Origin: Bacteroidaceae bacterium | Lineage (GTDB): Bacteria; Bacteroidota; Bacteroidia; Bacteroidales; Bacteroidaceae | Assembly: GCA_017455585.1 (NCBI GenBank) | Contig: JAFSZU010000028.1 | Span: 3,220-67,219 of the forward strand | Direction: 5' to 3' | DNA length: 64,000 bases | Shown here: in pieces, positions 1-64,000 of the stretch | Numbering within the stretch: the first letter of the stretch is position 1 | How the letters are laid out: every line of letters starts with the position of its first letter | Made by a program: the position numbers and the translations under genes | Notes under the pieces: model-generated | The model's database searches: none | What the model was told of the DNA's origin: nothing | The model's input: the letters and a program-made list of their open reading frames with translations, nothing else

Positions 1-481
1 CTTCCATAATCTCACGCCAACGCTTCATTTCTTCCGTTTCCTCAACGTTGAAACTCAATTCGTACTTTCCGTCAGGATTCCAGTTGAACGGCTTCATTCT
101 TGGTGCGACATCTGCCGTCAGTGAGTTTACTCTTTTGATGTTGGAACTTATCGGCTGGCCGTTCAAAGTCACGCTGATTCCCATCACTTCTTTCCTCTGC
201 CCGTTGACGCTGGAGTAACGGAACTGATTCGTGATGCGTTTCTTCTCCTTGTCATACACGCCCCAATACTTCTTTGAGAATGCTAAGACAGACTTACGCA
301 AAAACCATCCTGCTATCCAATAGGCTTTGTCTGTATTCTGTTCGTCCTTGCCGTACACTACAGACTTTGGTACGTTGGCCACGTTACCTTTCACGTCCTT
401 TGCCTTGTAGCACTTCTCTGAAATGTCCGTCAGCGTACACGCCACGCTGTAAACTCGGACTATCTTTGTTTCGCTTTTCAT
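1..481 (-). CDS. hypothetical protein, 3'-truncated by window edge (AT-richer island)
   Basis: Manual reverse translation from the ATG at 481-479 (MKSETKIVRVYSVACTLTDISEKCYKAKDVKG...) stays open for 160 codons down to position 1. It is absent from the supplied track because it has no stop in the window. A TAACTTTG box lies at 523-530. No family recognised. Confidence 0.5.
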   Translation of the reverse strand, partial: MKSETKIVRVYSVACTLTDISEKCYKAKDVKGNVANVPKSVVYGKDEQNTDKAYWIAGWFLRKSVLAFSKKYWGVYDKEKKRITNQFRYSSVNGQRKEVMGISVTLNGQPISSNIKRVNSLTADVAPRMKPFNWNPDGKYELSFNVEETEEMKRWREIME

Positions 482-522
482 ACGTTCTTCGTTTACGCCA
501 TTATAAACGATGCTTCCAAGTT

Positions 523-530
523 CAAAGTTA
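523..530 (-). promoter_or_regulatory. Bacteroidota -7 box (TAACTTTG)
   Basis: TAnnTTTG match 42 nt upstream of ATG 481. Confidence 0.4.
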
Positions 531-770
531 GAAACGAAAATAACAGAGCGGAACTTGAAGCCTATTGTCTAATCAGGGTGCGTTTCACGATGACTCCGTA
601 CGCAATACCCCTATCGGTACGGAACCATCCTTTGAAGATAATAATTTCGGTGTACACGGAAACTGATTTGGCTTCATTGTTCTGCTTTGTTATTTTCGTT
701 TTCACTGCTAATAACAGGTAACAACGCCAAACCTCGGAATTTTGCTACACTCTTAACACTAATTAAGAGC

Positions 771-811
771 AAAAGAAAACCGCCTACTACTTTCACAAGC
801 AATAGGCGGTT
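771..811 (-). terminator. putative intrinsic terminator (minus strand) in AT-rich island
   Basis: On the minus strand: AACCGCCTA-N15-TAGGCGGTT followed by TTTTCTTTT. Confidence 0.4.
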
Positions 812-914
812 GGAACCAGTTGAATACACAACTTACGTCCATATACTCTCGTGTTTATATAATCTTGTGCAATAATTCTCCTTGTTTCTCGTTATTATAA
901 CAAACAACTCTCGT

Positions 915-1121
915 ATGCCAACAATTGAAGAAATATTGAAACTTGAATACGTTGTCATTGAGACTGGCGACCACGCTGGTCGGATTCTCAGTGTTCACAA
1001 CGTATCAAGCAACAATAACTTCATGGATTGTAAAGATAGCAATGGAAATCGTTTTAGTATCGCAGTTGACAATGTCAGACTTGCAACGCAAGATGAAATC
1101 TTAATGTTTCTGCGCTTGTAA
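915..1121 (+). CDS. hypothetical small protein (68 aa)
   Basis: ORF 882-1121 re-started at the first ATG (MPTIEEILKLEYVVIETGDHAGR...). AT-rich island. No recognisable family. Its 3' end overlaps the convergent ORF 1101-1349. Confidence 0.3.
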   Translation: MPTIEEILKLEYVVIETGDHAGRILSVHNVSSNNNFMDCKDSNGNRFSIAVDNVRLATQDEILMFLRL

Positions 1122-1349
1122 GTTTTCTAAAGCCTCTTTCACTGGTATCATAGGTTGTATCGTGTGCAACCACTTTGCTACCTCATCGGTGTACACGTTT
1201 GCTCTTTCGCACCACTCCGCTGTAACACGATGGTCTGATAACGTCAATCCTAATGCTTCTGCTACCTCTTCCAACTCTTTCTTAACCTCATCTATGTTGT
1301 CGTGACGGCGGCGTAGTTTGCCGTCAGTATCTAAAAACCATTTGGCCAT
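1101..1349 (-). CDS. hypothetical small protein (82 aa)
   Basis: ATG-initiated ORF MAKWFLDTDGKLRRRHDNIDEVKKELEEVAEALG... in the AT-rich island. No family recognised. Confidence 0.4.
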   Translation of the reverse strand: MAKWFLDTDGKLRRRHDNIDEVKKELEEVAEALGLTLSDHRVTAEWCERANVYTDEVAKWLHTIQPMIPVKEALENLQAQKH

Positions 1350-1423
1350 ACTTTTCTGTGTTTATTATTGTAACCTCGTTATGATATGGTCGCCTACAAC
1401 GACTTGCGTGAGATATAACTTTG

Positions 1424-1669
1424 TTAGTTGCCGAATACGCGTGACTGACATCTTGATTTGTTAAGTGCAAGATGTAGCGGATGTCCCTTGAAGTAATCCA
1501 CGAAGCCCTTCTCGCGTAGCACCTTCAGATAGGTGGCCACGGTGGTATAGGCGGGCTTAGGCTGCTCCCAACGCTCCAGAATGTCCCAGGCGCAGGCGGC
1601 ATGGCCCAAGTCCCAGAGTATCGTCATCACCTGGAACTCCGTTTTGGTCAGTGTCTGTTTATTCTTCAT
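1424..1669 (-). pseudogene. BlaI/MecI/CopY-family winged-helix repressor, 3'-truncated remnant
   Basis: The first ~63 aa (MKNKQTLTKTEFQVMTILWDLG..AWDILERWEQPKPAYTTVATYLKVLREKGFVDY) match the BlaI N-terminal DNA-binding domain. The sequence then diverges and stops at 81 aa, against about 120 aa expected. The divergence point (~1470-1480) coincides with the GC shift. There is no BlaR/M56 partner downstream. Confidence 0.6.
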
Positions 1670-1854
1670 CGTTATTGGGGTTTTCTCGGTGCAAAGGAAG
1701 AGGGAAAAAGTGAATCTCGCAATATTCCGATATACCTTTCTACGCCGCCACGCCCCTTTTTAACCTTTATTCTTAGAAATGCAACAACTATTTGCAATCA
1801 AAAGGTTGAAAGACGGGAGCACAAAGGATTACTGGCAAAAACATTGGACATAAT

Positions 1855-1890
1855 TGAAAACCCCGCCGCGCCGTCACGGCGAAGCGGGGG
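1855..1890 (-). terminator. intrinsic terminator after receptor-1 gene
   Basis: CCCCGCCGCGCCG-TCA-CGGCGAAGCGGGG hairpin followed on the minus strand by TTTTCAATT. Confidence 0.55.
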
Positions 1891-1933
1891 CCAGTGTACC
1901 TATAGGTTTTCGTTTACTAACTGCTTTATGGGG

Positions 1934-2001
1934 ATTATAAGGTTTTTAGGTTATAAGGTTTTTAGGTTATAAGGTTTATAGGTTATCAGGTTTTTAAGGT
2001 T
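1934..2001. repeat. AT-rich tandem repeat (AGGTTTTTAGGTTATA, ~16 bp x4) overlapping stop of receptor-1
   Basis: attataaggtttttaggttataaggtttttaggttataaggtttataggttatcaggtttttaaggtt. Confidence 0.8.
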
Positions 2002-5000
2002 CCTCGCCGCGGGCTCGTTTCCGTTCGCTCTTGCGCATGGGCTGGCGATTGAGACGCCACACGGCATGGAAGAGGACGTAGCGGGGCGGGACATTGGTGT
2101 ATGTCTCGATGCGGCCTTGGGCGTTGAGGATGTTGGTGGTGCTGCGCAGCTGGCCGAGGATGTCGAAGCCGTCGAGCATCACGACGAGGTTGCCCTTGAA
2201 GAAGGGACGTGCAAGGCGGGCTTTCCACATCCAGTCGGTGGTGTTCATCGAGGCATCGGCATAGCCGCGGCGGGCATAGAGCGTCAGGTCGGTCGAAAGT
2301 TGCAGCTTCCACGGCAGGTTCAGCAGGACGGAGAAGGTGGTCTTGTAGTCGGCCACATGGAAGTCCGTGAAGTCCGTGCGCGGGCTGTGAAGCCACTGCC
2401 ACTTGGGCTCGCAGTCCAGCTTTAGGTTGCCCAGGTCGCCGAGGCTGTACCTGGCAATCAGCAGCGGGCTTAGGGTGGTGGTGCTGACGGTGCTGCGTTG
2501 CAGTTGTGTCGTACCCGTCAGATCTACACTGTGACGGTAGCCAACGGAAGGCACAACGTAGATGCGCAGTCGGCCTCGCTTGTCGAGCGGCAGGTTACCG
2601 ATGCCATAGCCTCCGATGAATTCCCAGTTACCATTGATGCTGTAGGGCTTGTAGGTTCGGACACCTGTCTCGGGGTTGTAAAGCTGGCTCATGACCGTGG
2701 CGTTCTGCGTCAGGACGAAGTCTATGCCGCCCGTAAGCTTTATCTGCTTATTCTTGTAGTTCTTCTGATGATGCACCTGCATGCTGTGGCGGTAGATATT
2801 GTGCAGGTCGGAGTTGCCTTCGGTGATGTTCAGCGGGTCGGTGGCGTCACGGATGTTGACGTAGTTGAGCATCGAGGGGGCGTCGGCCTTCAGGCGATAG
2901 GCGATGAAGAGGGCGTTGCCGTTGTCCCAGCGTCCCTCGGCATAGCTCCAGTCGGTGTCGAGGAGGACGGTGCGGTGCGTGATGAGCGTATCGACCTGTC
3001 CGCGCTGGTAGTGCAATGTGCGGTTGAGCAGACTTATAGGTAGGCGCTGGCTGATGCTCCAACTACCGTTCTTCATCTTGGGGAACCACCAGAGGAAGGG
3101 TCGCAGGGAGTAGTAATGCTCGGTCAGACGGTAGCTGTAGCTGTTGGCGGCGTCCATGGTCCGCTCATACTCGGCCACGGAGGGCAGCACTCCAACATCC
3201 AGTGTGTCCGTGCGCTCCATTCGGTCTAAGAGGAAGAGCGAGGATTCCCGCTGCGTGTTGCGGTATTCGTAGCTGAGGTGGGTTTCCAAGGAGAGGTTGC
3301 GGCGGATGGTCCAATGGTACATGCCCTGTACCCACAACTTGCCATAGCGGTCAGGGTGGTCGCGGAAGTACTGGTCGCCATAAAATGGCGACCCACCTGA
3401 CACTCGCTGGCGGTTGAAGCGGTCGTCGGCTTTCACGTCGTAGCAGGCATCGGTTTCGAATTCGAAGTAGTCGCTGGTGCCGTCCAGCTTGATGGCTGTG
3501 AAGGTCGAGAGGTTGGGATGCAGGGAATAACCGCTCCGCGAACCCTGTTGTTGGTTGGTATTGATGAGGGAGTCGCCGGCATTCCATGCTTGAGACTGGA
3601 AGGACGAACGGTTGTCCCATCGATGATAGTCAAAGCTGGGTCTGATGCGGAGCTGCACCTTCGGGAAGTTATACTGGAACTGGTTCCATGTGCTCACAGA
3701 GAGTGACTTGTCCTCCGCCACCGAGCGGCTATGCTCGCGGGTGTCGCCGCCGGGCAGGTAGTTCACGCGCTCCGTGACGGTTGTCACATCATTCGTCGTG
3801 TGCTCGGCGCGGACATTGCCCTCCAGCTTCCATTTCTTGTCGCGATCCTCAGTGAAATAGTCGATGCCGCCCTGTTGTCGCGTCTGCTGTCCCGGACTCA
3901 CGCCCATCCTGTAGCCACCGCTTTCACCCGGTCGCTCGCCGTCGTTCAGGTTGTTGACATTGAAGTAGGCCGCAAGCCGCGAGTGGTCCGAGAAACGCAT
4001 GGCCAAGAGGCGGGCGAGGTAACGAAGACCCTCTCCCCGCTCCACCTTTAGGGGGAGAGCCTCGATACGCTCTTTTGCTGTGCGCAGCCACTCCTCTCCC
4101 ACACGGGAGGGGTTGGGGGTGGGTCTGCCCATACCTCCTTCCACATTCACCAGCCATCCGATGCTATATTCCCTCTTCAGCTTCACGTCCATCACATACT
4201 GCTTGTCGTTCTCCAACTGCTGTCCGAGGAACTCGCTCTTGTCTCCATACTTGTCATAAATCTCTACCTGCTTCACCGTATAGGCTGGCAGGTTCTCAAG
4301 CATCACGCGGTTGTCACCACGGAAGAAGTCTTTGCCATTGAGCAGCAGGGCCTCCACGCGCTTGCCGTTGACGGTGATTTCGCCACCGTCCTTCAACTCC
4401 ACGCCCGGCAGCTGCTTCACCAGCGCATCGAGCATGGAACCCTCTGCCAACTGGAAGGCATCGGCGTTATAGACCACTGTGTCGCCACGATAGTAGAACA
4501 TCACCTTCGAGGCGGTGACAGTCACTTCACGCATCGTATGACGTACAGTCTTGTGCATCAGGACGGGTGGCAGTTCGCGCACGAACTCCCGTCTGCCCAC
4601 GTTGCTGAGGTTATAATCCACGTAGGTGGTGTCGTGCCCCTCGAAGGATGCCCGCAGGATGTAAGCCTCCTGACGGTGAGGCACTTCGAAATAGAAGTCC
4701 GATGTGTAGCCGCTATGATCCATATTCATCCAAAACGACTTGGCTTCACGTGTACTGAGCACGGTGCTGTCTCGTGTCATCAACGTTACCACAGCCCCTG
4801 GCAGGTCGTTGCGCGTCATGTTGTCTAATACCTTGCCGTGGATGCTCATCATCTCCTTGTCCTGCTTGCGCTGTACAAAAATTTGACGAAGAGCCTTCTT
4901 CACTTTCACCTTCACGGGTAGGCTCTTCGTCAGCCGCTCCACGGCATCAGGAACGTCTTCTTCCGCTACCGACTCCAACGTGACAGCAGCTTCCAATCCC

Positions 5001-5176
5001 AGCAGTTCATCCGTCACGAAAGTGATGGTCCACTCCTCCTGCTGCTCGTTGAGGCGGGCGAGGGCTTGGGAAAGTGAGAGATGACCCTCCCCCGAAAAGG
5101 GAGCGGTTACCTGTGCTGATATGGGGAATAAGGCCACGCACGCGTATATAATAATAAGGTATAGCAGTCGTTTCAT
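1994..5176 (-). CDS. outer-membrane beta-barrel receptor (TonB-dependent-receptor-like, cell-surface-signalling partner of ECF module 1)
   Basis: 1060-aa ORF. Signal peptide MKRLLYLIIIYACVALFPISAQ. N-terminal STN-like segment, then a CarboxypepD_reg-like segment (IHGKVLDNMTRNDLPGAVVTLM). Plug-like VTVTASKVMFYYRGDTVVYNADAFQLAEGSMLDALVKQLPGVEL, followed by a long barrel. It overlaps the anti-sigma gene by 4 bp. Paralogue of 6471-9716. Confidence 0.75.
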   Translation of the reverse strand: MKRLLYLIIIYACVALFPISAQVTAPFSGEGHLSLSQALARLNEQQEEWTITFVTDELLGLEAAVTLESVAEEDVPDAVERLTKSLPVKVKVKKALRQIFVQRKQDKEMMSIHGKVLDNMTRNDLPGAVVTLMTRDSTVLSTREAKSFWMNMDHSGYTSDFYFEVPHRQEAYILRASFEGHDTTYVDYNLSNVGRREFVRELPPVLMHKTVRHTMREVTVTASKVMFYYRGDTVVYNADAFQLAEGSMLDALVKQLPGVELKDGGEITVNGKRVEALLLNGKDFFRGDNRVMLENLPAYTVKQVEIYDKYGDKSEFLGQQLENDKQYVMDVKLKREYSIGWLVNVEGGMGRPTPNPSRVGEEWLRTAKERIEALPLKVERGEGLRYLARLLAMRFSDHSRLAAYFNVNNLNDGERPGESGGYRMGVSPGQQTRQQGGIDYFTEDRDKKWKLEGNVRAEHTTNDVTTVTERVNYLPGGDTREHSRSVAEDKSLSVSTWNQFQYNFPKVQLRIRPSFDYHRWDNRSSFQSQAWNAGDSLINTNQQQGSRSGYSLHPNLSTFTAIKLDGTSDYFEFETDACYDVKADDRFNRQRVSGGSPFYGDQYFRDHPDRYGKLWVQGMYHWTIRRNLSLETHLSYEYRNTQRESSLFLLDRMERTDTLDVGVLPSVAEYERTMDAANSYSYRLTEHYYSLRPFLWWFPKMKNGSWSISQRLPISLLNRTLHYQRGQVDTLITHRTVLLDTDWSYAEGRWDNGNALFIAYRLKADAPSMLNYVNIRDATDPLNITEGNSDLHNIYRHSMQVHHQKNYKNKQIKLTGGIDFVLTQNATVMSQLYNPETGVRTYKPYSINGNWEFIGGYGIGNLPLDKRGRLRIYVVPSVGYRHSVDLTGTTQLQRSTVSTTTLSPLLIARYSLGDLGNLKLDCEPKWQWLHSPRTDFTDFHVADYKTTFSVLLNLPWKLQLSTDLTLYARRGYADASMNTTDWMWKARLARPFFKGNLVVMLDGFDILGQLRSTTNILNAQGRIETYTNVPPRYVLFHAVWRLNRQPMRKSERKRARGEEP
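4026..4126. repeat. GC-rich hairpin element, double-ended copy, inside receptor-1 CDS
   Basis: AGACCCTCTCCCCGCTCCACCTTTAGGGGGAGAG ... TGCGCAGCCACTCCTCTCCCACACGGGAGGGGTTGGGGGTGGGTCT. Inverted AGACCC/GGGTCT termini and two hairpins. Confidence 0.75.
5083..5111. repeat. GC-rich hairpin element (short variant) in receptor-1 N-terminus
   Basis: GACCCTCCCCCGAAAAGGGAGCGGTTACC. Encodes ..APFSGEGH.. just after the signal peptide. Confidence 0.5.
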
Positions 5177-5793
5177 TGCGCGCCTCCTTTCTGCACAAAG
5201 ATGGTATCTCGCAGCTCTGTCAGTTGCAGCCCATCCAGCTCATTGAGGCTTTCGATGAACACTGCCAGGCTGTCCTCTTGGTTCCACTTGGTGTGAATAC
5301 GGAGTCCTTTCAGTTGCTCATTACCGAAGGACACGGCTTTGCCATAATGCTGGCTCACAATCGCCAGCATGGAGTCCAAGCGGACATCGGCAAAAAGGAT
5401 GGGTGTCCCCCGTAGCCCCCCGGCGGGGGGCGCTTGAAGGCTGCCAACCTTTTCATCCTCCGCCGGGGGATTATAGGGGGCCAGGATTTGTATGCTTGCC
5501 CACACCAACCCACCGAGGAAGACGGCAGCGAGGAAGACGGCGGCAATCTTGCGATAGAAGACCCATCCCGCCCTTCGGGCACCTCTCCCGTGATAGAGGG
5601 GAGTGGCTGCGCACAGTTTCTCCCCATTGATGACTTCCTCCTTCACCAGCATCAGGATAGCATGGCGGTCGGTGGCGAGTTCGTCGGTGCAGTCATCGGC
5701 GAGGAGGTAGCTGACGAGGCGGCGCTCTTCATCGGCCGTCGTCTCGCCGCGGAAGAAACGGTCGCGGAGTATCAAGGCATCATTCTCTTTCAT
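5173..5793 (-). CDS. anti-sigma factor (single TM, FecR_C/DUF4974-like periplasmic domain), module 1
   Basis: Lies between the ECF sigma and receptor genes. TM helix IAAVFLAAVFLGGLVWASIQIL. C-terminal FADVRLDSMLAIVSQHYGKAVSF..IHTKWNQEDSLAVFIESLNELDGLQL resembles the FecR C-terminal domain. Confidence 0.65.
   Translation of the reverse strand: MKENDALILRDRFFRGETTADEERRLVSYLLADDCTDELATDRHAILMLVKEEVINGEKLCAATPLYHGRGARRAGWVFYRKIAAVFLAAVFLGGLVWASIQILAPYNPPAEDEKVGSLQAPPAGGLRGTPILFADVRLDSMLAIVSQHYGKAVSFGNEQLKGLRIHTKWNQEDSLAVFIESLNELDGLQLTELRDTIFVQKGGAQ
5559..5616. repeat. GC-rich hairpin element inside anti-sigma-1 CDS
   Basis: AGACCCATCCCGCCCTTCGGGCACCTCTCCCGTGATAGAGGGGAGTGGCTGCGCACAG. Confidence 0.75.
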
Positions 5794-5805
5794 AGTTGTA
5801 TGGAG

Positions 5806-6315
5806 TTAAGGATTGTCTGGATGTTCATGGAAATAGGAACGTAGTTGCTGGCGGGCGCGGGTGAGGATGGAGCGTGTGTTGGCAGGCGTCTCGCCCAGGA
5901 CGAGGGCGATGTCACGGGTCGTCATGTCGTCGAAGTACTGCATCGTGATGGCACTGCGTGCCTTGGGCTTCAGCGTGGCGAGTGCGAGGCGCAAGCGGCG
6001 CAGGTCGGCGTGCAGCTGTTCGCGCAGTTCCGTGTCCAGCTCGTCGGAGAGGCCATAGACCTCGCTTTCCTCAAGAGATACTGTTTCAGGGTGGCGGCTG
6101 CGCAACAGGTTCAGGCAGTGGTTCCTCAACGTCAGCAGGAAGAAACCCTCGGGCGACACCATGTCATCCAGCCGCTCACCTTGTCGCCACAGTCGCAGGA
6201 AAGTCTCCTGCACGGCGTCCTCGGCCTCCTGCCAATTGCCCAGCAGTGCCAGCGCCGTGCGCATTAGTCGCGTCCGCAGCGGCCAGTATTGTCGTTCAAA
6301 TTCGAGTTGGTTCAT
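5806..6315 (-). CDS. ECF (sigma-70 family) RNA polymerase sigma factor, module 1
   Basis: 169 aa. Region 2 EDAVQETFLRLWRQ..FFLLTLRNHCLNLLR. Region 4 HTH MTTRDIALVLGETPANTRSILTRARQQLR. Confidence 0.85.
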   Translation of the reverse strand: MNQLEFERQYWPLRTRLMRTALALLGNWQEAEDAVQETFLRLWRQGERLDDMVSPEGFFLLTLRNHCLNLLRSRHPETVSLEESEVYGLSDELDTELREQLHADLRRLRLALATLKPKARSAITMQYFDDMTTRDIALVLGETPANTRSILTRARQQLRSYFHEHPDNP

Positions 6316-6383
6316 TGTCTTGTTGTGATGCGTCTCTATTTATAGAACACATGAACCCCAGAAATGTTGCAAGAAGGATGTAG

Positions 6384-6422
6384 AAAAAAACGCCCCGCCA
6401 CGTCTCACGACGCAGCGGGGCG
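6384..6422 (-). terminator. intrinsic terminator after receptor-2 gene
   Basis: Minus strand: CGCCCCGCTGCGTCGTGAGACGTGGCGGGGCG followed by TTTTTTT. Confidence 0.7.
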
Positions 6423-6470
6423 ATGTGCCTATAGGTCTTGATTGTTTACTAACTACTTTATGGAAATCGA

Positions 6471-9400
6471 TTATCTTTTCTTCGGGTTCTTGTTGAAGTG
6501 CCAGACGGCGTGGAGCATGACGTAGTGGGGGAGGGAGCGGTACCAGGTGACGGTGCGGCCCTGGGCATTGATGCTGTAGTCGATGGGCGACAGCTGGTGC
6601 AGGAGGTCGAAGGCCTGGAGACTGAGGATGAACCTGCCCTTTGCCAGGGACTGGCTGAGGGAGGCGTTGACAACGAAGTTGTTTCGGTTGAGGTCGGCTG
6701 TGCCGTAGCCGCGACGGCTGAACATGGTGCCGTCGGCGGCGAGGGTGAGGCCTCCGAACCTGGTGCCCCAGAGGGCGGGTGTGGTGTAGGTGGCTTCGAG
6801 TCCGTACTGGAAGTCGAGGGCGGAAAGGGAAGACCCACCCCCTGCCCCTCCCGTGAGGGAGGGGAGTGGCTGCGCAGAGTGCCGCCAGTTGATTGACCCC
6901 ACAGCGCGGACGTTCAAGGTCTTGCGGTTGTAGCGGATGTTCGCTCCGCTGTTGAGACCGAGGGTATTCACGGTGTTGACACTGCTCTCGTTTTCGCCCT
7001 CCAGCAAGGCGTGGTCCTTGGAATGATTCCAGTCTGCACCTGCGTCGAGATGCCACGTCCAGTAGCGCTTCTCGCCGATGGTGCGGTTGGTGCCGAAGTT
7101 GGCGCGGGCGGCGTAGGCGCCGCTGATGTTCATGGGTTTGTAGGTGCTGATGCCGGTGGCGGGGTCGTAGGTCAGGGACTGTGCGATGTCGCGATGGTGG
7201 TAGTCGAAGGAGGCAGAGAGGTTGTAGGAGTCGTTTCGCGGCCCGGTGCTGTCATAGTATCTGATGTTGAAGGTCGTCTTTGCCGTGGGTTTCAGGTCGG
7301 GGTTGCCCAGCTTGACGATGAGGGGCTGGCTGTCGTCGCGGAAGGTGATGCGGTCCAGCAGGAGGGTGCGCTCCTGGCTGAAGCCGACATTGAAGTTGAG
7401 GTCTCGCCGCCCGCCTTTCCACACGTTGCGATAGCGGAACGTGGCTTTAGGCAGGAACACGGTCTGGCGTGCCAGCGTGTCCAGCGTGCCGCGGTGGTAG
7501 TGGAGGCGTTCGCCGGACAGCGGCGTGCCCACCTCCAGCGCAAACCGCTGGTAGCTGATTTTGGCGTGGAACTGCGGATGCACATAGTAGGCGTTCTTGT
7601 AGAACATGAGACCCACGTCGTTGCTCCAGTCGCGGTCGCGGCTGTCATAGGAGTTCGCGGCATCGGTGATGGCGGTCAGGGCGTCAAGCTGCGAGGGGAG
7701 GAGGGGGGACAGGGAGGTGTCCTCGGCGGGAAAACCGCCGAGCACCAACGCATCGGGCTGTGAAGGACTGCCGGGCACCAACGGGGAGGTACCTTCGGGA
7801 GCGCTCGGCTTTGCCGCTTCGCTTTGCGAAGAACCCTCGGGAACGGTAACGGGGTGGTAGAGGTAGTCGCGGTTGTGCTGGCGGCGGCTGAAGAACCCGT
7901 CGCTGATGCCTATGCGCAGGGCGTTGGGCAGTTCCCATTGGTATCCCATGCGGCCGAGAAACCATGTGCTGCGGTTGAAGAGCGTGTTGGAGTTGTGGGT
8001 GGCTCCCCCATTCTCCTCCGAGGGGGTGGCCGTTCTTGTTTCATACCTTGTCGCACGCTCGCTCTCGTCGTTGCTGTGTTCAAAGTGGAAGAAGTATTCT
8101 AAATGCTTCTTGTCCTTGCCCACATTGAAGGATCCCTGAACATCGAATATAGCATTCCACGCCCGCCCCTCGCTGACGCCCACGGTGCGCTGGCTGACGG
8201 TGAGGCTGTCGCTCCACTGGTCGAAGGCGGAGTTGAACGAGCCGTCGCGACTGGCGTAGCTGTAACGGGCCAGGGAGTAGAGATAGAAGGGCTTGGACAG
8301 CGACAGCGTGTTGTTCAGGCTGAGCCTGCGGTTGCCCGCGCGGTTGAAGGACTCGGTGACGGACGTGGGTGTGCAGCCGTCGATGAACTGTTCGCGGCGC
8401 TGCTGCACGGTCTGCTCGTCGGTCGAAGAGGTGTAATCAGCGCTGAATGTCTCCTTCAGTTTGTCGCCCTTGGTCTGGTAGTTGAGTTCTCCGGCCACGC
8501 TGCGCGTCGTCAGCAGCGATCGCGGCTGGCGCGCCGGGTTCCACTGGTCGGACTGCCCGATATGGCGACCCTCGTTGACGTTATTCGCGTTGGCCAGGAG
8601 CGTGAAGCGCAGACGGTCGGTGAAGCCGAGGAGGAAGCCACGGGCAAGCCACCGCTCCTGAGTGCCTCCTGCCGCTTCTACATTGCCGATGTAGCCTTGG
8701 CTGTATTCGTCCTTCAGGTTCACGTCCATCACATAGCGGCGCGGCTCCACGTCGTAGCCCAGTGCCACGCTCTTGTCGGTCTGCTTCTCATAGACCTTCA
8801 GGTTCTTCACGGTGTAGTACGGCAGGTTCTCCAACAGCACCTTCTTGTTGCCGCCGAAGAACGAGCGGGAGCCGAGCAGCAGCTCATCCACCTTGCGCCC
8901 GTTGACGAATATCTCGCCGTCGACGTTCATGGTCACGCCCGGCAGCTGGCGGATGAGGTCGTCGAGCATGGAGCCGTCGGGCAGCCGGAAGGCCGTGGCG
9001 TCGTAGATGAGCGTGTCGCCGCGGTAGAACATCTTGATCTTGGTGGCCGTGACGGTCACCTCACGCATGGTCTTGGTCGTACCGCGGCGCATCTTCAATG
9101 TGGGCACTTCCACACCGTCCTCAGGCAAGGGACGGGGGATGGTCACCCGTTGCCACACGTCGTCGTAGCCCTCCTGGCTGGCGCGGACGAGGTACTGCGA
9201 CTCGGCGGCACTCACTTCGGCGTTGAACTGTGCCCGAACCATCTTCATACCGCTTCCGTAGAAGACAACGATTTGTGCGGAATCCACCACCACGCTGCTG
9301 TCCGCGCGCAGGATGGAAACCTTTGCATAGGGCAGCGGCATCTCCAGGAAACCGTCCTCCACACAGCCTGAGAGGTGCACCGTCTTGCCTGTGAGGTCTC

Positions 9401-9716
9401 GTTCAGGCTTGTACTGTACAAAGATCTGCTTGCCCCTCGTCTTCACCTTCACGGGCTGTCCCTTGCATACCCGCGCCACCGCCTTGTCGGCTCTGAGATT
9501 CTTGGACGGCCGTGCCGAGACGCGCAGGTGTTCCAGATTGTTGTGGATGAAGTGGATGGCGTATTCTGTCTGCGCTGTTGCCAAAGAGTCAAGGGCAGTG
9601 GCGAGGGAAGACTCTTCCCCCGCCCTCCCTTGTAGGGAGGGAGAGGTTACTTGTGCGGATAGGGGAAATAACGCTGTCGCAAGGACATATATAATAAGGT
9701 ATAACCGTTTCATCAC
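6471..9716 (-). CDS. outer-membrane beta-barrel receptor (TonB-dependent-receptor-like), module 2
   Basis: 1081-aa paralogue of 1994-5176 with the same layout: signal peptide MMKRLYLIIYVLATALFPLSAQ and plug-like VTVTATKIKMFYRGDTLIYDATAFRLPDGSMLDDLIRQLPGVTM. Confidence 0.75.
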   Translation of the reverse strand: MMKRLYLIIYVLATALFPLSAQVTSPSLQGRAGEESSLATALDSLATAQTEYAIHFIHNNLEHLRVSARPSKNLRADKAVARVCKGQPVKVKTRGKQIFVQYKPERDLTGKTVHLSGCVEDGFLEMPLPYAKVSILRADSSVVVDSAQIVVFYGSGMKMVRAQFNAEVSAAESQYLVRASQEGYDDVWQRVTIPRPLPEDGVEVPTLKMRRGTTKTMREVTVTATKIKMFYRGDTLIYDATAFRLPDGSMLDDLIRQLPGVTMNVDGEIFVNGRKVDELLLGSRSFFGGNKKVLLENLPYYTVKNLKVYEKQTDKSVALGYDVEPRRYVMDVNLKDEYSQGYIGNVEAAGGTQERWLARGFLLGFTDRLRFTLLANANNVNEGRHIGQSDQWNPARQPRSLLTTRSVAGELNYQTKGDKLKETFSADYTSSTDEQTVQQRREQFIDGCTPTSVTESFNRAGNRRLSLNNTLSLSKPFYLYSLARYSYASRDGSFNSAFDQWSDSLTVSQRTVGVSEGRAWNAIFDVQGSFNVGKDKKHLEYFFHFEHSNDESERATRYETRTATPSEENGGATHNSNTLFNRSTWFLGRMGYQWELPNALRIGISDGFFSRRQHNRDYLYHPVTVPEGSSQSEAAKPSAPEGTSPLVPGSPSQPDALVLGGFPAEDTSLSPLLPSQLDALTAITDAANSYDSRDRDWSNDVGLMFYKNAYYVHPQFHAKISYQRFALEVGTPLSGERLHYHRGTLDTLARQTVFLPKATFRYRNVWKGGRRDLNFNVGFSQERTLLLDRITFRDDSQPLIVKLGNPDLKPTAKTTFNIRYYDSTGPRNDSYNLSASFDYHHRDIAQSLTYDPATGISTYKPMNISGAYAARANFGTNRTIGEKRYWTWHLDAGADWNHSKDHALLEGENESSVNTVNTLGLNSGANIRYNRKTLNVRAVGSINWRHSAQPLPSLTGGAGGGSSLSALDFQYGLEATYTTPALWGTRFGGLTLAADGTMFSRRGYGTADLNRNNFVVNASLSQSLAKGRFILSLQAFDLLHQLSPIDYSINAQGRTVTWYRSLPHYVMLHAVWHFNKNPKKR
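6831..6878. repeat. GC-rich hairpin element inside receptor-2 CDS
   Basis: AGACCCACCCCCTGCCCCTCCCGTGAGGGAGGGGAGTGGCTGCGCAG. This is a near-consensus copy. Confidence 0.8.
7719..7750. repeat. CGG hairpin type 1 in receptor-2 CDS
   Basis: GTCCTCGGCGGGAAAACCGCCGAGCACCAACG. Confidence 0.65.
7828..7854. repeat. PEG box (encodes PVTVPEGS) in receptor-2 CDS
   Basis: GAAGAACCCTCGGGAACGGTAACGGGG. Confidence 0.7.
9609..9650. repeat. GC-rich hairpin element in receptor-2 N-terminus
   Basis: AGACTCTTCCCCCGCCCTCCCTTGTAGGGAGGGAGAGGTTAC. Confidence 0.65.
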
Positions 9717-9737
9717 TCAATCAATTTTAGAAGGTGA

Positions 9738-9775
9738 CTACTCCTTCCCTTTGAGGGAAGGTGAGGGGAGGGTCT
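9738..9775. repeat. GC-rich hairpin element forming the last codons and stop of anti-sigma-2
   Basis: CTACTCCTTCCCTTTGAGGGAAGGTGAGGGGAGGGTCT. The CTA at 9738-9740 is the TAG stop on the minus strand. Confidence 0.65.
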
Positions 9776-10319
9776 TAACAAACACAGTGTCTCTTTCTTC
9801 CGTCACCTGTAAACCGTCGAACTCATTGAGCATGGTGATGAACGTCGCCAGAGAATCCTCGCGGTCCCACGTGATGGTGAAGCGCAGGTTGCGCGATGCC
9901 TCGTCGAGGAACTGCACCTGCTGCTTGTAGTGCGCCGCCACCACAGAGAGAATGCTGTCCAAGCGGACGTCGGAGAAACGGACGGGCGAAGCCCCCCGTA
10001 GCCCCCCGGTGGGGGGCGTTTGAAGACTGCCAACCTTTTCATCCCCCACTGGGGGATTATAAGGGGTCAGGATTTGTATGCTTGCCCACGCCAGCGCGCC
10101 GAGGAAGACGGCGGCGATGAGGATGGCAGCCATGCGGCGGTAACGATTGAGTCTAAGGAGGAACGGATTTTCGGATGCAGTCCCCCTCTCTTGCGTCCTC
10201 AGTTCCAGAGACTTCTCCATCAGTTGATCTACAAAGTCCTCGGAGTGTGGTGACGATGGCGGTGTGATGCGGCGGAGGGCATCACGCAGGTCGGAATGAG
10301 TGTTGTTCATTGTTCTCAA
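9738..10319 (-). CDS. anti-sigma factor (single TM, FecR_C-like), module 2
   Basis: Paralogue of 5173-5793 (AAILIAAVFLGALAWASIQIL; FSDVRLDSILSVVAAHYKQQVQF). The start could be the ATG at 10310 (MNNTHSDL). It overlaps the 3' end of the sigma gene. Confidence 0.6.
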   Translation of the reverse strand: MRTMNNTHSDLRDALRRITPPSSPHSEDFVDQLMEKSLELRTQERGTASENPFLLRLNRYRRMAAILIAAVFLGALAWASIQILTPYNPPVGDEKVGSLQTPPTGGLRGASPVRFSDVRLDSILSVVAAHYKQQVQFLDEASRNLRFTITWDREDSLATFITMLNEFDGLQVTEERDTVFVKTLPSPSLKGKE

Positions 10320-10914
10320 TGTTTAGGATAAGTGAGTAGAGTTTGCGGCGCAGACGATACAGGCGGCTGTAGAGGGCATCTGCTTCAGTGCCGAGGATGT
10401 AGGCTATGTCAGCCACGCCACGTTCCTCGGCATACCGCATGTAGAGCAGGTTGCGCTCCTCGTCCGTCAGGGTGGCGAGGGCTCGTGTCAGGCTCTCCAC
10501 GCGGTCGGGGCGTCCTGTGGAGAAAGCGGCATCCAGCTCCGCCTCCGATACGTCGGCCAGTTCAATGGTGTGTCTGGCAACAGCTGGCGCATCTATGGGC
10601 AACGTCGGCACTTGTGGATGCAACCGCAAGTGATTCAGGGCTGTGTTATAGGCGATGCGACTGAGCCACGTCGGCAGCGAGGCACGCGCGGGGTCATAGC
10701 TGTCGAGTCCCTGAAATACCTTCAGCAAAGTATCCTGCAATACCTCCTCTGCCTCGGCGGCATGGTGTATCATGCCGCGGATCAGCGTCAGCAGTTGCTG
10801 CCCGTAGGCATCGACCAGCGTCTGGCAGGCACCGCGGTCACCAGCCCTGGCGGCACGTATCATCTGTATGTCATCTGTCTGTGTCATTCTACTCATATAT
10901 ACAACCTGCATCAT
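10282..10914 (-). CDS. ECF (sigma-70 family) RNA polymerase sigma factor, module 2
   Basis: Region 2 AEEVLQDTLLKVFQGLDSYD..WLSRIAYNTALNHLR. Region 4 ERGVADIAYILGTEADALYSRLYRLRRKL. The exact start is uncertain because there are several N-terminal Met codons. Confidence 0.8.
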   Translation of the reverse strand: MMQVVYMSRMTQTDDIQMIRAARAGDRGACQTLVDAYGQQLLTLIRGMIHHAAEAEEVLQDTLLKVFQGLDSYDPARASLPTWLSRIAYNTALNHLRLHPQVPTLPIDAPAVARHTIELADVSEAELDAAFSTGRPDRVESLTRALATLTDEERNLLYMRYAEERGVADIAYILGTEADALYSRLYRLRRKLYSLILNIENNEQHSFRPA

Positions 10915-10979
10915 GGAATCTGACGCTGCGACACACCTTTTTCACAAACTTTAAGTTTTATATCCTCGTCTATGAACTG

Positions 10980-11014
10980 AAAAGCCCCGCTGCATCATTA
11001 TGACGCAACGGGGC
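10980..11014 (-). terminator. intrinsic terminator after AGE epimerase gene
   Basis: 15-bp stem GCCCCGTTGCGTCAT-A-ATGATGCAGCGGGGC (two G-U pairs) followed by TTTTC on the minus strand. Confidence 0.65.
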
Positions 11015-11074
11015 AGGATGTCTATGCGTACAACTGTTCTTGTCGTTACTGTGTTCGGAGGGAGAGAGAACAGT

Positions 11075-12307
11075 TTATGAGCGTGACGCAAGGTCTTCGA
11101 GAATCTTCCAGACGTTGAGGAGGCCGCGGGGGACGTGGAAGCAGCCTTTCCACTTGCCGCCCTTGAGGGGCAGGAGAACTTCGCCCTGGCGGTTGAGATA
11201 ACCATACCATTCGGGATAGTCGGGGTCGCGGAAATGGGTCCAGGTGTAGTCGTGAACGCGCTGGAACCAATCGAGACAGCGCTGGTCGCCCGTGAGTTGA
11301 TAGCCCTTGATGAGGGAGATGAGGGTCTCGAGGTGCACCCACCAGAGCTTCTGGTCCCATTCGAGTTCATGGCGCGGGTGGCCGAGTCGGTCCATGAAGT
11401 AGAAGATGCCGCCGAACTCCTTGTCCCAACCGTATTCGACTTCCTGCAGACAGATATCGACCGCTTTCTGGATGAGCTCGGGACGGTTGAGACGCTTGCC
11501 CAGGTCCATGACGAACCACATGGCCTCGATGGCGTGGCCGGGATTGAGCTTGCGACCGTCGAAGCAATCGACGAGGTTGCCGTCCTTGCCCAGGGCTTCC
11601 ACGATGAGACCGAGTTCAGGACGATAGAAGACATCCAAGACCTCGTGCAGGCAGTCGTCGATGGCTTTCTGCAGGAAGGCGGGGTCGAGGAGGGATTCTA
11701 TCTCCAATGAGACATTGCAGAGGATCATGGGGAGGTCGAAGGTCTTTAGGGCACGGGCACCAGGTGAGGCTTTTGACCATTTGCCCTTGGGGTTATCGAC
11801 CTTGGAGAGAACGATGTCGAAGGTGCGACGGGCAATGGAAGCGTACTCGGTGGAGAGCTCAGCGGCGGGGAAACCGCCGCATACCAATGAGGGCGAAGCT
11901 TTGGCGGCAGTGGCGAGGGCAATGCTCAATTGTCCGAAGGCGATGGTGGCGAAGGTGTAGGAGAAGATGTTGTAGGGCTCCACGAGGGGATGGCCTTCAC
12001 GGTCGAGGGCAAAGTACCAGTTGAGGTTGCCGTCGTGACCGTGCTTCTTCAGGAACTCGGCACCCTGAACAGCGGCATCGAGCCATTCCTGACGGGGCTC
12101 CACGGTGTTGTAGAGTTTGGAAAACATCCATACCTCGCGGCCTTGCAGCCAGATGAACTTGTCGGTGTCATAAACTGAGCCGTCTCGGTCGAGGCAGGTG
12201 AAATAGCCGCCAAATTCGGTGTCCTGGGACTTATTGAGCCAGAAGGGAACAACCCTATCAAGTAATTCAGAGCGATATTGCTCCGCCAATTGTTTGAAAT
12301 CTATCAT
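11075..12307 (-). CDS. N-acylglucosamine 2-epimerase (AGE / renin-binding-protein family)
   Basis: VPFWLNKSQDTEFGGYFTCLDRDGSVYDTDKFIWLQGREVWMFSKLY and WWVHLETLISLIKGY are typical AGE-family blocks. It sits beside nanA and a sialate transporter. Confidence 0.8.
   Translation of the reverse strand: MIDFKQLAEQYRSELLDRVVPFWLNKSQDTEFGGYFTCLDRDGSVYDTDKFIWLQGREVWMFSKLYNTVEPRQEWLDAAVQGAEFLKKHGHDGNLNWYFALDREGHPLVEPYNIFSYTFATIAFGQLSIALATAAKASPSLVCGGFPAAELSTEYASIARRTFDIVLSKVDNPKGKWSKASPGARALKTFDLPMILCNVSLEIESLLDPAFLQKAIDDCLHEVLDVFYRPELGLIVEALGKDGNLVDCFDGRKLNPGHAIEAMWFVMDLGKRLNRPELIQKAVDICLQEVEYGWDKEFGGIFYFMDRLGHPRHELEWDQKLWWVHLETLISLIKGYQLTGDQRCLDWFQRVHDYTWTHFRDPDYPEWYGYLNRQGEVLLPLKGGKWKGCFHVPRGLLNVWKILEDLASRS
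11857..11889. repeat. CGG hairpin type 1 in AGE epimerase CDS
   Basis: GCTCAGCGGCGGGGAAACCGCCGCATACCAATG. Encodes ..VCGGFPAAELS.. Confidence 0.6.
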
Positions 12308-12324
12308 ATAAGTATTGTGTTAAG

Positions 12325-15216
12325 TTATTCTTTAGGAAGGGTTTTCCACGTGAGTCCGGGTTGCTCCTTGTCTTGCGGGATGAAGATGCTGAGGATGAGG
12401 GCAACGAGGACGCTGACGAGCATGGAGACGAAACCGAAGAGGAGGAAGTTGGCCTGGGTGCAGAAGTTCATATAGAAGACGGTGGCTGTGCCGCAGAGGA
12501 AACCGATGAGGGCGGCACGGGAACCGATGCGTGGGAAGAAGATGCCCATGAGGAAGAGGCCGCCGATGGCACCGCTGAGGAGACCGAGGATGGTGTTGAA
12601 GTAGTCGAGGAGCGACTGGATGTCCACGGTGGCCATCAACCAGGCGATGGCCATGCCGATGAGACCGGCACAGATACCGGCGATGCGGGCGGTGCGGACG
12701 GAGGAGGTGGAACCCTCGGGAACAGTGACAGGACGGCGGAGGGTTGTCCACTTCGACCATAAATCTACGGTAAAGGCGGTGGAGATAGAGTTGATGTTGG
12801 AGGCGATGGTGGACATCGTGGCGGCGAAGACGGCGGCGATGAGGAGACCGGCGAGTCCTGCGGGCAACTGGCTCATCATGAAGAAGGGGAAGATGGCATC
12901 GCCCTTGGCCATCGTGATGTCCAGCTCGGCGGGATGGGTTTTGAAGAAGGTGTAGAGACCTGTGCCGATGGTGAAGAAGGCGATGGTGACGATAACGGAC
13001 ATGAGGCCGTTGGTCAGGATGCCGCGGGCGGCACTCTTCTCGTCGGAGGTGGTCAGGTAGCGCTGGATGACGGTCTGGTCGCTGGTGTAGGAGATAAGGT
13101 TATTGGCCAGACCACCGAGGATGACCACCCACCACGTGGCATTGACGAAGTCGAAGGGATTTTCCGAATTGAAAAGGAAAAGGCGGAACTTGTCGTGATC
13201 GGTGGCTATCTGCCAGAAGTCCGAAGCACCATTGTCGCCTGTATTGACAATGAGATAGACGGCAGCCAAGATGGCACCGCCCACAAGGATAATTCCCTGA
13301 ATGACATCGCCCCAGACGACCGCTTCCACACCACCCATCGTACAGTAAAGGATGGTGATGAGAGCCATCAAGGCTATACAAATATAGATATTGATACCCG
13401 TAACAGCTGTCATCGCCAAGGACGGAAGGAAGAGCACGAGGGCTGTGCGCGCCACCATGAAGACGATGAAGAGGATGCTGGCCATGAGGCGCGTGGCGCT
13501 GTTGAAGCGGCGTTCCAGATATTCATAGGCGGTGGTCACGTTCAGGCGACGGAAGAAGGGCAAATAATATTTGATGACGGGGAAGGACACCAGCAGGATG
13601 CAGATCTGCATGGGGTAGTAAGTCCAGTCGGTGGCGTAGGCCTTGGCGGGGATACTCATATAGGTAATGGCAGAAAGCATGGTGGCGAAGATGCTGATGC
13701 CAGCCGCCCACCAGGGGATGCGGCCGCCGCCCTTGAAGAAGTCTTCAGAAGAATTCGAGGCGCGCTTCATGAAGTAGTAGCCCAGATAGACCATGCCTAA
13801 CAGGTAGAGGATGAGCACTGTCCAGTTCAACCAGCCGAAGTGGGCGGTGTAGGTGATATCCACGCGGGTGACATCGGAAGAGCGGACACCGGGTTTCTCC
13901 TCGCCGTTGATAACGAGGAGGGAGACGGCGGACGAACCGCCGCCCACAGAGCCCAAGGCAGACGATGGCATGGGCACCAGGCCAGCACCGGCACGGGCGA
14001 TGAGGGGGCTGTCAAAGACCTCGGCCCACGAATCGGTGACGGTATGATAGACAAGAATGCTGCGGCGGAACTGGTACCAGGCGGGTTGCTGGGTCATGTA
14101 ATAGTGCATTTCCTCGCGGAGGTTGGCCAGACGCTCTGCGGTCTGGGTGGTGTCTGAGAGGAGGGCTCCGCGCTGGAGAGCGCCTTCAAAGATGCGCTTG
14201 TTCACACCGCCGAAGCAGAGGATATGGGCGGCACCGGAGGGGATGGCAGAGGCACCGACCAAAGACCCCTCATCTCCCCGTAAGGGGAGACTTTCGTTTC
14301 CACTCGTCTTCACTGCGCAGCCACTCCCATCCCTTACGGGAGGAGTTTGGGGGTGGGTCTTTATCAGACTTGTCGCCAACCAATCTCCTTTCCTTGGGTC
14401 ATAATAAACACCGTTGGTGACAGCTTTCCCATAGCGAGGGTCATAGCCGCCGAGGAGGTAGAAGTTGCTGCCGATAGCGCCTTTCTGCACGGCTGCGGCA
14501 GGTTGCACGCGGGCAGGGCCTGGCATATCGGGCAGCTCTTCCCAGGCAGCTCCTGTCTGTGTGTCGAACCAGGCAGAGGGTAGCGGCCATTTCAGGCGGA
14601 AGGCCTTGTGGTTGGCTACTCCATTGTGCAGACCACCAGCGATATAGATAAAGCCATCACCGTAGGCGGCAGCGAAGTTGTCGAGAGAAACAGGCAATGA
14701 TGGCAAATCCCGGCTAATGGCCTCGCCACTCGTTCCAAGGGTCAGGAGAACTGCAAAGTCCTCGCTCTTCTTACCGTCTGCCGTGCCGCCCAAACAGACA
14801 ACACCCTCGGACGTGGTGACGCTGGCACCGTAGGCTAACGCACAAGGCAGGGAGCCGGCACGCCACCAATAAGTGTCAGAATCTGAAAGGCTTATTGCAT
14901 AAATGTCTGTGTAGAAGACCTTTTGGCCACCCTCAGATGCTGGGATGTCTGGGAAGTTGCAGCCACCAGCCACCAAAACACGGTTGAAAGGCATCAAGAA
15001 ATCTTTTGGAACAAACCCAGCAAAGGAACCACTCACGCCCTGACCGCCAAATGCAGAGAGAGCCGGGACGGGAGTGAAGGAAGCGTTGTTGAAGCGGTGG
15101 GAAGACCTGCCCCCCTGCCCCTCCCTTGTAGGGAGAGGAGTAGAATCATTTGCAAATGAGAAACTTGATAGGAGAATCGCCAAAGCGAAAAGAGACATGA
15201 TTTTTTTCATAATCAC
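12325..15216 (-). CDS. fusion protein: N-terminal Kelch-type cyclically-permuted mutarotase (NanM-like) + C-terminal sodium:solute symporter (SSS family)
   Basis: 963 aa. Residues ~1-450 carry signal-peptide and Kelch-like blocks (VLVAGGCNFPD.., FIYIAGG, FYLLGGY, ILCFGGV). Residues ~455-963 are polytopic SSS-like (FFKGGGRIPWWAAGISIFATMLSAITYMSIPAKAY). Confidence 0.75.
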   Translation of the reverse strand: MIMKKIMSLFALAILLSSFSFANDSTPLPTREGQGGRSSHRFNNASFTPVPALSAFGGQGVSGSFAGFVPKDFLMPFNRVLVAGGCNFPDIPASEGGQKVFYTDIYAISLSDSDTYWWRAGSLPCALAYGASVTTSEGVVCLGGTADGKKSEDFAVLLTLGTSGEAISRDLPSLPVSLDNFAAAYGDGFIYIAGGLHNGVANHKAFRLKWPLPSAWFDTQTGAAWEELPDMPGPARVQPAAAVQKGAIGSNFYLLGGYDPRYGKAVTNGVYYDPRKGDWLATSLIKTHPQTPPVRDGSGCAVKTSGNESLPLRGDEGSLVGASAIPSGAAHILCFGGVNKRIFEGALQRGALLSDTTQTAERLANLREEMHYYMTQQPAWYQFRRSILVYHTVTDSWAEVFDSPLIARAGAGLVPMPSSALGSVGGGSSAVSLLVINGEEKPGVRSSDVTRVDITYTAHFGWLNWTVLILYLLGMVYLGYYFMKRASNSSEDFFKGGGRIPWWAAGISIFATMLSAITYMSIPAKAYATDWTYYPMQICILLVSFPVIKYYLPFFRRLNVTTAYEYLERRFNSATRLMASILFIVFMVARTALVLFLPSLAMTAVTGINIYICIALMALITILYCTMGGVEAVVWGDVIQGIILVGGAILAAVYLIVNTGDNGASDFWQIATDHDKFRLFLFNSENPFDFVNATWWVVILGGLANNLISYTSDQTVIQRYLTTSDEKSAARGILTNGLMSVIVTIAFFTIGTGLYTFFKTHPAELDITMAKGDAIFPFFMMSQLPAGLAGLLIAAVFAATMSTIASNINSISTAFTVDLWSKWTTLRRPVTVPEGSTSSVRTARIAGICAGLIGMAIAWLMATVDIQSLLDYFNTILGLLSGAIGGLFLMGIFFPRIGSRAALIGFLCGTATVFYMNFCTQANFLLFGFVSMLVSVLVALILSIFIPQDKEQPGLTWKTLPKE
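12709..12732. repeat. PEG box in SSS-transporter CDS
   Basis: GGAACCCTCGGGAACAGTGACAGG. Encodes RPVTVPEGST. Confidence 0.7.
14263..14360. repeat. GC-rich hairpin element, double-ended copy, inside NanM::SSS CDS
   Basis: AGACCCCTCATCTCCCCGTAAGGGGAGA ... CTGCGCAGCCACTCCCATCCCTTACGGGAGGAGTTTGGGGGTGGGTCT. Confidence 0.8.
15103..15143. repeat. GC-rich hairpin element in NanM::SSS N-terminus
   Basis: AGACCTGCCCCCCTGCCCCTCCCTTGTAGGGAGAGGAGTAG. Confidence 0.7.
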
Positions 15217-15233
15217 TCTTTTAATAAGGTTAC

Positions 15234-15270
15234 TACTCCCCTCGGCTCTTGGAGAGGTGGGGGTGAGGCT
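15234..15270. repeat. GC-rich hairpin element, intergenic (nanA / transporter)
   Basis: CTACTCCCCTCGGCTCTTGGAGAGGTGGGGGTGAGGCT. Confidence 0.65.
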
Positions 15271-15295
15271 TGAAGAGGCTTAGTAGAGGCTTCTA

Positions 15296-16243
15296 TTACT
15301 TATTGCAGTGGTTGAAGAAGTCGATGGCTTCGAGCTCGGCTTTCAGGCGGGCTTCCTCTTCGGGAGTGATGTTCTGAAAGGGTGTGCGGTTGGGACCCAA
15401 GTCGAGGCCGATGAGCTTCATGATGCGCTTGCCGCCGACAATGTTGCCGCGGAAGTGGCAAATGACATCGATGACGTCCTGCGCGTAGTTCTGCAAGGAA
15501 CGGGCCTTCTCCAGATCACCTTCTTCCCAGGCCTTGATGATGCCCGTGAGGCAGCGTCCGTTGTAGTTGGTGGTGCCGCCGATGCCGCCCTGTGCGCCGC
15601 CCATGGCAAGGCACGGAAGGATGGTCTCGTCCTGACCGTGCAGCATGTCGAACTTACCGTCCTTATATCGGCGGCAGCGGTTGTACTCGTAGAGGCTCTC
15701 AAACGTATATTTGATGCCGGCAAAGTTGGGAATGCGGCCATCCACGGCTTGCAAGAAGTCATACATGGAGAGGAAGGCACCGTTGAACGCTGGGATGTGG
15801 TAGAAATAGAAGGGAAGCTTGGGTGCTCCACAAGCGATTTCCTCGCAGTACTTCACCAGTTCCTCGATGCGTCCCACCTTGGGGAAGGGAGGTGCCATGG
15901 CGCCGATGCCGAAGGCTCCGATGGCCTGTGCGTGCTCGGCGAGGTTGCGGCTGCTGCGGACGCAGGTGCTGCCCACGTGAACGATGACCTTGAAGCCCTC
16001 GGGAGAACCTTCGGGAATAGTAACGGGAAGTTTTTTCACGGCATCCATCCACGCCTCGGCGATGGCCTTGCGCTCGTCCTCGGTGAGCATATAGCCCTCT
16101 CCGCTGGAGCCGTTGATAAACACACCTTTAAGACCATTGCGCTGAAGCAATGCTGCATACTGTGGGATAACAGACAGGTTGATGCTGCCGTCGGCGTGCA
16201 TCGGGGTAAATGGGGCGTCAATGAGACCTTTGATTTTTTCCAT
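15296..16243 (-). CDS. nanA: N-acetylneuraminate lyase (DHDPS/NAL family)
   Basis: GLIDAPFTPMHADGSINL..GVFINGSSGEGYMLTEDERKAI..VIVHVGS..YFYHIPAFNG is typical of the NAL family. The adjacent AGE and transporter genes support the call. Confidence 0.85.
   Translation of the reverse strand: MEKIKGLIDAPFTPMHADGSINLSVIPQYAALLQRNGLKGVFINGSSGEGYMLTEDERKAIAEAWMDAVKKLPVTIPEGSPEGFKVIVHVGSTCVRSSRNLAEHAQAIGAFGIGAMAPPFPKVGRIEELVKYCEEIACGAPKLPFYFYHIPAFNGAFLSMYDFLQAVDGRIPNFAGIKYTFESLYEYNRCRRYKDGKFDMLHGQDETILPCLAMGGAQGGIGGTTNYNGRCLTGIIKAWEEGDLEKARSLQNYAQDVIDVICHFRGNIVGGKRIMKLIGLDLGPNRTPFQNITPEEEARLKAELEAIDFFNHCNK
15995..16027. repeat. PEG box (double) in nanA CDS
   Basis: GCCCTCGGGAGAACCTTCGGGAATAGTAACGGG. 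Encodes LPVTIPEGSPEG. Confidence 0.7.
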
Positions 16244-16304
16244 TCTATAAGTTAGTTAGAGGGTTGATTGTATTTTTGGTTTGACGATTTCGGATGGATG
16301 CTTC

Positions 16305-17273
16305 CTAATTGACGACATGGATGGGCTGGCCATTCATGAATGCCACGAGGTTCTGTGTGGCGATGGTGATGAGGCGTTGACGCGCCTCGCGGGTGGCCCA
16401 TGCGATGTGTGGTGTCATGTAACAACGCGGTGCCGATAACAGGGGATTGTTTGTTGCCGGCGGTTCGGTGGAGAGTACATCGGCGCAGTAGGCCGCAAGG
16501 CGGTTCTGCTGCAATGCTGTGGCCACCGCCTCCTCGTTCACCAGGGGGCCGCGCCCCGTGTTGATGAGGATGGCTGTCGGCTTCATACAGGCTAACGTTG
16601 TGGCATTGATCATCTCGCGGGTATTCGGGGTGAGAGGACAATGCAGGGAGAGAACGTCGGCCTTCTGTAGTACCGTTTCCCATTCTGCTTTCTCCACACC
16701 AACGGGCAATATCTCTGGCGGCCTGGAGGTCACCGCCAACACTTTCATGCCGAAAGCCAGGGCAATACGTGCCACGGCGGAACCGATATTCCCGAGTCCA
16801 AAGATGCCCAAGGTCTTGCCTGTCAACTCAGTAAGCGGCGTGTCTGACCATGTGAAGTCGGGTGTCGATGGCCAGCGCTGACGGTTTTCGGCATAATGTG
16901 CCACGCTGTTTGTGACATTGAGCAGATGGGCAAACACGAGTTGTGCCACAGAATCTGTGCTATAAGCTGGGATGTTCGTCACCACGACGCCGCGTTGTCG
17001 GGCCGCTGCACAGTCAACCACATTATAGCCTGTTGCCAACACGCCGATGTAACGGAGGTGGGGGAGAGCCGTGAGCAATTCTGCTGTCAGCACCACCTTG
17101 TTCGTCAGCACGGCCTCTGCGTCTTGGCAGCGGTCCAGGGTTTCCTCGGGGCGGGTGCGGTCATAGGCCGTCACTTCCACATCAGGACATGACTTCGAGA
17201 GTTCTGTCTTCAAGTTTTGCCAGTTCAGGTCGTGCTGGATGACGGAATAGCCGTCGAGAATAGCAATCTTCAT
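16305..17273 (-). CDS. D-isomer-specific 2-hydroxyacid dehydrogenase (glycerate dehydrogenase-like)
   Basis: NAD-binding LGIFGLGNIGSAVARIA, then LINTGRGPLVNEEA and MTPHIAWATREA. Confidence 0.8.
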   Translation of the reverse strand: MKIAILDGYSVIQHDLNWQNLKTELSKSCPDVEVTAYDRTRPEETLDRCQDAEAVLTNKVVLTAELLTALPHLRYIGVLATGYNVVDCAAARQRGVVVTNIPAYSTDSVAQLVFAHLLNVTNSVAHYAENRQRWPSTPDFTWSDTPLTELTGKTLGIFGLGNIGSAVARIALAFGMKVLAVTSRPPEILPVGVEKAEWETVLQKADVLSLHCPLTPNTREMINATTLACMKPTAILINTGRGPLVNEEAVATALQQNRLAAYCADVLSTEPPATNNPLLSAPRCYMTPHIAWATREARQRLITIATQNLVAFMNGQPIHVVN

Positions 17274-17278
17274 TGGGC

Positions 17279-18124
17279 TTACTGTTTGATGGTGCGGATG
17301 GTGACTCGCTTGATGCAGACTGGTTTGCGGGGATGTTCTTTGGCATCTACGGGTGTACGTCCGATGCGGAGCGCAATGGGCATTCCCTCTACCACTTCAC
17401 CGAAAACCGTGTATTCGCCATCCAGATGGGGTGCCCCGCCCACGCGGGCATAGGTTTGTTTCTGCTGTTCATTGAAGGGACGTGGCGGATTGGCTGCCAG
17501 CGTTTCCTCGGCCTCGACTTGTAATTGGCTGAGGAGCGTCTGCTGGGCAGCACGGTCTGTGATGCGCAGACGTTCCAGTTCGTCGGCATGTTCCTGCTGG
17601 AGCCGCTCAAAGAGGGCTTGCACTTTTCCCTCATAGAGCAACACTTGCAGTTCTGCCAAGTCGGCCGAAGTCTGCTTCTTGCCCGTGACGATATACCACT
17701 GCAAGTCGCTGGATGCCCTTCCGGGATTGATACTGTCTGGCTCGCGTGCCATAGCCAGCGCTCCCTGTTTGTGGAAATGACGGGGATAGACAATCTCGGC
17801 GGGGATAGTATGAGCGGGCTGTTTGACCGTTTCAGCGGTTGTCTCTCGTCTGCCATCCACTTTCAGGGTGGTGTCGCCCGCCTGGATGACCATGTCCGGC
17901 ACAATGCGATTGAAGAGGATGCCATTATATGCTCCGGCTTCAGCGTTCTTGATGAAATTGTCGCGATGCAGCGGTGTGTCATCATAGAGGCGCAGACGGA
18001 TGTCGCCCTCCGAGGTTTCTATCAGTACTTCGGTACTGCCGATGGCGGCATATTTATCCCGACAGGCTGTTAGGATGCAGAGCATCACCAACAGAACCAC
18101 GTTCTGAGTCTTCAAGATATTCAT
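17279..18124 (-). CDS. peptidyl-prolyl cis-trans isomerase, cyclophilin type (secreted)
   Basis: FNRIVPDMVIQAGD and GEYTVFGEVVEGMPIALRI are cyclophilin signatures. N-terminal signal/lipobox LTAC. Confidence 0.8.
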   Translation of the reverse strand: MNILKTQNVVLLVMLCILTACRDKYAAIGSTEVLIETSEGDIRLRLYDDTPLHRDNFIKNAEAGAYNGILFNRIVPDMVIQAGDTTLKVDGRRETTAETVKQPAHTIPAEIVYPRHFHKQGALAMAREPDSINPGRASSDLQWYIVTGKKQTSADLAELQVLLYEGKVQALFERLQQEHADELERLRITDRAAQQTLLSQLQVEAEETLAANPPRPFNEQQKQTYARVGGAPHLDGEYTVFGEVVEGMPIALRIGRTPVDAKEHPRKPVCIKRVTIRTIKQ

Positions 18125-18139
18125 GTGTTGACATCATCT

Positions 18140-19033
18140 TTAATACTTGATGTTCAAATCCCGCAGAATGGCCGAGATCTGCTCCATCGTGGTCAGGCGT
18201 GTGGGCACAAGGGGGAGTCGCAACTGGTTCTCGATCATTCCCATGGCGTGAAGCATGGCTTTCACACCGGCAGGGTTGCCATCGACGAAGAGGAGTTTGA
18301 AGAGTTCGGCAAACTTGTGGTGGATGTGCAGGGCCGAGGCGTAGTCACCGCCCAAGGCCAGACGCACCATGCGGCTGAACTCGCGGGGCAGGGCGTTGCC
18401 TATCACCGAGATGACGCCCACGGCACCAAGGGTGATGAGGGGGAAGGTGATGCCGTCGTCGCCGGAGATGACATCGAAGCCGTCGGGCTTGTTCTTGATG
18501 ATGTCATCCATCTGGGTGATATTGCCGCTGGCTTCCTTGATGGCCACGATATTCTCCAAGTCACGTGCCAGACGCAAGGTGGTCTCGGCGGTCATGTTCA
18601 CGCCCGTGCGCCCGGGTACATTATATAATACTACGGGCACGGGCGAGGCTTCGGCAATGGCACGGAAATGCTGGTAGAGTCCTTCCTGCGACGGCTTGTT
18701 ATACATGGGGCAGACGCTCAACACGCCGTCGATGCCTGTCCAGTCGGTCGCCTGTAACTCGTTGACCACGGCCGTGGTGCAGTTGCCGCCGCAGCCCATC
18801 AACAGGGGTACACGCCCGGCCACACGCTCCACCAGCAATGCCTTCAGCCATCGTTTCTCGTCGGCGGTCAGGCAGGGCGTCTCGGCGGTGGTGCCCATGA
18901 TGCACAGGAAATCGGCCCCGTTCTTGATTTGGTATTCGACTAATCGGATGAGGGCATCGGTGTCAATGGTGCCGTCGGCCTTGAAAGGTGTGACGAGCGC
19001 GATACCCAGACCCTTGAACTTATTTTGTGCCAT
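18140..19033 (-). CDS. dapA: 4-hydroxy-tetrahydrodipicolinate synthase
   Basis: Re-started at ATG 19033 (MAQNKFKGLGIALVTPFKADGTIDTDAL...GTTAETPCLT...). The longer track ORF adds an Arg/Ser-rich non-homologous extension. Confidence 0.85.
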   Translation of the reverse strand: MAQNKFKGLGIALVTPFKADGTIDTDALIRLVEYQIKNGADFLCIMGTTAETPCLTADEKRWLKALLVERVAGRVPLLMGCGGNCTTAVVNELQATDWTGIDGVLSVCPMYNKPSQEGLYQHFRAIAEASPVPVVLYNVPGRTGVNMTAETTLRLARDLENIVAIKEASGNITQMDDIIKNKPDGFDVISGDDGITFPLITLGAVGVISVIGNALPREFSRMVRLALGGDYASALHIHHKFAELFKLLFVDGNPAGVKAMLHAMGMIENQLRLPLVPTRLTTMEQISAILRDLNIKY

Positions 19034-19049
19034 TGTGTGTCGTGTGTGT

Positions 19050-19520
19050 TTATGCCTTCTTGAAGAAGTAGATGAAGGTGGCAATGCCCTCGAGGGCGGT
19101 CTTGCCCGTCTCCTTGATTTCAATCTTGAAATGGATGCTCATGCGGATGGCACCGCGCAAGTTGGCCAGTGCCTCCATGCTGGTGGTCATGCGGACGCTC
19201 TGCCCCGAGAGTACAGGCTGCCCGAACTTCATCTTGTCCATGCCATAGTTCACCAGACGTTCCAGGTTGTTCACCTGAATAATCTGATCCCACAGGTGGG
19301 GCAGGAGAGAGAGGGTGAGATAGCCGTGGGCAATGGTCTGGCCGAAAGGGCTCTCTGTCTTGCAGCGTTCCTCGTCCACGTGAATCCACTGGTGGTCCAG
19401 CGTGGCGTCGGCAAACATGTTGATGCGGTCCTGCGGAATGTCCACGTAGTCAGAGGTGCCAATCTCTTTTCCCAGCAGACGCTCGAAGTCTTCGTAACAG
19501 TTAATAATCACTTTGCTCAT
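19050..19520 (-). CDS. MaoC-like (R)-hydratase / hotdog-fold protein
   Basis: Re-started at ATG 19520 (MSKVIINCYEDFERLLGKEIGTSDYVDIPQDRINMFADATLDHQWIHVDEERC..FGQTIAHGYLTLSL). This matches the MaoC dehydratase motif region. Confidence 0.7.
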   Translation of the reverse strand: MSKVIINCYEDFERLLGKEIGTSDYVDIPQDRINMFADATLDHQWIHVDEERCKTESPFGQTIAHGYLTLSLLPHLWDQIIQVNNLERLVNYGMDKMKFGQPVLSGQSVRMTTSMEALANLRGAIRMSIHFKIEIKETGKTALEGIATFIYFFKKA

Positions 19521-19649
19521 TGTTGCACTCTGTTTTATTTCGCCACAAAAGTACTGCTTTTTGTCCAAATATATGCTATCTTTCACGCTTTTTTGCAAAA
19601 ATACTTGTTCCTTCGCGTGATTTCGTGTAATTTTGCACGCCGAAGGACA

Positions 19650-19750
19650 TGCAATTGGACAATTGGACAAAATACAATTGGACAGTTGCTCCGTCATAAA
19701 GTTGCGTAATCGTGTATTTGTGCAATCGTCAAATTGTGCAATCGTCAAAT
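19650..19750. repeat. short tandem repeats in MaoC-kdsA spacer
   Basis: CAATTGGAC x3 and TGTGCAATCGTCAAAT x2. Confidence 0.6.
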
Positions 19751-19756
19751 ATATAA

Positions 19757-20530
19757 ATGTCAAATAAAACCGTGAAGCCATTATTCATTGCCGGCCCCTG
19801 TGTCATCGAGAATGCCGACGTCCTGGACGTCGTTGCCACAGCGTTGAGCCGTCTGCAGAAGCTATATGACCTTGATGTTTATTTCAAGGCATCGTTTGAC
19901 AAAGCCAACCGCACCAGTCTCTCTTCCTATCGGGGCCCGGGCATGGAGCGTGGGCTGCAGATGCTGTCCGATGTGCGCCAGCGCCATGGGCTGCGCCTGT
20001 TGACAGACATTCATGAAGCGTGGCAGGCTGCACCCGTGGCAGAGGTCGTGGATGTGCTGCAGATTCCTGCTTTCCTCTGCCGACAGACCGACCTGCTGGT
20101 GGCCGCAGCCCGCACAGGGCGCATCGTGAATATCAAGAAAGCACAGTTCCTTTCGGGGTTGGATATGCAGTATCCCGTGGAGAAGGCGCGCCAGAGCGGA
20201 GCCGCCGACGTGTGGCTCACCGAACGCGGCAACTCCTTTGGCTACAACAATCTGGTGGTGGATTTCCGCAATATCCCCGACATGCTGCGCTGGACACCGC
20301 GTGTCATCATGGACTGCACACACAGCGTGCAGCGGCCGGGAGCCGCCGGCGGCAAGACGGGCGGAAATCGTGAGTTCGTGCCGTCCATGGCCTTGGCAGC
20401 CAAGGCTTTCGGTGCCAACGGCTATTTCTTTGAGACGCATCCCGACCCCGACCACGCGCTGTCCGACGGGCCAAACATGCTTCAACTGAGCGACTTGGAA
20501 GCTGTCATCAAGAGTTTGATAAGTAGGTGA
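19757..20530 (+). CDS. kdsA: 3-deoxy-8-phosphooctulonate synthase
   Basis: FIAGPCVIEN..YFKASFDKANRTS..GPG...QIPAFLCRQTDLL..VNIKKAQF..TERG is the classical KdsA sequence. Confidence 0.9.
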   Translation: MSNKTVKPLFIAGPCVIENADVLDVVATALSRLQKLYDLDVYFKASFDKANRTSLSSYRGPGMERGLQMLSDVRQRHGLRLLTDIHEAWQAAPVAEVVDVLQIPAFLCRQTDLLVAAARTGRIVNIKKAQFLSGLDMQYPVEKARQSGAADVWLTERGNSFGYNNLVVDFRNIPDMLRWTPRVIMDCTHSVQRPGAAGGKTGGNREFVPSMALAAKAFGANGYFFETHPDPDHALSDGPNMLQLSDLEAVIKSLISR

Positions 20531-20548
20531 ACACAATTATCTTATATA

Positions 20549-20673
20549 AACCACAGATTACACAGATTACACGGATTATAGTCCTTTCCAATATAGAGAA
20601 TCTGTGAAATTCAGATAACAGTTACACAGATTAGAAGCAGTAAAGAATCTGTTTAATCTGTGCAATCTGTGGT
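20549..20673. mobile_element. MITE-like element with CACAGATT-repeat terminal inverted repeats (short form)
   Basis: Left AACCACAGATTACACAGATTACACGGATTA. Right GAATCTGTTTAATCTGTGCAATCTGTGGTT. Sits in the kdsA-kdsD spacer. Confidence 0.75.
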
Positions 20674-20695
20674 TCTTGTTAGAAACTAATTAAGT

Positions 20696-21655
20696 ATGAT
20701 CAATCATATCAATGTGAGGGACGTGGCGGTGCAGTGTCTGCGTGACGAGGCCGATGCCATCCTGCAGCTGATCCCGCAATTAGACGACTCCTTCGACCAT
20801 GTGGTGGAGCTGATTCTGCGCTGTCAGGGCAAGGTCATCGTCACCGGTGTGGGCAAGAGCGGCCACGTGGGTGCCAAGATTGCAGCCACACTGGCCAGCA
20901 CCGGCACGCCGGCTTTCTATATCAACCCGCTCGATGCCTATCATGGTGACCTGGGCATGATCACCCGTGCCGACATCGTGCTGGCCATCTCCAACAGCGG
21001 ACAGACCGACGAGTTGCTGCGCTTCATCCCGCAGCTGCGTGACCAGGGGGTGACGCTCGTCGGCATCTCCGGCAACGCCGACTCCCTGCTGGCCCGCAAC
21101 AGCGACCTGCATCTGCTGGTGCATGTGGATCACGAGGCCTGCCCGCTGAATCTGGCTCCCACCAGCAGCACCACGGCCCAGCTGGCCTTCGGCGATGCGC
21201 TGGCCATCGCCCTGATGCGTGTCCGCGGTTTCCAAGCCCGCGACTTCGCACAGTTCCACCCCGGCGGTTCGCTGGGACGGCGGCTGCTCACCACGGCTCG
21301 TGACATCATGCGCACCGACGACCTGCCCACGTGCTCCCTGCAAACGCCACTCTCCGAGGCCGTCATCCTCGTCAGCCGCTCCCGTCTGGGACTTGTCGTG
21401 CCTGTGCAGAACGGTGTTGTCCAGGGCATCATCACCGATGGCGATGTGCGCCGCGCCATGGAACGTCTGCAGGAACGATTCTTCAGCGTCACGGTGGAAG
21501 AGGTGATGACGCGCACCCCAAAATGTGTTCCGGCAGATATGAAAATCAGCGATATCCAGCGTCTCATGCACAAGAACAAGATACACGCCGTCCTCATCAC
21601 CGACCAGCAGAGGCACCTCATCGGCATCGTGGATTCCTTCAGCTGCATGATATAA
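20696..21655 (+). CDS. kdsD: arabinose-5-phosphate isomerase (KpsF/GutQ family: SIS + tandem CBS)
   Basis: SIS block GKVIVTGVGKSGHVGAKIAATLASTGTPAFY..ISNSGQTDE, with a C-terminal CBS pair. It lies adjacent to kdsA. Confidence 0.85.
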   Translation: MINHINVRDVAVQCLRDEADAILQLIPQLDDSFDHVVELILRCQGKVIVTGVGKSGHVGAKIAATLASTGTPAFYINPLDAYHGDLGMITRADIVLAISNSGQTDELLRFIPQLRDQGVTLVGISGNADSLLARNSDLHLLVHVDHEACPLNLAPTSSTTAQLAFGDALAIALMRVRGFQARDFAQFHPGGSLGRRLLTTARDIMRTDDLPTCSLQTPLSEAVILVSRSRLGLVVPVQNGVVQGIITDGDVRRAMERLQERFFSVTVEEVMTRTPKCVPADMKISDIQRLMHKNKIHAVLITDQQRHLIGIVDSFSCMI

Positions 21656-21673
21656 GGGTGCGACTGCGTCGCA

Positions 21674-21710
21674 GTTTAAGGTTTAAAAGTTTAAGGTTTA
21701 AAGTTGAAAG
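21674..21710. repeat. AT-rich tandem repeat (GTTTAAGG-like) upstream of cls
   Basis: gtttaaggtttaaaagtttaaggtttaaagttgaaagg. Confidence 0.6.
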
Positions 21711-23095
21711 GATTTATTATTTGCTTTCTGTTGTGCATCTCTGTTTCCGCTTGGACGCAGGAAACGGAGGTGGATGCCTCACGTCTGCTGCAGCAGGTGT
21801 TGACGGAGGAACTGGGCACGCGCTTCAGCAGCAACAACAGCGTGGTGCTGCTCTACACAGGACAGGACAAGTTTGATGCCATGTTCAATGCCATCCGTCA
21901 GGCCAGGCACTATGTTCATCTCGAATACTTTAACTTTCGCAACGACAGCATCGGCCTCGCGCTCTTTGACCTCCTGGGGCAGAAAGCCGCAGAGGGCGTG
22001 GAGGTGCGGGCCATGTTCGACAGCTTTGGCAACAGCAGCAATGATTCACCCCTGCTGAACCGTCACCTCAAGGCCATCAGGGCCACAGGCGTGCATGTCG
22101 AGGAGTTCGACCCCATCAAGTTCCCCTGGATCAATCACGCCTATCACCGTGACCACCGCAAGATTGTGGTCATCGACGGTGCCGTGGCCTATACTGGCGG
22201 CATGAATGTGGCCGACTACTACATCCACGGGCGACCCGAATACGGTGAGTGGCGCGATATGCACATGGAACTCACGGGGGATGTCGTGGCCGAGTATGAA
22301 CGCCTCTTCGCCCGCATGTGGTGGGAACAGACCGGCGAAATTCTCCTCAATGAGATCTATGCACCATCCCCTTCAGAAGCCGTAACGCCCCCCCTTGCAC
22401 CTCCTTCACCCTCCGTCGCTTCCTCCCCGGCTGCTCCTTTGTCTTCGTTGGTGCCCGTCGGTTTCCCCGACGGGAATCTCCCTTCCCTTGCCCGTTCCTC
22501 TTCCGCCTTCACCCTGCTGCCAGACACCACCCCCACAGCCGGCAGCAAGACCATCGGCGTGGTGGAACGCGGCCCCCACGACCATGCCAAAGACATGCGC
22601 AAGGCCTATGTGGCCGCCATCGATGCCGCCCAGCATCATATCCAGATTGTCAACCCCTATCCCACCAATGTCAAGAGCGTGCGACGCGCCTTGCGCCGTG
22701 CCCTCAAACGTGGTGTGCGCCTGGAAATCATGGTCTCTGCCAAGAGCGATGTGCCCGTCACCCCCGACGTCGTGGCTCTGGAGATGAAGAAACTGGCCAA
22801 GCGCGGTGCCGAAGTCTATTATAACCAGACCGGCTTCCACCACTCCAAGGTGATGATGGTGGATGGCAGCTACTGCACCGTGGGCAGCACCAATCTGGAT
22901 GCGCGCAGCTTCTGCTTCGACTATGAGGTCAACAGCTTTATCTTCGATGCCGCCACCACGCATCAGTTGCAGCACATTTTTGAACAGGACAAGCAGAACT
23001 GCACCACCTTCACGGTCGAGGACTACCGCCGCACGCAGAACTTCGGCCACCGCCTCACAGGCCACTTCTTCAGCCTCTTCCGCGGCTTCTTCTAA
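21704..23095 (+). CDS. cls: cardiolipin synthase / phospholipase D family protein
   Basis: Two HKD motifs (HRDHRKIVVIDG and HHSKVMMVDGSYCTVGSTNLD). There is an apparent TTG start and no in-frame ATG near the N-terminal hydrophobic segment. Confidence 0.8.
   Translation: MKGFIICFLLCISVSAWTQETEVDASRLLQQVLTEELGTRFSSNNSVVLLYTGQDKFDAMFNAIRQARHYVHLEYFNFRNDSIGLALFDLLGQKAAEGVEVRAMFDSFGNSSNDSPLLNRHLKAIRATGVHVEEFDPIKFPWINHAYHRDHRKIVVIDGAVAYTGGMNVADYYIHGRPEYGEWRDMHMELTGDVVAEYERLFARMWWEQTGEILLNEIYAPSPSEAVTPPLAPPSPSVASSPAAPLSSLVPVGFPDGNLPSLARSSSAFTLLPDTTPTAGSKTIGVVERGPHDHAKDMRKAYVAAIDAAQHHIQIVNPYPTNVKSVRRALRRALKRGVRLEIMVSAKSDVPVTPDVVALEMKKLAKRGAEVYYNQTGFHHSKVMMVDGSYCTVGSTNLDARSFCFDYEVNSFIFDAATTHQLQHIFEQDKQNCTTFTVEDYRRTQNFGHRLTGHFFSLFRGFF
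22451..22477. repeat. CGG hairpin type 2 (inverted orientation) in cls CDS
   Basis: GTGCCCGTCGGTTTCCCCGACGGGAAT. Confidence 0.55.
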
Positions 23096-23175
23096 ATTCT
23101 TTTTGTCTGCGCTCTGCACGATGCAAGTATTGTCAATCTATTAGGGCACACGTCTTTTCAGATGCCATTGGCAAA

Positions 23176-23285
23176 ACGTCCGCACGAAAGCATTATCACG
23201 TGCGGACGTATAAGCAAAAACGTGCGCACGAAAAGGCAGGAACGTGCGCACGATATTTTCATCACGGGTGCACTACCCGTTTTCA
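23176..23285. repeat. 22-bp phased tandem array (5 units) abutting stop codon of porin-like gene
   Basis: ACGTSCGNACG cores start at 23176, 23198, 23220, 23242 and 23264, an exact 22-bp spacing. Confidence 0.8.
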
Positions 23286-23288
23286 TGT

Positions 23289-25529
23289 TCAATTGTAGAA
23301 GTTCCAGGAGATGCCGAGGTGGATGGCGGTGGGGTCGATGGGGTAGTGGGGCGCCCAGAAGGCCCGGCCTGTAGATTGGTTGGCATGTTGATAATTAAGG
23401 TACATGCGCACGCGCTTGATGGCCAGGTTGACGTAGGCGTTGATAATGGGGTAGTTGCCTATCTTGATGCGTTCCTGCGAGGCATCCTGCACGGAAAACT
23501 GTCCGAGGAAGGGTGCATAGTCGGGAGCGTAGTAGCTGGTGAAGTAACGCATGTCTGCTCCGAGTTCCACGCGCAGCACCTTGGCCACATGGAAGAGCAG
23601 GTAGGCATTGGAGTAGAGCGAGATGACGGGCAGTGGCAGGGCATCGGCGTTGGAGGTGTGCTGCCATGTGACCTCGTTGTCGAGGTGAAAGATGCCGGCT
23701 GCGAGGTCTTGGCGCAGGGTGGCACTCATGACCTGCACGCTGCTGGTCTGGCGCACGGTGACATCGTGGCTGTAGGAGCTGATGGTGGTGCCGTCGGTGG
23801 CGTAGTTGGGGGTGAGGACGTTGGCGAAGTGTGTGTAGTCTGTGATGTTCTCGACGCCGAAACGGAAGGTGGTGTGTGTGCGGTCGATGGTGAAGAGTCC
23901 TTCGATGCGGGTGCGGGTCTCGTTGTTGAGGTTGTTGTCCCAGTAATGAGCGGCGCTGTGGAAATGCTGGAAATAGAAGGCCGGTTCGACGTTCTTGAAG
24001 TAGGCGTTGGCGGCCAGGTGCACGGTGTCCTTGAAGAGGCGGAAGTTGAGGTCGGCGGTGCCGTGGAGGTCCAGGTTCCCCACTTTCTGGCCGATGACCC
24101 AGAACTCCGCACCGGCACGGTAGTGGACGGTGCGCCCTTGTGTCTTGGAGATTTCTCCGCCCACGCTGATGTTGTTCTCGGTATATTTCTCAAAGACATC
24201 GAGTGTGTCGGAGGTGAGTGGGGAGGGCAGTGTGAAGCGTTCTGCCTGATGAGTGGCAAAGAGGGTGACACCTGCCTTGGCCCAACGGTTGAAGCCCTCG
24301 CGCAACTGCAGACCGAGGGTGTTGCGTAGGTTGCTGGCGATGGTCTGGTCTGTGAAAGCGTTGTAGGAGGAACGCAGGTAGGGGTCGTGAGAGAAATAGG
24401 TGGAGGGTATGCCGCCTGACTTCACAATATTGTCATGCGTCAGCTGTTTGAAGTCGATGGTGTGGATGATGCTGGTGACGGGGATGAACTCCTGGGGCGT
24501 GATCTGCTCCGACTGCCATTGCTGGCGCAGACTGTCGAGGGCTGTGGCGAGGCGGAGGGTGTCGGCTTTGATGACATCGCGGATGCTGTCCGACTTGATG
24601 CGCTGGAGCAGTTCCTGGTCCTTCGGCATCTGCGGTTTCAGGCTGTCCGGGACTTCAAGATCGCGGTTGAATCCGATATGATAGCGGTGAGTGAGAAAAT
24701 ACTCCTGCTGGTCATTACGGTTCCATACGGAGGAGAGGACTGTGGGGATGTCACGGCTATTCACGCTCCGCGGAAAGCTCTCGGGGTCAGTGATATAGAG
24801 GTCGCTCTCGATGCCGCCGTTCTCATACATCTTGGAATGGTCCCAAGAAGCGTAGGCGTGCATCTCATAGCGCTCACCGCGGTGATAGCCGAAGAGCGTT
24901 CCGCCGAACTGTGCATTGGACTGATTGTTGTAGTAGCCGCGGCCGTAGAGGTAATCGAGCTTGAAGCCGATGCCCGACTCCTTGTTGATGTTGGAGGCGA
25001 AGTAGGCCAGCACACGATCCTGCCCGTTCTCGCGCGACCCACATTCGTGGTACTGCAACTGTGTGAGCGGGCTTTTGCAATTGGAGAAAAGGAGATTGCC
25101 GGGGGTGGTGTGGAAGTAATCGTAGGGCTGGAAGAACATGATGTCATCCGTCATCTCGCGATCCAGGAAGTTGCGGTGGAGGCGCGGTGAACCCAGATTG
25201 CCCAGAATATTGTACTCTCCGCGGAAGCCCTCGGTGGCATTGAAGTTCTGGAAGAGGTGGGGCAGGGTGTCGTTGAGGGCCTCGGGCTGCACGGTGCCCA
25301 GCCGCTCGTCGATATGCCACTGGAAGTAGTCGGTGGGGATGACTTTATCGACCTTGGAGGTGTCGCGGCCCCATGTGCTGCGCTTCTGGCCGGAAGGGTC
25401 TGTGGAGCTGTCATCGCCGTTGGTGCCAAAGGTGCCGCCCTGTCCAAAAGTGCTGAAAGGGTCTTGTGCCAAAGCCGGGAGGCTGATGGCAAAGAGGAGC
25501 AGGATGGAAAGGAGAGAGAGATGGCGCAT
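23289..25529 (-). CDS. outer-membrane protein, putative-porin-like beta-barrel
   Basis: 746 aa. Signal peptide MRHLSLLSILLLFAISLPALAQ. Aromatic C-terminal residue (..ISWNFYN). The alternating beta-strand character resembles the Bacteroidota putative-porin family. The family call was made by eye only. Confidence 0.5.
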   Translation of the reverse strand: MRHLSLLSILLLFAISLPALAQDPFSTFGQGGTFGTNGDDSSTDPSGQKRSTWGRDTSKVDKVIPTDYFQWHIDERLGTVQPEALNDTLPHLFQNFNATEGFRGEYNILGNLGSPRLHRNFLDREMTDDIMFFQPYDYFHTTPGNLLFSNCKSPLTQLQYHECGSRENGQDRVLAYFASNINKESGIGFKLDYLYGRGYYNNQSNAQFGGTLFGYHRGERYEMHAYASWDHSKMYENGGIESDLYITDPESFPRSVNSRDIPTVLSSVWNRNDQQEYFLTHRYHIGFNRDLEVPDSLKPQMPKDQELLQRIKSDSIRDVIKADTLRLATALDSLRQQWQSEQITPQEFIPVTSIIHTIDFKQLTHDNIVKSGGIPSTYFSHDPYLRSSYNAFTDQTIASNLRNTLGLQLREGFNRWAKAGVTLFATHQAERFTLPSPLTSDTLDVFEKYTENNISVGGEISKTQGRTVHYRAGAEFWVIGQKVGNLDLHGTADLNFRLFKDTVHLAANAYFKNVEPAFYFQHFHSAAHYWDNNLNNETRTRIEGLFTIDRTHTTFRFGVENITDYTHFANVLTPNYATDGTTISSYSHDVTVRQTSSVQVMSATLRQDLAAGIFHLDNEVTWQHTSNADALPLPVISLYSNAYLLFHVAKVLRVELGADMRYFTSYYAPDYAPFLGQFSVQDASQERIKIGNYPIINAYVNLAIKRVRMYLNYQHANQSTGRAFWAPHYPIDPTAIHLGISWNFYN

Positions 25530-25542
25530 AGAGAGCGAGGAT

Positions 25543-25571
25543 GGCCGCGCGAATACGCGCTACACCCGACC
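25543..25571. repeat. CGCG hairpin box, 5' of porin-like gene
   Basis: GGCCGCGCGAATACGCGCTACACCCGACC. Confidence 0.6.
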
Positions 25572-25645
25572 AGAAGTTTACTGAAGGGTTGTGCAACAGA
25601 GGTTATTGAGGGTCGCCAGAGGGAGAGGTCGCGAAGGTGGTTTCC

Positions 25646-26188
25646 TCACTTTCTTGTGATGATTTCCATGCCGCGGCGGAGGGCTTCCTCGTTGGCGGGA
25701 ATGAGGTGGTGATGGCGCTCGGGGAGGGTCTTGCGGAGGGCGGCAAGGACATCGTCGATATTGACGAGGCCGCGAATCTTCAAGAGACCACCGAGGACAA
25801 TCATGTTGAATCCCTTGGGGTTGCCCATCTCTGCGGCAGCGTCCATGGCATCGATTTCATAGATGTTGATGTCTGTGCGCTTGGGTGGCTCGCTGATGCC
25901 ATAGCCGTCGTAGATGAGGGTGCCGCCGGGCTTGATTTGCGGCTCAAAGCGCTCCAAGGAGGGCTGGTTGAGGATGACGGCAGTGTCGAACTGGCTGACG
26001 ATGGGCGATGAGATGCGCTCGTCGGAGATGATGACGGTGACGTTGGCGGTGCCGCCGCGCTGTTCGGGACCGTAGGCGGGCATCCAGGAGACCTCCTTGC
26101 CCTCGACGAGGGCGGAGTAGGCCAGAATCTTGCCCATGGAGAGGACACCTTGTCCTCCAAAACCGGATATGATGATTTCTTCTGTCAT
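25646..26188 (-). CDS. korC: 2-oxoacid:ferredoxin oxidoreductase, gamma subunit
   Basis: IIISGFGGQGVLSMGKILAYSALVEGKEVSWMPAYGPEQRGGTANVTVIIS is the typical gamma subunit. Confidence 0.85.
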   Translation of the reverse strand: MTEEIIISGFGGQGVLSMGKILAYSALVEGKEVSWMPAYGPEQRGGTANVTVIISDERISSPIVSQFDTAVILNQPSLERFEPQIKPGGTLIYDGYGISEPPKRTDINIYEIDAMDAAAEMGNPKGFNMIVLGGLLKIRGLVNIDDVLAALRKTLPERHHHLIPANEEALRRGMEIITRK

Positions 26189-26949
26189 TGTTCTGTTGTG
26201 TTTTTGAGGTCGCCAATGTGGTAGTAATCAAACATGTGCTCTTCCATCCAGGCATTGGCCTCGATGGGTGTCTTCTTCCAGCCGGAGGAACAGGTGGAGA
26301 CAATCTCCACGAGGCTGGAACCGCGACGGTTGACACTGTTCTCGAAGGCTTGACGGATGGCGCGCTTGGCCTTGCGGATGGCGGCCACGCTGTGCACGCT
26401 CTGACGGGTGACATAGCATGTGCCTTCCAACTGTGCTGCCAGTTCTGTGATTTTCAGGGGATATCCGTGCAGGTCTGCCTGGCGACCGTAGGGGCAGGTG
26501 GCTGTCTTCATGCCCATGAGCGTGGTGGGAGCCATCTGTCCGCCTGTCATGCCGTAGATGGCATTGTTGATGAATATGATGGCGATGTTCTCGCCGCGGT
26601 TGAGGGCATGGATGGTCTCTGCGGTGCCGATACAGGCCAGATCGCCGTCGCCCTGATAGGTGAAGACGAGATGCTCTGGCCAGAGGCGCTTGATGGCAGA
26701 GGCGATGGCGGGCGCGCGTCCGTGGGCAGCTTCCTGCCAGTCGATGTCGATATACTTGTAGGCAAAGACGGCACAGCCTACGGGTGAGACACCTACGGCT
26801 TTCTCCGTGATGCCCATCTCCTCGATGACCTCGGCGATGAGCTTGTGGACCACGCCGTGGGAGCAGCCGGGGCAGTAGTGCATGTGTTCGTCATTGAGGA
26901 GCGCGGGCTTCTGATAGACGATATTCTCTGGTGAGATGATATTTTCCAT
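26185..26949 (-). CDS. korB: 2-oxoglutarate:ferredoxin oxidoreductase, beta (TPP-binding) subunit
   Basis: Re-started at ATG 26949 (MENIISPENIVYQKP..HYCPGCSHG..GDGD..). The track start at 26967 is a TTG inside the TTGTCAAC repeat array. Confidence 0.85.
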   Translation of the reverse strand: MENIISPENIVYQKPALLNDEHMHYCPGCSHGVVHKLIAEVIEEMGITEKAVGVSPVGCAVFAYKYIDIDWQEAAHGRAPAIASAIKRLWPEHLVFTYQGDGDLACIGTAETIHALNRGENIAIIFINNAIYGMTGGQMAPTTLMGMKTATCPYGRQADLHGYPLKITELAAQLEGTCYVTRQSVHSVAAIRKAKRAIRQAFENSVNRRGSSLVEIVSTCSSGWKKTPIEANAWMEEHMFDYYHIGDLKNTTEQ

Positions 26950-26960
26950 AATCTTAATAC

Positions 26961-27057
26961 TTGTCAACTTGTCAACTTGTCAACTTGTCAACTTGTCAAC
27001 TTGTTAACTTGTCAACTTGTCAACTCGTTAACTTGTCAACTGGTTAACTTGTCAACT
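26961..27057. repeat. perfect/near-perfect 8-bp tandem array TTGTCAAC x12 inside kor operon
   Basis: ttgtcaac repeated about 12 times with a few point variants (ttgttaac, tcgttaac, tggttaac). It lies 11 bp upstream of the korB ATG. Confidence 0.9.
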
Positions 27058-27059
27058 AT

Positions 27060-27233
27060 TTAAAACATAAAGCGGACGAAGAACTCCACCACCTTGACAA
27101 CCATGCCGATGCCAATGACAATCAGCCCAATGATGTGGTGGGCTGGGATGGCAAAGTAGAGCACCATGCCGATGATGGCGAGGAGCAGGAAGATGGTGTT
27201 GAGGGTGTTGCGGAGTTCGTCGCGGTTCTGCAT
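27060..27233 (-). CDS. small hydrophobic protein (57 aa) embedded in kor operon
   Basis: Hand-translated: MQNRDELRNTLNTIFLLLAIIGMVLYFAIPAHHIIGLIVIGIGMVVKVVEFFVRFMF*. Two predicted TM helices. It is below the track's 60-aa cut-off and fills the korA-korB gap. Confidence 0.35.
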   Translation of the reverse strand: MQNRDELRNTLNTIFLLLAIIGMVLYFAIPAHHIIGLIVIGIGMVVKVVEFFVRFMF

Positions 27234-27252
27234 TGTGTGGAGAGAGAGGTAT

Positions 27253-27292
27253 TATAGAAGCTATAGAAGCTATAGAAAAGATAGATTCTATA
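27253..27292. repeat. 9-10-bp tandem repeat (CTATAGAAG) at korA stop
   Basis: tatagaagctatagaagctatagaaaagatagattctata. Confidence 0.7.
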
Positions 27293-28388
27293 AGGTGATA
27301 CTGAAGTGGTTCTTGAGGGTGGCGATGACCTCGTCTGGGGTGGGCACGATTCCGCCCATCTTGCCATAGTGGGTGACGGGTGTACGGCCCTCGACGGCGA
27401 GGCGGACATCCTCTACCATCTGTCCGGCATTGATCTCGAAGGTGAGGATGCCACGTACCTTCTGGGAGAGTTCGCGGATGCGGTCGTAGGGGAAGGGCCA
27501 GAGCGTGATGGGACGCAGCAAGCCCACGCGGATGCCCTCGGCACGGAGGTCGCTGATGGCCTTCTGCGCGATGCGTGCAGCAGAGCCGAAGGCCACGATG
27601 AGGTAGTCGGCATCCTCGGTCTGCAGTTCCTCATAGCGCACCTCGTTCTTGCGGATCTCGGCGTACTTGGCCTGCAGGTGGAGGTTGTGCTGCTCCATGG
27701 CCTCGGGACGGAGTTCCAGGGAGGTGATGACGTTGATGGGTCGCATACCCTTCCGTCCGGTGCTGGCCCAGGGGCACTGGGCAATGACTTCCTCGTCGGT
27801 GCGACGGGGTTTGAAGGGAGGCAGCGTGACTTTCTCCATGACTTGCCCGATGACACCATCGGAGAGAATCATGGCGGGAATGCGGTACTTGAAGGCCAGC
27901 TCGAAGCTGAGATCCACGAAGTCGGCCATCTCCTGCACGGTGGAAGGGGCCAGCACGATGATGTAATAGTCGCCGTTGCCGCCGCCACGGGTGGCCTGGA
28001 AGTAGTCGCCCTGTGAGGGCTGGATGGTGCCCAGGCCGGGGCCGCCGCGCTGCACGTTGACGATGAGACCGGGAATCTCTGCGCCTGCCATGTAGGCGAT
28101 GCCCTCTTGCATGAGAGCCACGCCGGGGCTGGAGCTGGAGGTCATGACGCGCTTGCCGGCGCCGCCGCCGCCATAGAGCATGTTGATGCTGGCGACTTCG
28201 CTTTCTGCCTGGAGGACGACCATGCCGGTGGTCTCCCAGGGTTTCTGGGCGGCGAGGGTCTCGAGGATTTCACTCTGTGGAGTGATGGGATAACCAAAAT
28301 AGCCATCGCACCCGCAGCGGATAGCTGCATGGGCGATGGCCTCGTTACCCTTCATCAGTAGTATATCGTTGTTTGCCATAATGGGCAC
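27288..28388 (-). CDS. korA: 2-oxoglutarate:ferredoxin oxidoreductase, alpha subunit
   Basis: LMKGNEAIAHAAIRCGCDGYFGYPITPQSEI... is typical of the alpha subunit. Operon context with korB/korC and a ferredoxin gene. Confidence 0.85.
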   Translation of the reverse strand: MPIMANNDILLMKGNEAIAHAAIRCGCDGYFGYPITPQSEILETLAAQKPWETTGMVVLQAESEVASINMLYGGGGAGKRVMTSSSSPGVALMQEGIAYMAGAEIPGLIVNVQRGGPGLGTIQPSQGDYFQATRGGGNGDYYIIVLAPSTVQEMADFVDLSFELAFKYRIPAMILSDGVIGQVMEKVTLPPFKPRRTDEEVIAQCPWASTGRKGMRPINVITSLELRPEAMEQHNLHLQAKYAEIRKNEVRYEELQTEDADYLIVAFGSAARIAQKAISDLRAEGIRVGLLRPITLWPFPYDRIRELSQKVRGILTFEINAGQMVEDVRLAVEGRTPVTHYGKMGGIVPTPDEVIATLKNHFSITL

Positions 28389-28421
28389 GGCTGTTAGCCG
28401 TAGTTTAGAGTTTACTCAATT

Positions 28422-28655
28422 TTAATTCTCAATTTTCTTGCGATAGACGGTGATGCAGCCGTCTGGACAGACGATGGCACAGGATGTGCATCCAGTGCAT
28501 GCGTCTTGGTTTGTTTGCTCGACATAGCGGTATCCTCTGCGGTTGACCATCTTGTCTGCGAGCTGGATGATGTTGAGCGGACACGCGACGACACAGAGCG
28601 AACAACCTTTGCAGCGTTCTGTGTTGACGATGATGGCTCCTTTCATTTTTGCCAT
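28422..28655 (-). CDS. 4Fe-4S dicluster ferredoxin-type subunit
   Basis: Two CxxCxxCxxxCP motifs (CKGCSLCVVACP and CTGCTSCAIVCP). Confidence 0.8.
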   Translation of the reverse strand: MAKMKGAIIVNTERCKGCSLCVVACPLNIIQLADKMVNRRGYRYVEQTNQDACTGCTSCAIVCPDGCITVYRKKIEN

Positions 28656-28711
28656 AAGCGGTGTGTTTTTGTGTGTATGGGCTGCAACGTGTTGCAGCGT
28701 AGGGGGAAACT

Positions 28712-28933
28712 TTATGGGTTGTAATATTCTTTGCAGCGGTAGTCCATGATTTGCTGCAGCATCTCGCGTGCGTGTACGGCCGGTGAGGCAGGATCGAGCG
28801 CAGCGGCCTGGTCGTATGCATTAAGAGCAAGGCTCCACTGCTGCCGTTTGCGGTGCTGGTTGCCCTGCTCATAGAGTGCTGCTGCCTGTTGTGCAGATGA
28901 TGTGGTTGACTCCTGTATGGTGTCTGTGTTCAT
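28712..28933 (-). CDS. small TPR-like protein heading the kor operon
   Basis: 73-aa ORF with one TPR-like unit (AAALYEQGNQHRKRQQWSLALNAYDQAAALDP). A TACCTTTG box lies 23 nt upstream. Confidence 0.45.
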   Translation of the reverse strand: MNTDTIQESTTSSAQQAAALYEQGNQHRKRQQWSLALNAYDQAAALDPASPAVHAREMLQQIMDYRCKEYYNP

Positions 28934-28955
28934 GGACGTTTGCTTTTTCGGGGTG

Positions 28956-28963
28956 CAAAGGTA
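28956..28963 (-). promoter_or_regulatory. Bacteroidota -7 box (TACCTTTG) for kor operon
   Basis: TAnnTTTG match 23 nt upstream of ATG 28933. Confidence 0.5.
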
Positions 28964-29032
28964 GTGAATATTGGTGAAATAATCCTCGAATCTGAGTAAA
29001 AAGTGTTTGGAGCCTCTTGTTTTTAAGGGTTT

Positions 29033-29070
29033 TTAGAGAAATACGCCACCTTCCAGACAGGAAGACGGCG
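29033..29070 (-). terminator. putative terminator after DUF4468 gene
   Basis: CGCCGTCTTCC-TGTCT-GGAAGGTGGCG followed by TATTTCTCT on the minus strand. Confidence 0.4.
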
Positions 29071-29101
29071 TATAATAACGGGAATCGGGCCCTCGGTTAG
29101 G

Positions 29102-29698
29102 TTACTGAACGAAGGTCGCCGACGAGGGTTTCTCGAAGGCAGCACGGGCTGCTGTGAAGATCTCTGCCACGCGGTCAATGGTCTTGCGGCGGAACTTGCC
29201 GCTGCGGGGATAGAGCTTGGTGCCAGCCTTGTTGATGGCTTCTTTGTCGCTGATCCATTCCTCGGCCTTGTAATGTTCACCGCCTTTGCCCTCGTTATCG
29301 AACTGATACTGATAGGTAATCTGGGTAATGGTGAGGGCCACTTTGCTGTCAGGGGTGCACTGTGCCGTGATGCGATAACGGAAGAAGCAGTGGTCCCAGT
29401 TGAGGAAGACTTTCTTGAAGGTCATGATTTCCTCGACCTTGGCCACGGTGGTGAAGTCCTCGTCGGAGACGAGGCGTGTGCGCAGGTCCTGGCGGCCGTC
29501 GGACACCAGTTGCTTGACGAAGGACTGCATGACGGGGTAAATGTCTGCCTGTGTCTTGCCGGGAACAGAGAAGGTCTGGGTGAAGATGATGATGCCGTTC
29601 TGCTCAGGGACGGCACCTGCGAGATACTTCTGGTCCTCTACCTTGGCACTGGCCAGGAGGGGGAGGGTGAGAAGGAGAGTGAAAAGGATTTTCTTCAT
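29102..29698 (-). CDS. DUF4468-like secreted protein
   Basis: Signal peptide MKKILFTLLLTLPLLASA. YLAGAVPEQNGIIIFTQTFSVPGK..ITQITYQY resembles the DUF4468 (TBP-like fold) family. Call made by eye. Confidence 0.55.
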   Translation of the reverse strand: MKKILFTLLLTLPLLASAKVEDQKYLAGAVPEQNGIIIFTQTFSVPGKTQADIYPVMQSFVKQLVSDGRQDLRTRLVSDEDFTTVAKVEEIMTFKKVFLNWDHCFFRYRITAQCTPDSKVALTITQITYQYQFDNEGKGGEHYKAEEWISDKEAINKAGTKLYPRSGKFRRKTIDRVAEIFTAARAAFEKPSSATFVQ

Positions 29699-29731
29699 TA
29701 TTTTAGAGGGATTGGTTGATGGCTGGGGAGT

Positions 29732-29760
29732 TTCCGCGCGAATACGCGCGACACCCGACC
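29732..29760. repeat. CGCG hairpin box, 5' of DUF4468 gene
   Basis: TTCCGCGCGAATACGCGCGACACCCGACC. It is followed by a GGTTGCGGAGAGAG x4 tandem at about 29778-29835. Confidence 0.6.
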
Positions 29761-29845
29761 GGGGGGATTAAAGGGGTGGTTGCGGAGAGAGGGCTACAGG
29801 GGAGAGGTTGCGGAGAGAGGTTGCGGAGAGAGGCTGCTGGTGAGG

Positions 29846-31066
29846 TTACTCATAACGGATGGCCTCGATGGGGTCGAGGCGGGCGGCTTTCTGGGCGGGG
29901 AAGTAACCGAAGCCCACGCCGATGGCGACACAGACGGCAAAGCTGACGATGACACTCCAGGCGGGGATGACGGCGGGATAGCCGACAATGGTGTTGCAAC
30001 CCCAGGTGAGCAGTCCGCCGAAGAGCACTCCGAGGATGCCGCCCGTGAGGCTGATGAGGATGGACTCGATGAGGAACTGGTTACTGATGTCCAGCCCTCG
30101 CGCGCCCACGCTCATGCGCAAACCTATTTCCTTAGTACGCTCGGTGACGCTGACGAGCATGATGTTCATGATGCCGATGCCGGCCACGAGGAGCGAGAAG
30201 GCTGCTGCCACCACGAGGATGATGGTGATGGTGTCCATGGTGGAGGACATGGTCTCCATGAACTCCTGCTGGGAGCGGATGGTGAAGTTATCTTCATCAC
30301 CGTCCTTGAGCTTGTGGGTGCGGCGCAGGATCTGCGTGAGGTCTTCAATGGCCTGGTCGGACAGCTCTTCGGTGACGGCAGAGCAGACAATGCTGTTGTA
30401 GTGTGTCTGCGCGGCCAGACGTTTCATGACGGTGGTGTAGGGGGCGATGATGACGTTGTCCTGATCCATGCCCCAGTTGTTGTAGCCTTTGCCTTTGAGG
30501 ACACCGATGATGCGGAAGGGGATGTTCTTGAAGCGGATGGTTTTGCCCACGGGATCCTGCCCATTGGGGAAGAGTTCCTTGACCACCGTCTTGCCAACGA
30601 TGCAGACCTTGGCGGACTTCTTCACGTCTTCCTCGGTGAAGCAGGTGCCTTCCTCTACGTCCCAAAGCTTGATGCTGATATAGTCGGGTGATTCACCGTA
30701 GCAGGTGGAGGTGGTGTTGTTGGAGCCGAAGACAGCTTGTCCAGAGGAGGTGACCTCGGGGCTGACCTTGGTGACGAACTTGGCTTCAGAGAGGATGGTC
30801 TCATAATCCACCTGCTTGAGGGTCTGCATGGCAGAGGGGTCGAGGCGCACACCGCCGCGCATGTCGGCTCCCGGACGTATGGTGAGGAGGTTTGTACCTT
30901 GCTTGGACAGTTCCTCGCGGATGCTCTGCTTGGAACCTTGTCCGATGGCCATCATGACGATGACGGCTCCCACGCCGATGATGATGCCGAGCATGGAGAG
31001 GAACGAGCGGGCTTTGTTGCTGAGAATGGCCTTGATGGCTATCTTGAAGAGGTTGATGTAGGACAT
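29846..31066 (-). CDS. ABC transporter permease, MacB/FtsX type
   Basis: N-terminal TM, a large periplasmic domain and a C-terminal FtsX-like 3-TM block (ERTKEIGLRMSVGARGLDI..). Follows the ATPase gene. Confidence 0.85.
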   Translation of the reverse strand: MSYINLFKIAIKAILSNKARSFLSMLGIIIGVGAVIVMMAIGQGSKQSIREELSKQGTNLLTIRPGADMRGGVRLDPSAMQTLKQVDYETILSEAKFVTKVSPEVTSSGQAVFGSNNTTSTCYGESPDYISIKLWDVEEGTCFTEEDVKKSAKVCIVGKTVVKELFPNGQDPVGKTIRFKNIPFRIIGVLKGKGYNNWGMDQDNVIIAPYTTVMKRLAAQTHYNSIVCSAVTEELSDQAIEDLTQILRRTHKLKDGDEDNFTIRSQQEFMETMSSTMDTITIILVVAAAFSLLVAGIGIMNIMLVSVTERTKEIGLRMSVGARGLDISNQFLIESILISLTGGILGVLFGGLLTWGCNTIVGYPAVIPAWSVIVSFAVCVAIGVGFGYFPAQKAARLDPIEAIRYE

Positions 31067-31074
31067 AATACTCT

Positions 31075-31207
31075 AATTCACAATGCACAATTCATAATTC
31101 ATAATTGGCTGCGCATGGTTCGCATGTACCGCCAGTCTGTTTATAAATCATGAGTTGTCATTGTCTGGGGGAAATAATTGTGAATTATGAATTATCAATT
31201 ATGAATT
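31075..31207. repeat. inverted pair of 32-bp AATTCATAATT-type modules flanking 69-bp core, between ABC ATPase and permease genes
   Basis: Left aattcacaatgcacaattcataattcataatt. Right aattgtgaattatgaattatcaattatgaatt. Confidence 0.75.
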
Positions 31208-31211
31208 GACA

Positions 31212-31967
31212 TCAGTCATCCTGCGGAGCGGGCAGGGCAGCGAGGGCTTCTGCGGCAGAGAGGATATTGGGGTTGTAGGTGTCTTCGCGTACCTTGCCGT
31301 CGCGCAGGACGATGTTGCGGGAGGAATACTGCGCAATTTCGGGGTTGTGGGTGACGAAGATGATGGTGCGTCCCTCGGCATGAAGCTTCTGGAAGAGAAC
31401 CAGCACCTCGAAGGAGGTACGGGTGTCGAGGTTACCCGTGGCCTCATCGGCGAGGATGACGGCGGGGTTGTTGACCAGGGCACGGGCAATGGCCACACGC
31501 TGCATCTGTCCGCCGGACATCTGGTTGCTCTTGTGTTCCAAACGGTCACCAAGTCCCACAGCCTGCAGGGCTGCCACGGCTGCCTCACGACGCTGGCGCG
31601 AGTTATACTCCTTATTATACATGAGGGGCAGTTCCACATTCTCCACGGCTGTGGTCTTGGCCAGCAGGTTGTAGTTCTGGAAGACGAAGCCTATTTTGCG
31701 GTTGCGCAGACGGGCACGCTGGCTGCGGCGCATGGAGCGGACAGGGATGCCGTCGAGCAGATATTCTCCGCTGGTGGGCGTGTCTAAGCAACCGAGTTGG
31801 TTCAGGAGAGTGGATTTGCCGGAGCCGGAGGTGCCCATGATGGTAACGAACTCACCTTCGTAGATCTTGAACGAGATGCCGCGCAGGGCGTGGACGGTCT
31901 CGCTGCCCACCTGGAAGTTGCGACGCACGTCGCGGAGTTCGATAACGACTTTCTTTTCTTCTGCCAT
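31212..31967 (-). CDS. ABC transporter ATP-binding protein (MacB/LolD type)
   Basis: Walker A GTSGSGKST, signature MSGGQMQR, Walker B ILADEATGNLD. Confidence 0.9.
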   Translation of the reverse strand: MAEEKKVVIELRDVRRNFQVGSETVHALRGISFKIYEGEFVTIMGTSGSGKSTLLNQLGCLDTPTSGEYLLDGIPVRSMRRSQRARLRNRKIGFVFQNYNLLAKTTAVENVELPLMYNKEYNSRQRREAAVAALQAVGLGDRLEHKSNQMSGGQMQRVAIARALVNNPAVILADEATGNLDTRTSFEVLVLFQKLHAEGRTIIFVTHNPEIAQYSSRNIVLRDGKVREDTYNPNILSAAEALAALPAPQDD

Positions 31968-32012
31968 TGGGTTTTGGTTTTATTCCTGGAGGGAATTAAT
32001 TGGGGATTGATT

Positions 32013-32038
32013 ATCCCGGCGGGTGAACCGCCGGACAC
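32013..32038. repeat. CGG hairpin type 2, intergenic within efflux operon
   Basis: ATCCCGGCGGGTGAACCGCCGGACAC. Confidence 0.6.
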
Positions 32039-32041
32039 TAA

Positions 32042-33238
32042 CTACTTCTTAGTGGTGCCTTGGCCAGTCTTCTGGTTCTTGTTGTTGTTACGCGGTCCGG
32101 GCATGAAGGGGTTCTTGTTCTGCGAGGAGGTGGGGTCTTCTGCCACTTCGCCGAAGATCATGTCCTCGAGGACTTCTGTGTCGGCCTTGATGCCAGAGAC
32201 GATTTCCGTGGTGGTGCCGTTGGTGACGCCGGTCTCCACGGGAATGGCCTTGAACACCTTACCCTCGCGCACCCAGAGCTTGAATCTGCTGTCGCAGCCT
32301 TGAATGGTCTCGTCCTCGTCAATGAGAGCCTCGTTGGGAGCAAAGCGCAGGGCCTTGGCGGAGACGGTGAGGACATCGTTCTTCTCTAGGGTGAAGATGG
32401 TGACGTTGGCAGTGAGACCGGGCATGAGCTTGAGGTCGGCGTTGGGGGCGGAGATGACCACCTCGTAGGTGACCACGTTGCTCTCTGTGGTAGCCTGGCG
32501 GCGTACTTGTGTGACAGCACCATTGAAGATGTCGTTGGGGAATGCATCCACGGTGAAGGTGACGCGCTGCCCTTCCTTGACCTCGCCAATGTCGGCCTCG
32601 TCAATGTCTGCGATGACGCGCATGTCCGTGAGGTCCTGGGCGATGGTGAAGAGGGTAGGGGTGCTGAAGCTGGCTGCCACGGTCTGTCCTTCCTCTACCG
32701 CCTTGTTGAGCACGATGCCGTTGATGGGGGAGGTAATGGTGGCGTAGCCGAGGTCAGTCTCTGCACGCTTGACACTCTGGCGGGCAGTGTTCACCTGCTG
32801 CTGTGCCTTGATATAGGAGAGGCGTGACTGCTCGAAGTCGTTGGCACTGATTAAGCCCTTGTCATAGAGACCCTTCTGGCGCTCAAAGTTGGCTTTCTGG
32901 TACTCCAGTTCGCTCTGTGCGCTGGTGAGGTTGGAACGCTGGCTCTCCAGGGTGCTGAGGAGGTTGGTGCGGTCGAGTTCGGCAATGACCTGTCCGGCCT
33001 TCACCTCCGAGTTGTAATCCACATAGATTTTGGAGACGATGCCGCTGACCTGCGTACCCACTTCCACGCTGGTGACAGGCTCTATGGTGCCAGTGGCGGT
33101 GACGGTGGTGCTGATGTTACCCATTTCAACGGTGGTGGTGGCATACTCTGTCTTGGGTTTGGAGGAGCAGGCGACCATCATTGCAACGATTGCAATGATG
33201 GATGTAAAGTGTAAAATGTTAAATGCTTTGCGTGACAT
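32042..33238 (-). CDS. efflux periplasmic adaptor (membrane-fusion protein, HlyD/MacA family)
   Basis: Lipobox MVACSS, coiled-coil hairpin, and barrel-sandwich blocks (GIVSKIYVDYNSEVKAGQVIAELD). Confidence 0.8.
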   Translation of the reverse strand: MSRKAFNILHFTSIIAIVAMMVACSSKPKTEYATTTVEMGNISTTVTATGTIEPVTSVEVGTQVSGIVSKIYVDYNSEVKAGQVIAELDRTNLLSTLESQRSNLTSAQSELEYQKANFERQKGLYDKGLISANDFEQSRLSYIKAQQQVNTARQSVKRAETDLGYATITSPINGIVLNKAVEEGQTVAASFSTPTLFTIAQDLTDMRVIADIDEADIGEVKEGQRVTFTVDAFPNDIFNGAVTQVRRQATTESNVVTYEVVISAPNADLKLMPGLTANVTIFTLEKNDVLTVSAKALRFAPNEALIDEDETIQGCDSRFKLWVREGKVFKAIPVETGVTNGTTTEIVSGIKADTEVLEDMIFGEVAEDPTSSQNKNPFMPGPRNNNKNQKTGQGTTKK

Positions 33239-33263
33239 ATATAGTTCTACAATGATTACAGGG

Positions 33264-33293
33264 TTTCAACTTTCAACTTTTAACTTTCAACTT
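33264..33293. repeat. 8-bp tandem repeat (TTTCAACT) between TolC and adaptor genes
   Basis: tttcaactttcaacttttaactttcaactt. Confidence 0.7.
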
Positions 33294-34641
33294 AAATAGT
33301 CAACTGTCCGCCCTCGTAGAAGCGCAGGAGTTGGGTGTTGAGGATGGTGGTGTATTTACTCTGCAGGCGGTTCTGCTGTGCCTGTAGCAGGTTGTCGCGG
33401 GCTTGTAGCAGATCCACGATGTTCTTCAGTCCGGCCTTGAACTGCTCGTTGATGAGTTCGTAGTTGGTTTCCTGACTCTGCACGGCAGCCTGAGCACTCT
33501 TGAAACGCTGCTGTGCGCTGGTGGCTTGCAGCCATAGATTTTCGATGGTACTGCCCAGCGATGTCTGCTTGTCCAAGAGGTCGAGTGCGGTGGTTGTCTG
33601 GTTGAGCTTGGCACGGTTCACGGCGGTCTTGTTGCGGCGGTTGTCCAGGATGGGCACGCTGACACTGAGTCCCACGGAACCATTGAGGTTACGCTTCACC
33701 TGCTCGCCGAAGCCTTTCTGTCCGGTGGCCCAGTAATGACTGGTGCCGATGCCGGCGTTGAGTCCCACTGTGGGCAGATATCCACGCTTGGCGATGTCCA
33801 GCTGCACGTCGGCGGCATCTGCTTGCAGCTTGGCGGCACGAATCTCCGGGCGGAAGTTCAGAGCCGCGTTATATACCTCTGTCTTCTCCGGCACGGGATC
33901 CAGCGCCCGACTGTCTGCCATCTCGCTCTCGGCCACGTCAAAGGGCTGTTCTATACCCAGTTGCAGCAGTTCCTTCAACTGACGCTTGTAGCCAGCAATC
34001 TGTGTCTCAGCGTTCACTACATCATATTGTGCCGAGGCCACCTGTGACTCCAACTGTGCCAAATCGGCTTTAGCCAGATCACCCAGTTTGAAGCGTTCCT
34101 GCCCGCGGTCCAATTGCTGCTTGGCTGTCTCCAGAAGTTTCTCGTTCACGTGCTTGGCCTCGGTGGTATAGAGCACCTGCACATAGAGCTGGGCTATCTG
34201 CTCCTGAATGGTGCTGAGGCTCTGTTCTGCCTGTACTTCTGTGATTTGTGACTGCAACTTGGCGGCCTCAATATTCTTGTGGTTGATGCCGCCGTTCCAG
34301 ACGGTCCAATTGGCATTGAGACCGTATGAACCGTTCTCCGTCACCTTGTTGTTGGTGCTGGTGGCCATGCCGTTCTGCACGACAGTCATGGACTCTTGGA
34401 ATGGCCGATAGCCCACGCTCTGACTGACGGATGCGGAGAGCGAGGGGAATAGTGCAGCCTGATATTGCTTCAACTGCTCCTGTGCATCCTGTTGGCTGAT
34501 GCGGCTTTTCTGGAGCTGGATGTTGTGTTCTGCGGCGTAATCCAGGCACTGCTGCAACGTCCATGCCTGTTGGGCATGTGCATTGCTGCAGAAAGCAAGG
34601 AGTGAAGCCGCAAGAACTGTGAAGATGGGTTTGTGTTTCAT
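33292..34641 (-). CDS. TolC-family outer-membrane efflux protein
   Basis: 449 aa with a signal peptide and two repeated coiled-coil/OEP halves (LQQCLDYAAEHNIQLQKSRI.. ; ..LLQARDNLLQAQQNRLQSKY). Confidence 0.8.
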   Translation of the reverse strand: MKHKPIFTVLAASLLAFCSNAHAQQAWTLQQCLDYAAEHNIQLQKSRISQQDAQEQLKQYQAALFPSLSASVSQSVGYRPFQESMTVVQNGMATSTNNKVTENGSYGLNANWTVWNGGINHKNIEAAKLQSQITEVQAEQSLSTIQEQIAQLYVQVLYTTEAKHVNEKLLETAKQQLDRGQERFKLGDLAKADLAQLESQVASAQYDVVNAETQIAGYKRQLKELLQLGIEQPFDVAESEMADSRALDPVPEKTEVYNAALNFRPEIRAAKLQADAADVQLDIAKRGYLPTVGLNAGIGTSHYWATGQKGFGEQVKRNLNGSVGLSVSVPILDNRRNKTAVNRAKLNQTTTALDLLDKQTSLGSTIENLWLQATSAQQRFKSAQAAVQSQETNYELINEQFKAGLKNIVDLLQARDNLLQAQQNRLQSKYTTILNTQLLRFYEGGQLTI

Positions 34642-34832
34642 TGACGAATGTTTGATTGCTTTTTCTTGATTGAGCGTACAAAGGTACGTCTTTTTTCTCG
34701 TACTTGACCTTTTTTCGTCGGGCAGGTTTAAATCGTTTAAGAGGGTTTAACATTTCGACGGGTAAATCATAATAAATCTATCTTCATGGATAGATTATTC
34801 CCCATATCCTTGCTGATTCTGCATATTTGCCA

Positions 34833-34840
34833 TACCTTTG
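34833..34840 (+). promoter_or_regulatory. Bacteroidota -7 box (TACCTTTG)
   Basis: TAnnTTTG match 19 nt upstream of ATG 34859. Confidence 0.5.
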
Positions 34841-34858
34841 CGAAACATTTGTTCAACG

Positions 34859-36340
34859 ATGATTGTCATGACAACAGCACTCAGAGAAATCTTCCGCCTG
34901 TGGCTCAGGCAAAAGCGCAAGGACTTCCGTTGGCAGGAAGTCTTCATGTTTTTCTATTTCAGTGGCTTGTATCTGGCCATGGTCATTGGATTCTATGCCG
35001 CTGTGCATGATGAAGTGGCACAGCAGACCTTCCCTTCAATCTTAGTGACTTTTGCACCGCTTGTGGCTGTGAGCTTGCAGTTTGGCGACCTGGTGATGAA
35101 ACTCTTCTGGCGACGCTCGCCCGTGGAAATGGATGATTACCTGCGCACACGCCCCGTTCCTCCCCGTGACTGGGCACGTTTTGTGCTGATAGACACTTCC
35201 GCAGGATTCCTACAGTGGATGCTGGCTCTGATGGTCGGCACAGCTGCCATTCTCATCCTGTCGTGGTGGATGGCCCTGCTGTTGATGGTGCTCATCTTCT
35301 CGGTCTCACTCACCAACGCGCTATTCCAGAACTGCTGGCGACGTGCCCCGGGCAATCAGTGGACACTGCCTCTGGTCTTCGGTTACATCTTCTGGTCGGG
35401 GGTGATATGGGTTGTTGCCATCGGCACGGCTGTCGGGACGATGATGTTCACGGGCTTGCTTGATTTCAAAGACATCGTTGCAGAGAAACAATTCACCGAA
35501 GGCTTTGTGCTACCGGGGCTGCTGGCATCTGCCGCCCTGTTGCTGATTAACGGTCTCACTTGCTACATCCTGAATCGTTACTTCACGCGCATGAAGAATC
35601 ATAATGAGGAGCATCACGCGCCCGTGACCGCCACGGCGCATTCCCTCGGAGAGGTCTCGCTCTGGAGCATCGAATGGGTGCAACTGCTGCGAAGCAAACG
35701 TCTCAAGACCAGTTTCTTTGTCATTGTGGTGGTCTTCCTGCTGAACACCTATATGCAACAGAATTCCACCATCCAGACTGACATGCATGGGGTGAACATC
35801 ATGTTGCTTTTTGGCATTGCATTTCCCAGCATCATTCTGGCTCAATGGGTCATGGGTGTGGAAGCCAACTTCTTCTCGGGCATCTGGACCAAACCCTGGA
35901 GCGTGGAGGGCATCCTGCGGCGCAAGTATGTGTTCTTCTGTGCAATATGCGGTAGCATGGCATTACTGATGGTGCCTATGATCATTTGGATGGGTTTGTC
36001 GCCGCTGATGTGGCTGTGTACTTTGCTCTTCGGCTGTGGTGCCTTCGTGCTGCCCTTCATGGCTACTTGCCTGTTCAGCAGCCGCATGGACCTCTTCGCC
36101 AGCGCGTTCTTCAATTATCAGGGAGCCAACAAGCAACTTAACTTTTTCTCCTTCATTATGTTCGTTCCCATGGGCATCTACTATGCAGCCTACTTCCTCC
36201 TGCCTACGCTCTGGGCGCACGCCCTCATCGGCGGCCTCGGCATCCTCGGACTCCTGCTGCACCGCCCCTATATCCACTGGATCTATACCATCTGGCACAA
36301 GCGGAGATACAAAATCATGGAACGCTGGCAGGGAGAGTAA
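34859..36340 (+). CDS. polytopic membrane protein (DUF5687-like), putative partner of downstream ABC ATPase
   Basis: Re-started at ATG 34859, because the track start is a TTG inside the TACCTTTG promoter box. About 12 hydrophobic segments. Family call made by eye. Confidence 0.5.
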   Translation: MIVMTTALREIFRLWLRQKRKDFRWQEVFMFFYFSGLYLAMVIGFYAAVHDEVAQQTFPSILVTFAPLVAVSLQFGDLVMKLFWRRSPVEMDDYLRTRPVPPRDWARFVLIDTSAGFLQWMLALMVGTAAILILSWWMALLLMVLIFSVSLTNALFQNCWRRAPGNQWTLPLVFGYIFWSGVIWVVAIGTAVGTMMFTGLLDFKDIVAEKQFTEGFVLPGLLASAALLLINGLTCYILNRYFTRMKNHNEEHHAPVTATAHSLGEVSLWSIEWVQLLRSKRLKTSFFVIVVVFLLNTYMQQNSTIQTDMHGVNIMLLFGIAFPSIILAQWVMGVEANFFSGIWTKPWSVEGILRRKYVFFCAICGSMALLMVPMIIWMGLSPLMWLCTLLFGCGAFVLPFMATCLFSSRMDLFASAFFNYQGANKQLNFFSFIMFVPMGIYYAAYFLLPTLWAHALIGGLGILGLLLHRPYIHWIYTIWHKRRYKIMERWQGE

Positions 36341-36501
36341 AGACCCACTCCCAACCCCTCCCGTGAGGGGAGGGGAGAGTTTGCAGTTAATATAGAAAAA
36401 TGAACTAAAAGATTATTAACCCTATAATATGACCCAGTAACTTCTCAACTCTCAAGCGCCAGTCGCGCCCCTCCCTCACGGGAGGGGTTGGGGGTGGGTC
36501 T
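36341..36501. mobile_element. MITE-like intergenic element: two inverted GC-rich hairpin modules flanking ~80 bp AT-rich core
   Basis: Left module AGACCCACTCCCAACCCCTCCCGTGAGGGGAGGGGAGAGTTTGCAG (36341-36386). Right module GCGCCCCTCCCTCACGGGAGGGGTTGGGGGTGGGTCT (36465-36501). It starts 1 nt after the stop of 34859-36340 and ends 8 nt before ATG 36509. Confidence 0.75.
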
Positions 36502-36508
36502 TTATCTT

Positions 36509-37237
36509 ATGGAACTGAAAATCAAACAACTCAAGAAGACTTATGGTGAGAAAGTGGCACTGGATATTCCTGAACTGAATATCTATAGTGGTGAACTCGT
36601 AGGCCTCGTGGGCAATAACGGTGCGGGCAAGACCACGCTGCTGCGCCTCATCCTGGATCTCATCAAGGCAGACACCGGCCACGTCTATTCCGGCGGTATC
36701 GACGTGGCAGCACCCGCCTCTAAGCCGCAGGAGTGCGAGGCGTGGAAACTCTACACCGGCTCCTTCATCGACGGGCGCTTCCTCATAGATTTCTACACGC
36801 CCGAAGAGTATTTCACCCTTATCGGACGTCTGTATGGGATTCCACAAGCCACCATCGACGAGCGTCTGGAAGCCTTCAAGCCTCTCATGCACGACGAGAT
36901 ACTGGGCACCAAGAAGTATCTCCATGACTTCTCTGAGGGCAACCGTCAGAAGATAGGTATCATAGGAGCCATGCTCATACACCCGAAGGTGCTTCTGCTG
37001 GACGAGCCTTTCAATTATCTGGACCCCTCCAGCCAGATTGTGGTGGCACGCCTCATCCAGCAGATGAACCGTGAGCACGGCACCACCGTCCTCATCTCCT
37101 CCCACAACCTCAACTTTGTCTCGGACATCAGCACCCGCATCCTTCTCTTGGAGAAGGGAATTGTCATCAAGGACTTGTCTAATAATGAAGGAAGTGCTAC
37201 GCAGGAGCTGAATGACTACTTCAATGCTGAAGCATAG
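36509..37237 (+). CDS. ABC transporter ATP-binding protein
   Basis: Re-started at ATG 36509 (MELKIKQLKKTYG). Walker A GNNGAGKTT, signature FSEGNRQK, Walker B LLLDEP. The track start lies inside the repeat element. Confidence 0.85.
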   Translation: MELKIKQLKKTYGEKVALDIPELNIYSGELVGLVGNNGAGKTTLLRLILDLIKADTGHVYSGGIDVAAPASKPQECEAWKLYTGSFIDGRFLIDFYTPEEYFTLIGRLYGIPQATIDERLEAFKPLMHDEILGTKKYLHDFSEGNRQKIGIIGAMLIHPKVLLLDEPFNYLDPSSQIVVARLIQQMNREHGTTVLISSHNLNFVSDISTRILLLEKGIVIKDLSNNEGSATQELNDYFNAEA

Positions 37238-37351
37238 CTTGCCACGTCGTATGATACAGACTCTCCTGATATAACAACAAACACCCTTTTACGTATAACA
37301 CAAAACACACCTGCCTCATGGCAGGTGTGTTTTGTGTTATACGCAGGATAC

Positions 37352-39859
37352 CTATTTCAGCCAGCGGGCGAGCCAGTTGAAGTAGGTGCGCTGCCAGAGG
37401 ATGCCGTTCTGGGGATGGAGCACCCAGTGGTTCTCGTCGGGATAGAGGAGCAACTCGGCTTCGATGCCTCTCATGCGTGCGGCGTTGAAGGCGCTCATGC
37501 CCTGGGTGGCGTTGATGCGGTAGTCCTTTTCGCCGTGGATGCAGAGAATGGGGGTGTCCCACTGGTCAACAAAGCGGTGAGGAGAGTTCTCATAGGTTCT
37601 CCTGGCGTTGGCTGTCATGTCCTTGTTCCAGTAGGCATCGTCATATTCCCAGTTACTGAACCAGTTCTCCTCGGTCTCTGTATACATGGCTTCGAGGTTG
37701 AAGGCGCCGTCGTGAGCGATGAAGCACTTGAAACGCTTGTCATGGTGACCGGCAAGGTAATAGACGCTGAAGCCGCCAAAGCTGGCTCCCACGGCACCCA
37801 GACGGTCACGGTCCACGTATGGGAGGGAGTCGCACGCATCATCGATGGCACTGAGGTAGTCCTTCATGCACTGGCCTGTCCAGTCGCCGGAGATTTCCTC
37901 CAGCCACTCCTGCCCGAAGCCGGGGAGGCCGCGGCGGTTGGGGGCAATGATGACGTAGCCCTGTGAGGCCATGATGTCGAAGGTCCAGCGGTAGCTCCCG
38001 AACTGTGAGACGGGTGACTGGGGGCCGCCTTCGCAGAAGAGCAGGGTGGGGTATTTCTTCGATGGGTCGAAGTGGGGGGGCTTGATGACCCAGTAGAGGA
38101 GCTGCTGGCCATCGGTGGTGGGGCACCAGCGGGGCTCGGAGGTGCCGGGGGCGAGTTGGGAAAGGATGTGGTCGTTCTCGGCGGTGAGGCGGGTGATTTC
38201 TGCAACGGCGGTGCCGTTGCCTGCGCCAAGAGAAGAAGCAGCATTGGAGGCTGTGGTAGTGGGAACGGTAACCAGATAGAGGTCGGCGGGATGGAAGAAG
38301 TCGTGACGCTCCATGAGGAGGGTGGCGCCAGCCTTCTCCCCTCCATCACGGGCGGGGTCGGGGGTGGGTCTTGGGATGAGTTGCAAATTGCCCCAGTCGG
38401 CCTGGTCATTGGTGAGCTGTGTGACTTCGCCCTTCAGGTTGGTGCGGTAGAGATTGACGGTGGCGTGCCAGACACCTATATAATATAAGGTATAGCTGTC
38501 ATCGTCCCATACGAAGTCGTCAACGTTGCTGTCAAAGGACTCGGTGACATATACTTTGGCGTTCTCTATTGGCTCATTGGCGAGCTGCTGCAGGTCATAG
38601 ACGCAGAGACGCTGGCGGTCTGCCTCGTAGCCGTCACGCTTCATAGAGAGCCAGGCCACGTAGCGGCCATCGGGCGAGAACTTGGGGTTCTGGTCGTAGC
38701 CCACATTGCAGCCCTTCAAATCCTGGGCCTGGTTGATGTACTGGTTTTTGAGAGACTTGGTGGGATTGCAGGAGTTATCAGGACTGCCGACGAATCCTCC
38801 ATCGGGTACAACGTCAAACTCACAACCGTTCTTGCAGAGGTTCCTGGTCTTGTTCATGTCGCCGCTCTCCACATCAAAGAGGAAGATGTCGGAGTCGGTG
38901 CTGATGCTGTAGTCAATCCCGGTCTTGCAGCGGCAGGTGAAAGCGATGAACTTGCTGTCGGGGCTCCAAGCGAGCTGCTCGATGCCGCCGAAAGGTTCCA
39001 TGGGACATTCATAAGGCTCACCTTCGAGGATGTCGAACTCCTTACCCGTGGCCAGGTCAAGGACGAAGGGATGCGGGATGCTCTCGACATAGTGATCCCA
39101 GTGTCGGTACATGAGGTCTGTGATGACGCGGCCAGTGCTCTTGGGCAGGTCGGCGGGGCGCTCCTGGATGATGTCGTGGAAAGGCACGGACTTGATAATG
39201 ATGACCTTTTTCTGGTCGGGTGAGAAGAGGAAACCATCTACGCTGCCGCCGGTCTTGGTGAGTTGCTTGCGGGACTTGCCTTTTGCGGTCATGGTCCAGA
39301 TGTCGCCTTTGAGGTTGAAGGCGATGCGGTTGTTGTCCAGCCAGACAGGGTCGCTGCCGAGACCGAGGAAGGTGGGGGATGTTTCCGCGCTAATAAGCGC
39401 GGCACCCGACCCTGCGGCGGTTGAGGATGCAGGAGATCCTGCGGCGGCTGGGGAGGCAGGGCTTGTTTCAGGCTCGGCGGCGGTTGAGGATGCAGGAGAC
39501 CCTGCGGCGGTTGAGGAGGTTGTTCCCCGTTCTGCGGCGGCTGAGGAGGCAGGAATATCCAGACAGTAGAGGAGGGTGTTGCTGCGGTCTTCGGGGACGC
39601 TGTAATAGGTGACCTGATAGGCGACTTTGGAGCCGTCGGGGGAAACGGCGTAGGAGCCGATGCGTCCCATGGCCCAGAGGGCTTCGGGCGTGAGGGTGTC
39701 GCTCTGGAGCTGGATGTTGCTGCGCGTGATGACGGGCTTCTGTTCTTTCTGGCAGGCGGTCATGATGGCGATGATGAGGAGGAGGAGGAAAAGCCTCACC
39801 CCCGCCCCCTCTCCGAGTGAAGAGGGGAATAGATGGTTGTGGATAAAGGAATGTTTCAT
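37352..39859 (-). CDS. S9-family serine peptidase (beta-propeller + alpha/beta-hydrolase)
   Basis: Lipobox IMTAC. Nucleophile elbow GASFGGFSV. C-terminal ..IHGEKDYRI..HWV catalytic Asp/His region. N-terminal WD40-like propeller. Confidence 0.75.
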   Translation of the reverse strand: MKHSFIHNHLFPSSLGEGAGVRLFLLLLIIAIMTACQKEQKPVITRSNIQLQSDTLTPEALWAMGRIGSYAVSPDGSKVAYQVTYYSVPEDRSNTLLYCLDIPASSAAAERGTTSSTAAGSPASSTAAEPETSPASPAAAGSPASSTAAGSGAALISAETSPTFLGLGSDPVWLDNNRIAFNLKGDIWTMTAKGKSRKQLTKTGGSVDGFLFSPDQKKVIIIKSVPFHDIIQERPADLPKSTGRVITDLMYRHWDHYVESIPHPFVLDLATGKEFDILEGEPYECPMEPFGGIEQLAWSPDSKFIAFTCRCKTGIDYSISTDSDIFLFDVESGDMNKTRNLCKNGCEFDVVPDGGFVGSPDNSCNPTKSLKNQYINQAQDLKGCNVGYDQNPKFSPDGRYVAWLSMKRDGYEADRQRLCVYDLQQLANEPIENAKVYVTESFDSNVDDFVWDDDSYTLYYIGVWHATVNLYRTNLKGEVTQLTNDQADWGNLQLIPRPTPDPARDGGEKAGATLLMERHDFFHPADLYLVTVPTTTASNAASSLGAGNGTAVAEITRLTAENDHILSQLAPGTSEPRWCPTTDGQQLLYWVIKPPHFDPSKKYPTLLFCEGGPQSPVSQFGSYRWTFDIMASQGYVIIAPNRRGLPGFGQEWLEEISGDWTGQCMKDYLSAIDDACDSLPYVDRDRLGAVGASFGGFSVYYLAGHHDKRFKCFIAHDGAFNLEAMYTETEENWFSNWEYDDAYWNKDMTANARRTYENSPHRFVDQWDTPILCIHGEKDYRINATQGMSAFNAARMRGIEAELLLYPDENHWVLHPQNGILWQRTYFNWLARWLK
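38331..38371. repeat. GC-rich hairpin element inside S9 peptidase CDS
   Basis: GCCTTCTCCCCTCCATCACGGGCGGGGTCGGGGGTGGGTCT. Confidence 0.7.
39383..39411. repeat. CGCG hairpin box inside S9 peptidase CDS
   Basis: TTCCGCGCTAATAAGCGCGGCACCCGACC. Confidence 0.55.
39411..39565. repeat. in-frame 27-33-bp tandem repeats (CTGCGGCGGYTGAGGAGGCAGGA) in S9 peptidase CDS
   Basis: Five units encoding an A/S/T/P-rich tract (..STAAGSPASSTAAEPETSPASPAAAGSPASSTAAGSG..). Confidence 0.75.
39792..39832. repeat. GC-rich hairpin element in S9 peptidase signal-peptide region
   Basis: AGCCTCACCCCCGCCCCCTCTCCGAGTGAAGAGGGGAATAG. Confidence 0.65.
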
Positions 39860-39882
39860 TGTTAGTTAAGGGTTGGGCGGGT

Positions 39883-39915
39883 GGCCTCGGTGGGGAAACC
39901 ACCGAGCACCAACGG
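39883..39915. repeat. CGG hairpin type 1, intergenic (yidC / peptidase)
   Basis: GGCCTCGGTGGGGAAACCACCGAGCACCAACGG. Confidence 0.65.
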
Positions 39916-39918
39916 TGG

Positions 39919-41844
39919 TTATCTTTTTTGCTGGCGCTGCTGCTCGGCGGCCATCTTCTGGAGGGCTTCCAGGCGGGCAGCCATGCCGGATTGTTTCTTG
40001 GGATTATTGGCGTTCTTGGCGCGGTAGGCTTCGAGCTCGGCGAGGAGGCGACTGTCATTGGTGGTCTTGCGGAGCACCCACATGATGATGATGCTGGTGA
40101 GGCCGGAGAGGAAGTAGTAGTAGTTGAGGCCTGAGCTGTATGTGTTGAACATGAAGAAGAACATGATGGGCATGAGGTACATCATCCAGCGCATCATCTT
40201 CATGCTCTGTTCCTGCTCGGGCGACATCACGGCGTTCTGCTGCTGCTTCATGCTGATCCAAGTGTTGGCCACCTGCATCACACAGAAAAGAACGCAGAAG
40301 ATGCTGAGGTGGTCGCCGATGAGCCAGAGGTCTTTGCCCCAGTGGATGACATCGTCGTAGGCAGAGAGGTCATCGGCCCAGAGGAAGCTCTGTCCGCGCA
40401 GCTCGATAGCGTTGGGGACGAAGTTGAAGAGGGCCACCCAGATGGGCATCTGGATGAGCATGGGCAGACAGCCGCCCATGGGCGAGACGCCGTACTGGCT
40501 GTAGAGCTGCATCATCTCCTGCTGCTTCTTCATGGCATCTTCCTGCTTGGGGTACTTGGCGTTGAGCTGGTCGATTTTGGGCTTGAGGACTCTCATGCGG
40601 GCACTGGCCATGTAGCTCTTCTTGGTGGCGGGATAGACGAGGGCCTTGACGATGAGGGTCAGCAGCAGGAGGACAAGTCCCATGTGGAGTCCGAAGCCCT
40701 TGAGCCAGTCGAAGAGGTAGATGATGAACCAGCGGTTGATCCAGCGCACGATGGGCCATCCGAGATAGACGAGGTCTTCGAGTTCCAGGTCTTTGTCTGC
40801 GTTGATGCTGAGGTCATTGTGGGCTTTCAGGGTGTGGAAGTCATTGGGGCCGAAATACATTTGCAATTGGGTCGGTTGTGCGCCGGTGGGGTCGAAGGGT
40901 GTCTGGAGGGATGCCTCGTAGTTCTTCAGGTAGCCTTGTCCTTTCTTGTAGAGTTGTGATTTAAAGTGTGCGCCATGCATCTGCTGGTGGCTGATGAGCA
41001 CGGCAGAGAAGAACTGGTTCTTGAAGGCCACCCAGTCGATGGGTTCCTCGATGTCTTTCTCCTGATCCGAGGTCTCGCTCAGGTTCTTGGTCTTGCCGTC
41101 GGTGCGGTGGTAGCGGATGCAGGCGTAGCGCTGCTCAAAGTCAAAGCCTTTCTCGAGCTGGCGGGCACGGTCTGTCCATGCGATGTCGAGGGTCTTCATG
41201 GAGGGGGCGAAGAGGTTGGCGATGCCGCGGGCGGTGATGGTCATATCCACCATGTAGGCATCGGGGCGGAGGGTGTAGTCGATGTCGAGGGAGCCGCCGG
41301 GGAGGGGGAGGCGGAGGGTGGTGGATTGTCCCTCGGGAGAGCCCTCGGGCACAGTAACTGGCTGGAAGAAGAGGTCGGAGGTGACAATGTTCTCCTGCTT
41401 GGTGGCCAGCGAGAGAATCATCTGAGCGTCTTTGGCGCTGACGAGGTGGACGTTCTCCTTCTGCTGGTCTTTGTAGTTCTTGAGTTCGGCATCCTCGATG
41501 ATGCCGCCGCGGGTGTTGATGGTGAGTTTCACCAGGTCGTTCTCGAGGGTGATGCGCTCCTCGGTGCCTTGTGCTGCGGCGAAGAGGATGCTGGCGGAGT
41601 CTGGGACGAGATTGCCGGTGGAATCGGCAACGAGGCCGGCAGTGGCGGCGGAAGCGGTGGTGGTCCCGGCGGATGAACCGCCGGGCACGGTGCTCTGCGT
41701 TTCCTGCTGGGCGAGCTGTGCGGCGGCGATGGAGTCGCGTTCACGTTGTGCTTTGAGTTGTGCTTCTGAGGGGCGGCTGTACCACGAGAAGGCGATGAGC
41801 ACAGCGGCCATGAGGACGAATCCTGTGATGGTGTTTTTGTCCAT
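39919..41844 (-). CDS. yidC: membrane protein insertase YidC
   Basis: 641 aa with a large periplasmic P1 domain and a conserved C-terminal core (..MRVLKPKIDQLNAKYPKQEDAMKKQQEMMQLYSQYGVSPMGGCLPMLIQMPIW..). Confidence 0.9.
   Translation of the reverse strand: MDKNTITGFVLMAAVLIAFSWYSRPSEAQLKAQRERDSIAAAQLAQQETQSTVPGGSSAGTTTASAATAGLVADSTGNLVPDSASILFAAAQGTEERITLENDLVKLTINTRGGIIEDAELKNYKDQQKENVHLVSAKDAQMILSLATKQENIVTSDLFFQPVTVPEGSPEGQSTTLRLPLPGGSLDIDYTLRPDAYMVDMTITARGIANLFAPSMKTLDIAWTDRARQLEKGFDFEQRYACIRYHRTDGKTKNLSETSDQEKDIEEPIDWVAFKNQFFSAVLISHQQMHGAHFKSQLYKKGQGYLKNYEASLQTPFDPTGAQPTQLQMYFGPNDFHTLKAHNDLSINADKDLELEDLVYLGWPIVRWINRWFIIYLFDWLKGFGLHMGLVLLLLTLIVKALVYPATKKSYMASARMRVLKPKIDQLNAKYPKQEDAMKKQQEMMQLYSQYGVSPMGGCLPMLIQMPIWVALFNFVPNAIELRGQSFLWADDLSAYDDVIHWGKDLWLIGDHLSIFCVLFCVMQVANTWISMKQQQNAVMSPEQEQSMKMMRWMMYLMPIMFFFMFNTYSSGLNYYYFLSGLTSIIIMWVLRKTTNDSRLLAELEAYRAKNANNPKKQSGMAARLEALQKMAAEQQRQQKR
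41329..41361. repeat. PEG box (double) in yidC CDS
   Basis: TCCCTCGGGAGAGCCCTCGGGCACAGTAACTGG. Encodes QPVTVPEGSPEG. Confidence 0.7.
41663..41688. repeat. CGG hairpin type 2 in yidC CDS
   Basis: GTCCCGGCGGATGAACCGCCGGGCAC. Encodes ..TVPGGSSAGT.. Confidence 0.6.
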
Positions 41845-41861
41845 TGTTATTTGAGGTGGTT

Positions 41862-41884
41862 ATCCCGGCAAATATGCCGGGCAC
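41862..41884. repeat. CGG hairpin type 2, upstream of yidC
   Basis: ATCCCGGCAAATATGCCGGGCAC. Confidence 0.55.
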
Positions 41885-41891
41885 TCAACCA

Positions 41892-42030
41892 TGATGAGTT
41901 AAATGATAGATGGTTAAATGCTGAGGGGTTGATGGGAAACGAGCGGGGTTGATGGCACAGGGGGGGATGGAAAGCGAGCGGGATGATGGGAAGAGTGGAA
42001 TGATGGGAAGAGCGGGATTGATGGCTAATG
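41892..42030. repeat. degenerate GATGG-rich ~18-bp tandem repeats between engB and yidC
   Basis: ..gatgggaaacgagcggggttgatggcacagggggggatggaaagcgagcgggatgatgggaagagtggaatgatgggaagagcgggattgatgg.. Confidence 0.6.
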
Positions 42031-42630
42031 GGTGAGGGATTTGTTAATCTCTTCGATGTAGGCGAGGAGGTCTTCACGGCCTTGTTTGCTCTCGGCAGAG
42101 GTGATGAAGTGGGGTGGGAGGGGATCCCATTCCTCAGAGAGTCGTTGCAGATAGGCGTTGACATTCTCTGTGAGTTTGGCGCGGCTGAGTTTGTCGGCCT
42201 TGGTGAAGACGATGCTAAAGGGCACGTTGCTCTCTCCCAGCCAGCGCATGAACTCCAGGTCAATCTGCTGTGGCTCATGGCGGCAGTCGATGAGCAGGAA
42301 GAGGTTAGTGAGCTGCTCGCGTTGCAGGATGTAGCCGGAGATGATCTTCTCCAACCTGGCGCGCTCTGTCTTGCTGCGCTTGGCAAATCCATAGCCGGGC
42401 AAGTCCACGAGATACCACTCTCCTCCGTTGATGATGAAATGATTGATGAGCAGTGTCTTGCCGGGTTGTGCCGAAGTCTTGGCCAGTTTGCGGTTGTCTG
42501 CCAGCATGTTGATGAGGCTTGACTTGCCGACATTGCTGCGCCCGATGAAGGCATATTCGGGACACCTGTGCACAGGACACTGGCTGATGAACTCGCTGCT
42601 CTTGACGTATGTGGCGTTCTTGATGGTCAC
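42025..42630 (-). CDS. engB: ribosome-biogenesis GTPase YsxC/EngB
   Basis: G1 [12 protein letters not shown], then DLPGYG and TKADK motifs. Confidence 0.9.
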
Positions 42631-42661
42631 GTGATATGTTGAGCGTTTAGGCGTTTAACGT

Positions 42662-44038
42662 TTAGAAATCGTAGTTCAGACCGAGGGACAGGAACTCCTT
42701 GAACATCCAGAATGTGCCGTCGTGGTTCTCTCCGGAACGGTAATTGGGCGAGCTGTCCTCGAAGCGCGGATACATGAACAGCTTGGCCGAGATATACTTG
42801 TTGACCGTGAAGTTGAAGGTGTTTTCCCATTCGATGCGTGTCAGTTTGAGGTTGGAGAACCAGTAGGCACGGCTGGACCATGTGATGTTCTTCAGCAGTT
42901 TCCACGTGAACGTGAGGTTCACGTTGGGACCCCAGTCGTGTTTGGCATTGTGTCCTGCGTCGATACCATAGCGTGTCACGAGGTTGTCCCGGTCCACGTA
43001 TGTGATGTTCCAAGAGAGTGGTGCCAGGAGGAGTGCTCCGGAAAGGTTCTTCCAGCTGAACTTGTAGTCCATACCGATTGATGAGCGGATGTAGAGCGGT
43101 GAGATGAAGTCTGCCACCACGTTGTCACCGCTCCCGTCGTAGGTCATGTAGGGTTGCGACTGCAACTGGAGCTGGGCGGCGTAGTTCCACTTGCCGATGG
43201 CCTTGATGCCGAGCTTGCTGGTGAGGCGCAGCAGGTTGCTGGTGGCCCGGAACTTGGGCTTGCTGTTCTCGGTTGTCTGGAAGCCCAGTTGTGCCTCGAA
43301 CTTGTTGTCCCACTGGATCTTGCGTTTGTTGTCATAGTTGGCATCCAGGGTGAGGAGGGTGAGCATGGAGTACATGTCATCACCGCCCTGGTACCAGTTG
43401 TCTGAGAAGTGGTTCTGTGTGAACTGCATGCCTCCGTTTCCCTTTAGGGTCCAGAAGTTGGGCTTCATCACTTCCACGTCCACGGCCTCGACCTGCATCT
43501 GTGGCTTGTCCTCCACCACCTTCTCTGCCAGTTTCTTGTTTGATTCCTGTTTCTTGGTGAGGTCCGACCTGATGCGTGAACCGCTCATCAGCTCCTGCTG
43601 CGTTGTGGAGAAGAACTGCGGGGAGGTGATATATGCCTGTGCCAGCGCGTTGTTGATGTCCTCGGCCAGCTGCAGCTGGCTGTCTGTGGTGCTGCCGAGC
43701 TGTGGGCGCTTGGCTGCCTCTGTGTCATCTGCATCTTCTGCATTGATAGACATTTTCTGACTGAGCACATTGTTATAGAGTGTGCCGGGCGCGAACAGCC
43801 GGAATAGATATGGGCTGGGTGCAGATGTGGTTCCTGTGGCCTGTTGCTGCAAAGTCACCAGGTTCTGTAGTGACACGATATAGGCGTTCACGATGGAGTC
43901 TGCCTGATTGGCAAAAGCTTGTTGCACGGAATCTACTTCTTCGGCCATTGCTTTTGAACCTTTCACCTCACGTGCCTCGAGCAAAGAGGATTGGAGTGTC
44001 AGCATCAAGAATGCTGCAATAAAAAGTTGTTTATTCAT
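42662..44038 (-). CDS. DUF3078-like outer-membrane protein
   Basis: Re-started at ATG 44038 (MNKQLFIAAFLMLTLQSSLL). WTLKGNGGMQFTQNHFSDNWYQGGD is characteristic of DUF3078. Confidence 0.6.
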   Translation of the reverse strand: MNKQLFIAAFLMLTLQSSLLEAREVKGSKAMAEEVDSVQQAFANQADSIVNAYIVSLQNLVTLQQQATGTTSAPSPYLFRLFAPGTLYNNVLSQKMSINAEDADDTEAAKRPQLGSTTDSQLQLAEDINNALAQAYITSPQFFSTTQQELMSGSRIRSDLTKKQESNKKLAEKVVEDKPQMQVEAVDVEVMKPNFWTLKGNGGMQFTQNHFSDNWYQGGDDMYSMLTLLTLDANYDNKRKIQWDNKFEAQLGFQTTENSKPKFRATSNLLRLTSKLGIKAIGKWNYAAQLQLQSQPYMTYDGSGDNVVADFISPLYIRSSIGMDYKFSWKNLSGALLLAPLSWNITYVDRDNLVTRYGIDAGHNAKHDWGPNVNLTFTWKLLKNITWSSRAYWFSNLKLTRIEWENTFNFTVNKYISAKLFMYPRFEDSSPNYRSGENHDGTFWMFKEFLSLGLNYDF

Positions 44039-44181
44039 ACTTATCCGAAATTTGCGGCAAAGATACAAATAATGTTTGAAAGGCGAGCAGAATCTGCGCA
44101 CGAATCATCAATTATTGTATTTTTTTCACCTCTTAGTCTCATATTTGTTGTTGGACATCGTGCAGAAAGAGGATTTTTATA

Positions 44182-44189
44182 TACCTTTG
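44182..44189 (+). promoter_or_regulatory. Bacteroidota -7 box (TACCTTTG)
   Basis: TAnnTTTG match 26 nt upstream of ATG 44215. Confidence 0.5.
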
Positions 44190-44214
44190 TCGGCAGAATC
44201 AAAGCAACAGGACC

Positions 44215-45036
44215 ATGATACAACTCATCGCAGACAGCGGCTCCACAAAGACAACCTGGCTCCTCCGGGACGGCGTTCACCCGGATGTCTGCCTGCAAAC
44301 GGCAGGCATCAATCCCGTTCGTGACACAGAGGACACGATATGTTCAGTGGTGGCGTCTCTGCCACAAACAGCTGTGTCTGACCTCTATTTCTACGGGGCC
44401 GGCTGCATCCAGCCCTATTCAGAGACCGTCTCTCGTGTGCTGCGGTCGGCATTCCCGGGCGCAAATATCTGTGTGGAGAGTGATTTGCTGGGGGCTGCCC
44501 GCGCCCTTTGCGGCCACGATGAAGGCATCGCCTGCATACTGGGCACAGGGTCCAATTCCTGTCTGTATGACGGCACGCGGATGGTTCAGAACGTCTCTCC
44601 GCTGGGTTGGATTCTGGGCGATGAGGGCAGCGGTGCCGTGCTTGGCCGCACGCTGGTCGGCGACCTGCTCAAGGGTCAACTGCCTCATTCACTGCTGGAA
44701 GCGTTCTTGTCACGCTTCCACCTCACCCAGGCGTCCATCATCGATGCGGTGTATCGCCAGCCCCAGCCCAATCGTTTTCTTGCCTTTTTGGTTCCCTTCC
44801 TGTCAGAACACCGTGCAGAGCCGGGCATCCATGATTTGCTGCTTCGCCAGTTCCGTCTGTTCCTGGCGCGCAACGTGGCAGCCTATCAGCGTCGGGACTT
44901 GCCGGTCAATTGCGTAGGTGGTGTTGCCTATTCCTTTGAGAATGAACTCCGTGAGGCCGCCAGCCTGGAGGGCTTTGACGTGGGTGTGGTGAATCGGTCT
45001 CCCATGGACGGTATGGCTCGTTTCCACGAGTTTTGA
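44215..45036 (+). CDS. BadF/BadG/BcrA/BcrD-type ATPase (N-acetylglucosamine-kinase-like)
   Basis: MIQLIADSGSTKTTW.. phosphate-1 motif, then ..ILGTGSNSC.. and GWILGDEGSGA. Confidence 0.65.
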   Translation: MIQLIADSGSTKTTWLLRDGVHPDVCLQTAGINPVRDTEDTICSVVASLPQTAVSDLYFYGAGCIQPYSETVSRVLRSAFPGANICVESDLLGAARALCGHDEGIACILGTGSNSCLYDGTRMVQNVSPLGWILGDEGSGAVLGRTLVGDLLKGQLPHSLLEAFLSRFHLTQASIIDAVYRQPQPNRFLAFLVPFLSEHRAEPGIHDLLLRQFRLFLARNVAAYQRRDLPVNCVGGVAYSFENELREAASLEGFDVGVVNRSPMDGMARFHEF

Positions 45037-45192
45037 CGAGCCTGATTTGCAATGTCGAGTTTGCAAAACCAGAGCTTTTGACCCACGAATCAATGAATTT
45101 ATTTCAAAAATAAGGATGTTTTGAAAAATGTATGTTGCAAAACATGTTTTCAGGGTTACATGCTGACGCTTTCACCCGTATCTTTGTGTCAG

Positions 45193-45283
45193 TTATCCTG
45201 AAAACAATCTTTTTACCTTAAACAGGCTAATACCTAAAGATTAAGCATTGGGGTCGCTGTGAAGCGACCCCTGTGTTGTTCTG
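45193..45283 (+). ncRNA. candidate small RNA (promoter box + ~90 nt + terminator hairpin)
   Basis: TATCTTTG box at 45179-45186. GGGGTCGCT-GTGA-AGCGACCCC hairpin at 45250-45271, followed by TGTGTTGTTCT. No ORF. Sits in a convergent intergenic region. Confidence 0.3.
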
Positions 45284-45373
45284 CACGTTTGATGCTTTTC
45301 AGCTGTGCTTTTGGCTCTTTTCTGGCTGTGCTTTTGGCTCTTTCCTGGCTGGTGGGTATATATGGACTTTTGA

Positions 45374-45483
45374 ACGTGCGGTCGTGATGCCAATTACGTG
45401 CAGACGTGATGCCAATTACGTGCGGTCGTAAAGGCAATGACGTGCGGTCGTGAAGGCAATGACGTGCGGACGTGTTGTGAGCG
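45374..45483. repeat. 22-bp phased tandem array (5 units) abutting stop codon of glycosyltransferase gene
   Basis: ACGTGCGGTCGTGATGCCAATT-type units start at 45374, 45396, 45418, 45440 and 45462. Confidence 0.85.
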
Positions 45484-45494
45484 ACCCCTGCTTG

Positions 45495-46661
45495 TTATCG
45501 CTGACTCTCGTAAAAGTCTTGATACTCAAGGGCTACGTGGATGTGGTCATGGTGGCGGCGGATATACTCGACACTGTCCATTTGCAGCTGATGGATATTC
45601 TCTTTGCCGGATAGCAGCCGACGGGCAATCTGGTCATAGACATCTTGCTCTGTGGGCTGCACATTGATGATGGGACGCAGTTCTGTCTCGCCCAGCAACT
45701 GGTATTGCTCTTCCTCGCCGCCGCCCACCACAATGAGCCCTTTGGCCATCGCCAAGAGGGCGTTCATGGCGGGGGTATAGCTGTAGAGCTGGTCCAGCAG
45801 CACGTGGCTGCTGTCCATCATCTGCTGATAACGGGCAAAGGGCACGCTCTCTGCCACCTGCAAGCCCACACGCTCAGGCCCGAAGTCGGCCTGCAGACGG
45901 TGCAAAGCGGCCAGCATGATGTCTGTTCCCTTGTAGGCTGACCGCGCACGCTGGATGCCGATGAAGAAGTTGAGGGGTGAGGGTTGGGGGTTGAGGGTTC
46001 TTGAAGGGTCAAGCGTCTCTGCGGGCCGAGCGGAGGAGTTTGGGTTGAGGGTGGCGGTTGGAGTGACGGTGGAGCGGTCGATGGGGAAGGGAATGAAACG
46101 TGTCTTGTCCGGGAAGAAGGGTCGATAACACATTTCATATTCATAGAGTCCGGTGATGATGCCGTCGCAGTCCTCGGCCATGCGCTGGTTGAGGGCTCCC
46201 TTGGGCCCGTGCAGCCAGTCGGCAATCATGGTGTCCATGAAAGGATAGCTGCGCAGGGTGGGGCCGAAGTTGAAGTCGCTGTAGCGGAACGTCTTGCAGT
46301 CCATGCCCACCCGCACCCAGTAGTGGTCGATGCCGAAGGCACCGAGGAAGACGCGCCCGTTGTGACGTCGCAAGAAGCGGTAGAAGGGCCAGATGCGCTC
46401 GCCCTTGAGGTCGATGAAGACGGGGTTGATGAGTTGCACGACATCATAGCCGCGCAGACGGGGCCAGATGCGTGCCAGGTCTGTGAGATAGCGGATGGTG
46501 CCGGTGACAGAGAGGCTGCGGCGCCGCAGGTCGATGTCGCGGGGATAGTTCTTCCAGCGATCGCCGTCGGACACCACCGTGACTTGATGTCCCAGGGTTC
46601 TCAGTCCCTGGCCCAACGTCCAGTGCACGTTGCTGTATTCGCCGATGAGCAGTATCTTCAT
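45495..46661 (-). CDS. glycosyltransferase (GT-B, family 1/4-like)
   Basis: MKILLIGEYSNVHWTLGQGLRTLGHQVTVVS.. with a C-terminal GT-B half. Sits in a glycan-locus context. Confidence 0.6.
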   Translation of the reverse strand: MKILLIGEYSNVHWTLGQGLRTLGHQVTVVSDGDRWKNYPRDIDLRRRSLSVTGTIRYLTDLARIWPRLRGYDVVQLINPVFIDLKGERIWPFYRFLRRHNGRVFLGAFGIDHYWVRVGMDCKTFRYSDFNFGPTLRSYPFMDTMIADWLHGPKGALNQRMAEDCDGIITGLYEYEMCYRPFFPDKTRFIPFPIDRSTVTPTATLNPNSSARPAETLDPSRTLNPQPSPLNFFIGIQRARSAYKGTDIMLAALHRLQADFGPERVGLQVAESVPFARYQQMMDSSHVLLDQLYSYTPAMNALLAMAKGLIVVGGGEEEQYQLLGETELRPIINVQPTEQDVYDQIARRLLSGKENIHQLQMDSVEYIRRHHDHIHVALEYQDFYESQR

Positions 46662-46676
46662 GAGAAAGAGGTTGTT

Positions 46677-47843
46677 TCAGGACGAGGAACCCTTGAAGCG
46701 GCAGTAGGCACGCTGTTGCCAGTCGAAGAGGCGGTCGCTGTAGAGTAGCCAGTAGCCGGGCTTCCAGCGGGCACTCCACCGCAGCCGCGAGGGGCGGAAG
46801 GTATGCAGGATGGTGTGGAAACGGCTGTGCAGCAGCACACGGTCGGTCTCTGGGATTTCTGCCTCGTGGCGCAGATAGAGCCGGTAGCAGGCGATGAATG
46901 TCATCCAGCGGTGCACCTCGTAGCGGCGCAGCAGCCGGACAGCAACGCCCTCGCGCTTCAGTGTCAGCAGCAGAGACAGGTTGGCCTCCATGAAGTCGAA
47001 ACGCCGCAGGTTGAAGTTCTGTGTCATTGACAGCTGATGCTGCCTATAATAATAGATACCCGCGCACGCGCGAACCTCTTTACTATATAGGTAGTGCAGT
47101 CGCGAACTGTTGTCGTCGCTGTAGAGCCGTGTGGCGGTGTCGAAGGGGAATTGGCGGTGGAGCGGTGTGCGGGTGAGATAGAGGCCGTGGAGCTGCCAGC
47201 CGTCCAGACACAGCTCAAAGGCCTGTTCACCCGTGAGCATGCCGCCCGCTTCCAGTTCCTGTGGCAGACCATAGTCCTCTTCGCGGCCGTCTGCATCGAA
47301 GTGCCGTCGCAGGTGGAAGACACAGCAGTCTGTACGCGGGTGCTGCTGCATCACCTGCACAGCCGCCTCCAGGGCATCGGCAGACAGCCAGTCGTCGGCA
47401 TCCACCATGCAGACGTAGGGTGCCTTCACCTGCTGCAGCGCCAGATTACGCGCCACAGCCTGACCGCTGTTCACGGGTGTCTGCAGCACATGGATGCGGG
47501 CATCCAGCGCGGAGCGGTCACGCAACAGAGACAGCGTCTCGTCGGTGGAGCAGTCATCGACGCATAGAATCTCTATGTCATGCAGGGTCTGCCCACACAG
47601 CGAGTCGAGGCAGGCGGGCAGGGTTCCGGTCGCGTTGTAGGCGGCCACGAGCACGGCCACTGTTGGAGAACCGCCAACAGCCTCACCCACTGCAACACCA
47701 CCCCCAAACCTGTCCGTTCTCGGTTTAGGAGATAAACCTCGGTCGCTCGGAGAGATTGACATCAAGTCAATCTCTTTTTCCCTCGCTACCCTGTCAGGGA
47801 GAGGAGCGGTCACCTTAGACTGTGGAACAATGCTGTCTCTCAC
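46677..47843 (-). CDS. glycosyltransferase family 2
   Basis: VAVLVAAYNATGTLPACLDSLCGQTLHDIEILCVDDCSTDETL..DADD is a GT-A signature. The first ~60 codons are repeat-derived, so the real start may be ATG 47762. Confidence 0.7.
   Translation of the reverse strand: MRDSIVPQSKVTAPLPDRVAREKEIDLMSISPSDRGLSPKPRTDRFGGGVAVGEAVGGSPTVAVLVAAYNATGTLPACLDSLCGQTLHDIEILCVDDCSTDETLSLLRDRSALDARIHVLQTPVNSGQAVARNLALQQVKAPYVCMVDADDWLSADALEAAVQVMQQHPRTDCCVFHLRRHFDADGREEDYGLPQELEAGGMLTGEQAFELCLDGWQLHGLYLTRTPLHRQFPFDTATRLYSDDNSSRLHYLYSKEVRACAGIYYYRQHQLSMTQNFNLRRFDFMEANLSLLLTLKREGVAVRLLRRYEVHRWMTFIACYRLYLRHEAEIPETDRVLLHSRFHTILHTFRPSRLRWSARWKPGYWLLYSDRLFDWQQRAYCRFKGSSS
47780..47814. repeat. GC-rich hairpin element in 5' region of GT2 ORF
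   Basis: CCCTCGCTACCCTGTCAGGGAGAGGAGCGGTCACC. Confidence 0.5.
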
Positions 47844-47857
47844 TTATTATTTAATGG

Positions 47858-49369
47858 TTATTTGGTTCCTCTCTTGAGCAGTTTCTGTCTCACCTTTTCA
47901 ATGATGGTGGTCTCTGCGGCCAGGATGCGATAGCTGATGATGGCGGAACAGGCCAGCAGCGGCAATCCCGCAGCCAGGCGCCAGAAGGACGGCAATAACA
48001 TGCAGCCCACCACAGCCGCGCCCAGCAACAAAGCCTGCATGACGGCCAGACGGATGGTGGCAACGGGCAGACGGACACGGTAATACCGCCCGTAGGTGAA
48101 GCCGATGAGCAGCAAGTCAAAGAGGGCTGAGGCAGAAAGACCCAGACCCGCACCCGTCAGGCCAAACAGATAATAGCCGCAGAAGATGATGCCTAGGGAG
48201 ATCGCATCATAGATGACCTCCATCAGCAGGAACAGGATGGAGTCTCCGCAGGCCAGGGCCGTATAGCCCATGGGCACGGTGATGCTGCGCAGGAACATGT
48301 AGAAGGCAGCGCAGACAGCCATGTCTGTGGCTGGCAGGAAGGCCGTGGTGTTCAACAGGCGGATGACCAGTGGCATCGCCGTGACCAGCGCAATGAGCAT
48401 GGGAGCAATGAGCAGCAGACACACCCTCACCTGCTGATTGATGGTGTGGTTGCGCTGTTGCTCATCATGGTTGACAGCAGAGAGACGGGGGAAGTAATCG
48501 GCCTCGAAAGCGGTGAAGATGATGCCGGCATAGCTCACCATGAGGCCATAGCCCACGCGATAAAAGCCCACATCCTCTAAACTGCCATAGTGAATCATGA
48601 GTGCCGGCAGAGCCATGGCCACACCGGAACCGGCAATGGCGGCCATGGCGTATGGCAGACCCACCCGCACCAGTTCCAGCCCTTCTCGGAGGATTGAGCG
48701 GGAAAAAGGAGAGATGCGCCAAGGATAGAGGGGGGTGGTGAAACACAGGTGAATGATGGTGATGGCAACCGTGCTGACATCGAGTGCCAGGATGATGCCC
48801 CGGATGTGAAACGCCCAGAACAGGGGCACCGTCAGACACAGGGTGGACAAGGCGCCCAACACAGAGATGGAAGCCACGCGACGCAGACGGCGCACGCCCT
48901 TGAGAATGGACAACTCACCGGCCGTGATGGTCAGGGCCGTCACCATGGGTGCCAGGAGAATCACACTCCACACGGATATCTCGGTGTCCTTGCCGAACCA
49001 CATCCCAAGCCAGTGGGCACCAAGGATGCAGAGCAGAACGGCGAGGATGGCTATCCAGAAGCACCATGTGCGGATGACACGCACCAGACGCTCCACGGCC
49101 GCGGCGTCCTGGGTCTCAAAAAGCTCAGACAGCCGCCGCACAGACGCGAAGTGGATGCCCATGTTGCTGGTGCTGGTGATAAACTCAGAAATATTGATAT
49201 AGACCCCCATCAGCGCAAAGCCGATGGGCCCGAGGAGGTATGACGTCAGTTTCGTGCGGACAACACTCATCAGAATGTTCAAACCCTGCACACCGCCGAA
49301 CACGCCAGTGTACTTCAGCACATGATCCAGGGTGCTGGCATCCTTCCGCTGTTCCTCTGTCATCTTCAC
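47858..49369 (-). CDS. oligosaccharide flippase (Wzx / MOP superfamily)
   Basis: 503 aa with about 12-14 TM segments. Lies next to the glycosyltransferases. Confidence 0.7.
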   Translation of the reverse strand: MKMTEEQRKDASTLDHVLKYTGVFGGVQGLNILMSVVRTKLTSYLLGPIGFALMGVYINISEFITSTSNMGIHFASVRRLSELFETQDAAAVERLVRVIRTWCFWIAILAVLLCILGAHWLGMWFGKDTEISVWSVILLAPMVTALTITAGELSILKGVRRLRRVASISVLGALSTLCLTVPLFWAFHIRGIILALDVSTVAITIIHLCFTTPLYPWRISPFSRSILREGLELVRVGLPYAMAAIAGSGVAMALPALMIHYGSLEDVGFYRVGYGLMVSYAGIIFTAFEADYFPRLSAVNHDEQQRNHTINQQVRVCLLLIAPMLIALVTAMPLVIRLLNTTAFLPATDMAVCAAFYMFLRSITVPMGYTALACGDSILFLLMEVIYDAISLGIIFCGYYLFGLTGAGLGLSASALFDLLLIGFTYGRYYRVRLPVATIRLAVMQALLLGAAVVGCMLLPSFWRLAAGLPLLACSAIISYRILAAETTIIEKVRQKLLKRGTK

Positions 49370-49372
49370 GTC

Positions 49373-49996
49373 CTAAACAAGTATCTCCTTGAAGTTGTCT
49401 ATCACCTCATCTGCCAGCGGCGCAATGACCTCGCGAGGGTTGGTCGTGGCCAGACCAACGACATGGCACCCCGCCGCGCGACCGGCCTTGAGACCGTTGA
49501 TGCTGTCCTCAAACACCGCGCAGTCGGCAGCCGGAACGCCGAAGAGCCGCATTCCGAGCAGATAGCAGTCCGGTGCGGGCTTGGAGGCAGAAAAGTCTTC
49601 GCTGGTGAGGATTCGGTCAAAAAGTTGTGGCAGCTCAGGGTGGGCACTCATGACCTGCCGCATCTTCTCCTGATTGCTGCTGGTGACAATGGCCATGGGG
49701 ATGCCCAGTGCATGCAACTGCATGATATATTCCCGGGCACCGGGGATATACTCATAATGCATCTGGGCCTCGAACGCATCCAGCCGCTGGGTAATCTGTG
49801 CCTGCTTGGCTTCCTCACCCGCGAACCAGCGTTCATAAATCTGCACAAGTGTCTGCCCCTTGATGAGTTGACAGAAATTGGGGACCTCTGGATGATATTC
49901 GTGACCGATGCCACCCCAGAAGACAGAATACTGACTTTCTGTGTCCAAGATGACCCCATCAAGGTCAAAAAGGGCCGCTTTTGGCTGTTTTTGCAT
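49373..49996 (-). CDS. HAD-superfamily hydrolase (beta-phosphoglucomutase-like)
   Basis: Re-started at ATG 49996. Motif [14 protein letters not shown], then ..VTSS.. and [15 protein letters not shown]. Confidence 0.75.
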
Positions 49997-50097
49997 TGCC
50001 TTACGTAGATTTTGGGCGCAAATATAGTGTTTATTTGGGAGAAATATGTACTTTTGCGCCCGAATTTTTGAATATAACACTTTTTACACTCATAATA

Positions 50098-50919
50098 ATG
50101 GCTGGATACCTCGTTGACGATACGCGCAAAGTGACCACGCACCGTCTTTATGAAATGAAACAGAACGGCAAGAAGATTGCCATGCTCACCTCCTATGACT
50201 ACTCTATGGCACGCATCGTGGACGGAGCAGGAGTGGACGTCATCCTCGTGGGAGACAGCGCCTCAAATACCATGGCTGGCAACGTCACAACACTGCCCAT
50301 CACGCTGGATCAGATGATTTATCACGCCCGCAGTGTGGTGCGTGGTGTGACACGCGCCCTCGTGGTCTGCGACATGCCATTCGGCACCTATCAGGTAGAC
50401 CCGCAGGATGCCGTGCGCCATGCCGTGCGCATCATGCAGGAGACGGGCTGCGATGCCCTCAAGCTGGAAGGCGGTGTGGAGATCATTCCTGCCATCAAGC
50501 TGATTCTCGACGCCGGCATACCGGTCATGGGACATCTGGGACTGACACCCCAGAGCATCAACAAGTTCGGGACCTACGCCGTGCGGGCCAAGGAACAAGC
50601 TGAGGCCGACAAACTGCGTTCCGATGCCTGTGCGCTGGCCGAAGTCGGCTGCTTTGCCCTGGTGCTGGAGAAGATTCCGGCCGTCCTGGCCACAGAGGTG
50701 ACACAGAGCATACCCATTCCCGTTATCGGCATCGGAGCTGGTGGCGGCTGTGACGGACAGGTGCTTGTCGTGCATGACATGCTGGGGATGACCAAGGGCT
50801 TCTCGCCCAAGTTCCTGCGCCGCTATGCCGACCTCAGCACTGTCATCACCGATGCTGTGGGGCAATATGTCACCGACGTGAAGAACTGTGACTTTCCCAA
50901 CGAGAACGAACAGTACTGA
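50098..50919 (+). CDS. panB: 3-methyl-2-oxobutanoate hydroxymethyltransferase
   Basis: Re-started at ATG 50098. [36 protein letters not shown] is classical PanB. Confidence 0.9.
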
Positions 50920-51024
50920 GCAAGGACATCACGAGAACACACAGCCCGCAGAGCAAGGACAACATAAAAGCGGAACACATGATTGTGCAAATGCATCATG
51001 TGTTCCGCTTTTGTGATGAAACAT

Positions 51025-51642
51025 TTATCGGATGAAGTTGGTGCGGAGCGGTTGCTCCAGTTGTGGATGGCCGTCTTGGCGGATATTCAACCGCTGGAGC
51101 ATCCACGCCATATTGCGTCCGAGGGTACGCATCGTCTGCATCCCCTCTTCATCCTGCTCCACTTGACCCGGAGTCTGCCCATAGGCCATGTTCCAGTACT
51201 GTGAACTCACAACAGGCATGTTCAATATCGTGAAGTACTTGTTCAGACGGTCGAAGGCTGCCGAGGCACCGCCGCGACGACAGACAACCACGCTGGCACC
51301 GGGCTTGAAACGCAAGTCGGCACCCAATGAATAGAAGACTCGGTCGAGCAGAGCACAGAGCGAGCCGTTGGGACCGCCATAATAGACAGGCGAGCCGATG
51401 ATGAGACCGTCAATCCCCTCCTTGATGGAACGCAGGACCCGATGATACAAGTCATCATGGAACGTGCAGCGACCTGTGCGGCCGCACATGGCACAGGCGA
51501 TGCAGCCTTGCACAGCCTGCTTGCCGATGCTGATGATTTCTGTGTCAACGCCTTCGGCATTCAATGTCTGGGCGACTTCACTTAGCGCGCGAAAGGTGTT
51601 TCCGTGTTCGCGCGGGCTACCGTTAATCAATAGGACTTTCAT
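51025..51642 (-). CDS. flavodoxin-like NAD(P)H-dependent FMN reductase / iron-sulfur flavoprotein
   Basis: Re-started at ATG 51642 (MKVLLINGSPREHGNT...CIACAMCGRTGRC...IIGSPVYYG). Confidence 0.7.
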   Translation of the reverse strand: MKVLLINGSPREHGNTFRALSEVAQTLNAEGVDTEIISIGKQAVQGCIACAMCGRTGRCTFHDDLYHRVLRSIKEGIDGLIIGSPVYYGGPNGSLCALLDRVFYSLGADLRFKPGASVVVCRRGGASAAFDRLNKYFTILNMPVVSSQYWNMAYGQTPGQVEQDEEGMQTMRTLGRNMAWMLQRLNIRQDGHPQLEQPLRTNFIR

Positions 51643-51671
51643 TTCTTTGCGATATTTCAATAATTGTAGAA

Positions 51672-53225
51672 TCAGAAAGGCAACGTGTCGTCTGAGGGAT
51701 GGCTCCCGTCTGTGGGCCATGTGCCGTAAAGGTGATAATAGTAATAGTCCAAAAAGTCCGTTAAGGGTGTTCCCACCGGCAGGATCTGACCGAAGAGTTC
51801 CATCAGGTTGGTGGCTTTGAGCTGCACGGCCTGCTTCATCTCATCCAGCGATGCTTCATACTCCTGCAACTCATAGCTACAGGCAGCCAGATAGGTCCAC
51901 GTGTTGGCGTGCAACTGTTGTTCAGAGACGAAATCAGGAGAGGTTTCTGCATCCGTGTCCATCGAGGCGGGGGCGGTGAATGGCGTACTCAGCACAAGGC
52001 GGAAATAGTCTTGCGCCAGCTGGAAATATCCGGTATCAAATAATATCTGGCCACCTTGATAATAGATAAATGGCAAATCCGACGGATACTGGCGGGCACA
52101 CTGTGTGAGCACTGCCACCGCTTGCTGAGGTTGATTGTTCTCGGCATAGACACGAGCCTTCAGGAATTGGTAGTCTGTCTGATCACCACTTTGCCCGAAC
52201 TGTTGTTCCGCCTGTTCCAGAAGTTGCAGGGAGCCTTCGACATCATGCAACTCAGAGAGAATATGTGCGTGATGTTCCATGATAGCTTGTTGTTCCGTGC
52301 TCATTCCCCCTGAGAGTTCTTCTGCCTGTTCTACCAATCGTAATGCTTCATGAATCTCACCCTTGTCATACATACAGAAGGAGTCATAGAGGTAATTCAA
52401 CTCGTAGGCAGGGTTCATGACTTCCAGCTGTTGGTAAAGCTCATGGGCTTCATCACTGTTGCCTTGTTGCATGAGAACCCAGGCCTTGAGCTGCAGGGCG
52501 CGTTCGTCCTGTGGGTCCACGGCGAGTGCATAGTCACAACTCTCCACAGCCTTTTCAAACTGCATGAGACCGCAGTAGGCTTCACATCGCCAGTTCCAGG
52601 CTTCCACATAGAAGGGGTCTATGTCCAAGAGTCGTTCTATGTAGGAAATGGCCTGTTCATAGTCTTCTTGTGCCAGTAGAATATCTGCGCGCACCTGCCA
52701 CGTCTTGAACCATTTGGGGGCCATCTGCTCCAGCACGTCTGCCAGTTCCTGCGCCGATGAGTAATCTTCATAGTCTATGAAGATGTAGGCACTGTCATAG
52801 TAGAAATAGTCAAGATCCTCGTCCACAGAATCTGCCATGTCCAACAAATAGCGCATCGCCTCATCGTTCCTTTGCTGGCGAATCAACAGTTCTGCCCGCA
52901 GGAAGATGACCTCGCGATGCTGCTGGTCATCGATGGCATCACATATCAGTTGTGCCGTTTCTGTGTCTCCGTCCAGCATTCGCTTGCGCGCCCTGAAGAT
53001 TTGAGGATCCACGGCATCGGGATGCAGTTGCAGGGCCATGTCTATTACCTCTGCCGCAGCCTCATCATCGTGGCACACCATGGCATAATACTCTGCCACG
53101 TCGGTGAGCTCGTCGGCATCCATATAGATGGCAGAACGATTCTCCCTGGAAGCCTCGTACTTCGACAGAATCTCCTTGAACTCAGAAGATTCGAAATAGC
53201 TAAGGTCATCGTCCTGCCGCATCAC
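51672..53225 (-). CDS. tetratricopeptide-repeat protein
   Basis: 517 aa, acidic, with many TPR-like A/Y/L-patterned 34-mers. Confidence 0.6.
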   Translation of the reverse strand: MMRQDDDLSYFESSEFKEILSKYEASRENRSAIYMDADELTDVAEYYAMVCHDDEAAAEVIDMALQLHPDAVDPQIFRARKRMLDGDTETAQLICDAIDDQQHREVIFLRAELLIRQQRNDEAMRYLLDMADSVDEDLDYFYYDSAYIFIDYEDYSSAQELADVLEQMAPKWFKTWQVRADILLAQEDYEQAISYIERLLDIDPFYVEAWNWRCEAYCGLMQFEKAVESCDYALAVDPQDERALQLKAWVLMQQGNSDEAHELYQQLEVMNPAYELNYLYDSFCMYDKGEIHEALRLVEQAEELSGGMSTEQQAIMEHHAHILSELHDVEGSLQLLEQAEQQFGQSGDQTDYQFLKARVYAENNQPQQAVAVLTQCARQYPSDLPFIYYQGGQILFDTGYFQLAQDYFRLVLSTPFTAPASMDTDAETSPDFVSEQQLHANTWTYLAACSYELQEYEASLDEMKQAVQLKATNLMELFGQILPVGTPLTDFLDYYYYHLYGTWPTDGSHPSDDTLPF

Positions 53226-53263
53226 TTCATTTCAATCTACTATCACTCATATTTTAATTAAAC

Positions 53264-53480
53264 ACCACGGATTACACGGATTAAACAGATTCTTTCTGCT
53301 TCTCATCTGTATAGTTTTCATCTGTATTTCACAGATTTCCTAAAATGGGAAGGACACTGTGTAATCAGCTTGTATATATGATAGCACTTGCGTAACGTTT
53401 CACTCGAAAATCTGTGAAATACAGATAAAAATTGAAAGCCAGGGACACGTAATCCGTTTAATCTGTGTAATCTGTGGTGC
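53264..53480. mobile_element. MITE-like element with CACAGATT-repeat terminal inverted repeats (long form)
   Basis: Left CACCACGGATTACACGGATTAAACAGATTC. Right CACGTAATCCGTTTAATCTGTGTAATCTGTGGTG. An internal ATCTGTATTTCACAGATTT / AATCTGTGAAATACAGAT inverted pair is shared with the 20549 copy. Confidence 0.75.
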
Positions 53481-53503
53481 ACATGACAAACGAAGAATGA
53501 TTC

Positions 53504-55357
53504 TCAGCTCTTCAGCCCCACGGTCTTGTTGAAGACAAGGTGGTCGGGGGTGGAATCGGTGTCAATGTTGAAGTAGCCGATGCGCTGGAACTGGAGGTAT
53601 GTCAAAGCGGGCATGTCACGCACAAACTTCTCGATGTAGCAGTGCTGGAGCACGTGCAGCGAATCGGGGTTCATCATCTGCTGCATGGCCTCGATGGCAG
53701 AGAGGCCCTCGCCCTGCAGGCGTGCCAGTTCGTCACGCGGGTTCTCCACCTGCCACAACCGTTCATACATACGCACCTCGGCGGGCAGACAATGTCCGCA
53801 ACTGAGCCAGTGCAGGGTCTTGCCCTTGATCTTGCGGTCGGCACCGGGCAGTCCGCTGCGCGTCTCGGGGTCGTAGGTAGCATAGATGGTGGTCACGTTG
53901 CCGTCGGCATCCTCGTCGAAGGGGTGCTCCTCGTCGCACTTGATGATGTAGGCGTTCTTCAGGCGCACTTCCTTGCCGGGAGCCAGGCGCATGAACTTCT
54001 TCTCGGCCACCTTCTGGAAGTCGTCGCGCTCTATCCATAGCTCACGTGAGAACTCGATAGTATGTGTGCCGTCCTCCGGGCGTTCAGGGTTGTTGACGGC
54101 TTCCAACTCCTCGACCTGTCCCTCCGGGTAGTTGGTAATCACGAGTTTGACAGGGTTGATGACCGCTGCCACACGGGTGGCGCGCTGGTTCAGGTCCTCG
54201 CGCACGGCACTCTCCAAGAGAGCGAAGTCGTTCAAGGCATCGTATGTGGTGTAGCCAATCTTCTGGATGAAGTTGACAATGCTCTCGGGCGAATAGCCAC
54301 GACGGCGGAAGGCGCAGATGGTGGGCATACGCGGGTCGTCCCATCCGCTGACGAAGCCGTTCTTGACCAGTGCCAGCAGGTTGCGCTTGGACATGAGCGT
54401 GTAGTTGAGGTTCAGCTTATTGAATTCTGTCTGGCGCGGGCCTTGATAAGTTGAAAGTTGAGAGTTCTCCAAGTGTGGAGCGACCAAGGTCGAGCGGAAA
54501 GTTGAAAGTTGACTACCGCTCTCTGCCTGGCTACCGCAATCGGCAATCCACTCTCGCATCCACGTGACGAAGAGGTCATACAAGGGTCGGTGCTCCACAA
54601 ACTCCAGCGTACACCATGAGTGGGTGACACCCTCTAAGTAGTCGCTCTGTCCGTGAGTGAAGTCATACATGGGATAGGCGTTCCAGCGGTTGCCTGTCTT
54701 CAGGTGCGGGATGTTCAACACGCGGTAAATCAGCGGGTCGCGGAACAGCATATTGGGGTGAGCCATGTCTATCTTGGCACGTAGCACAAGGGTGCCCGGC
54801 TCGCACTTGCCACTGTTCATGTACTCGAACAGGCGCAGGTTCTCCTCCACGGGACGGTCACGGAAGGGGCTGTTGGTGCCCGGAGAGGTGGTCGTACACT
54901 TCTGCTGGGCAATCTGCTCGCTTGTCTGTTCATCCACGTAGGCACGCCCCTGCTTGATGAGCCACACGGCGAAGTCCCACAACTGCTGGAAGTAGTCGCT
55001 GGCATAATAGACATTGGCCCACTGGAAGCCCAGCCACTTGATGTCCTGCTCAATGGCTTCGATGTACTCGGTGTCCTCCTTCTGCGGGTTGGTGTCATCG
55101 AAGCGCAGGTTACACGTGCCGCCATACTTCTTGGCCAGTCCGAAGTCCAGTGCGATGGCCTTGGCGTGGCCGATATGCAGGTAGCCATTGGGTTCAGGCG
55201 GGAAGCGTGTCTGGAACCTTCCGCCGTTCTTGCCTTCGGCCAGGTCGTTGATTACTTTCTGTTCGATGAAGGAGGCAGCACGCCCGGCCTCACCCCCCGT
55301 CCCCCTCTCCAAGGGGCGAGGGGGAGTAGTTACATTTGAAGAGTTGTTTTCGTTCAT
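53504..55357 (-). CDS. glnS: glutamine--tRNA ligase
   Basis: Class I HIGH motif (PEPNGYLHIGHAKA), LMSKR (KMSKS-like), and a conserved C-terminal anticodon-binding region. The start is set at ATG 55357 (MNENNSS). It contains repeat-derived inserts (see findings). Confidence 0.9.
   Translation of the reverse strand: MNENNSSNVTTPPRPLERGTGGEAGRAASFIEQKVINDLAEGKNGGRFQTRFPPEPNGYLHIGHAKAIALDFGLAKKYGGTCNLRFDDTNPQKEDTEYIEAIEQDIKWLGFQWANVYYASDYFQQLWDFAVWLIKQGRAYVDEQTSEQIAQQKCTTTSPGTNSPFRDRPVEENLRLFEYMNSGKCEPGTLVLRAKIDMAHPNMLFRDPLIYRVLNIPHLKTGNRWNAYPMYDFTHGQSDYLEGVTHSWCTLEFVEHRPLYDLFVTWMREWIADCGSQAESGSQLSTFRSTLVAPHLENSQLSTYQGPRQTEFNKLNLNYTLMSKRNLLALVKNGFVSGWDDPRMPTICAFRRRGYSPESIVNFIQKIGYTTYDALNDFALLESAVREDLNQRATRVAAVINPVKLVITNYPEGQVEELEAVNNPERPEDGTHTIEFSRELWIERDDFQKVAEKKFMRLAPGKEVRLKNAYIIKCDEEHPFDEDADGNVTTIYATYDPETRSGLPGADRKIKGKTLHWLSCGHCLPAEVRMYERLWQVENPRDELARLQGEGLSAIEAMQQMMNPDSLHVLQHCYIEKFVRDMPALTYLQFQRIGYFNIDTDSTPDHLVFNKTVGLKS
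54449..54513. repeat. AGTTGAAAGTTGA-type direct repeats inside glnS CDS
   Basis: aagttgaaagttgagagtt (54449-54467) and aaagttgaaagttgac (54498-54513). These are the reverse complement of the 33264 repeat type. Confidence 0.7.
55287..55329. repeat. GC-rich hairpin element in glnS N-terminal extension
   Basis: GGCCTCACCCCCCGTCCCCCTCTCCAAGGGGCGAGGGGGAGTAG. Encodes ..TPPRPLERGTGGEAG.. Confidence 0.7.
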
Positions 55358-55382
55358 ATTTAATCTGTTTGCTATTCTTCTA

Positions 55383-55658
55383 TTATTTATCATCATAATG
55401 CCCGTATGCAGTTAGCACAAGAACCACGACTTGCATATCATGAATTTCATAGACAAGACGGTGTTTCTTGGTGATGCTGCGTGACCACTGTCCCGCACGG
55501 TCACCACTAAGCTGGTGGGGATGACCTGTGCCAGTGCGTGGATGCTCCATGAGTTCTTTCAACAAATCACCCAATTTAGAGAAAGCCTTTGGTTCACTCT
55601 TCTTCAAGCGAGCCATTCCCTCTTGAGCCAAAGAGGTATAATCCAAGTCATAAATCAT
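55383..55658 (-). CDS. type II toxin, Txe/YoeB family
   Basis: ..LLKELMEHPRTGTGHPHQLSGDRAGQWSRSITKKHRLVYEIHD..VLTAYGHY parallels the E. coli YoeB core ([26 protein letters not shown]...HY). Confidence 0.75.
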   Translation of the reverse strand: MIYDLDYTSLAQEGMARLKKSEPKAFSKLGDLLKELMEHPRTGTGHPHQLSGDRAGQWSRSITKKHRLVYEIHDMQVVVLVLTAYGHYDDK

Positions 55659-55915
55659 AAGCTATTGAGAAAGGCTTCCAGCTCCTCATGTGAATGGATG
55701 GTCTTGTACTCTCCCCGCTCATACTGAGCTTTGGCACGGTCAACCTTCGCAAAGAACTCTTCCTTGGTCATCAGCGTAGGGTCTTGCTGTTTGGCAGCGG
55801 CACGCTCCCGCTCCACGTCGTGGATGAGGCGGTCTGCCAGCCACTTCTTGTTTCTCGTACTCAGCGACAGAGACTGCAGAAAGTCCCAGATGCCGTTCAT
55901 CGTAATCGTTGCCAT
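55655..55915 (-). CDS. putative antitoxin of the YoeB-like toxin
   Basis: Re-started at ATG 55915 (MATITMNGIWDFLQ...). 86 aa. It overlaps the toxin gene by 4 bp. Charged helical C-terminus. No family recognised. Confidence 0.45.
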   Translation of the reverse strand: MATITMNGIWDFLQSLSLSTRNKKWLADRLIHDVERERAAAKQQDPTLMTKEEFFAKVDRAKAQYERGEYKTIHSHEELEAFLNSL

Positions 55916-55919
55916 CTTT

Positions 55920-56573
55920 TTAATCTTTAATGTTTTGCAAATACTGAGCATAGCGGGCGATGTACTTGCCCAGGATGTCAAACTCCAGGTTCACCACGGT
56001 TCCCTCCTTGATGCTGTGGAAGTTGGTGTTGTCAAAGGTGTAGGGGATGATGCAGACAGCAAAAGCCCCTTTCCCGGTTCCTCCTGTGGGGGGGAGAGAC
56101 ATGGTGGGTCGGCAGACGGTCAGCGACACGCCATTGACACAGACAGAACCTTTATCTACGGTGAAGTAGCCGCGGGCGACCATCTCGGCGTCTGCATCAT
56201 ACTCAAAGGTGAACTCGTGGCTGCCCGCCTGGTCTTCCACACGGATGCAGCGCGCCGTCTGATCCACATGCCCCTGCACGATGTGGCCGTCCAGACGGCC
56301 TCCCATCTGCATGGAGCGTTCCACGTTCACTTCGTCGCCCACTTGCAGCAGACCCAGATTGGAGCGTTCCAGTGTCTCGCGCATGGCTGTAACCACATAG
56401 GTTCCAGCATCGAGGTCGATGCGCACCACGGTGAGGCACACGCCGTTGTGTGCAATGCTCTGGTCAACCTTCAGCTCGCTGGTGAAGGGACAACGGAGCG
56501 TAAAGTGCAGGTTGTCCTGCTCACGTTCTATAGCCACCACAGTGGCCGTGCTTTCTACAATTCCTGAGAACAT
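55920..56573 (-). CDS. ribE: riboflavin synthase (alpha chain)
   Basis: MFSGIVESTATVVAIE...SIAHNGVCLTVV...VNVERS...GHIVQGHVD...GVSLTV..IPYT. This is the duplicated lumazine-binding domain pattern. Confidence 0.85.
   Translation of the reverse strand: MFSGIVESTATVVAIEREQDNLHFTLRCPFTSELKVDQSIAHNGVCLTVVRIDLDAGTYVVTAMRETLERSNLGLLQVGDEVNVERSMQMGGRLDGHIVQGHVDQTARCIRVEDQAGSHEFTFEYDADAEMVARGYFTVDKGSVCVNGVSLTVCRPTMSLPPTGGTGKGAFAVCIIPYTFDNTNFHSIKEGTVVNLEFDILGKYIARYAQYLQNIKD
56062..56113. repeat. GC-rich element (degenerate) inside ribE CDS
   Basis: AGCCCCTTTCCCGGTTCCTCCTGTGGGGGGAGAGACATGGTGGGTCGGC. Confidence 0.5.
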
Positions 56574-56694
56574 ATATTAGTTGAGAGTTGGACAACAGAA
56601 ATAACGGAAAAGAAGCGGATTTGTTTCCGGGTATTTCAGATGGTTTCTGTGATTTCCGTTGTAGAGAGTTGAATGTATGATGAATATTTGCGTG

Positions 56695-56702
56695 CAAAGG
56701 TA
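56695..56702 (-). promoter_or_regulatory. Bacteroidota -7 box (TACCTTTG) upstream of ribE
   Basis: TAnnTTTG match about 120 nt upstream of ATG 56573. Confidence 0.35.
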
Positions 56703-56758
56703 CATATTTTTTATTTATTTGCGCGCAAAAAAAGAATTATTTATTGCATTGCTTTTGA

Positions 56759-56846
56759 ACGTGCGCACGTGAAGGCAATTGCGTGCGCACGTGATGCCGT
56801 TCACGTGCGCTCGTGAATGGCTTTGCGTGCGCTCGTGATTTTCGCA
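56759..56846. repeat. 22-bp phased tandem array (4 units) abutting stop codon of cstA
   Basis: RCGTGCGCNCGTGA.. units start at 56759, 56781, 56803 and 56825. The first unit is preceded by CTTTTGA, as at 45367. Confidence 0.85.
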
Positions 56847-56850
56847 TGGT

Positions 56851-58368
56851 TCAAGCCCTCTTTTCCTGTCCTTTGCACAATTTGATTTTCCACACCGTGA
56901 AGCGGATGAGGCAAGCGGTGGTGAGGACGGCGGCGATGATGAGGGAGGGTGTCTCTGGCAAGGATAGGGTGGTGGGGGAGGCCAGGAAGAAGTCTGTGAC
57001 CACCATGGTCATGAAGATGGCAGGCAGCAGTGTCAACATATATAGTTTATGTTCGCGCGCAAGATAGACAGTGCAGATCCACAGCGTGACGGCGGCCATG
57101 AGCTGTGTGCCCCATGCCACATACTGCCACACGGTGCTGAACCCTGAAGGATTGCCAATCTGCCAGGCCAGCAGGGCGATGCCCACGGCAAAGACGGGCA
57201 GCGAGAGCAACAGACGGGAGCGGGCGGTGGTCTGCTTCAGACCCAGGGCCTCGGTGAGAATCAGGCGGGCACTGCGGAACGAGCTGCCGCCCGTGGTGAT
57301 GGGGGCTGCCACCACACCGAGCAGGGCCAGGATGCTGCCGGCCAGTCCCAGCCACGAGGCACAGATGGTTGTGACCACCGTGGGCGCGTCGAAGAACTGG
57401 ATGAGCGAGCGGCCGTCGGCATGGCGGATGAGACCGTCGGCACCCGCGGTGAACTGCTGCACCAACTCGGGCGAGCAGACGTCCTTCCACCCGTCGGCAA
57501 AGAAGAAGTAGCTGGAGATGGTGGCCCAGACGAGTGCCACCAGACCCTCGGTGACCATGGCACCGTAGAAGATGGGGCGCCCCTGCCGCTCGCTCTTCAT
57601 GCAGCGCGCCATCATGGGCGACTGCGTGGCGTGGAAGCCGCTGACGGCTCCGCAGGCGATGGTGACAAAGAGGGCAGGGAAGAGGGGCTGCTTCAGACCC
57701 AGGTGTTCCGGTCCCCAGTTGCCCAGACCGTCCCAGACCTCGGGCAGCACGGGCTGCTTCCAGAACAGTACGACACCGATGGCAATCACCATGAAGAGCA
57801 TGGACAGCGCAAAAGCGGGATAGATCTTGCCGATGACCTTGTCGATAGGCATCATGGTGGTGGCCACGTAGTAGAGGAAGATGAGTACCACCCACATCAT
57901 CTTGTCGCCCCATATGCCGCTGAGGATGATGGCAGGACAATAGACAAAGAACGCGCCCACGAGCACCATCATCATCATCGTGAAGAGAATCATGCCCTTG
58001 CGCGCCATGCTGCCCAGATAGATGCCGGTGAGCTCGGCCTGTCCGCAGCCGTCGTGGCGCATGGACAGCATGCCGCTGATGTAGTCGTGCACCGCGCCGC
58101 CGAAGATGCAACCGAAGACAATCCACAGGTAGGCAGCAGGGCCGAACCACATGCCCATGATGGCACCGAAGATGGGGCCTGTGCCGGCAATGTTGAGGAA
58201 CTGAATCATGAAGATGCGCCAGGAGGGCAGGACGATGTAGTCCATCTTGTCGGCCTTGCGGATGGCAGGGGTCTCGCGGTCATCGGGACCGAAGATGCGT
58301 TCGGCCACGCGCCCGTAGAGGAGATAGCCCACGAAGAGGGCGATGACGCTGAGTGTAAAGGAAATCAT
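56851..58368 (-). CDS. cstA: carbon starvation protein A (peptide/pyruvate transporter family)
   Basis: Re-started at ATG 58368 (MISFTLSVIALFVGYLLYGRVAERIFGPDDRETPA..FGAIMG..). Polytopic. A TAACTTTG box lies 42 nt upstream. Confidence 0.85.
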   Translation of the reverse strand: MISFTLSVIALFVGYLLYGRVAERIFGPDDRETPAIRKADKMDYIVLPSWRIFMIQFLNIAGTGPIFGAIMGMWFGPAAYLWIVFGCIFGGAVHDYISGMLSMRHDGCGQAELTGIYLGSMARKGMILFTMMMMVLVGAFFVYCPAIILSGIWGDKMMWVVLIFLYYVATTMMPIDKVIGKIYPAFALSMLFMVIAIGVVLFWKQPVLPEVWDGLGNWGPEHLGLKQPLFPALFVTIACGAVSGFHATQSPMMARCMKSERQGRPIFYGAMVTEGLVALVWATISSYFFFADGWKDVCSPELVQQFTAGADGLIRHADGRSLIQFFDAPTVVTTICASWLGLAGSILALLGVVAAPITTGGSSFRSARLILTEALGLKQTTARSRLLLSLPVFAVGIALLAWQIGNPSGFSTVWQYVAWGTQLMAAVTLWICTVYLAREHKLYMLTLLPAIFMTMVVTDFFLASPTTLSLPETPSLIIAAVLTTACLIRFTVWKIKLCKGQEKRA

Positions 58369-58409
58369 TTTGAAGTGTCTTTGTTGTGGATTTGGTTGAA
58401 TTGCCGCCG

Positions 58410-58417
58410 CAAAGTTA
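58410..58417 (-). promoter_or_regulatory. Bacteroidota -7 box (TAACTTTG) for cstA
   Basis: TAnnTTTG match 42 nt upstream of ATG 58368. Confidence 0.5.
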
Positions 58418-58696
58418 CGGAAAAAGCTTGTAACAAACGAGGAATTTTGGAAATTCTTTGCAAGCAAAGCGTCCTTTTAGGCCGAGCGAGCGCAATTCGG
58501 GCTAAGAATATGCAAAAACGGGGTCGAATGAGTACGTCCGTCCATTATTTAACATCTTTTATGAGTAATCTTTCCGAGCGTTTTGCGTTATATAGACAGA
58601 ACGTTTTCGATAAGCCATGAGCAGAGCCAAACTTGCATGAACAATACCATGGCGAGAAAATGAAGGATGCAATCCTGTGACTTAAAGTGAAGACTT

Positions 58697-59641
58697 ATGA
58701 ACAAGGAACACAGCAACGAGCTTGAATTTGCTCAGATAGAGAAGCGGCTGCGCCCACGGCTGATGCAGATGGGGCGCGAGTTCTTCGGCTCCGACACCGA
58801 GGCCGAGGAGGTGGTGCAGGAAACGTGGCTGCGGGCATGGAGTGTCCGGGACAGGGTAGAGTTCACCGATGCCTACATCCTGCGCATTGCACGCAACGTC
58901 TGTGTCAGTATGTGGCGCGGACAGCGGGTACAAACGGAGTTGACAGATGAGGAAAGTGCCGCTATCACTGAGATTACACCACAGGAAGAAGTGGAGGAGC
59001 GCGAAAACTCCGAATGGTTGCAGTCGCGCCTCCAGCGTCTGCCCCAGGCCGAGCGCGAAGTGTGGCAGTTATTCTACGACGAGGGGCTGACCGTGGAGGA
59101 GATTGCCGAAGCGCGAGGTACGACGGTCGCCACTGTTCGTAAGACCATCAGCAACGTGCGCAACCGCTTGCGTAAAGACATACGCCGCCACTTCTTCGGA
59201 TTGCGTCATCTGCTCATCTTTATCATTATTGCACTGGCTACGGGTATAGCCGTAGCGGCCATTATCAGTCCGCGTGGCACGGTGCGCGGGGTCATAGAGA
59301 AAGTCTTCCACCTGCCCGAGGACACAACTATCTGCGATATCCCGGAAGTGATGCCCAGCTATCGTGGTGACGTTGATGCCCTATACAGGCACATCGCTTT
59401 CGAGATGCATTATCCCGATGCTGCGCAGGCCGATAGCGTGCAGGGGCGCGTCATCATCCGTTTCGTGGTTGAGAAGGACGGTAGGCTTACTAACTTTGAA
59501 GTAGTGCGCACACCTGACGACCGCCTCAGTGCCGAGGCCATCCGCGTCCTGCGTCTGACCGAGCCTTGGCAGCCCGCCCAGAATCAAGGTCGCCCTGTTC
59601 GCTGCCACTTCTGCGTGCCCGTCTCGTTTAGGTTAAGGTGA
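58697..59641 (+). CDS. fusion: ECF sigma factor (regions 2 and 4) + TM helix + TonB C-terminal domain
   Basis: Region 2 AEEVVQETWLRAWSVRD..ILRIARNVCVSMWR. Region 4 EREVWQLFYDEGLTVEEIAEARGTTVATVRKTISNVRNRL. TM helix LLIFIIIALATGIAVAAII. TonB_C-like PSYRGDVDALYRHIAFEMHYPDAAQADSVQGRVIIRFVVEKDGRLTNFEVV. Confidence 0.7.
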   Translation: MNKEHSNELEFAQIEKRLRPRLMQMGREFFGSDTEAEEVVQETWLRAWSVRDRVEFTDAYILRIARNVCVSMWRGQRVQTELTDEESAAITEITPQEEVEERENSEWLQSRLQRLPQAEREVWQLFYDEGLTVEEIAEARGTTVATVRKTISNVRNRLRKDIRRHFFGLRHLLIFIIIALATGIAVAAIISPRGTVRGVIEKVFHLPEDTTICDIPEVMPSYRGDVDALYRHIAFEMHYPDAAQADSVQGRVIIRFVVEKDGRLTNFEVVRTPDDRLSAEAIRVLRLTEPWQPAQNQGRPVRCHFCVPVSFRLR

Positions 59642-59697
59642 ATATATTTTTCATAAAGCAGTTATTTAGTAAACAGAAAGACCTATAGGCATCTTGG

Positions 59698-59736
59698 CCT
59701 CACTGCGTCGCGATGACACGGTGGGGCTTTTCTTTT
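59698..59736 (+). terminator. intrinsic terminator after sigma::TonB_C fusion gene
   Basis: CCTCAC-N17-GTGGGG followed by CTTTTCTTTT. Confidence 0.6.
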
Positions 59737-59962
59737 AACATCCCATTCACGGCAAACGGGCAGACTATTGGAACGAAATCCAATACACCGACATCTACAT
59801 TGAAGGACAGACCGCCACAGAATACCACACCATGCCGCACGGTTTCCAAGGTGAAAACGATTATCTGGTGGAGAAGTTTGCGCACACCAGAGAAGGTGCT
59901 TTTTGTGTCTTTTGGAAATCAAGGCACCCATCGTACAAGAGGGGTCATCTAAATAGTCTATA

Positions 59963-62242
59963 TCAGATAGTTTCTTTTTTGGGTTCCCGATACTCCGAAG
60001 GGGTGATGCCGAACATCTTCTTGAACTGCGTGGAGAAGTAGCGGGGAGTGGTGAAGCCTACGCGCTCGGAGATCTCGACGATGGAGAGGTCGGTGTCGGA
60101 TAGTAGGACGGCAGCACGTTTGAGGCGGACGCTGCGGATGAAGTCGTTGGGCGTGATGCCCAACATAGTCTGCATGCGCTTGTAGAGGTTGGTGCGTCCG
60201 AGAGCCACGTCGCGGGCCAGTTGGTCAACGCTGTATTCCGTGTTGTCGAGGTTCTGTTCTATGGCTTTCAGAAGCTGACCGACAAGGGCTTCTTCCTCGC
60301 TGTTGACACCAATCTTGGAGGCATCGATGCGTACGTTATCCACGAATTGCTTGCGGGCTTGCTCGCGCAATTCAAAGAGGTGGTTGACACGCTCCTCGGC
60401 TTCGGCTTCGAGGCGGGCCCGCTTCTTCTTCAAATAGAATTCTATAAGCCCTATAAGCCCCATTAGCCCTATAAGCCCATAAATCATCTTCATCCACCAG
60501 GTGAGCCACCATGGCGGGCGGATGGTGAAGGGTATGGACAGGGCTTCGCCCCATTCGCCTCCTGCGACAGAGGCTTGTGCCTCGAAGACGTATCGACCTG
60601 GCTGCAGAGCGTTATAGGAGGCCGTGGCAAGTCCCGTGCCGCTGCTGTCGTAGAGCCAGTCGCGGTCGAGACCAACAAGACGATAGCGGTAGATGGTATG
60701 TTCAGGAGCTGCGTAGTTGAGGGCGGAGAAACGGAAGGTGAGGTAGTTCTGGGAGTGGGGGAAAAGCCCCCTCCCGACCTCCCTTAAGGGGGAGGGGACT
60801 GGCTGCCCGTTAACCTCGAAGCTGACGAGGTGGACGGGAAACGTGGTCGAATCAGCTACGAACCACTCCGGACGAATGGTAACGAGACCCATGGTGTGCT
60901 GCACGAACACCAGGCGCCCATCGTCCAAGAGGGTTGCTGCCCGCTCATCCATCGAAACCTGTGGCACGCCGTCAGAAAGACCCAAATTCAGAATGGGAAA
61001 TGGCTCGTGAGCTCCAACCCTGCTGATTCCGCTTGATGAGCCTACCCATATATTGCCCTCCTTGTCCTCCACAAGGCTACGTATGCAGTTGTTAGCTAAC
61101 CCCTCCATACGAGTAACTTCAGCACAATTATGAATTATAAATTGTGAATTATGAATTAAAAAGAGTCCATTCTGTGTTCCGAGCCACAATCGTCCCTTGC
61201 TGTCTCGCAGGGCGCAGTTGTATTTTTCTGTCCAACGTGCTATCTCGCTTGCTGGGGCAAACTCGTTGATGCTGTCGTGCTTGACATCAAGCAGGAAGGC
61301 ACCGTTCTGGGAATACACCAACACATCATTCTCCGTCAATGGGCAGGCTCCCACAATCCAGCGATAGTTGGCCTCTATCTGTGGCAGTTTGCGGTTTAAG
61401 ACATCGAACGAAAGGGCTTCCGGGTCGAAATAGCCGAGGTTGTTGCCGTTGTTACAAAGCAACAATCGGCCGTCAGGCAACTCTGTGATAAACACAATCC
61501 GATTATGTACGAAGCCTGGGACGTTGTCTTGTCCGTAGCGTATGGCCCTGCTCTCAGGCCCCAGGAAGTCGGACTCGGAACGGCAGTAGAGACCATTCAT
61601 GGTGCATTGCCATGCTCGCCCCTGAGAGTCCTGCATATAGCGGGCAGCATGGAGCAGGCTATCATTGTGTCCGATATAGATGGCCTGCGGACGCGGCGGA
61701 CGGACGTAGAACAAGCCGTTGCCACGAGTGCCTATCCAGCGACCACCCTGTCGGTCGGTCATAGCATGTGCCACCTTCGACGCAGTTCCCAGACTATCAG
61801 CTAACTGCTGCCAAGAATCATCAGGACTCTCGTAAGTTCCCTCTCCGGCTACCAACTGGTTCAGTTGTTCTGACGTAAGGCGCGCTTCCACATCATAACG
61901 AAATGCCCTCTCACGCGCATCGAACAAATAAAGGTGATAGAAGTCGCGCAGCCACAGCAGCGAGTCACCTTGCCACAGATGGGCATAGCCGCCAAAATGT
62001 TCCAGCCGATATGTGCGACTGAGGTCACACGAGATTTCCCGGAATGTCTGACCGTCGAACATACAGAAAGCGCCCTCGCAGTTCACCAACACCTGCCCGT
62101 TCGGCAGTTCCACCACCTGGCGCACTTCGTTCGTGATGAGTCCGTCGCCCACCGTATAGTGATGCCACACGTTCTGTCCGAAAGACATAAGTGTGCAGCC
62201 GAAAGATAACAATGGAATAACAATGTATAGGAAGCGTCTCAT
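59963..62242 (-). CDS. one-component transmembrane sensor-regulator: periplasmic beta-propeller/Y_Y_Y domain + TM + AraC-type HTH (no kinase or receiver)
   Basis: Re-started at ATG 62242 (MRRFLYIVIPLLSF). Reg_prop-like repeats. Y_Y_Y block (YRYRLVGLDRDWLY..GRYVFEAQA). TM helix. C-terminal AraC HTH (ISERVGFTTPRYFSTQFKKMFGITPSEYR). Confidence 0.75.
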   Translation of the reverse strand: MRRFLYIVIPLLSFGCTLMSFGQNVWHHYTVGDGLITNEVRQVVELPNGQVLVNCEGAFCMFDGQTFREISCDLSRTYRLEHFGGYAHLWQGDSLLWLRDFYHLYLFDARERAFRYDVEARLTSEQLNQLVAGEGTYESPDDSWQQLADSLGTASKVAHAMTDRQGGRWIGTRGNGLFYVRPPRPQAIYIGHNDSLLHAARYMQDSQGRAWQCTMNGLYCRSESDFLGPESRAIRYGQDNVPGFVHNRIVFITELPDGRLLLCNNGNNLGYFDPEALSFDVLNRKLPQIEANYRWIVGACPLTENDVLVYSQNGAFLLDVKHDSINEFAPASEIARWTEKYNCALRDSKGRLWLGTQNGLFLIHNSQFIIHNCAEVTRMEGLANNCIRSLVEDKEGNIWVGSSSGISRVGAHEPFPILNLGLSDGVPQVSMDERAATLLDDGRLVFVQHTMGLVTIRPEWFVADSTTFPVHLVSFEVNGQPVPSPLREVGRGLFPHSQNYLTFRFSALNYAAPEHTIYRYRLVGLDRDWLYDSSGTGLATASYNALQPGRYVFEAQASVAGGEWGEALSIPFTIRPPWWLTWWMKMIYGLIGLMGLIGLIEFYLKKKRARLEAEAEERVNHLFELREQARKQFVDNVRIDASKIGVNSEEEALVGQLLKAIEQNLDNTEYSVDQLARDVALGRTNLYKRMQTMLGITPNDFIRSVRLKRAAVLLSDTDLSIVEISERVGFTTPRYFSTQFKKMFGITPSEYREPKKETI
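60442..60478. repeat. 10-bp tandem repeat (CTATAAGCCC) encoding part of the sensor's TM helix
   Basis: ctataagccctataagccccattagccctataagccc. Encodes GLIGLMGLIGLI. Confidence 0.65.
60765..60806. repeat. GC-rich hairpin element inside AraC-type sensor CDS
   Basis: AGCCCCCTCCCGACCTCCCTTAAGGGGGAGGGGACTGGCTGC. Confidence 0.7.
61126..61157. repeat. 32-bp AATTATGAATT-type module inside AraC-type sensor CDS
   Basis: aattatgaattataaattgtgaattatgaatt. Encodes ..LIHNSQFIIHN.. Confidence 0.7.
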
Positions 62243-62412
62243 GTCATTAATCCTTGGTTTGCAAGGGCAAAAGTAGTAAAAACCCTTTAATGGACAGCAT
62301 AAAAGCGTCCAAAATCGTACATGAAGCATCAAAAACCGTCCATTTTATCGATGTGAACGATTCTTTCGGGCTGTTTCGAACGCATGATGATTAAAAAAAC
62401 TATCTCATTTTC

Positions 62413-62420
62413 TACTTTTG
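62413..62420 (+). promoter_or_regulatory. Bacteroidota -7 box (TACTTTTG) for lyase gene
   Basis: TAnnTTTG match 31 nt upstream of ATG 62451. Confidence 0.5.
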
Positions 62421-62450
62421 CAGTGTCAAAACAACTTTAATCTCTAAAAA

Positions 62451-64000
62451 ATGAAACGTATCCTCTCTTTCGCATTATTCATTTTTCATTTTTCGTTTTT
62501 TATTTCGTCGCAGACGACCGACCGTGGCTTCATTCATCCCGGCGGTCTGCACACGCAGACAGACTTCGACCGTGTGAAGGCACAGTTGGCAGACGGCAAT
62601 ACTAAGGTGAAACAGGCTTATGCCAAGTTGACGAGTGCTGCTTACGCACAGAGCAGCGTACAGACCTATCCCGTGGAGACCATTGTACGCGGCGGTGGAA
62701 GCGGTGAGAACTACATTAATGCGGCACGAGGGGCTACGATGGCCTACCAGAACGCCCTGCGCTGGAAAATCGGCGGTACGGAAGCCAATGCCAAGGCTGC
62801 CGTGAGGATTCTCATGGCGTGGTGCAATACGACGAAAGCCATTAGCGGCAACTCCGACCAGTGTCTGGCCGTGGGGCTCTACGGCTATCAGTTTGCACAG
62901 GCTGCTGAGTTGATGCGCGACTACGAAGGTTGGAGCCGAGAAGATTTCCAGAAGTTTCAGCACTGGATGCTCAAACTGTGGTATCCAAAGGCTATTAACT
63001 TTCTTCGCTCACGCAACGGCACTTGGGAAAACTCGAGCAAATGGTGGCAGGCACCCGGTCACTACTGGTCGAACTGGGGACTGTGTAACTGCCTCTGCGT
63101 GGCTATGATCGGCATCCTCTGCGACGACGTGTTCATCTACAATCAGGCCATGTCCTATTTCAAATATGACCAGTGCGGCACGTTCCGCGACCCGCGAACT
63201 GAGGTTCCTATCAAGAACGACGGCCTCACCGAGTTTCTCGGCAACCTCGTGGTGACTACTTCCGAGAGTGAACTTGAAACAGGTGCTTACGGGGAGCTCG
63301 GACAGATGAATGAGAGCGGACGCGACACGGGCCACTCGGCCATGGCGCTGGGCCTGGCCGTGGATATGGCCAAGGTGGGCTGGAACCAGGGCGACGACCT
63401 CTTCGCCTACATGGACCACCGCCTGGCTGCCGGCATCGAGTACGTGGCGGCACAGACGCAGAGCATCGAGGGTCTGCCGTGGGTGAACTACCACTATGCC
63501 AACAACGGCTATTACTACAGCGACTCGCGATCATGGCTGATGGAGGGACCTGCCCTCGGCGCACAGATGCGCCCCTACTGGGGAACGGTCATCGGCATCT
63601 ACGAGGGCGTGAAGGGCGTGCAGATGCCCTTCTCTGAGGTGTCATACAAGAACATGGGCATCGATGAGGGTGGTCAGGGCGGCACCAGCGGCGGCTACGA
63701 CCACTTAGGCTATAGCGTGCTTATGAACACACGCGACGAACAGCTCTGTCCTGCCGACCAGGTGCCCACGGAACTGACGCCGAAGATGGAGTATAGCGGT
63801 ACGCTCACCACGAACCTCATACCCAGCCTGGCACAGGAGAAGACGCGCAAGCTCATCAGTGGAAAGACCCTACTCCACAATGAGCTGGGAGGATTGGTCA
63901 ACACCTATACCTTAAATAATAACACGTGCGTGCCAGCAGGTCAGACGCTGAAGCTCATGCCTCAGCTGCCCGAGGGCGAGGAGGACACAGGACAGTGGCT
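62451..64000 (+). CDS. secreted polysaccharide lyase, alginate-lyase-family-like (3'-truncated by window edge)
   Basis: Hand-translated from ATG 62451 (MKRILSFALFIFHFSFFISSQTTDRGFIHPGGLHTQTDFDRVKAQLADGN...). It is open to the end of the window and is not in the track because it has no stop. A TACTTTTG box lies at 62413-62420. The family call was made by eye from the N-terminal FIHPGGLHT..DFDRVK pattern. Confidence 0.55.
   Translation, partial: MKRILSFALFIFHFSFFISSQTTDRGFIHPGGLHTQTDFDRVKAQLADGNTKVKQAYAKLTSAAYAQSSVQTYPVETIVRGGGSGENYINAARGATMAYQNALRWKIGGTEANAKAAVRILMAWCNTTKAISGNSDQCLAVGLYGYQFAQAAELMRDYEGWSREDFQKFQHWMLKLWYPKAINFLRSRNGTWENSSKWWQAPGHYWSNWGLCNCLCVAMIGILCDDVFIYNQAMSYFKYDQCGTFRDPRTEVPIKNDGLTEFLGNLVVTTSESELETGAYGELGQMNESGRDTGHSAMALGLAVDMAKVGWNQGDDLFAYMDHRLAAGIEYVAAQTQSIEGLPWVNYHYANNGYYYSDSRSWLMEGPALGAQMRPYWGTVIGIYEGVKGVQMPFSEVSYKNMGIDEGGQGGTSGGYDHLGYSVLMNTRDEQLCPADQVPTELTPKMEYSGTLTTNLIPSLAQEKTRKLISGKTLLHNELGGLVNTYTLNNNTCVPAGQTLKLMPQLPEGEEDTGQW

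Follow-up and report, generated by a model that had tools for sequence, protein, structure and literature searches.

The 64,000 nucleotides analysed here (the window) belong to an uncultured rumen Prevotella-lineage bacterium and include genes for outer-membrane proteins, FecR-type anti-sigma proteins, a NanM-SSS fusion, an S9 peptidase, a GT2 glycosyltransferase, glutaminyl-tRNA synthetase (GlnRS), riboflavin synthase (RibE) and an AraC-type hybrid sensor. Within and between these genes lie 19 units of a short GC-rich hairpin repeat, distributed over 16 loci, against a chance expectation of 0. A first-pass annotation had listed the 16 loci as copies of one hairpin module, and each of them holds the sequence that it described; two of its copies, 5083-5111 and 56062-56113, are present in degenerate form. 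The loci are the following.

4026..4126, inverted doublet of ~100 nt (units 4026-4070 on the + strand and 4081-4126 on the - strand; nhmmer E = 4e-5 and 5e-10), in frame in the outer-membrane beta-barrel protein 1994-5176(-), aa 351-384 (RPTPNPSRVGEEWLRTAKERIEALPLKVERGEGL).
5084..5114, + strand, degenerate copy and doubtful member (nhmmer E = 0.08 only), at aa 21-31 (AQVTAPFSGEG) of protein 1994-5176(-), directly past its signal peptide.
5559..5615, + strand, single unit with a small extra hairpin (nhmmer E = 7e-6), in frame in the FecR-type anti-sigma protein 5173-5793(-), aa 60-79 (LCAATPLYHGRGARRAGWVF), immediately N-terminal to the membrane helix.
6831..6876, + strand, near-consensus unit (nhmmer E = 1e-10), in frame in the outer-membrane protein 6471-9713(-), aa 946-961 (SAQPLPSLTGGAGGGS).
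9609..9652, + strand, unit of the GGTTAC-tail type (nhmmer E = 3e-7), in frame at aa 21-35 (QVTSPSLQGRAGEES) of protein 6471-9713(-), directly past its signal peptide.
9731..9775, - strand, unit (nhmmer E = 1e-5) forming the final ~11 codons and the TAG stop of the FecR-type protein 9738-10319(-) (..KTLPSPSLKGKE, then stop).
14263..14360, inverted doublet (units 14263-14301 on the + strand and 14314-14360 on the - strand; codon alignment), in frame within the Kelch propeller that makes up the NanM part of the NanM-SSS protein 12325-15210(-), aa 284-316.
15103..15149, + strand, unit (codon alignment, orthologues, AlphaFold2), in frame directly past the signal peptide of NanM-SSS, aa 21-36 (NDSTPLPTREGQGGRS).
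15226..15270, - strand, intergenic unit (nhmmer E = 4e-5) between nanA (15296-16243, -) and nanM-SSS (start at 15210).
36341..36501, intergenic inverted doublet (nhmmer E = 2e-8 and 1e-7) whose units are separated by ~80 nt of A+T-rich spacer; a DUF5687 gene ends next to it, with its stop at 36340, and an ABC ATPase gene lies on the other side.
38333..38371, - strand, unit (nhmmer E = 1e-6), in frame in the S9 peptidase 37352-39859(-), aa 497-509 (RPTPDPARDGGEK), between the propeller and the catalytic domain.
39792..39835, + strand, unit occupying aa 9-23 of the S9 peptidase ORF, at its 5' edge.
47775..47815, + strand, unit occupying aa 10-23 of the maximal ORF 46677-47843(-) of the GT2 glycosyltransferase, within its 5' extension.
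55288..55337, + strand, unit with a tail of the GTAG-TTAC class (homology to E. coli GlnRS), read in frame as part of the N-terminal tail of GlnRS 53504-55357(-) (SNVTTPPRPLERGTGGEA).
56064..56103, + strand, degenerate unit (orthologue alignment, PDB homologues), in frame in RibE 55920-56573(-), aa 157-170 (TMSLPPTGGTGKGA).
60767..60810, + strand, unit (nhmmer E = 1e-5), in frame in the AraC-type hybrid sensor 59963-62242(-), where it separates the Reg_prop repeats from the Y_Y_Y domain (NGQPVPSPLREVGRG).

The unit is laid out as AGACCCACCCCC-NN-CCCCTCCC-loop-GGGAGGGG-AG followed by a variable tail, with a core of ~36-37 nt kept across copies, a total length of 36-48 nt, a stem (CCCCTCCC/GGGAGGGG) of 8 bp and a loop of 4-5 nt. 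The hairpin pattern CTCCCCTCCC-N4-GGGAGGGG, with up to two mismatches allowed, is matched seven times at five loci of the window, the expectation from 100 dinucleotide shuffles being 0.00, and an nhmmer profile built from the listed loci recovers the 19 units and essentially nothing else. The AGACCC boundary is razor-sharp, at about 2 bits per position compared with about 0 in the flank, where A is weakly preferred before the motif. The opposite side differs between copies, with several classes to be told apart (GGCTG(G)CGC, CCTGCGG, GTAG(A/T)TAC and GTAAAATGC). Of the single module originally described, the hairpin stands; its 'head' is not a fixed part but this variable side, the sharp conserved end being AGACCC, and three loci (4026-4126, 14263-14360 and 36341-36501) are instead inverted doublets with AGACCC...GGGTCT termini. 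The doublets, about 100-160 nt long with spacers that vary from locus to locus, start with AGACCCnCnCCC and end with GGGnGnGGGTCT as terminal inverted repeats, of which single units carry just one end, and the composite at 4026..4126 was found again in metagenome loci. Single units fold only modestly more stably than shuffles (z about -2), and the doublet 36341-36501 as single-stranded DNA reaches -34.6 kcal/mol (z = -7.2). At gathering thresholds, Rfam matched nothing anywhere in the window, and the unit thus corresponds to no described RNA family.

Since one half of the unit is C-rich and the other G-rich, reading without a stop is easy, and a stop occurs in only one of the six frames of the consensus, a TGA from the GTGA loop, as the first-pass annotation had worked out. 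Translation of the copies also bears out its statement that both orientations and several frames are used, in genes as in intergenic DNA: the identical 36-nt core is read as RPTPxPSRxGGE, THPQTPPVREGS, LPSLTGGxGGGS or SPLPHGRGxGVGL, and is present in non-coding DNA too. The encoded peptides are low-complexity and linker-like, further variable low-complexity inserts occur in the same host proteins, and the shuffled C-rich and G-rich halves fold fairly well, as could be expected if nothing had been moved or copied and Pro/Gly-rich linkers had repeatedly evolved under compositional bias or loop selection. Such convergence is nevertheless extremely improbable, given that conservation lies at the nucleotide level, independent of frame and orientation and also in non-coding copies, that it ends at the sharp AGACCC boundary, and that sister species of equal G+C (55-58%) are mostly without a match over about 20 kb around GlnRS, so that the copies are not a by-product of base composition.

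Comparison of the whole 4-15 kb cluster with sister species failed, synteny in L005-L007 being limited to the nanA/nanM-SSS/epimerase core, and orthologues were therefore tested gene by gene. Measured against orthologues, paralogues or solved structures, the insertion lies inside coding sequence at 11 of the 16 loci, a further copy supplying a C-terminal tail and the stop codon, in keeping with the in-frame residence first proposed for most loci; the accompanying claim that only two (15234 and 36341) are intergenic is roughly correct, with two to three more not demonstrably coding, of which two are ambiguous at start codons and one (5084-5114) is doubtful. The 12 coding loci that passed the comparison are all stop-free and in frame, the internal ones having family domains on both sides within the ORF, and the added segments comprise 7-34 residues rich in Pro, Gly, Ser, Thr, Arg and Glu.

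In the outer-membrane protein 1994-5176, the doublet accounts for a net +31 aa relative to its paralogue 6471-9713 and about 25 homologues (NVEAAGG-TQER-WLARGF), and the degenerate copy for a gain of only 3-4 aa. Protein 6471-9713 has two insertion sites of its own, each about +7 aa net: at 6831..6876, 16 aa stand in place of about 9 (orthologues read WRHSE-G-RMYDF-S-T-LNALDF, and orthologue P0392 has several units at this site), and at 9609..9652 the net gain is 7-8 aa (orthologues read AQD-LTFKDE-SLADVL). The FecR_C domain of the anti-sigma protein 5173-5793 follows its unit within one ORF; the segment is missing from the paralogue 9738-10319, for which the alignment starts at residue 80, and where 9738-10319 has its unit-encoded C-terminus, its paralogue has ..FVQKGGAQ and a stop.

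Codon alignment of NanM-SSS with L005 gives +90 nt for the doublet, opposite an empty site, and +33 nt for the unit past the signal peptide, where unit-free orthologues read AQDTSP-YHRFN. Of 120 orthologues, about half have nothing at the doublet site, which is also filled in species about 86% identical in protein, with the hairpin partly decayed in L007. In an AlphaFold2 model, residues 287-312 are predicted as coil with a pLDDT of about 31 between two strands of a propeller at about 90, and residues 18-37 fall below 50, both segments being low-confidence coil (pLDDT 31-35). RibE is longer by exactly 30 nt (10 codons) than nine of 11 aligned orthologues, the other two being not fully tabulated, and its PDB homologues show a 10-residue gap at the insert, between SLTV and the next conserved block. 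The gains in RibE and NanM-SSS are multiples of three, one of the checks put forward by the first-pass annotation, and the modelled NanM segments fall in predicted loops.

Homology to E. coli GlnRS begins two residues past the element, and ATG, GTG and TTG are all absent between the element and the conserved FIEQ motif; a related copy occupies the same site in L008 (which has upstream in-frame stops), L013 and L020, the GlnRS gene of L022 contains a doublet, and many other species have an empty site. The internal unit of the S9 peptidase is common to some orthologues (RPTPNPSRNGGEKA, RPTPDPSRQGGEK), the site being empty in others (LQALPDG--RLLMERHD), and the AraC-type sensor shows a net +6-7 aa with respect to homologues, P0241 (72% identical) reading LLPSITGGDGGGS at the equal site. 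Independent insertions are seen elsewhere in NanM-SSS and S9 orthologues, in which the family peptides LPSLTGGxxGGS, LTGRAGGES, PRPLERGTGGE and ALPLTGERGEGL occur.

At the 5' edge of the S9 peptidase, initiation at a GTG in the element tail would yield MRLFLLLLIIAIMTAC, a normal lipoprotein signal, and initiation at the upstream ATG would translate the element; most orthologues begin MK-RLALFLL..C, and this unit may lie at or upstream of a plausible start, as 5' leader instead of coding sequence. The Pfam GT2 domain begins at aa 64 of the glycosyltransferase maximal ORF, and here the unit is probably leader or upstream of the true start. The spacer holding the unit between nanA and nanM-SSS is left uncalled in the gene calls of L001-L004, and four loci (L102, L126, L174 and L186) look orthologous to the doublet 36341-36501, judging by their common flank and spacer. 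An extragenic nature, as leaders, spacers or terminator-like hairpins that look genic in stop-poor GC-rich maximal ORFs, thus holds, or may hold, for a minority of the loci (the intergenic 15226-15270 and 36341-36501, together with 39792 and 47775, at 5' ORF edges where a downstream start is plausible), and the caveat on N-terminal annotation has likewise been raised for REPs (PMC3733652). Extended to the whole set this explanation has almost nothing left to recommend it, and for most loci it is refuted: eight lie between conserved domains or blocks of one protein, three between signal peptide and mature domain, the GlnRS copy has no start codon downstream, and of 233 units outside the window, 38% are flanked on each side by 100 or more stop-free codons.

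Conservation of the frame suggests that the segments are translated and not removed. In some yeast mitochondria, GC-rich mobile hairpins in coding regions are known to be bypassed by the ribosome, and the units could by analogy reside in genes and be absent from the protein owing to RNA excision or ribosomal bypass (cf. 'byp' and T4 gene 60). This is very unlikely, as either process would remove the need for frame and stop constraints, yet the 12 coding loci are all in frame and stop-free, which by chance would occur with a probability of about (1/3)^12, and old copies decay in frame, as illustrated by the partial remnant of the element in RibE of L009.

Four independent metagenome assemblies, 99.4-99.8% identical, align over 5.3-26.2 kb of the window and cover 13 units, which removes the earlier concern that the copies might be assembly artefacts. 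These assemblies display no large indel and at most three small gaps, and this lack of strain-level presence/absence polymorphism means that there is no sign of recent activity. Further afield, 267 units were found in 1.04 Mb, mainly of rumen metagenome loci together with six IMG/VR viral-contig loci, a sample that mixes many species and was chosen by an exact pattern. By an ORF-based and hence indirect genic test, 89 of 233 units (38%) are deep inside a long ORF, with 100 stop-free codons or more to each of its ends, compared with 49% of random positions; 47 are sense and 42 antisense, and all frames are used. This strict stop-free-ORF criterion replaced codon- and hexamer-based coding classifiers of low sensitivity, which called about 50% of random positions coding, and the ratio of elements to random positions was about 0.6-0.8 under all three criteria. 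Among element-bearing ORFs of the viral contigs, PHROGs gave one weak portal-protein match only, the other contigs being viral by IMG/VR alone.

That the units are kept for a host function, as mRNA or DNA structure signals or as useful disordered envelope loops and linkers that vary the exposed surface, is suggested by the envelope or secreted nature of eight of the ten host proteins in the window, by loops struck repeatedly in different orthologues, by the seeming conservation of the intergenic doublet 36341-36501 across several metagenome loci, and by genic hairpins as good as non-genic ones, intactness being equal between genic and non-ORF copies of the metagenome sample. The last comparison is biased, since only well-preserved copies pass the search threshold; moreover, hot spots are equally expected from tolerance alone, the hosts include the cytoplasmic housekeeping enzymes GlnRS and RibE, and sequences at shared sites drift and get deleted. 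Retention for function is accordingly unlikely, and the units are probably, for the most part, neutral passengers.

The units are probably mobile, by means of an enzyme or of a copying process. Gradual build-up by point mutation, in the manner of DNA-uptake sequences, was rejected, as the copies add length relative to empty sites. No direct repeat or target-site duplication was found at the junctions of filled sites; the net gain is always smaller than the recognizable element and the target site in RibE already reads CGACCCAC, which makes for a poor fit to classical transposition. No transposase gene is present among the annotated ORFs of the window, and phmmer searches with IS608 TnpA and E. 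coli RAYT queries against ~13,600 ORFs from 2.6 Mb of DNA, each 70 aa or longer, gave nothing significant (best E of 0.13), a weak negative result.

We read the units as a repeat akin to REPs and REPINs or to MITEs, and assign a probability of about 0.75 to their being a short non-autonomous hairpin repeat family that multiplied in the rumen Prevotella clade, with selection filtering the genic copies. Copies would arise at many places, those in genes persisting if the net length change is a multiple of three, if the frame is read without a stop and if the fold accommodates the 7-34 added residues at the place of insertion. In the window, such places would be just past signal peptides, in N- and C-terminal tails, at beta-strand turns and in inter-domain linkers. 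The segments would then be translated within the protein, and be passed on vertically, with substitutions and in-frame deletions gradually wearing them down. A more specific proposal, to be held tentatively as the less probable course, is that the units spread by copying with short target homology, which would fit the replacement of a few codons without duplication, the one sharp and one ragged end, and the occurrence in chromosomal and phage genes, and would act as a generator of disordered loops, especially in envelope proteins; several further in-frame repeat families of the clade appear to behave alike.

Among known systems, the Rickettsia palindromic elements (RPEs), the precedent named at the outset, are apt: they are palindromic and in frame in many unrelated genes, housekeeping genes included (Ogata et al., 2000, via PMC10969869 and PMC3733652), and comprise several families with a large genic share, presumably fold-tolerated sites and no dedicated transposase known (PMC10969869, PMC3733652). 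Both leave the host ORF intact, here with gains in multiples of three between filled and empty sites. However, RPE-1 is about 100-150 bp long and encodes one conserved peptide, whereas the present 36-37 nt core is read in every frame and both orientations, and the RPE host is an obligate intracellular alphaproteobacterium, in contrast to a free-living gut anaerobe of another phylum; the unit falls outside RPE-1 to RPE-10 by length and host, the only features compared. Missed by the first-pass annotation were the intragenic GTAG/CGTC REPs and dimers of, for example, Opitutus terrae, Thauera and Xanthomonas (Di Nocera et al., 2013; PMC3733652), which are stem-loops of 20-40 nt, present as singletons and inverted dimers, some within ORFs and encoding 20-30 aa, many at ORF N-termini (with equal annotation caveats) and with tRNA synthetases among their hosts (PMC3733652). 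The unit has the dimensions of a REP (20-40 nt, a 6-9 bp stem and many copies, here 19 in 64 kb and 267 in 1 Mb), but REPs are mostly extragenic, downstream of genes, whereas at least 11 of the 16 window loci are coding, with a genic share near that of random positions. Membership of the GTAG REPs, prompted by the GGAGTAG tails, was rejected, the tag being confined to one tail class and on the wrong side of the hairpin, 3' of it (GGGGAGTAG), and the conserved end being AGACCCACCCCC; CGTC, the only repeat class recorded for Bacteroidetes (PMC3733652), is not conserved in the unit.

The REPIN-RAYT system (Bertels and Rainey, 2011; PMC3116915) similarly shows singlets alongside doublets, inverted doublets that form a long hairpin (three here) and apparently vertical inheritance within a lineage; it differs in that REPINs are extragenic and that the doublet spacers here vary by locus, and the 2.6 Mb searched gave no significant match to a RAYT. 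MITEs share the short, non-autonomous nature, the terminal inverted repeats and the readability within host ORFs (PMC10969869), whereas here there is no target-site duplication, single half-units outnumber complete TIR-bounded elements and no parent insertion sequence was found, the annotated ORFs of the window showing no transposase gene. A literature search returned no report of an in-frame hairpin repeat for Bacteroidota or Prevotella.

In-frame palindromic repeats, so far described mainly in Rickettsia and a few other lineages, are hereby extended to Bacteroidota, in the Prevotella lineage, whose members dominate the rumen and many gut communities; here one repeat family alters the length of many proteins. 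In metagenome-assembled genomes, such inserts will interfere with the calling of start codons, with orthologue clustering at fixed identity and with quality filters based on length, and the units can serve as markers for strain or lineage tracking, with viral-contig copies that may help to link phages to hosts. The clade thereby becomes a natural experiment on the toleration and recruitment of inserted loops by proteins, among them the essential GlnRS and RibE, outer-membrane proteins and sensors. If copying by short homology proved true, the Prevotella of rumen and gut would have in it a proteome-wide source of new disordered loops, comparable in bacteria to exonised repeats.

The repeat was recovered at all 16 loci at which the first-pass annotation had placed it. 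Copies aligned in one orientation give the consensus AGACCCACCCCC-NN-CCCCTCCC-GTGA-GGGAGGGG-AG, to which a variable tail is attached; as had been calculated earlier, a stop codon occurs in one of the six frames of this consensus. An nhmmer profile built from the copy alignment retrieves 19 units and no other notable match in the window, and a search of both strands for CTCCCCTCCC-N4-GGGAGGGG with at most two mismatches yields seven matches at five loci, against none expected from 100 dinucleotide-preserving shuffles. The outer ends of the three inverted pairs (4026-4126, 14263-14360 and 36341-36501) read AGACCC...GGGTCT. Folded as single-stranded DNA, the intergenic doublet at 36341-36501 forms a long hairpin (-34.6 kcal/mol, z = -7.2); for single units the advantage over shuffles is only modest (z about -2), since any sequence with a C-rich and a G-rich part folds well. 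Thirteen of the 19 units lie within 11 kb (4026-15270), a segment comprising two sigma/anti-sigma/outer-membrane protein (OMP) cassettes and the nan operon, and this crowding could reflect either local spread or tolerance by envelope proteins. The cassettes (1994-6315 and 6471-10914) are tandem paralogues, each encoding an ECF sigma factor, a FecR_C-only anti-sigma protein of about 190-206 residues and an OMP_b-brl_3 OMP of about 1060-1080 residues; identity is about 35% between the OMPs and 63% between the C-terminal halves of the anti-sigma proteins.

The possibility, raised earlier, that the copies are assembly artefacts is countered by four independent metagenome assemblies of the region, located through exact matches to the protein of the NanA-like gene, which match the window at 99.4-99.8% identity in alignments of up to 21 kb that contain no more than three small gaps. 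The 13 units at 5.3-26.2 kb have thus been obtained with different assemblers and from different samples. Homologues, labelled as metagenome-assembled (MAG) Bacteroidaceae, Prevotella or Prevotellaceae, derive from the rumen and gut of cattle, sheep, goat, deer, yak and buffalo, which identifies the source as an uncultured rumen bacterium of the Prevotella lineage with about 57% G+C. That this base composition itself explains the units is contradicted by the GlnRS neighbourhoods (about 20 kb each) of 80 related species, most of which carry no unit, including several at 55-58% G+C; on this sequence comparison, the units are not produced by G+C content alone. A few Prevotella MAGs contain related copies, including one MAG of human (Hadza) gut origin. 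The first 1990 nt of the window differ in composition (43% G+C versus about 57% elsewhere), hold short ORFs only, among them a BlaI/MecI-like repressor fragment at 1424-1669 on the minus strand, and look degraded or foreign in origin.

Family domains are present in all host ORFs, and the proposed in-frame residence of the units in genes was borne out at most loci by comparison with relatives, the frame being retained in all 12 coding loci that passed the comparison test. NanM-SSS (12325-15210) is represented by 120 orthologues of 701-1027 residues with 63-99% identity, and both of its element segments sit in alignment blocks missing from about half of these. In a codon alignment, both sites are empty in the related species at locus L005, relative to which the window shows the following gains.

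15103-15149: NanM-SSS signal-peptide site, +33 nt directly after the cleavage site
14263-14360: NanM-SSS propeller site, +90 nt inside the Kelch propeller

The predicted host-element junction peptide in this protein is ...SLIKTHPQTPPVR.... Two related species (L006 and L007), with proteins about 86% identical, share the doublet with the window; given this sharing and the partial decay of the hairpin in L007, the insertion is old. Other orthologues carry family peptides where the window has none (NAQPLPSLTGGTEGGS at about residue 836, SNSPRGGEDS at about residue 826 and SPSPKGEGA at the C-terminus), a distribution that indicates independent insertions. In an AlphaFold2 model of NanM (77-sequence alignment), the propeller has a pLDDT of about 90 and residues 18-37 and 287-312, exactly the element segments, are predicted as coil with a pLDDT of 31-35. 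In L005, with its empty nanM-SSS sites, a family doublet (12708-12852 of that locus) directly follows the nanM-SSS stop codon and overlaps the annotated start of the following gene, which encodes a GlcNAc 2-epimerase.

In RibE, exactly ten codons of the window are missing from nine of 11 aligned orthologues, the orthologue at L009 retains a shorter remnant of the insert, and solved riboflavin synthases show a ten-residue gap at the same point; the predicted junction peptide is ...CRPTMSLPPTGGTGK.... In GlnRS, homology to the Escherichia coli enzyme starts two residues past the element, and the stretch from the element to the conserved FIEQ motif contains no start codon. A related copy occupies this site in three related-species loci (L008, L013 and L020), the first of which has in-frame stops just upstream of the ATG, and in most other species the N-terminus is short and empty. 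The site reads TTPPRPLERGTGGEA in the window (55288-55337) and TAPSLTGRAGGES in L008 (3270-3320) and L013. The AraC-type sensor, which gains 6-7 residues, likewise has differing versions at its site (60767-60810), PVPSPLREVGRGL in the window and LLPSITGGDGGGS in the homologue P0241; a hot spot, copy-to-copy conversion or frame drift are possible explanations for these differences between close relatives.

The doublet in the OMP encoded at 1994-5176 adds a net 31 residues relative to its paralogue and about 25 homologues. In the OMP at 6471-9713, a near-consensus unit (6831-6876) puts AQPLPSLTGGAGGGSS in place of EGRMYDFST, and the unit after the signal peptide adds 7-8 residues. The FecR protein at 5173-5793 has an extra juxtamembrane segment missing from its paralogue, the last 11 codons and the stop of the FecR gene at 9738-10319 come from a unit, and the internal unit of the S9 peptidase is present in some orthologues and missing in others. 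The first-pass annotation had counted only two intergenic loci, and these are indeed intergenic.

15226-15270: intergenic unit
36341-36501: intergenic units (doublet)

The remainder cannot all be taken as genic, as the copies at 39792 and 47775 and the weak copy at 5084 fall outside the demonstrably coding set. The first of these lies at the 5' edge of the S9 gene, where starting at a GTG within the element tail would yield a normal lipoprotein signal peptide, and the second lies upstream of the GT2 domain.

An exact-pattern scan added six viral-contig loci and 120 loci from metagenomes, chiefly of the rumen, with 267 units in a total of 1.04 Mb. The AGACCC end is base-precise, with about 2 bits per position versus about 0 in the flank, and the tails at the opposite end form recurrent classes. 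Also recurrent is a composite of about 100 nt that matches the two genic doublets of the window and encodes ...SSDSEALPLTGERGEGL, a peptide also found in NanM and S9 orthologues. When genic units were strictly defined as those read through without a stop and flanked by at least 100 stop-free codons on either side, 89 of 233 (38%) lay deep in long ORFs, compared with 49% for random positions drawn from that DNA, and two cruder classifiers of coding potential agreed. Relative to the ORF, 47 units were sense and 42 antisense, all frames were represented, and genic copies were as well preserved as non-ORF copies, in a comparison biased toward intact copies. The six contigs classed as viral (L088-L093, IMG/VR), one from the sample of a near-identical window copy, include a 381-residue ORF with AKVSTPLPPREGSGVGL in frame (L090 and L092), an apparent homologue of it, judged by eye, with GLTPDPSPKGEGSV at a different site (L093), and a copy at the 5' edge of a portal-protein ORF (L089).

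The family is most likely a proliferating non-autonomous hairpin repeat with selection-filtered genic copies. Such a repeat would spread through the genome, selection would retain those genic copies that keep the frame, lack stops and are structurally tolerated, and these would be translated and then slowly erode. The sites in the various host proteins comprise the first residues of mature secreted proteins, N- and C-terminal tails, inter-strand turns and inter-domain linkers, and the same loops have been struck repeatedly in different orthologues, sometimes by another subfamily or in another frame. We infer that the units are translated, since keeping the frame would be pointless under excision or bypass. 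No target duplication was seen at the filled/empty junctions (56064-56103, 14263-14360, 15103-15149 and 6831-6876), the net gain is always about 8-27 nt less than the recognizable element, and the empty RibE target already reads CGACCCAC, resembling an element terminus; these three or four junctions hint at, without proving, target replacement or homology-assisted copying. A search of 2.6 Mb of collected loci for a Y1/RAYT-type gene found none, which is a weak negative.

In functional terms, the family resembles the intragenic REPs of the Di Nocera et al. catalogue (PMC3733652) and, as proposed earlier, the Rickettsia palindromic elements, although its unit is much shorter than RPE-1. It lacks the defining tag of GTAG/CGTC REPs, does not share the extragenic habit of REPs and REPINs, differs from MITEs in showing no target duplication and, unlike REPIN-RAYT systems, has no demonstrated cognate RAYT. 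Full-text literature searches found no account of such elements for Prevotella or Bacteroidota.

Other inserted segments accompany the family. GlnRS has a second insertion of about 40 residues relative to the E. coli enzyme (54440-54565, residues ~277-318 of the maximal ORF), whose DNA contains the motif CAACTTTCAACTT twice; five loci (L005, L008, L167, L179 and L200) have related stretches at positions outside GlnRS, and the insertion looks like another in-frame repeat family. Apparently the same loop holds a main-family doublet in L022, a correspondence by coordinate arithmetic only. A module at 47690-47775, in the 5' part of the GT2 maximal ORF, encodes VAREKEIDLMSISPSDRGLSPKPRT and adjoins the hairpin unit; the encoded peptide also occurs in frame in a NanM orthologue (P0053) and an OMP orthologue (P0397), with DNA copies in L150, L184 and L185. 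Long Ala/Ser/Thr/Pro-rich low-complexity insertions in the S9 peptidase (~39380-39560, residues 101-160) and in the OMP at 6471-9713 (~7664-7850, residues 622-683) are missing from most orthologues. VTVPEGSPEG is a motif found repeatedly among unrelated proteins of the clade (the S9 orthologues P0138 and P0157), and the window OMP carries a variant of it.

With two or more further repeat modules of the window lying in frame and recurring elsewhere, the phenomenon in this lineage is broader than one family. The hairpin family itself is notable for a genic fraction near the random-position value, for its use of all frames and for its host, a member of an abundant gut and rumen clade.

Follow-up and report, generated by a model that had tools for sequence, protein, structure and literature searches.

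Receptor 1 and its double-ended element

The stretch of DNA analysed here (64,000 nucleotides from a Bacteroidaceae bacterium; hereafter, the window) carries a gene for a TonB-dependent-receptor-like outer-membrane protein, receptor 1, with genes for an anti-sigma factor and an ECF sigma factor upstream, and a paralogue of the receptor (Table 1). Receptor 1 scores 31.7 bits against PF14905, for which the cut-off is 27. Against the PDB, Foldseek gave TonB-dependent transporters as all of its top matches (E about 1e-9); the low TM-scores reflect the mediocre quality of the global model (pTM 0.59). Within the gene lies a 101-nt element that is read in frame, nucleotides 4028-4126 mapping onto residues 351-383 of the translation. 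In the AlphaFold model, residues 351-384 form a coil (pLDDT < 50) between strands 340-350 and 385-395. According to this model, the insertion site is the turn joining two predicted barrel strands, and the loop is probably on the extracellular side, loop-length parity with the long loops being the only guide to the membrane side.

A sequence-only reading of the window had described this segment as bounded by inverted termini and as holding two internal hairpins. Both features are there: AGACCC at 4026-4031, GGGTCT at 4121-4126, and hairpins at 4040-4057 and 4093-4112. The translations quoted in that reading for receptor 1 (..NVEGGMG-RPTPNPSRVGEEWLRTAKERIEALPLKVERGEG-LRYLARL..) and for the aligned site of the paralogue (..NVEAAGGTQERWLARGF..) are also exact. 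The first hairpin, CTCCACC-TTTA-GGGGGAG, has an alternative pairing of CTCTCCCC with GGGGAGAG, and the second has the loop ACAC. In the coding orientation of the host, the element runs from a long end (AGACCCACCCCCAA plus hairpin) through a spacer to a short end (hairpin plus GGGGAGAGGGTCT), and 4026-4126 has no ORF of its own. Folding, which the same reading had proposed as a check, gave a mixed answer: the hairpins are present, but the element folds only modestly better than its shuffles (DNA z = -1.97, RNA z = -2.11), whereas the fold of the intergenic copy at 36341-36501 is far stronger (z = -11.4). The copy in receptor 1 has accumulated stem-breaking changes and is decaying away from the family consensus; its short end is degraded relative to that in L007, where the hairpin reads CTCCCCC-GTTA-GGGGGAG.

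Table 1. Genes, element parts and repeat units in the window
Feature	Position	Strand	Details
Receptor 1 (host gene), TonB-dependent-receptor-like outer-membrane protein, 1060 aa	1994..5176	-	PF14905 OMP_b-brl_3
Anti-sigma factor gene	5173-5793		Upstream of host gene; from synteny with annotated orthologous loci
ECF sigma factor gene	5806-6315		Upstream of host gene; from synteny with annotated orthologous loci
Paralogue of receptor 1	6471..9716	-	Empty at aligned site; repeat insertions of its own elsewhere
Double-ended element, 101 nt	4026..4126	-	In frame in receptor 1: residues 351-383 and part of codon 384
Short end, type 2 unit, reverse orientation	4026..4057	+	AGACCCTCTCCCCG + hairpin CTCCACC-TTTA-GGGGGAG
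Non-palindromic spacer	4058..4077	+	AGCCTCGATACGCTCTTTTG; conserved in subfamily copies from unrelated genes
Long end, type 1 unit	4078..4126	+	CTGTGCGCAGCCACTCC + hairpin TCTCCC-ACAC-GGGAGG(GG) + tail TTGGGGGTGGGTCT; unit HMM 48.2 bits, E = 4.8e-14
Truncated unit	5581..5616	-	In frame, variable N-terminal part of anti-sigma-like ORF 5173-5793
Solo type 1 unit in paralogue	6831..6879	-	In frame, SAQPLPSLTGGAGGGSS
Degenerate unit in paralogue	near 9618-9648
Second full doublet	14264..14360	-	In frame (different frame), peptide THPQTPPVRDGSGCAVKTSGNESLPLRGDEGS, in 963-aa ORF 12325-15216
Degenerate unit	15111..15144	-	Near N-terminus of ORF 12325-15216, TPLPTREGQGGRSS
Intergenic doublet	36341..36501	.	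Two tail-out type 1 units, AT-rich spacer of ~75 nt
Solo unit	38328..38371	+	In frame in 835-aa ORF 37352-39859, RPTPDPARDGGEKAG

A dispersed repeat and its copy in receptor 1

The ends of the element belong to a dispersed repeat. The 22-mer GGGAGGGGTTGGGGGTGGGTCT occurs five times in the window at up to three mismatches (0.00 expected), and an exact 22-mer of the type 1 unit is common to more than 118 genome stretches. At least eight clear copies of the ~47-nt unit, a hairpin followed by a G-rich tail, are found in the window, six of the eight inside ORFs. The intergenic pair at 36341-36501 has stop codons in all six frames, and it shares the double-ended architecture of the receptor 1 element, as the sequence-only reading had proposed, both being made of the same unit, paired tail-out. 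Relative to the coding strand, the solo unit of the paralogue (6831-6879) lies in the orientation opposite to that of 4078-4126.

Across about 1 Mb of related loci, chosen because they bear units, there are 257 unit matches. Of about 70 pairs of neighbouring units, 60 are arranged tail-out; units also occur singly and in tandem arrays (L011). Doublets of ~101-105 nt in unrelated host genes show 74-96% identity from end to end, with the spacer counted in. In Prevotellaceae-type MAGs, in-frame doublets lie in ORFs for Mfd, UvrA, CarAB (carbamoyl-phosphate synthase), a GH2 enzyme, an RF3-like GTPase and a TldD-like protein, these hosts being named from translated sequences, not from Pfam. Most full doublets of the related loci sit within ORFs of 500-1270 aa. 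Short doublets are open in four of six frames, two per orientation, and unit copies occur in coding sequence in both orientations and several frames.

Asymmetric doublets also show an orientation bias relative to host genes, at about 9 of 10 independent sites in a manual tally. Stop codons were rejected as its cause, given the two open frames in each orientation.

In a 31-sequence alignment, the segment is carried only by the window protein, P0001 (99% identical) and P0002 (87%), and is missing from the paralogue and from 27 other orthologues, all distant ones included. This agrees with the earlier claim that the segment is an insertion and with the position given for the gap, which BLASTP of the two paralogues also places here. 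Most homologues read GGG-T[ADE][DE]-RYLARLF at this site, and codon-level DNA alignment confirmed filled and empty alleles (L001, for example, has the empty loop GGAGGAGGA-ACTGCCGAC-CGCTAT). The size given earlier, ~100 bp, fits the element (101 nt) but exceeds the net gain of 93 nt over the closest empty alleles; the T-A-D codons, some 9 nt, were apparently replaced, these alleles being too distant to fix the exact junction. Likewise, the paralogue is a sound empty reference at the site itself but has other unit copies, at 6831-6879 and near 9618-9648. The short target-site duplication that the reading had suggested looking for is absent around 4026-4126, where the plus-strand flanks end in ..GGTAACGA and resume with GCCCATAC.., and other doublets have no flanking direct repeats either, only a T/G, C/T, T base bias. 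Judged by sequence comparison, the segment is an insertion and not ancestral coding sequence, because full-length copies are dispersed in unrelated genes of other genomes. The insertion explains the length of receptor 1, which exceeds most orthologues by 31-43 residues.

Alleles of the receptor have evidently recombined around this loop. The filled allele L003 and L006, which has an alternative loop, are 100% identical in DNA over ~1020 nt upstream of the element and again from ~170 nt downstream of it, and a tract of ~350 nt around the loop differs between them. The element is carried on this ~350-nt recombination patch between alleles. A neighbour-joining tree for dating the insertion was discarded as unreliable because the alleles are mosaics.

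DUF559 elements and the origin of the insertion

The same units also occur, inverted, at both ends of longer elements (~0.5 kb) with a gene for a Vsr-like endonuclease, DUF559, between them. In L110 and L084 the order is unit-DUF559-unit (Pfam DUF559, E = 5.8e-34). Matched flanking inverted repeats (score >=18, upstream versus downstream) were found at 45 of 67 metagenomic DUF559 loci, the other 22 having none that is clear, and at none of 67 shifted controls. An HMM built from the window units alone matches both sides, tail-out, of 22 of 80 DUF559 ORFs. The ends of 36341-36501 are 93-97% identical to DUF559-element ends over 34-43 nt, and beyond these ends its spacer has only weak similarity to the DUF559 ORF. 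Moreover, when the receptor 1 element is read in host coding orientation, type 1 lies on the left and type 2 on the right, as around the DUF559 gene of L084, and the short end resembles the CTCCCCC-type ends in L084 and L133-L141. Left and right stems of a single element match in 33 of 43 loci, and stems vary between loci; the paired ends of one DUF559 gene co-vary over very different stems and across phyla, and matched changes preserve the hairpins throughout the family.

In 18 of the 67 loci, DUF559 is nested in frame in a host gene, with LeuRS, IleRS, an SF1 helicase and a CCA-adding-type enzyme as Pfam-confirmed hosts. These nested copies are read through in frame and have neither Hint domains nor an intron; other copies are free-standing. 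The ORFs are of about 110-130 aa, have an (I/V)EVDG..H motif with conserved residues and lack a NUMOD-type DNA-binding domain. From its homology to 3HRL (E = 6e-17) and to the catalytic domain of I-Bth0305I (3R3P, E = 3e-4), DUF559 is placed as a Vsr-like member of the PD-(D/E)xK nuclease superfamily, related to the I-Bth0305I homing endonuclease. Nested DUF559 and host were compared by pN and pS; synonymous sites are saturated, so that dN/dS is unusable. In LeuRS, the nested domain and its host have diverged to a similar extent (pN 0.19-0.34 versus 0.13-0.31), a pattern that resembles long vertical inheritance or domestication and not active homing.

We consider it likely that 4026-4126 is a non-autonomous, MITE-like copy of this hairpin-ended family, whose full-length relatives bear DUF559, and that it is translated as a loop, mobilised in trans and spread by recombination. 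Each end is one unit, a GC-rich hairpin of 7-8 bp followed by a G-rich tail ending in GGGTCT, and an outward-facing pair of units gives AGACCC...GGGTCT. Full-length relatives hold the DUF559 gene between the same ends; the window copy, most likely a gene-less derivative, would have lost it or never had it. Its product would be a disordered loop rich in Pro, Gly and Glu that the receptor tolerates. Since DUF559 is absent from the 64-kb window, the nuclease is assumed to act in trans: it would come from full-length copies at other places in the genome or population, and its breaks or nicks in DNA would lead to the copying of the ends to new sites. This mobilisation of hairpin ends by the DUF559 nuclease is one that we infer from sequence. 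Spread among alleles of one gene would then proceed by homologous recombination, or by homing-like repair that co-converts the flanks. Several results count against this account: the lack of DUF559 in the window, the missing target-site duplication and the apparent replacement of about 9 nt, the host-like divergence of DUF559 in LeuRS, the 22 DUF559 loci with no clear flanking inverted repeat, the small number of DUF559 ORFs (two) in the ~1 Mb of unit-bearing loci, the position of the Sphingomonas gene described below, and the weak fold z-scores of the window copy.

The element could instead be a REPIN- or REP-like doublet whose movement depends on an enzyme not linked to it, for example a Y1 transposase of the RAYT/IS200 type that works on single-stranded hairpins. 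DUF559 would then have come second, as an invader or passenger homing into doublet centres. Hairpin-plus-tail units that occur as tail-out doublets, solos and tandem arrays do recall REP, BIME and REPIN, and the missing target-site duplication suits single-strand HUH transposition. In Sphingomonas, a DUF559 gene lies between two complete doublets and not within one, and only two DUF559 ORFs occur in the ~1 Mb of unit-bearing loci. However, the units lack a GTAG or CGTC tag and the elements are mostly intragenic, unlike REPs. Between inverted unit pairs we saw no obvious transposase, Y1 included, only host genes or DUF559, and the co-variation of paired ends across stems and phyla is hard to square with a late passenger. 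We regard this explanation as unlikely.

Retention for the benefit of the host is a still less probable account, although one compatible with a selfish origin. Here a variable, disordered surface loop would help to evade phages, colicins or immunity, while the presence of hairpins would make alleles recombine more readily. Other inserts do occupy the same loop in P0003, P0018 and P0020, giving at least four insert types among orthologues, and that of P0018 is a double-hairpin element of a different subfamily. The mosaic alleles, whose exchanged tract is centred on the loop, and the parity that suggests an extracellular site point the same way. Against this, the element is also found in UvrA, Mfd, CarAB and the RF3-like protein, housekeeping enzymes of the cytoplasm for which a variable surface has no relevance, and the window copy is decaying.

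We think it very improbable that selection at this site has acted on a structured cis signal, for example a G-quadruplex, an RNA-processing site, or a terminator or attenuator within the gene. Four G-runs lie within GGGAGGGGTTGGGGGTGGG, many intergenic copies are followed by T-rich sequence, and matched changes keep the hairpins across the family, but the entire window has no Rfam match at gathering thresholds, the fold z-score is only about -2, stems are broken in the window copy, and copies in coding sequence take both orientations and several frames. That the segment is ancestral and was deleted elsewhere is effectively refuted by its absence from 27 of 30 homologues and by its identity as a copy of a repeat present in unrelated genes, even if the window and P0002 copies differ by about 10%, much as their flanks do, so that the insert is old in that lineage, and the loop of some orthologues opens with G-P-T, as the element does.

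Relation to known elements and significance

Ogata and colleagues reportedly described, in 2000, the Rickettsia palindromic elements (RPEs), palindromic repeats of ~100-150 bp in frame in many protein-coding genes. The present element appears to work like them, without being assigned as a member: both are dispersed, multi-copy palindromic repeats that lie in frame within intact ORFs, housekeeping genes included, are absent from orthologues and are translated, probably so in the present case, as extra surface segments. They differ in that the present family is found in Bacteroidota, probably has no sequence relationship to RPEs, shows a defined architecture of hairpin and G-rich tail with tail-out doublets, and has full-length members with a DUF559 endonuclease; we know of no enzyme tied to RPEs. 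Homology to the RPE families is unlikely because phylum and composition are different. Context on RPEs is available (PMC1779305, PMC3733652).

REP, BIME and REPIN elements and their RAYT transposases (PMC3733652, PMC6006769) are likewise short, GC-rich imperfect palindromes found as singlets, inverted doublets and arrays, lack a target-site duplication and occasionally lie inside genes. By definition, a REP palindrome bears a conserved tetranucleotide, GTAG or CGTC, at one of its ends (PMC3733652), whereas the present units end in GGGTCT or related G-rich tails, with the conserved tail 3' of the hairpin and a variable 5' side. REPs are also predominantly extragenic, and the gene associated with the present family encodes a PD-(D/E)xK Vsr-like nuclease, not a HUH Y1 transposase. 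There are also parallels with the MITEs of bacteria, such as Correia/NEMIS, ERIC, RUP and Nezha (reviews: PMC10969869, PMC3184786). As in these, terminal inverted repeats bound a gene-less element within the 70-300 bp range (about 100-170 bp) that apparently spreads as a unit and derives from a longer, gene-bearing one. Unlike MITEs, the present element has no target-site duplication, its ends are themselves hairpins, and the parent with the same ends encodes the small nuclease DUF559, not a DDE transposase.

As regards the nuclease, the Vsr-like (EDxHD) homing endonucleases, I-Bth0305I and the 'fractured gene' nucleases among them (PMC3239194, PMC2677866, PMC3384342), share with DUF559 ORFs a detectably homologous catalytic domain and relatives at conserved sites of essential genes, and the allele tract around the receptor 1 element seems to resemble co-conversion. 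The DUF559 elements differ in that the reading frame continues through the nuclease domain and both ends, the gene being neither split nor interrupted by an intron or intein, in having no NUMOD-type domain, and in their hairpin ends, which have no counterpart in known homing elements. The phage T4 MobA/gene 60 element (bioRxiv 10.1101/2022.08.31.505936) is similarly an endonuclease-bearing insert in a host ORF with harm-limiting sequences, and in both cases the nuclease is often lost and a remnant left. In T4, however, the gene is split and translational bypass is used; here the frame is open and no bypass signals are evident.

Neither the hairpin family nor its link with DUF559 was found described in the searchable literature, and the same holds for in-frame, hairpin-ended insertion, by which, our results suggest, mobile DNA could persist within coding sequence. 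It is possible, if somewhat doubtful, that hairpin-ended DUF559 elements form a cross-phylum mobile class that colonises coding genes directly, without intron, intein or gene split. The hairpin ends would encode flexible Pro/Gly-rich linkers, the nuclease domain and the ~100-bp gene-less derivatives would be tolerated in frame (LeuRS, IleRS, UvrA, outer-membrane receptors), and the small Vsr-like nuclease would move or copy the ends.

GC-rich hairpin repeats are abundant in Bacteroidales, and repeats with other stem sequences occur in cyanobacteria, Deinococcus and alphaproteobacteria. If the link with DUF559 holds, this large class of repeats would gain a candidate enzyme and a parent element, and DUF559, a very common family of unknown function, a candidate function. 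The link would also mean that an endonuclease gene and its remnants can persist in essential genes by a route distinct from introns, inteins and gene splitting, with a bearing on the origin of new protein loops and domains. On the same condition, such insertions may give rise in MAGs to small ORFs that are spurious, to gaps in alignments and to hot spots of mutation or assembly, and the outer-membrane receptors of Prevotellaceae from gut and rumen would owe longer and more diverse surface loops to them.

The insertion in receptor 1

The segment at 4026-4126, described in the sequence-only reading as a double-ended element inserted into receptor 1, begins with AGACCC and ends with GGGTCT. Both translations quoted there are correct, namely ..NVEGGMG-RPTPNPSRVGEEWLRTAKERIEALPLKVERGEG-LRYLARL.. 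for receptor 1 (1994-5176, minus strand, 1060 aa) and ..NVEAAGGTQERWLARGF.. for its paralogue (6471-9716, minus strand). Nucleotides 4028-4126 encode residues 351-383, and the gap between the two proteins falls at this site in BLASTP. Orthologues were collected by a search with receptor 1, and in the resulting alignment of 31 sequences the element is confined to the window protein, P0001 (99% identical) and P0002 (87%). At this position the paralogue and most other orthologues, including those with as little as 45% identity, have GGG-T[ADE][DE]-RYLARLF instead. Because the gap lies at the element and most orthologues as well as the paralogue lack the segment, the claim that it is an insertion and not ancestral coding sequence holds. 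The segment 4026-4126 is an in-frame insertion of a dispersed double-ended element.

In a codon-level alignment of filled alleles (L007, L003/L004) with empty ones (L001, L005, L006), the element runs precisely from AGACCC to GGGTCT. Compared with the closest 'TAD' alleles it adds a net 93 nt, indicating that it replaced about 9 nt, and the alignment revealed no target-site duplication. Folding recovered the two internal hairpins previously described, with a stability only marginally above that of shuffled sequences (z about -2); the inverted repeat formed by the intergenic relative at 36341-36501 is very strong (z = -11.4). The 22-mer GGGAGGGGTTGGGGGTGGGTCT occurs five times in the window at up to three mismatches, with 0 expected.

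The receptor 1 protein matches PF14905, and the only PDB matches of its model are TonB-dependent transporters. In orthologous loci the receptor gene follows an ECF sigma factor gene, at some loci with a FecR-like anti-sigma gene as well. In the AlphaFold model, strands 340-350 and 385-395 are joined by residues 351-384, a coil of low confidence (pLDDT below 50). Strand counting would place this turn with the long loops 410-428, 650-679 and 766-793 on one side of the membrane, presumably the extracellular one. This loop is a hot spot where inserts are tolerated: in other orthologues it holds PTIGHNDDANDNA or longer acidic stretches, and the homologue P0018 carries a different double-hairpin element at the very same site (AAGCCCCTTCCCAA-CCTCCCCC-AAG-GGGGAGG ... 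TCTTCCCC-TCTG-GGGGAAGA-TAGAAGGGGGCTT).

P0002, which is filled, differs from P0003/P0006, which have an alternative loop, only in defined segments. In the DNA, about 1020 nt of 100% identity between L003 and L006 give way to a divergent tract that begins 28 nt ahead of the element and ends about 170 nt beyond it, where identity returns. As judged from these alleles, the resumption of identity on both sides shows that the element was exchanged on a recombination or co-conversion tract. Orthologue alleles of receptor 1 are mosaics, with 100% DNA identity broken by sharply bounded divergent patches, one of them element-bearing.

The window and L007, from strains otherwise about 99.8% identical in the receptor gene, differ at 23 of 3183 positions. 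Eleven differences lie in a single patch (4247-4298) and five within the 101-nt element (4044, 4047, 4065, 4073 and 4101). Each of the five lessens both the match to the family consensus and the strength of the hairpins; four are G:C to T:A. The G-runs or hairpins of the element may therefore be mutation hot spots, possibly through oxidative damage, or the differences may be assembly errors in GC-rich hairpins.

The repeat family in the window and in other genomes

The basic unit of ~47 nt comprises CTGCGC(C)AGCC.CTCC, the hairpin CCCCTCCC-TCAC-GGGAGGGG and the tail TTGGGGGTGGGTCT. An HMM built from the window copies finds eight clear units, six of them within ORFs. Two units facing outward form a doublet, and a second full doublet (14264-14360) is in frame in a 963-aa ORF.

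Repeat copies in the window and DUF559 domains nested in other genes
Feature	Host or context	Position or locus	Basis
Unit	inside ORF	4081-4126	unit HMM
Truncated unit	ORF 5173-5793	5581-5616 (HMM span 5581-5613)	unit HMM
Solo unit	paralogue 6471-9716	6828-6878 (HMM span 6831-6876)	unit HMM
Unit	inside ORF	14314-14360	unit HMM
Unit	inside ORF	15111-15144	unit HMM
Solo unit	835-aa ORF 37352-39859	38328-38371	unit HMM
Two further units	intergenic	36341-36501	unit HMM
D9 hairpin copies		7716-7750, 11855-11889, 32009-32043, 39880-39914, 41659-41693	
Nested DUF559	LeuRS: catalytic part - DUF559 - editing domain	L143, L144, L146, L162, L183	Pfam
Nested DUF559	IleRS	L191	Pfam
Nested DUF559	SF1 helicase: AAA_11 - DUF559 - AAA_12	L148	Pfam
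Nested DUF559	CCA-adding/poly(A)-polymerase-type enzyme	L171	Pfam

The 'empty' paralogue has in-frame repeat insertions of its own. Its solo unit (SAQPLPSLTGGAGGGSS) stands in place of EGQMRDF of the L005 orthologue; a ~48-aa composite insert from other hairpin families (7683-7853, PVTVPEGSS...ALVLGGFPAEDTSLSP) is missing from L005; and a degenerate unit (9606-9644, SPSLQGRAGEESS) lies near the N-terminus. The truncated unit lies in frame in the N-terminal region of an anti-sigma-like protein; conservation there is poor, and the L001 orthologue has different hairpin-derived peptides. The 835-aa ORF also holds a 63-nt tandem duplication (39414-39546), which encodes an Ala/Ser/Pro-rich segment, and, close to the N-terminus, a degenerate unit (39788-39823, SSLGEGAGVRLF).

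Other repeats were found in the window. At least one of the five copies of a second hairpin family, D9 (..CGGCGGG-GAAA-CCGCCG..), is in frame, namely 7716-7750 in the paralogue (ALVLGGFPAEDT). Three genes share a third motif, which encodes PVT[VI]PEG (12688-12732, 7824-7853 and ORF 15296-16243). Unrelated to the hairpin units are two 8-nt tandem arrays, one of ACTTGTCA in about 15 copies (26935-27078) and one just downstream of receptor 1 (1935-1996), and 22-nt ACGTGCG-containing arrays at three loci (45345-45497, 56752-56838 and 23197-23271).

The sequences used for comparison were almost all MAG or metagenome contigs. Exact copies of the window's 22-mer are present in more than 118 reference-genome stretches, mostly from rumen or gut Prevotellaceae/'Bacteroidaceae' MAGs, and recur in some Novosphingobium, Chloroflexota and Singulisphaera MAGs (e.g. 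L012, L016, L021). At the 22-mer loci, 60 of ~70 adjacent unit pairs are arranged tail-out, 20-100 nt apart. Full doublets of the window subfamily occupy unrelated genes in different MAGs, yet share 74-96% identity from end to end, across the spacer as well. By this comparison, doublets of ~101-105 nt are shown to have spread as units. The majority are in frame inside long ORFs, with hosts (named from translations) including Mfd, UvrA, carbamoyl-phosphate synthase, a GH2 enzyme, an RF3-like GTPase, TldD-like proteins and other receptors. Short doublets leave four of six frames open; the 161-nt intergenic copy (36341-36501) has stops in all six.

Behind many units, the 15-nt tail (G[TC][TC]GGGGGTGGGTCT) recurs once or twice, and L011 contains a tandem array of four to five 38-nt units (6064-6380, TCTCCCCTCCCTCCACGGGAGGGGTTGGGGGTGGGTCT). 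In asymmetric intragenic doublets, the long (type-1) end comes first on the coding strand at ~9 of 10 independent sites (manual tally of related loci plus 4026-4126 and 14264-14360). Each orientation leaves two frames open, so the bias is not explained by stop codons. It could reflect ancestry in co-oriented, in-frame DUF559 elements or a mechanism of insertion that is strand-specific.

DUF559 genes between matching ends

A search of unit-bearing loci for genes bracketed by inverted units revealed the order unit-DUF559-unit, with a gene of the Vsr-like nuclease family DUF559, at two loci, L110 (5963-6462) and L084 (2065-2550) (Pfam DUF559 E = 5.8e-34). We then fetched 80 metagenomic loci encoding relatives of this protein, 67 of them with enough flank. 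Nearly all printed flanks have a C-rich tail and hairpin upstream and a hairpin and G-rich tail downstream. An inverted-repeat score of at least 18 between flanks was reached by 45 of the 67 loci and by none of 67 shifted controls (median 20 vs 7). Stems vary by locus (CCCCTCCC, CTCCCCC, CCCTCTCC, CCTCCCCC and others), and in 33 of 43 cases an element has matching stems at its two ends. The HMM from the window's units alone matches both sides, tail-out, of 22 of the 80 DUF559 ORFs. The ends of 36341-36501 are 93-97% identical to DUF559-element ends over 34-43 nt, and those of L084 (type-1 left, type-2 or CTCCCCC right end) have the order of the window element in the receptor coding direction. 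Judged by these alignments, the ends of the window element are shown to be those of DUF559 elements. The window itself contains no DUF559 gene.

In-frame read-through, with at least 80 host residues on either side, occurs in 18 of the 67 loci, including essential genes, in which DUF559 forms a complete domain with hairpin ends and without intein or intron. In LeuRS, non-synonymous divergence of the nested domain resembles that of the host flanks, with synonymous sites saturated; this pattern indicates purifying selection comparable to that on the host and, by the same measure, long co-inheritance. GC-rich hairpin-plus-tail units of lineage-specific sequence also bracket DUF559 genes on plasmids or chromids of Synechocystis, Pseudanabaena, Deinococcus, Sphingomonas and Azospirillum (L208-L212), the Sphingomonas gene lying between two complete doublets. 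The neighbours of the DUF559 gene on the Synechocystis plasmid CP101716 are an unnamed ORF and the BREX gene pglX, into which it may have inserted.

Possible mode of spread and known systems

Homologues of the DUF559 ORF include 3HRL (E = 6e-17) and the homing endonuclease I-Bth0305I, in its catalytic domain (3R3P, E = 3e-4). We propose that the doublet is a gene-less derivative of the DUF559 element and that the doublet may be mobilised or copied in trans via breaks or nicks made at or near the hairpin ends by the putative nuclease. In the main alternative, an unlinked enzyme such as a RAYT would move the doublets, with DUF559 as a later passenger; we regard this as unlikely. Unlike REP/RAYT systems, these repeats have no GTAG or CGTC tag and are mostly intragenic. 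They also differ from DDE-type MITEs, having no target-site duplication or transposase parent, and from classical homing elements, having no intron or intein. In the searchable non-subscription literature, we found no account of the repeat family in Bacteroidales, of a link between DUF559 and hairpin ends, or of aminoacyl-tRNA synthetases with a nested DUF559.

The doublet would be translated as a disordered loop, and its hairpin ends would be tolerated in proteins because they encode Pro/Gly-rich linkers. In lying in frame inside long ORFs with most of their frames open, the short doublets behave as Rickettsia palindromic elements (RPEs) are described to do. The window element is functionally an RPE-like or MITE-like in-frame invader of a known kind.
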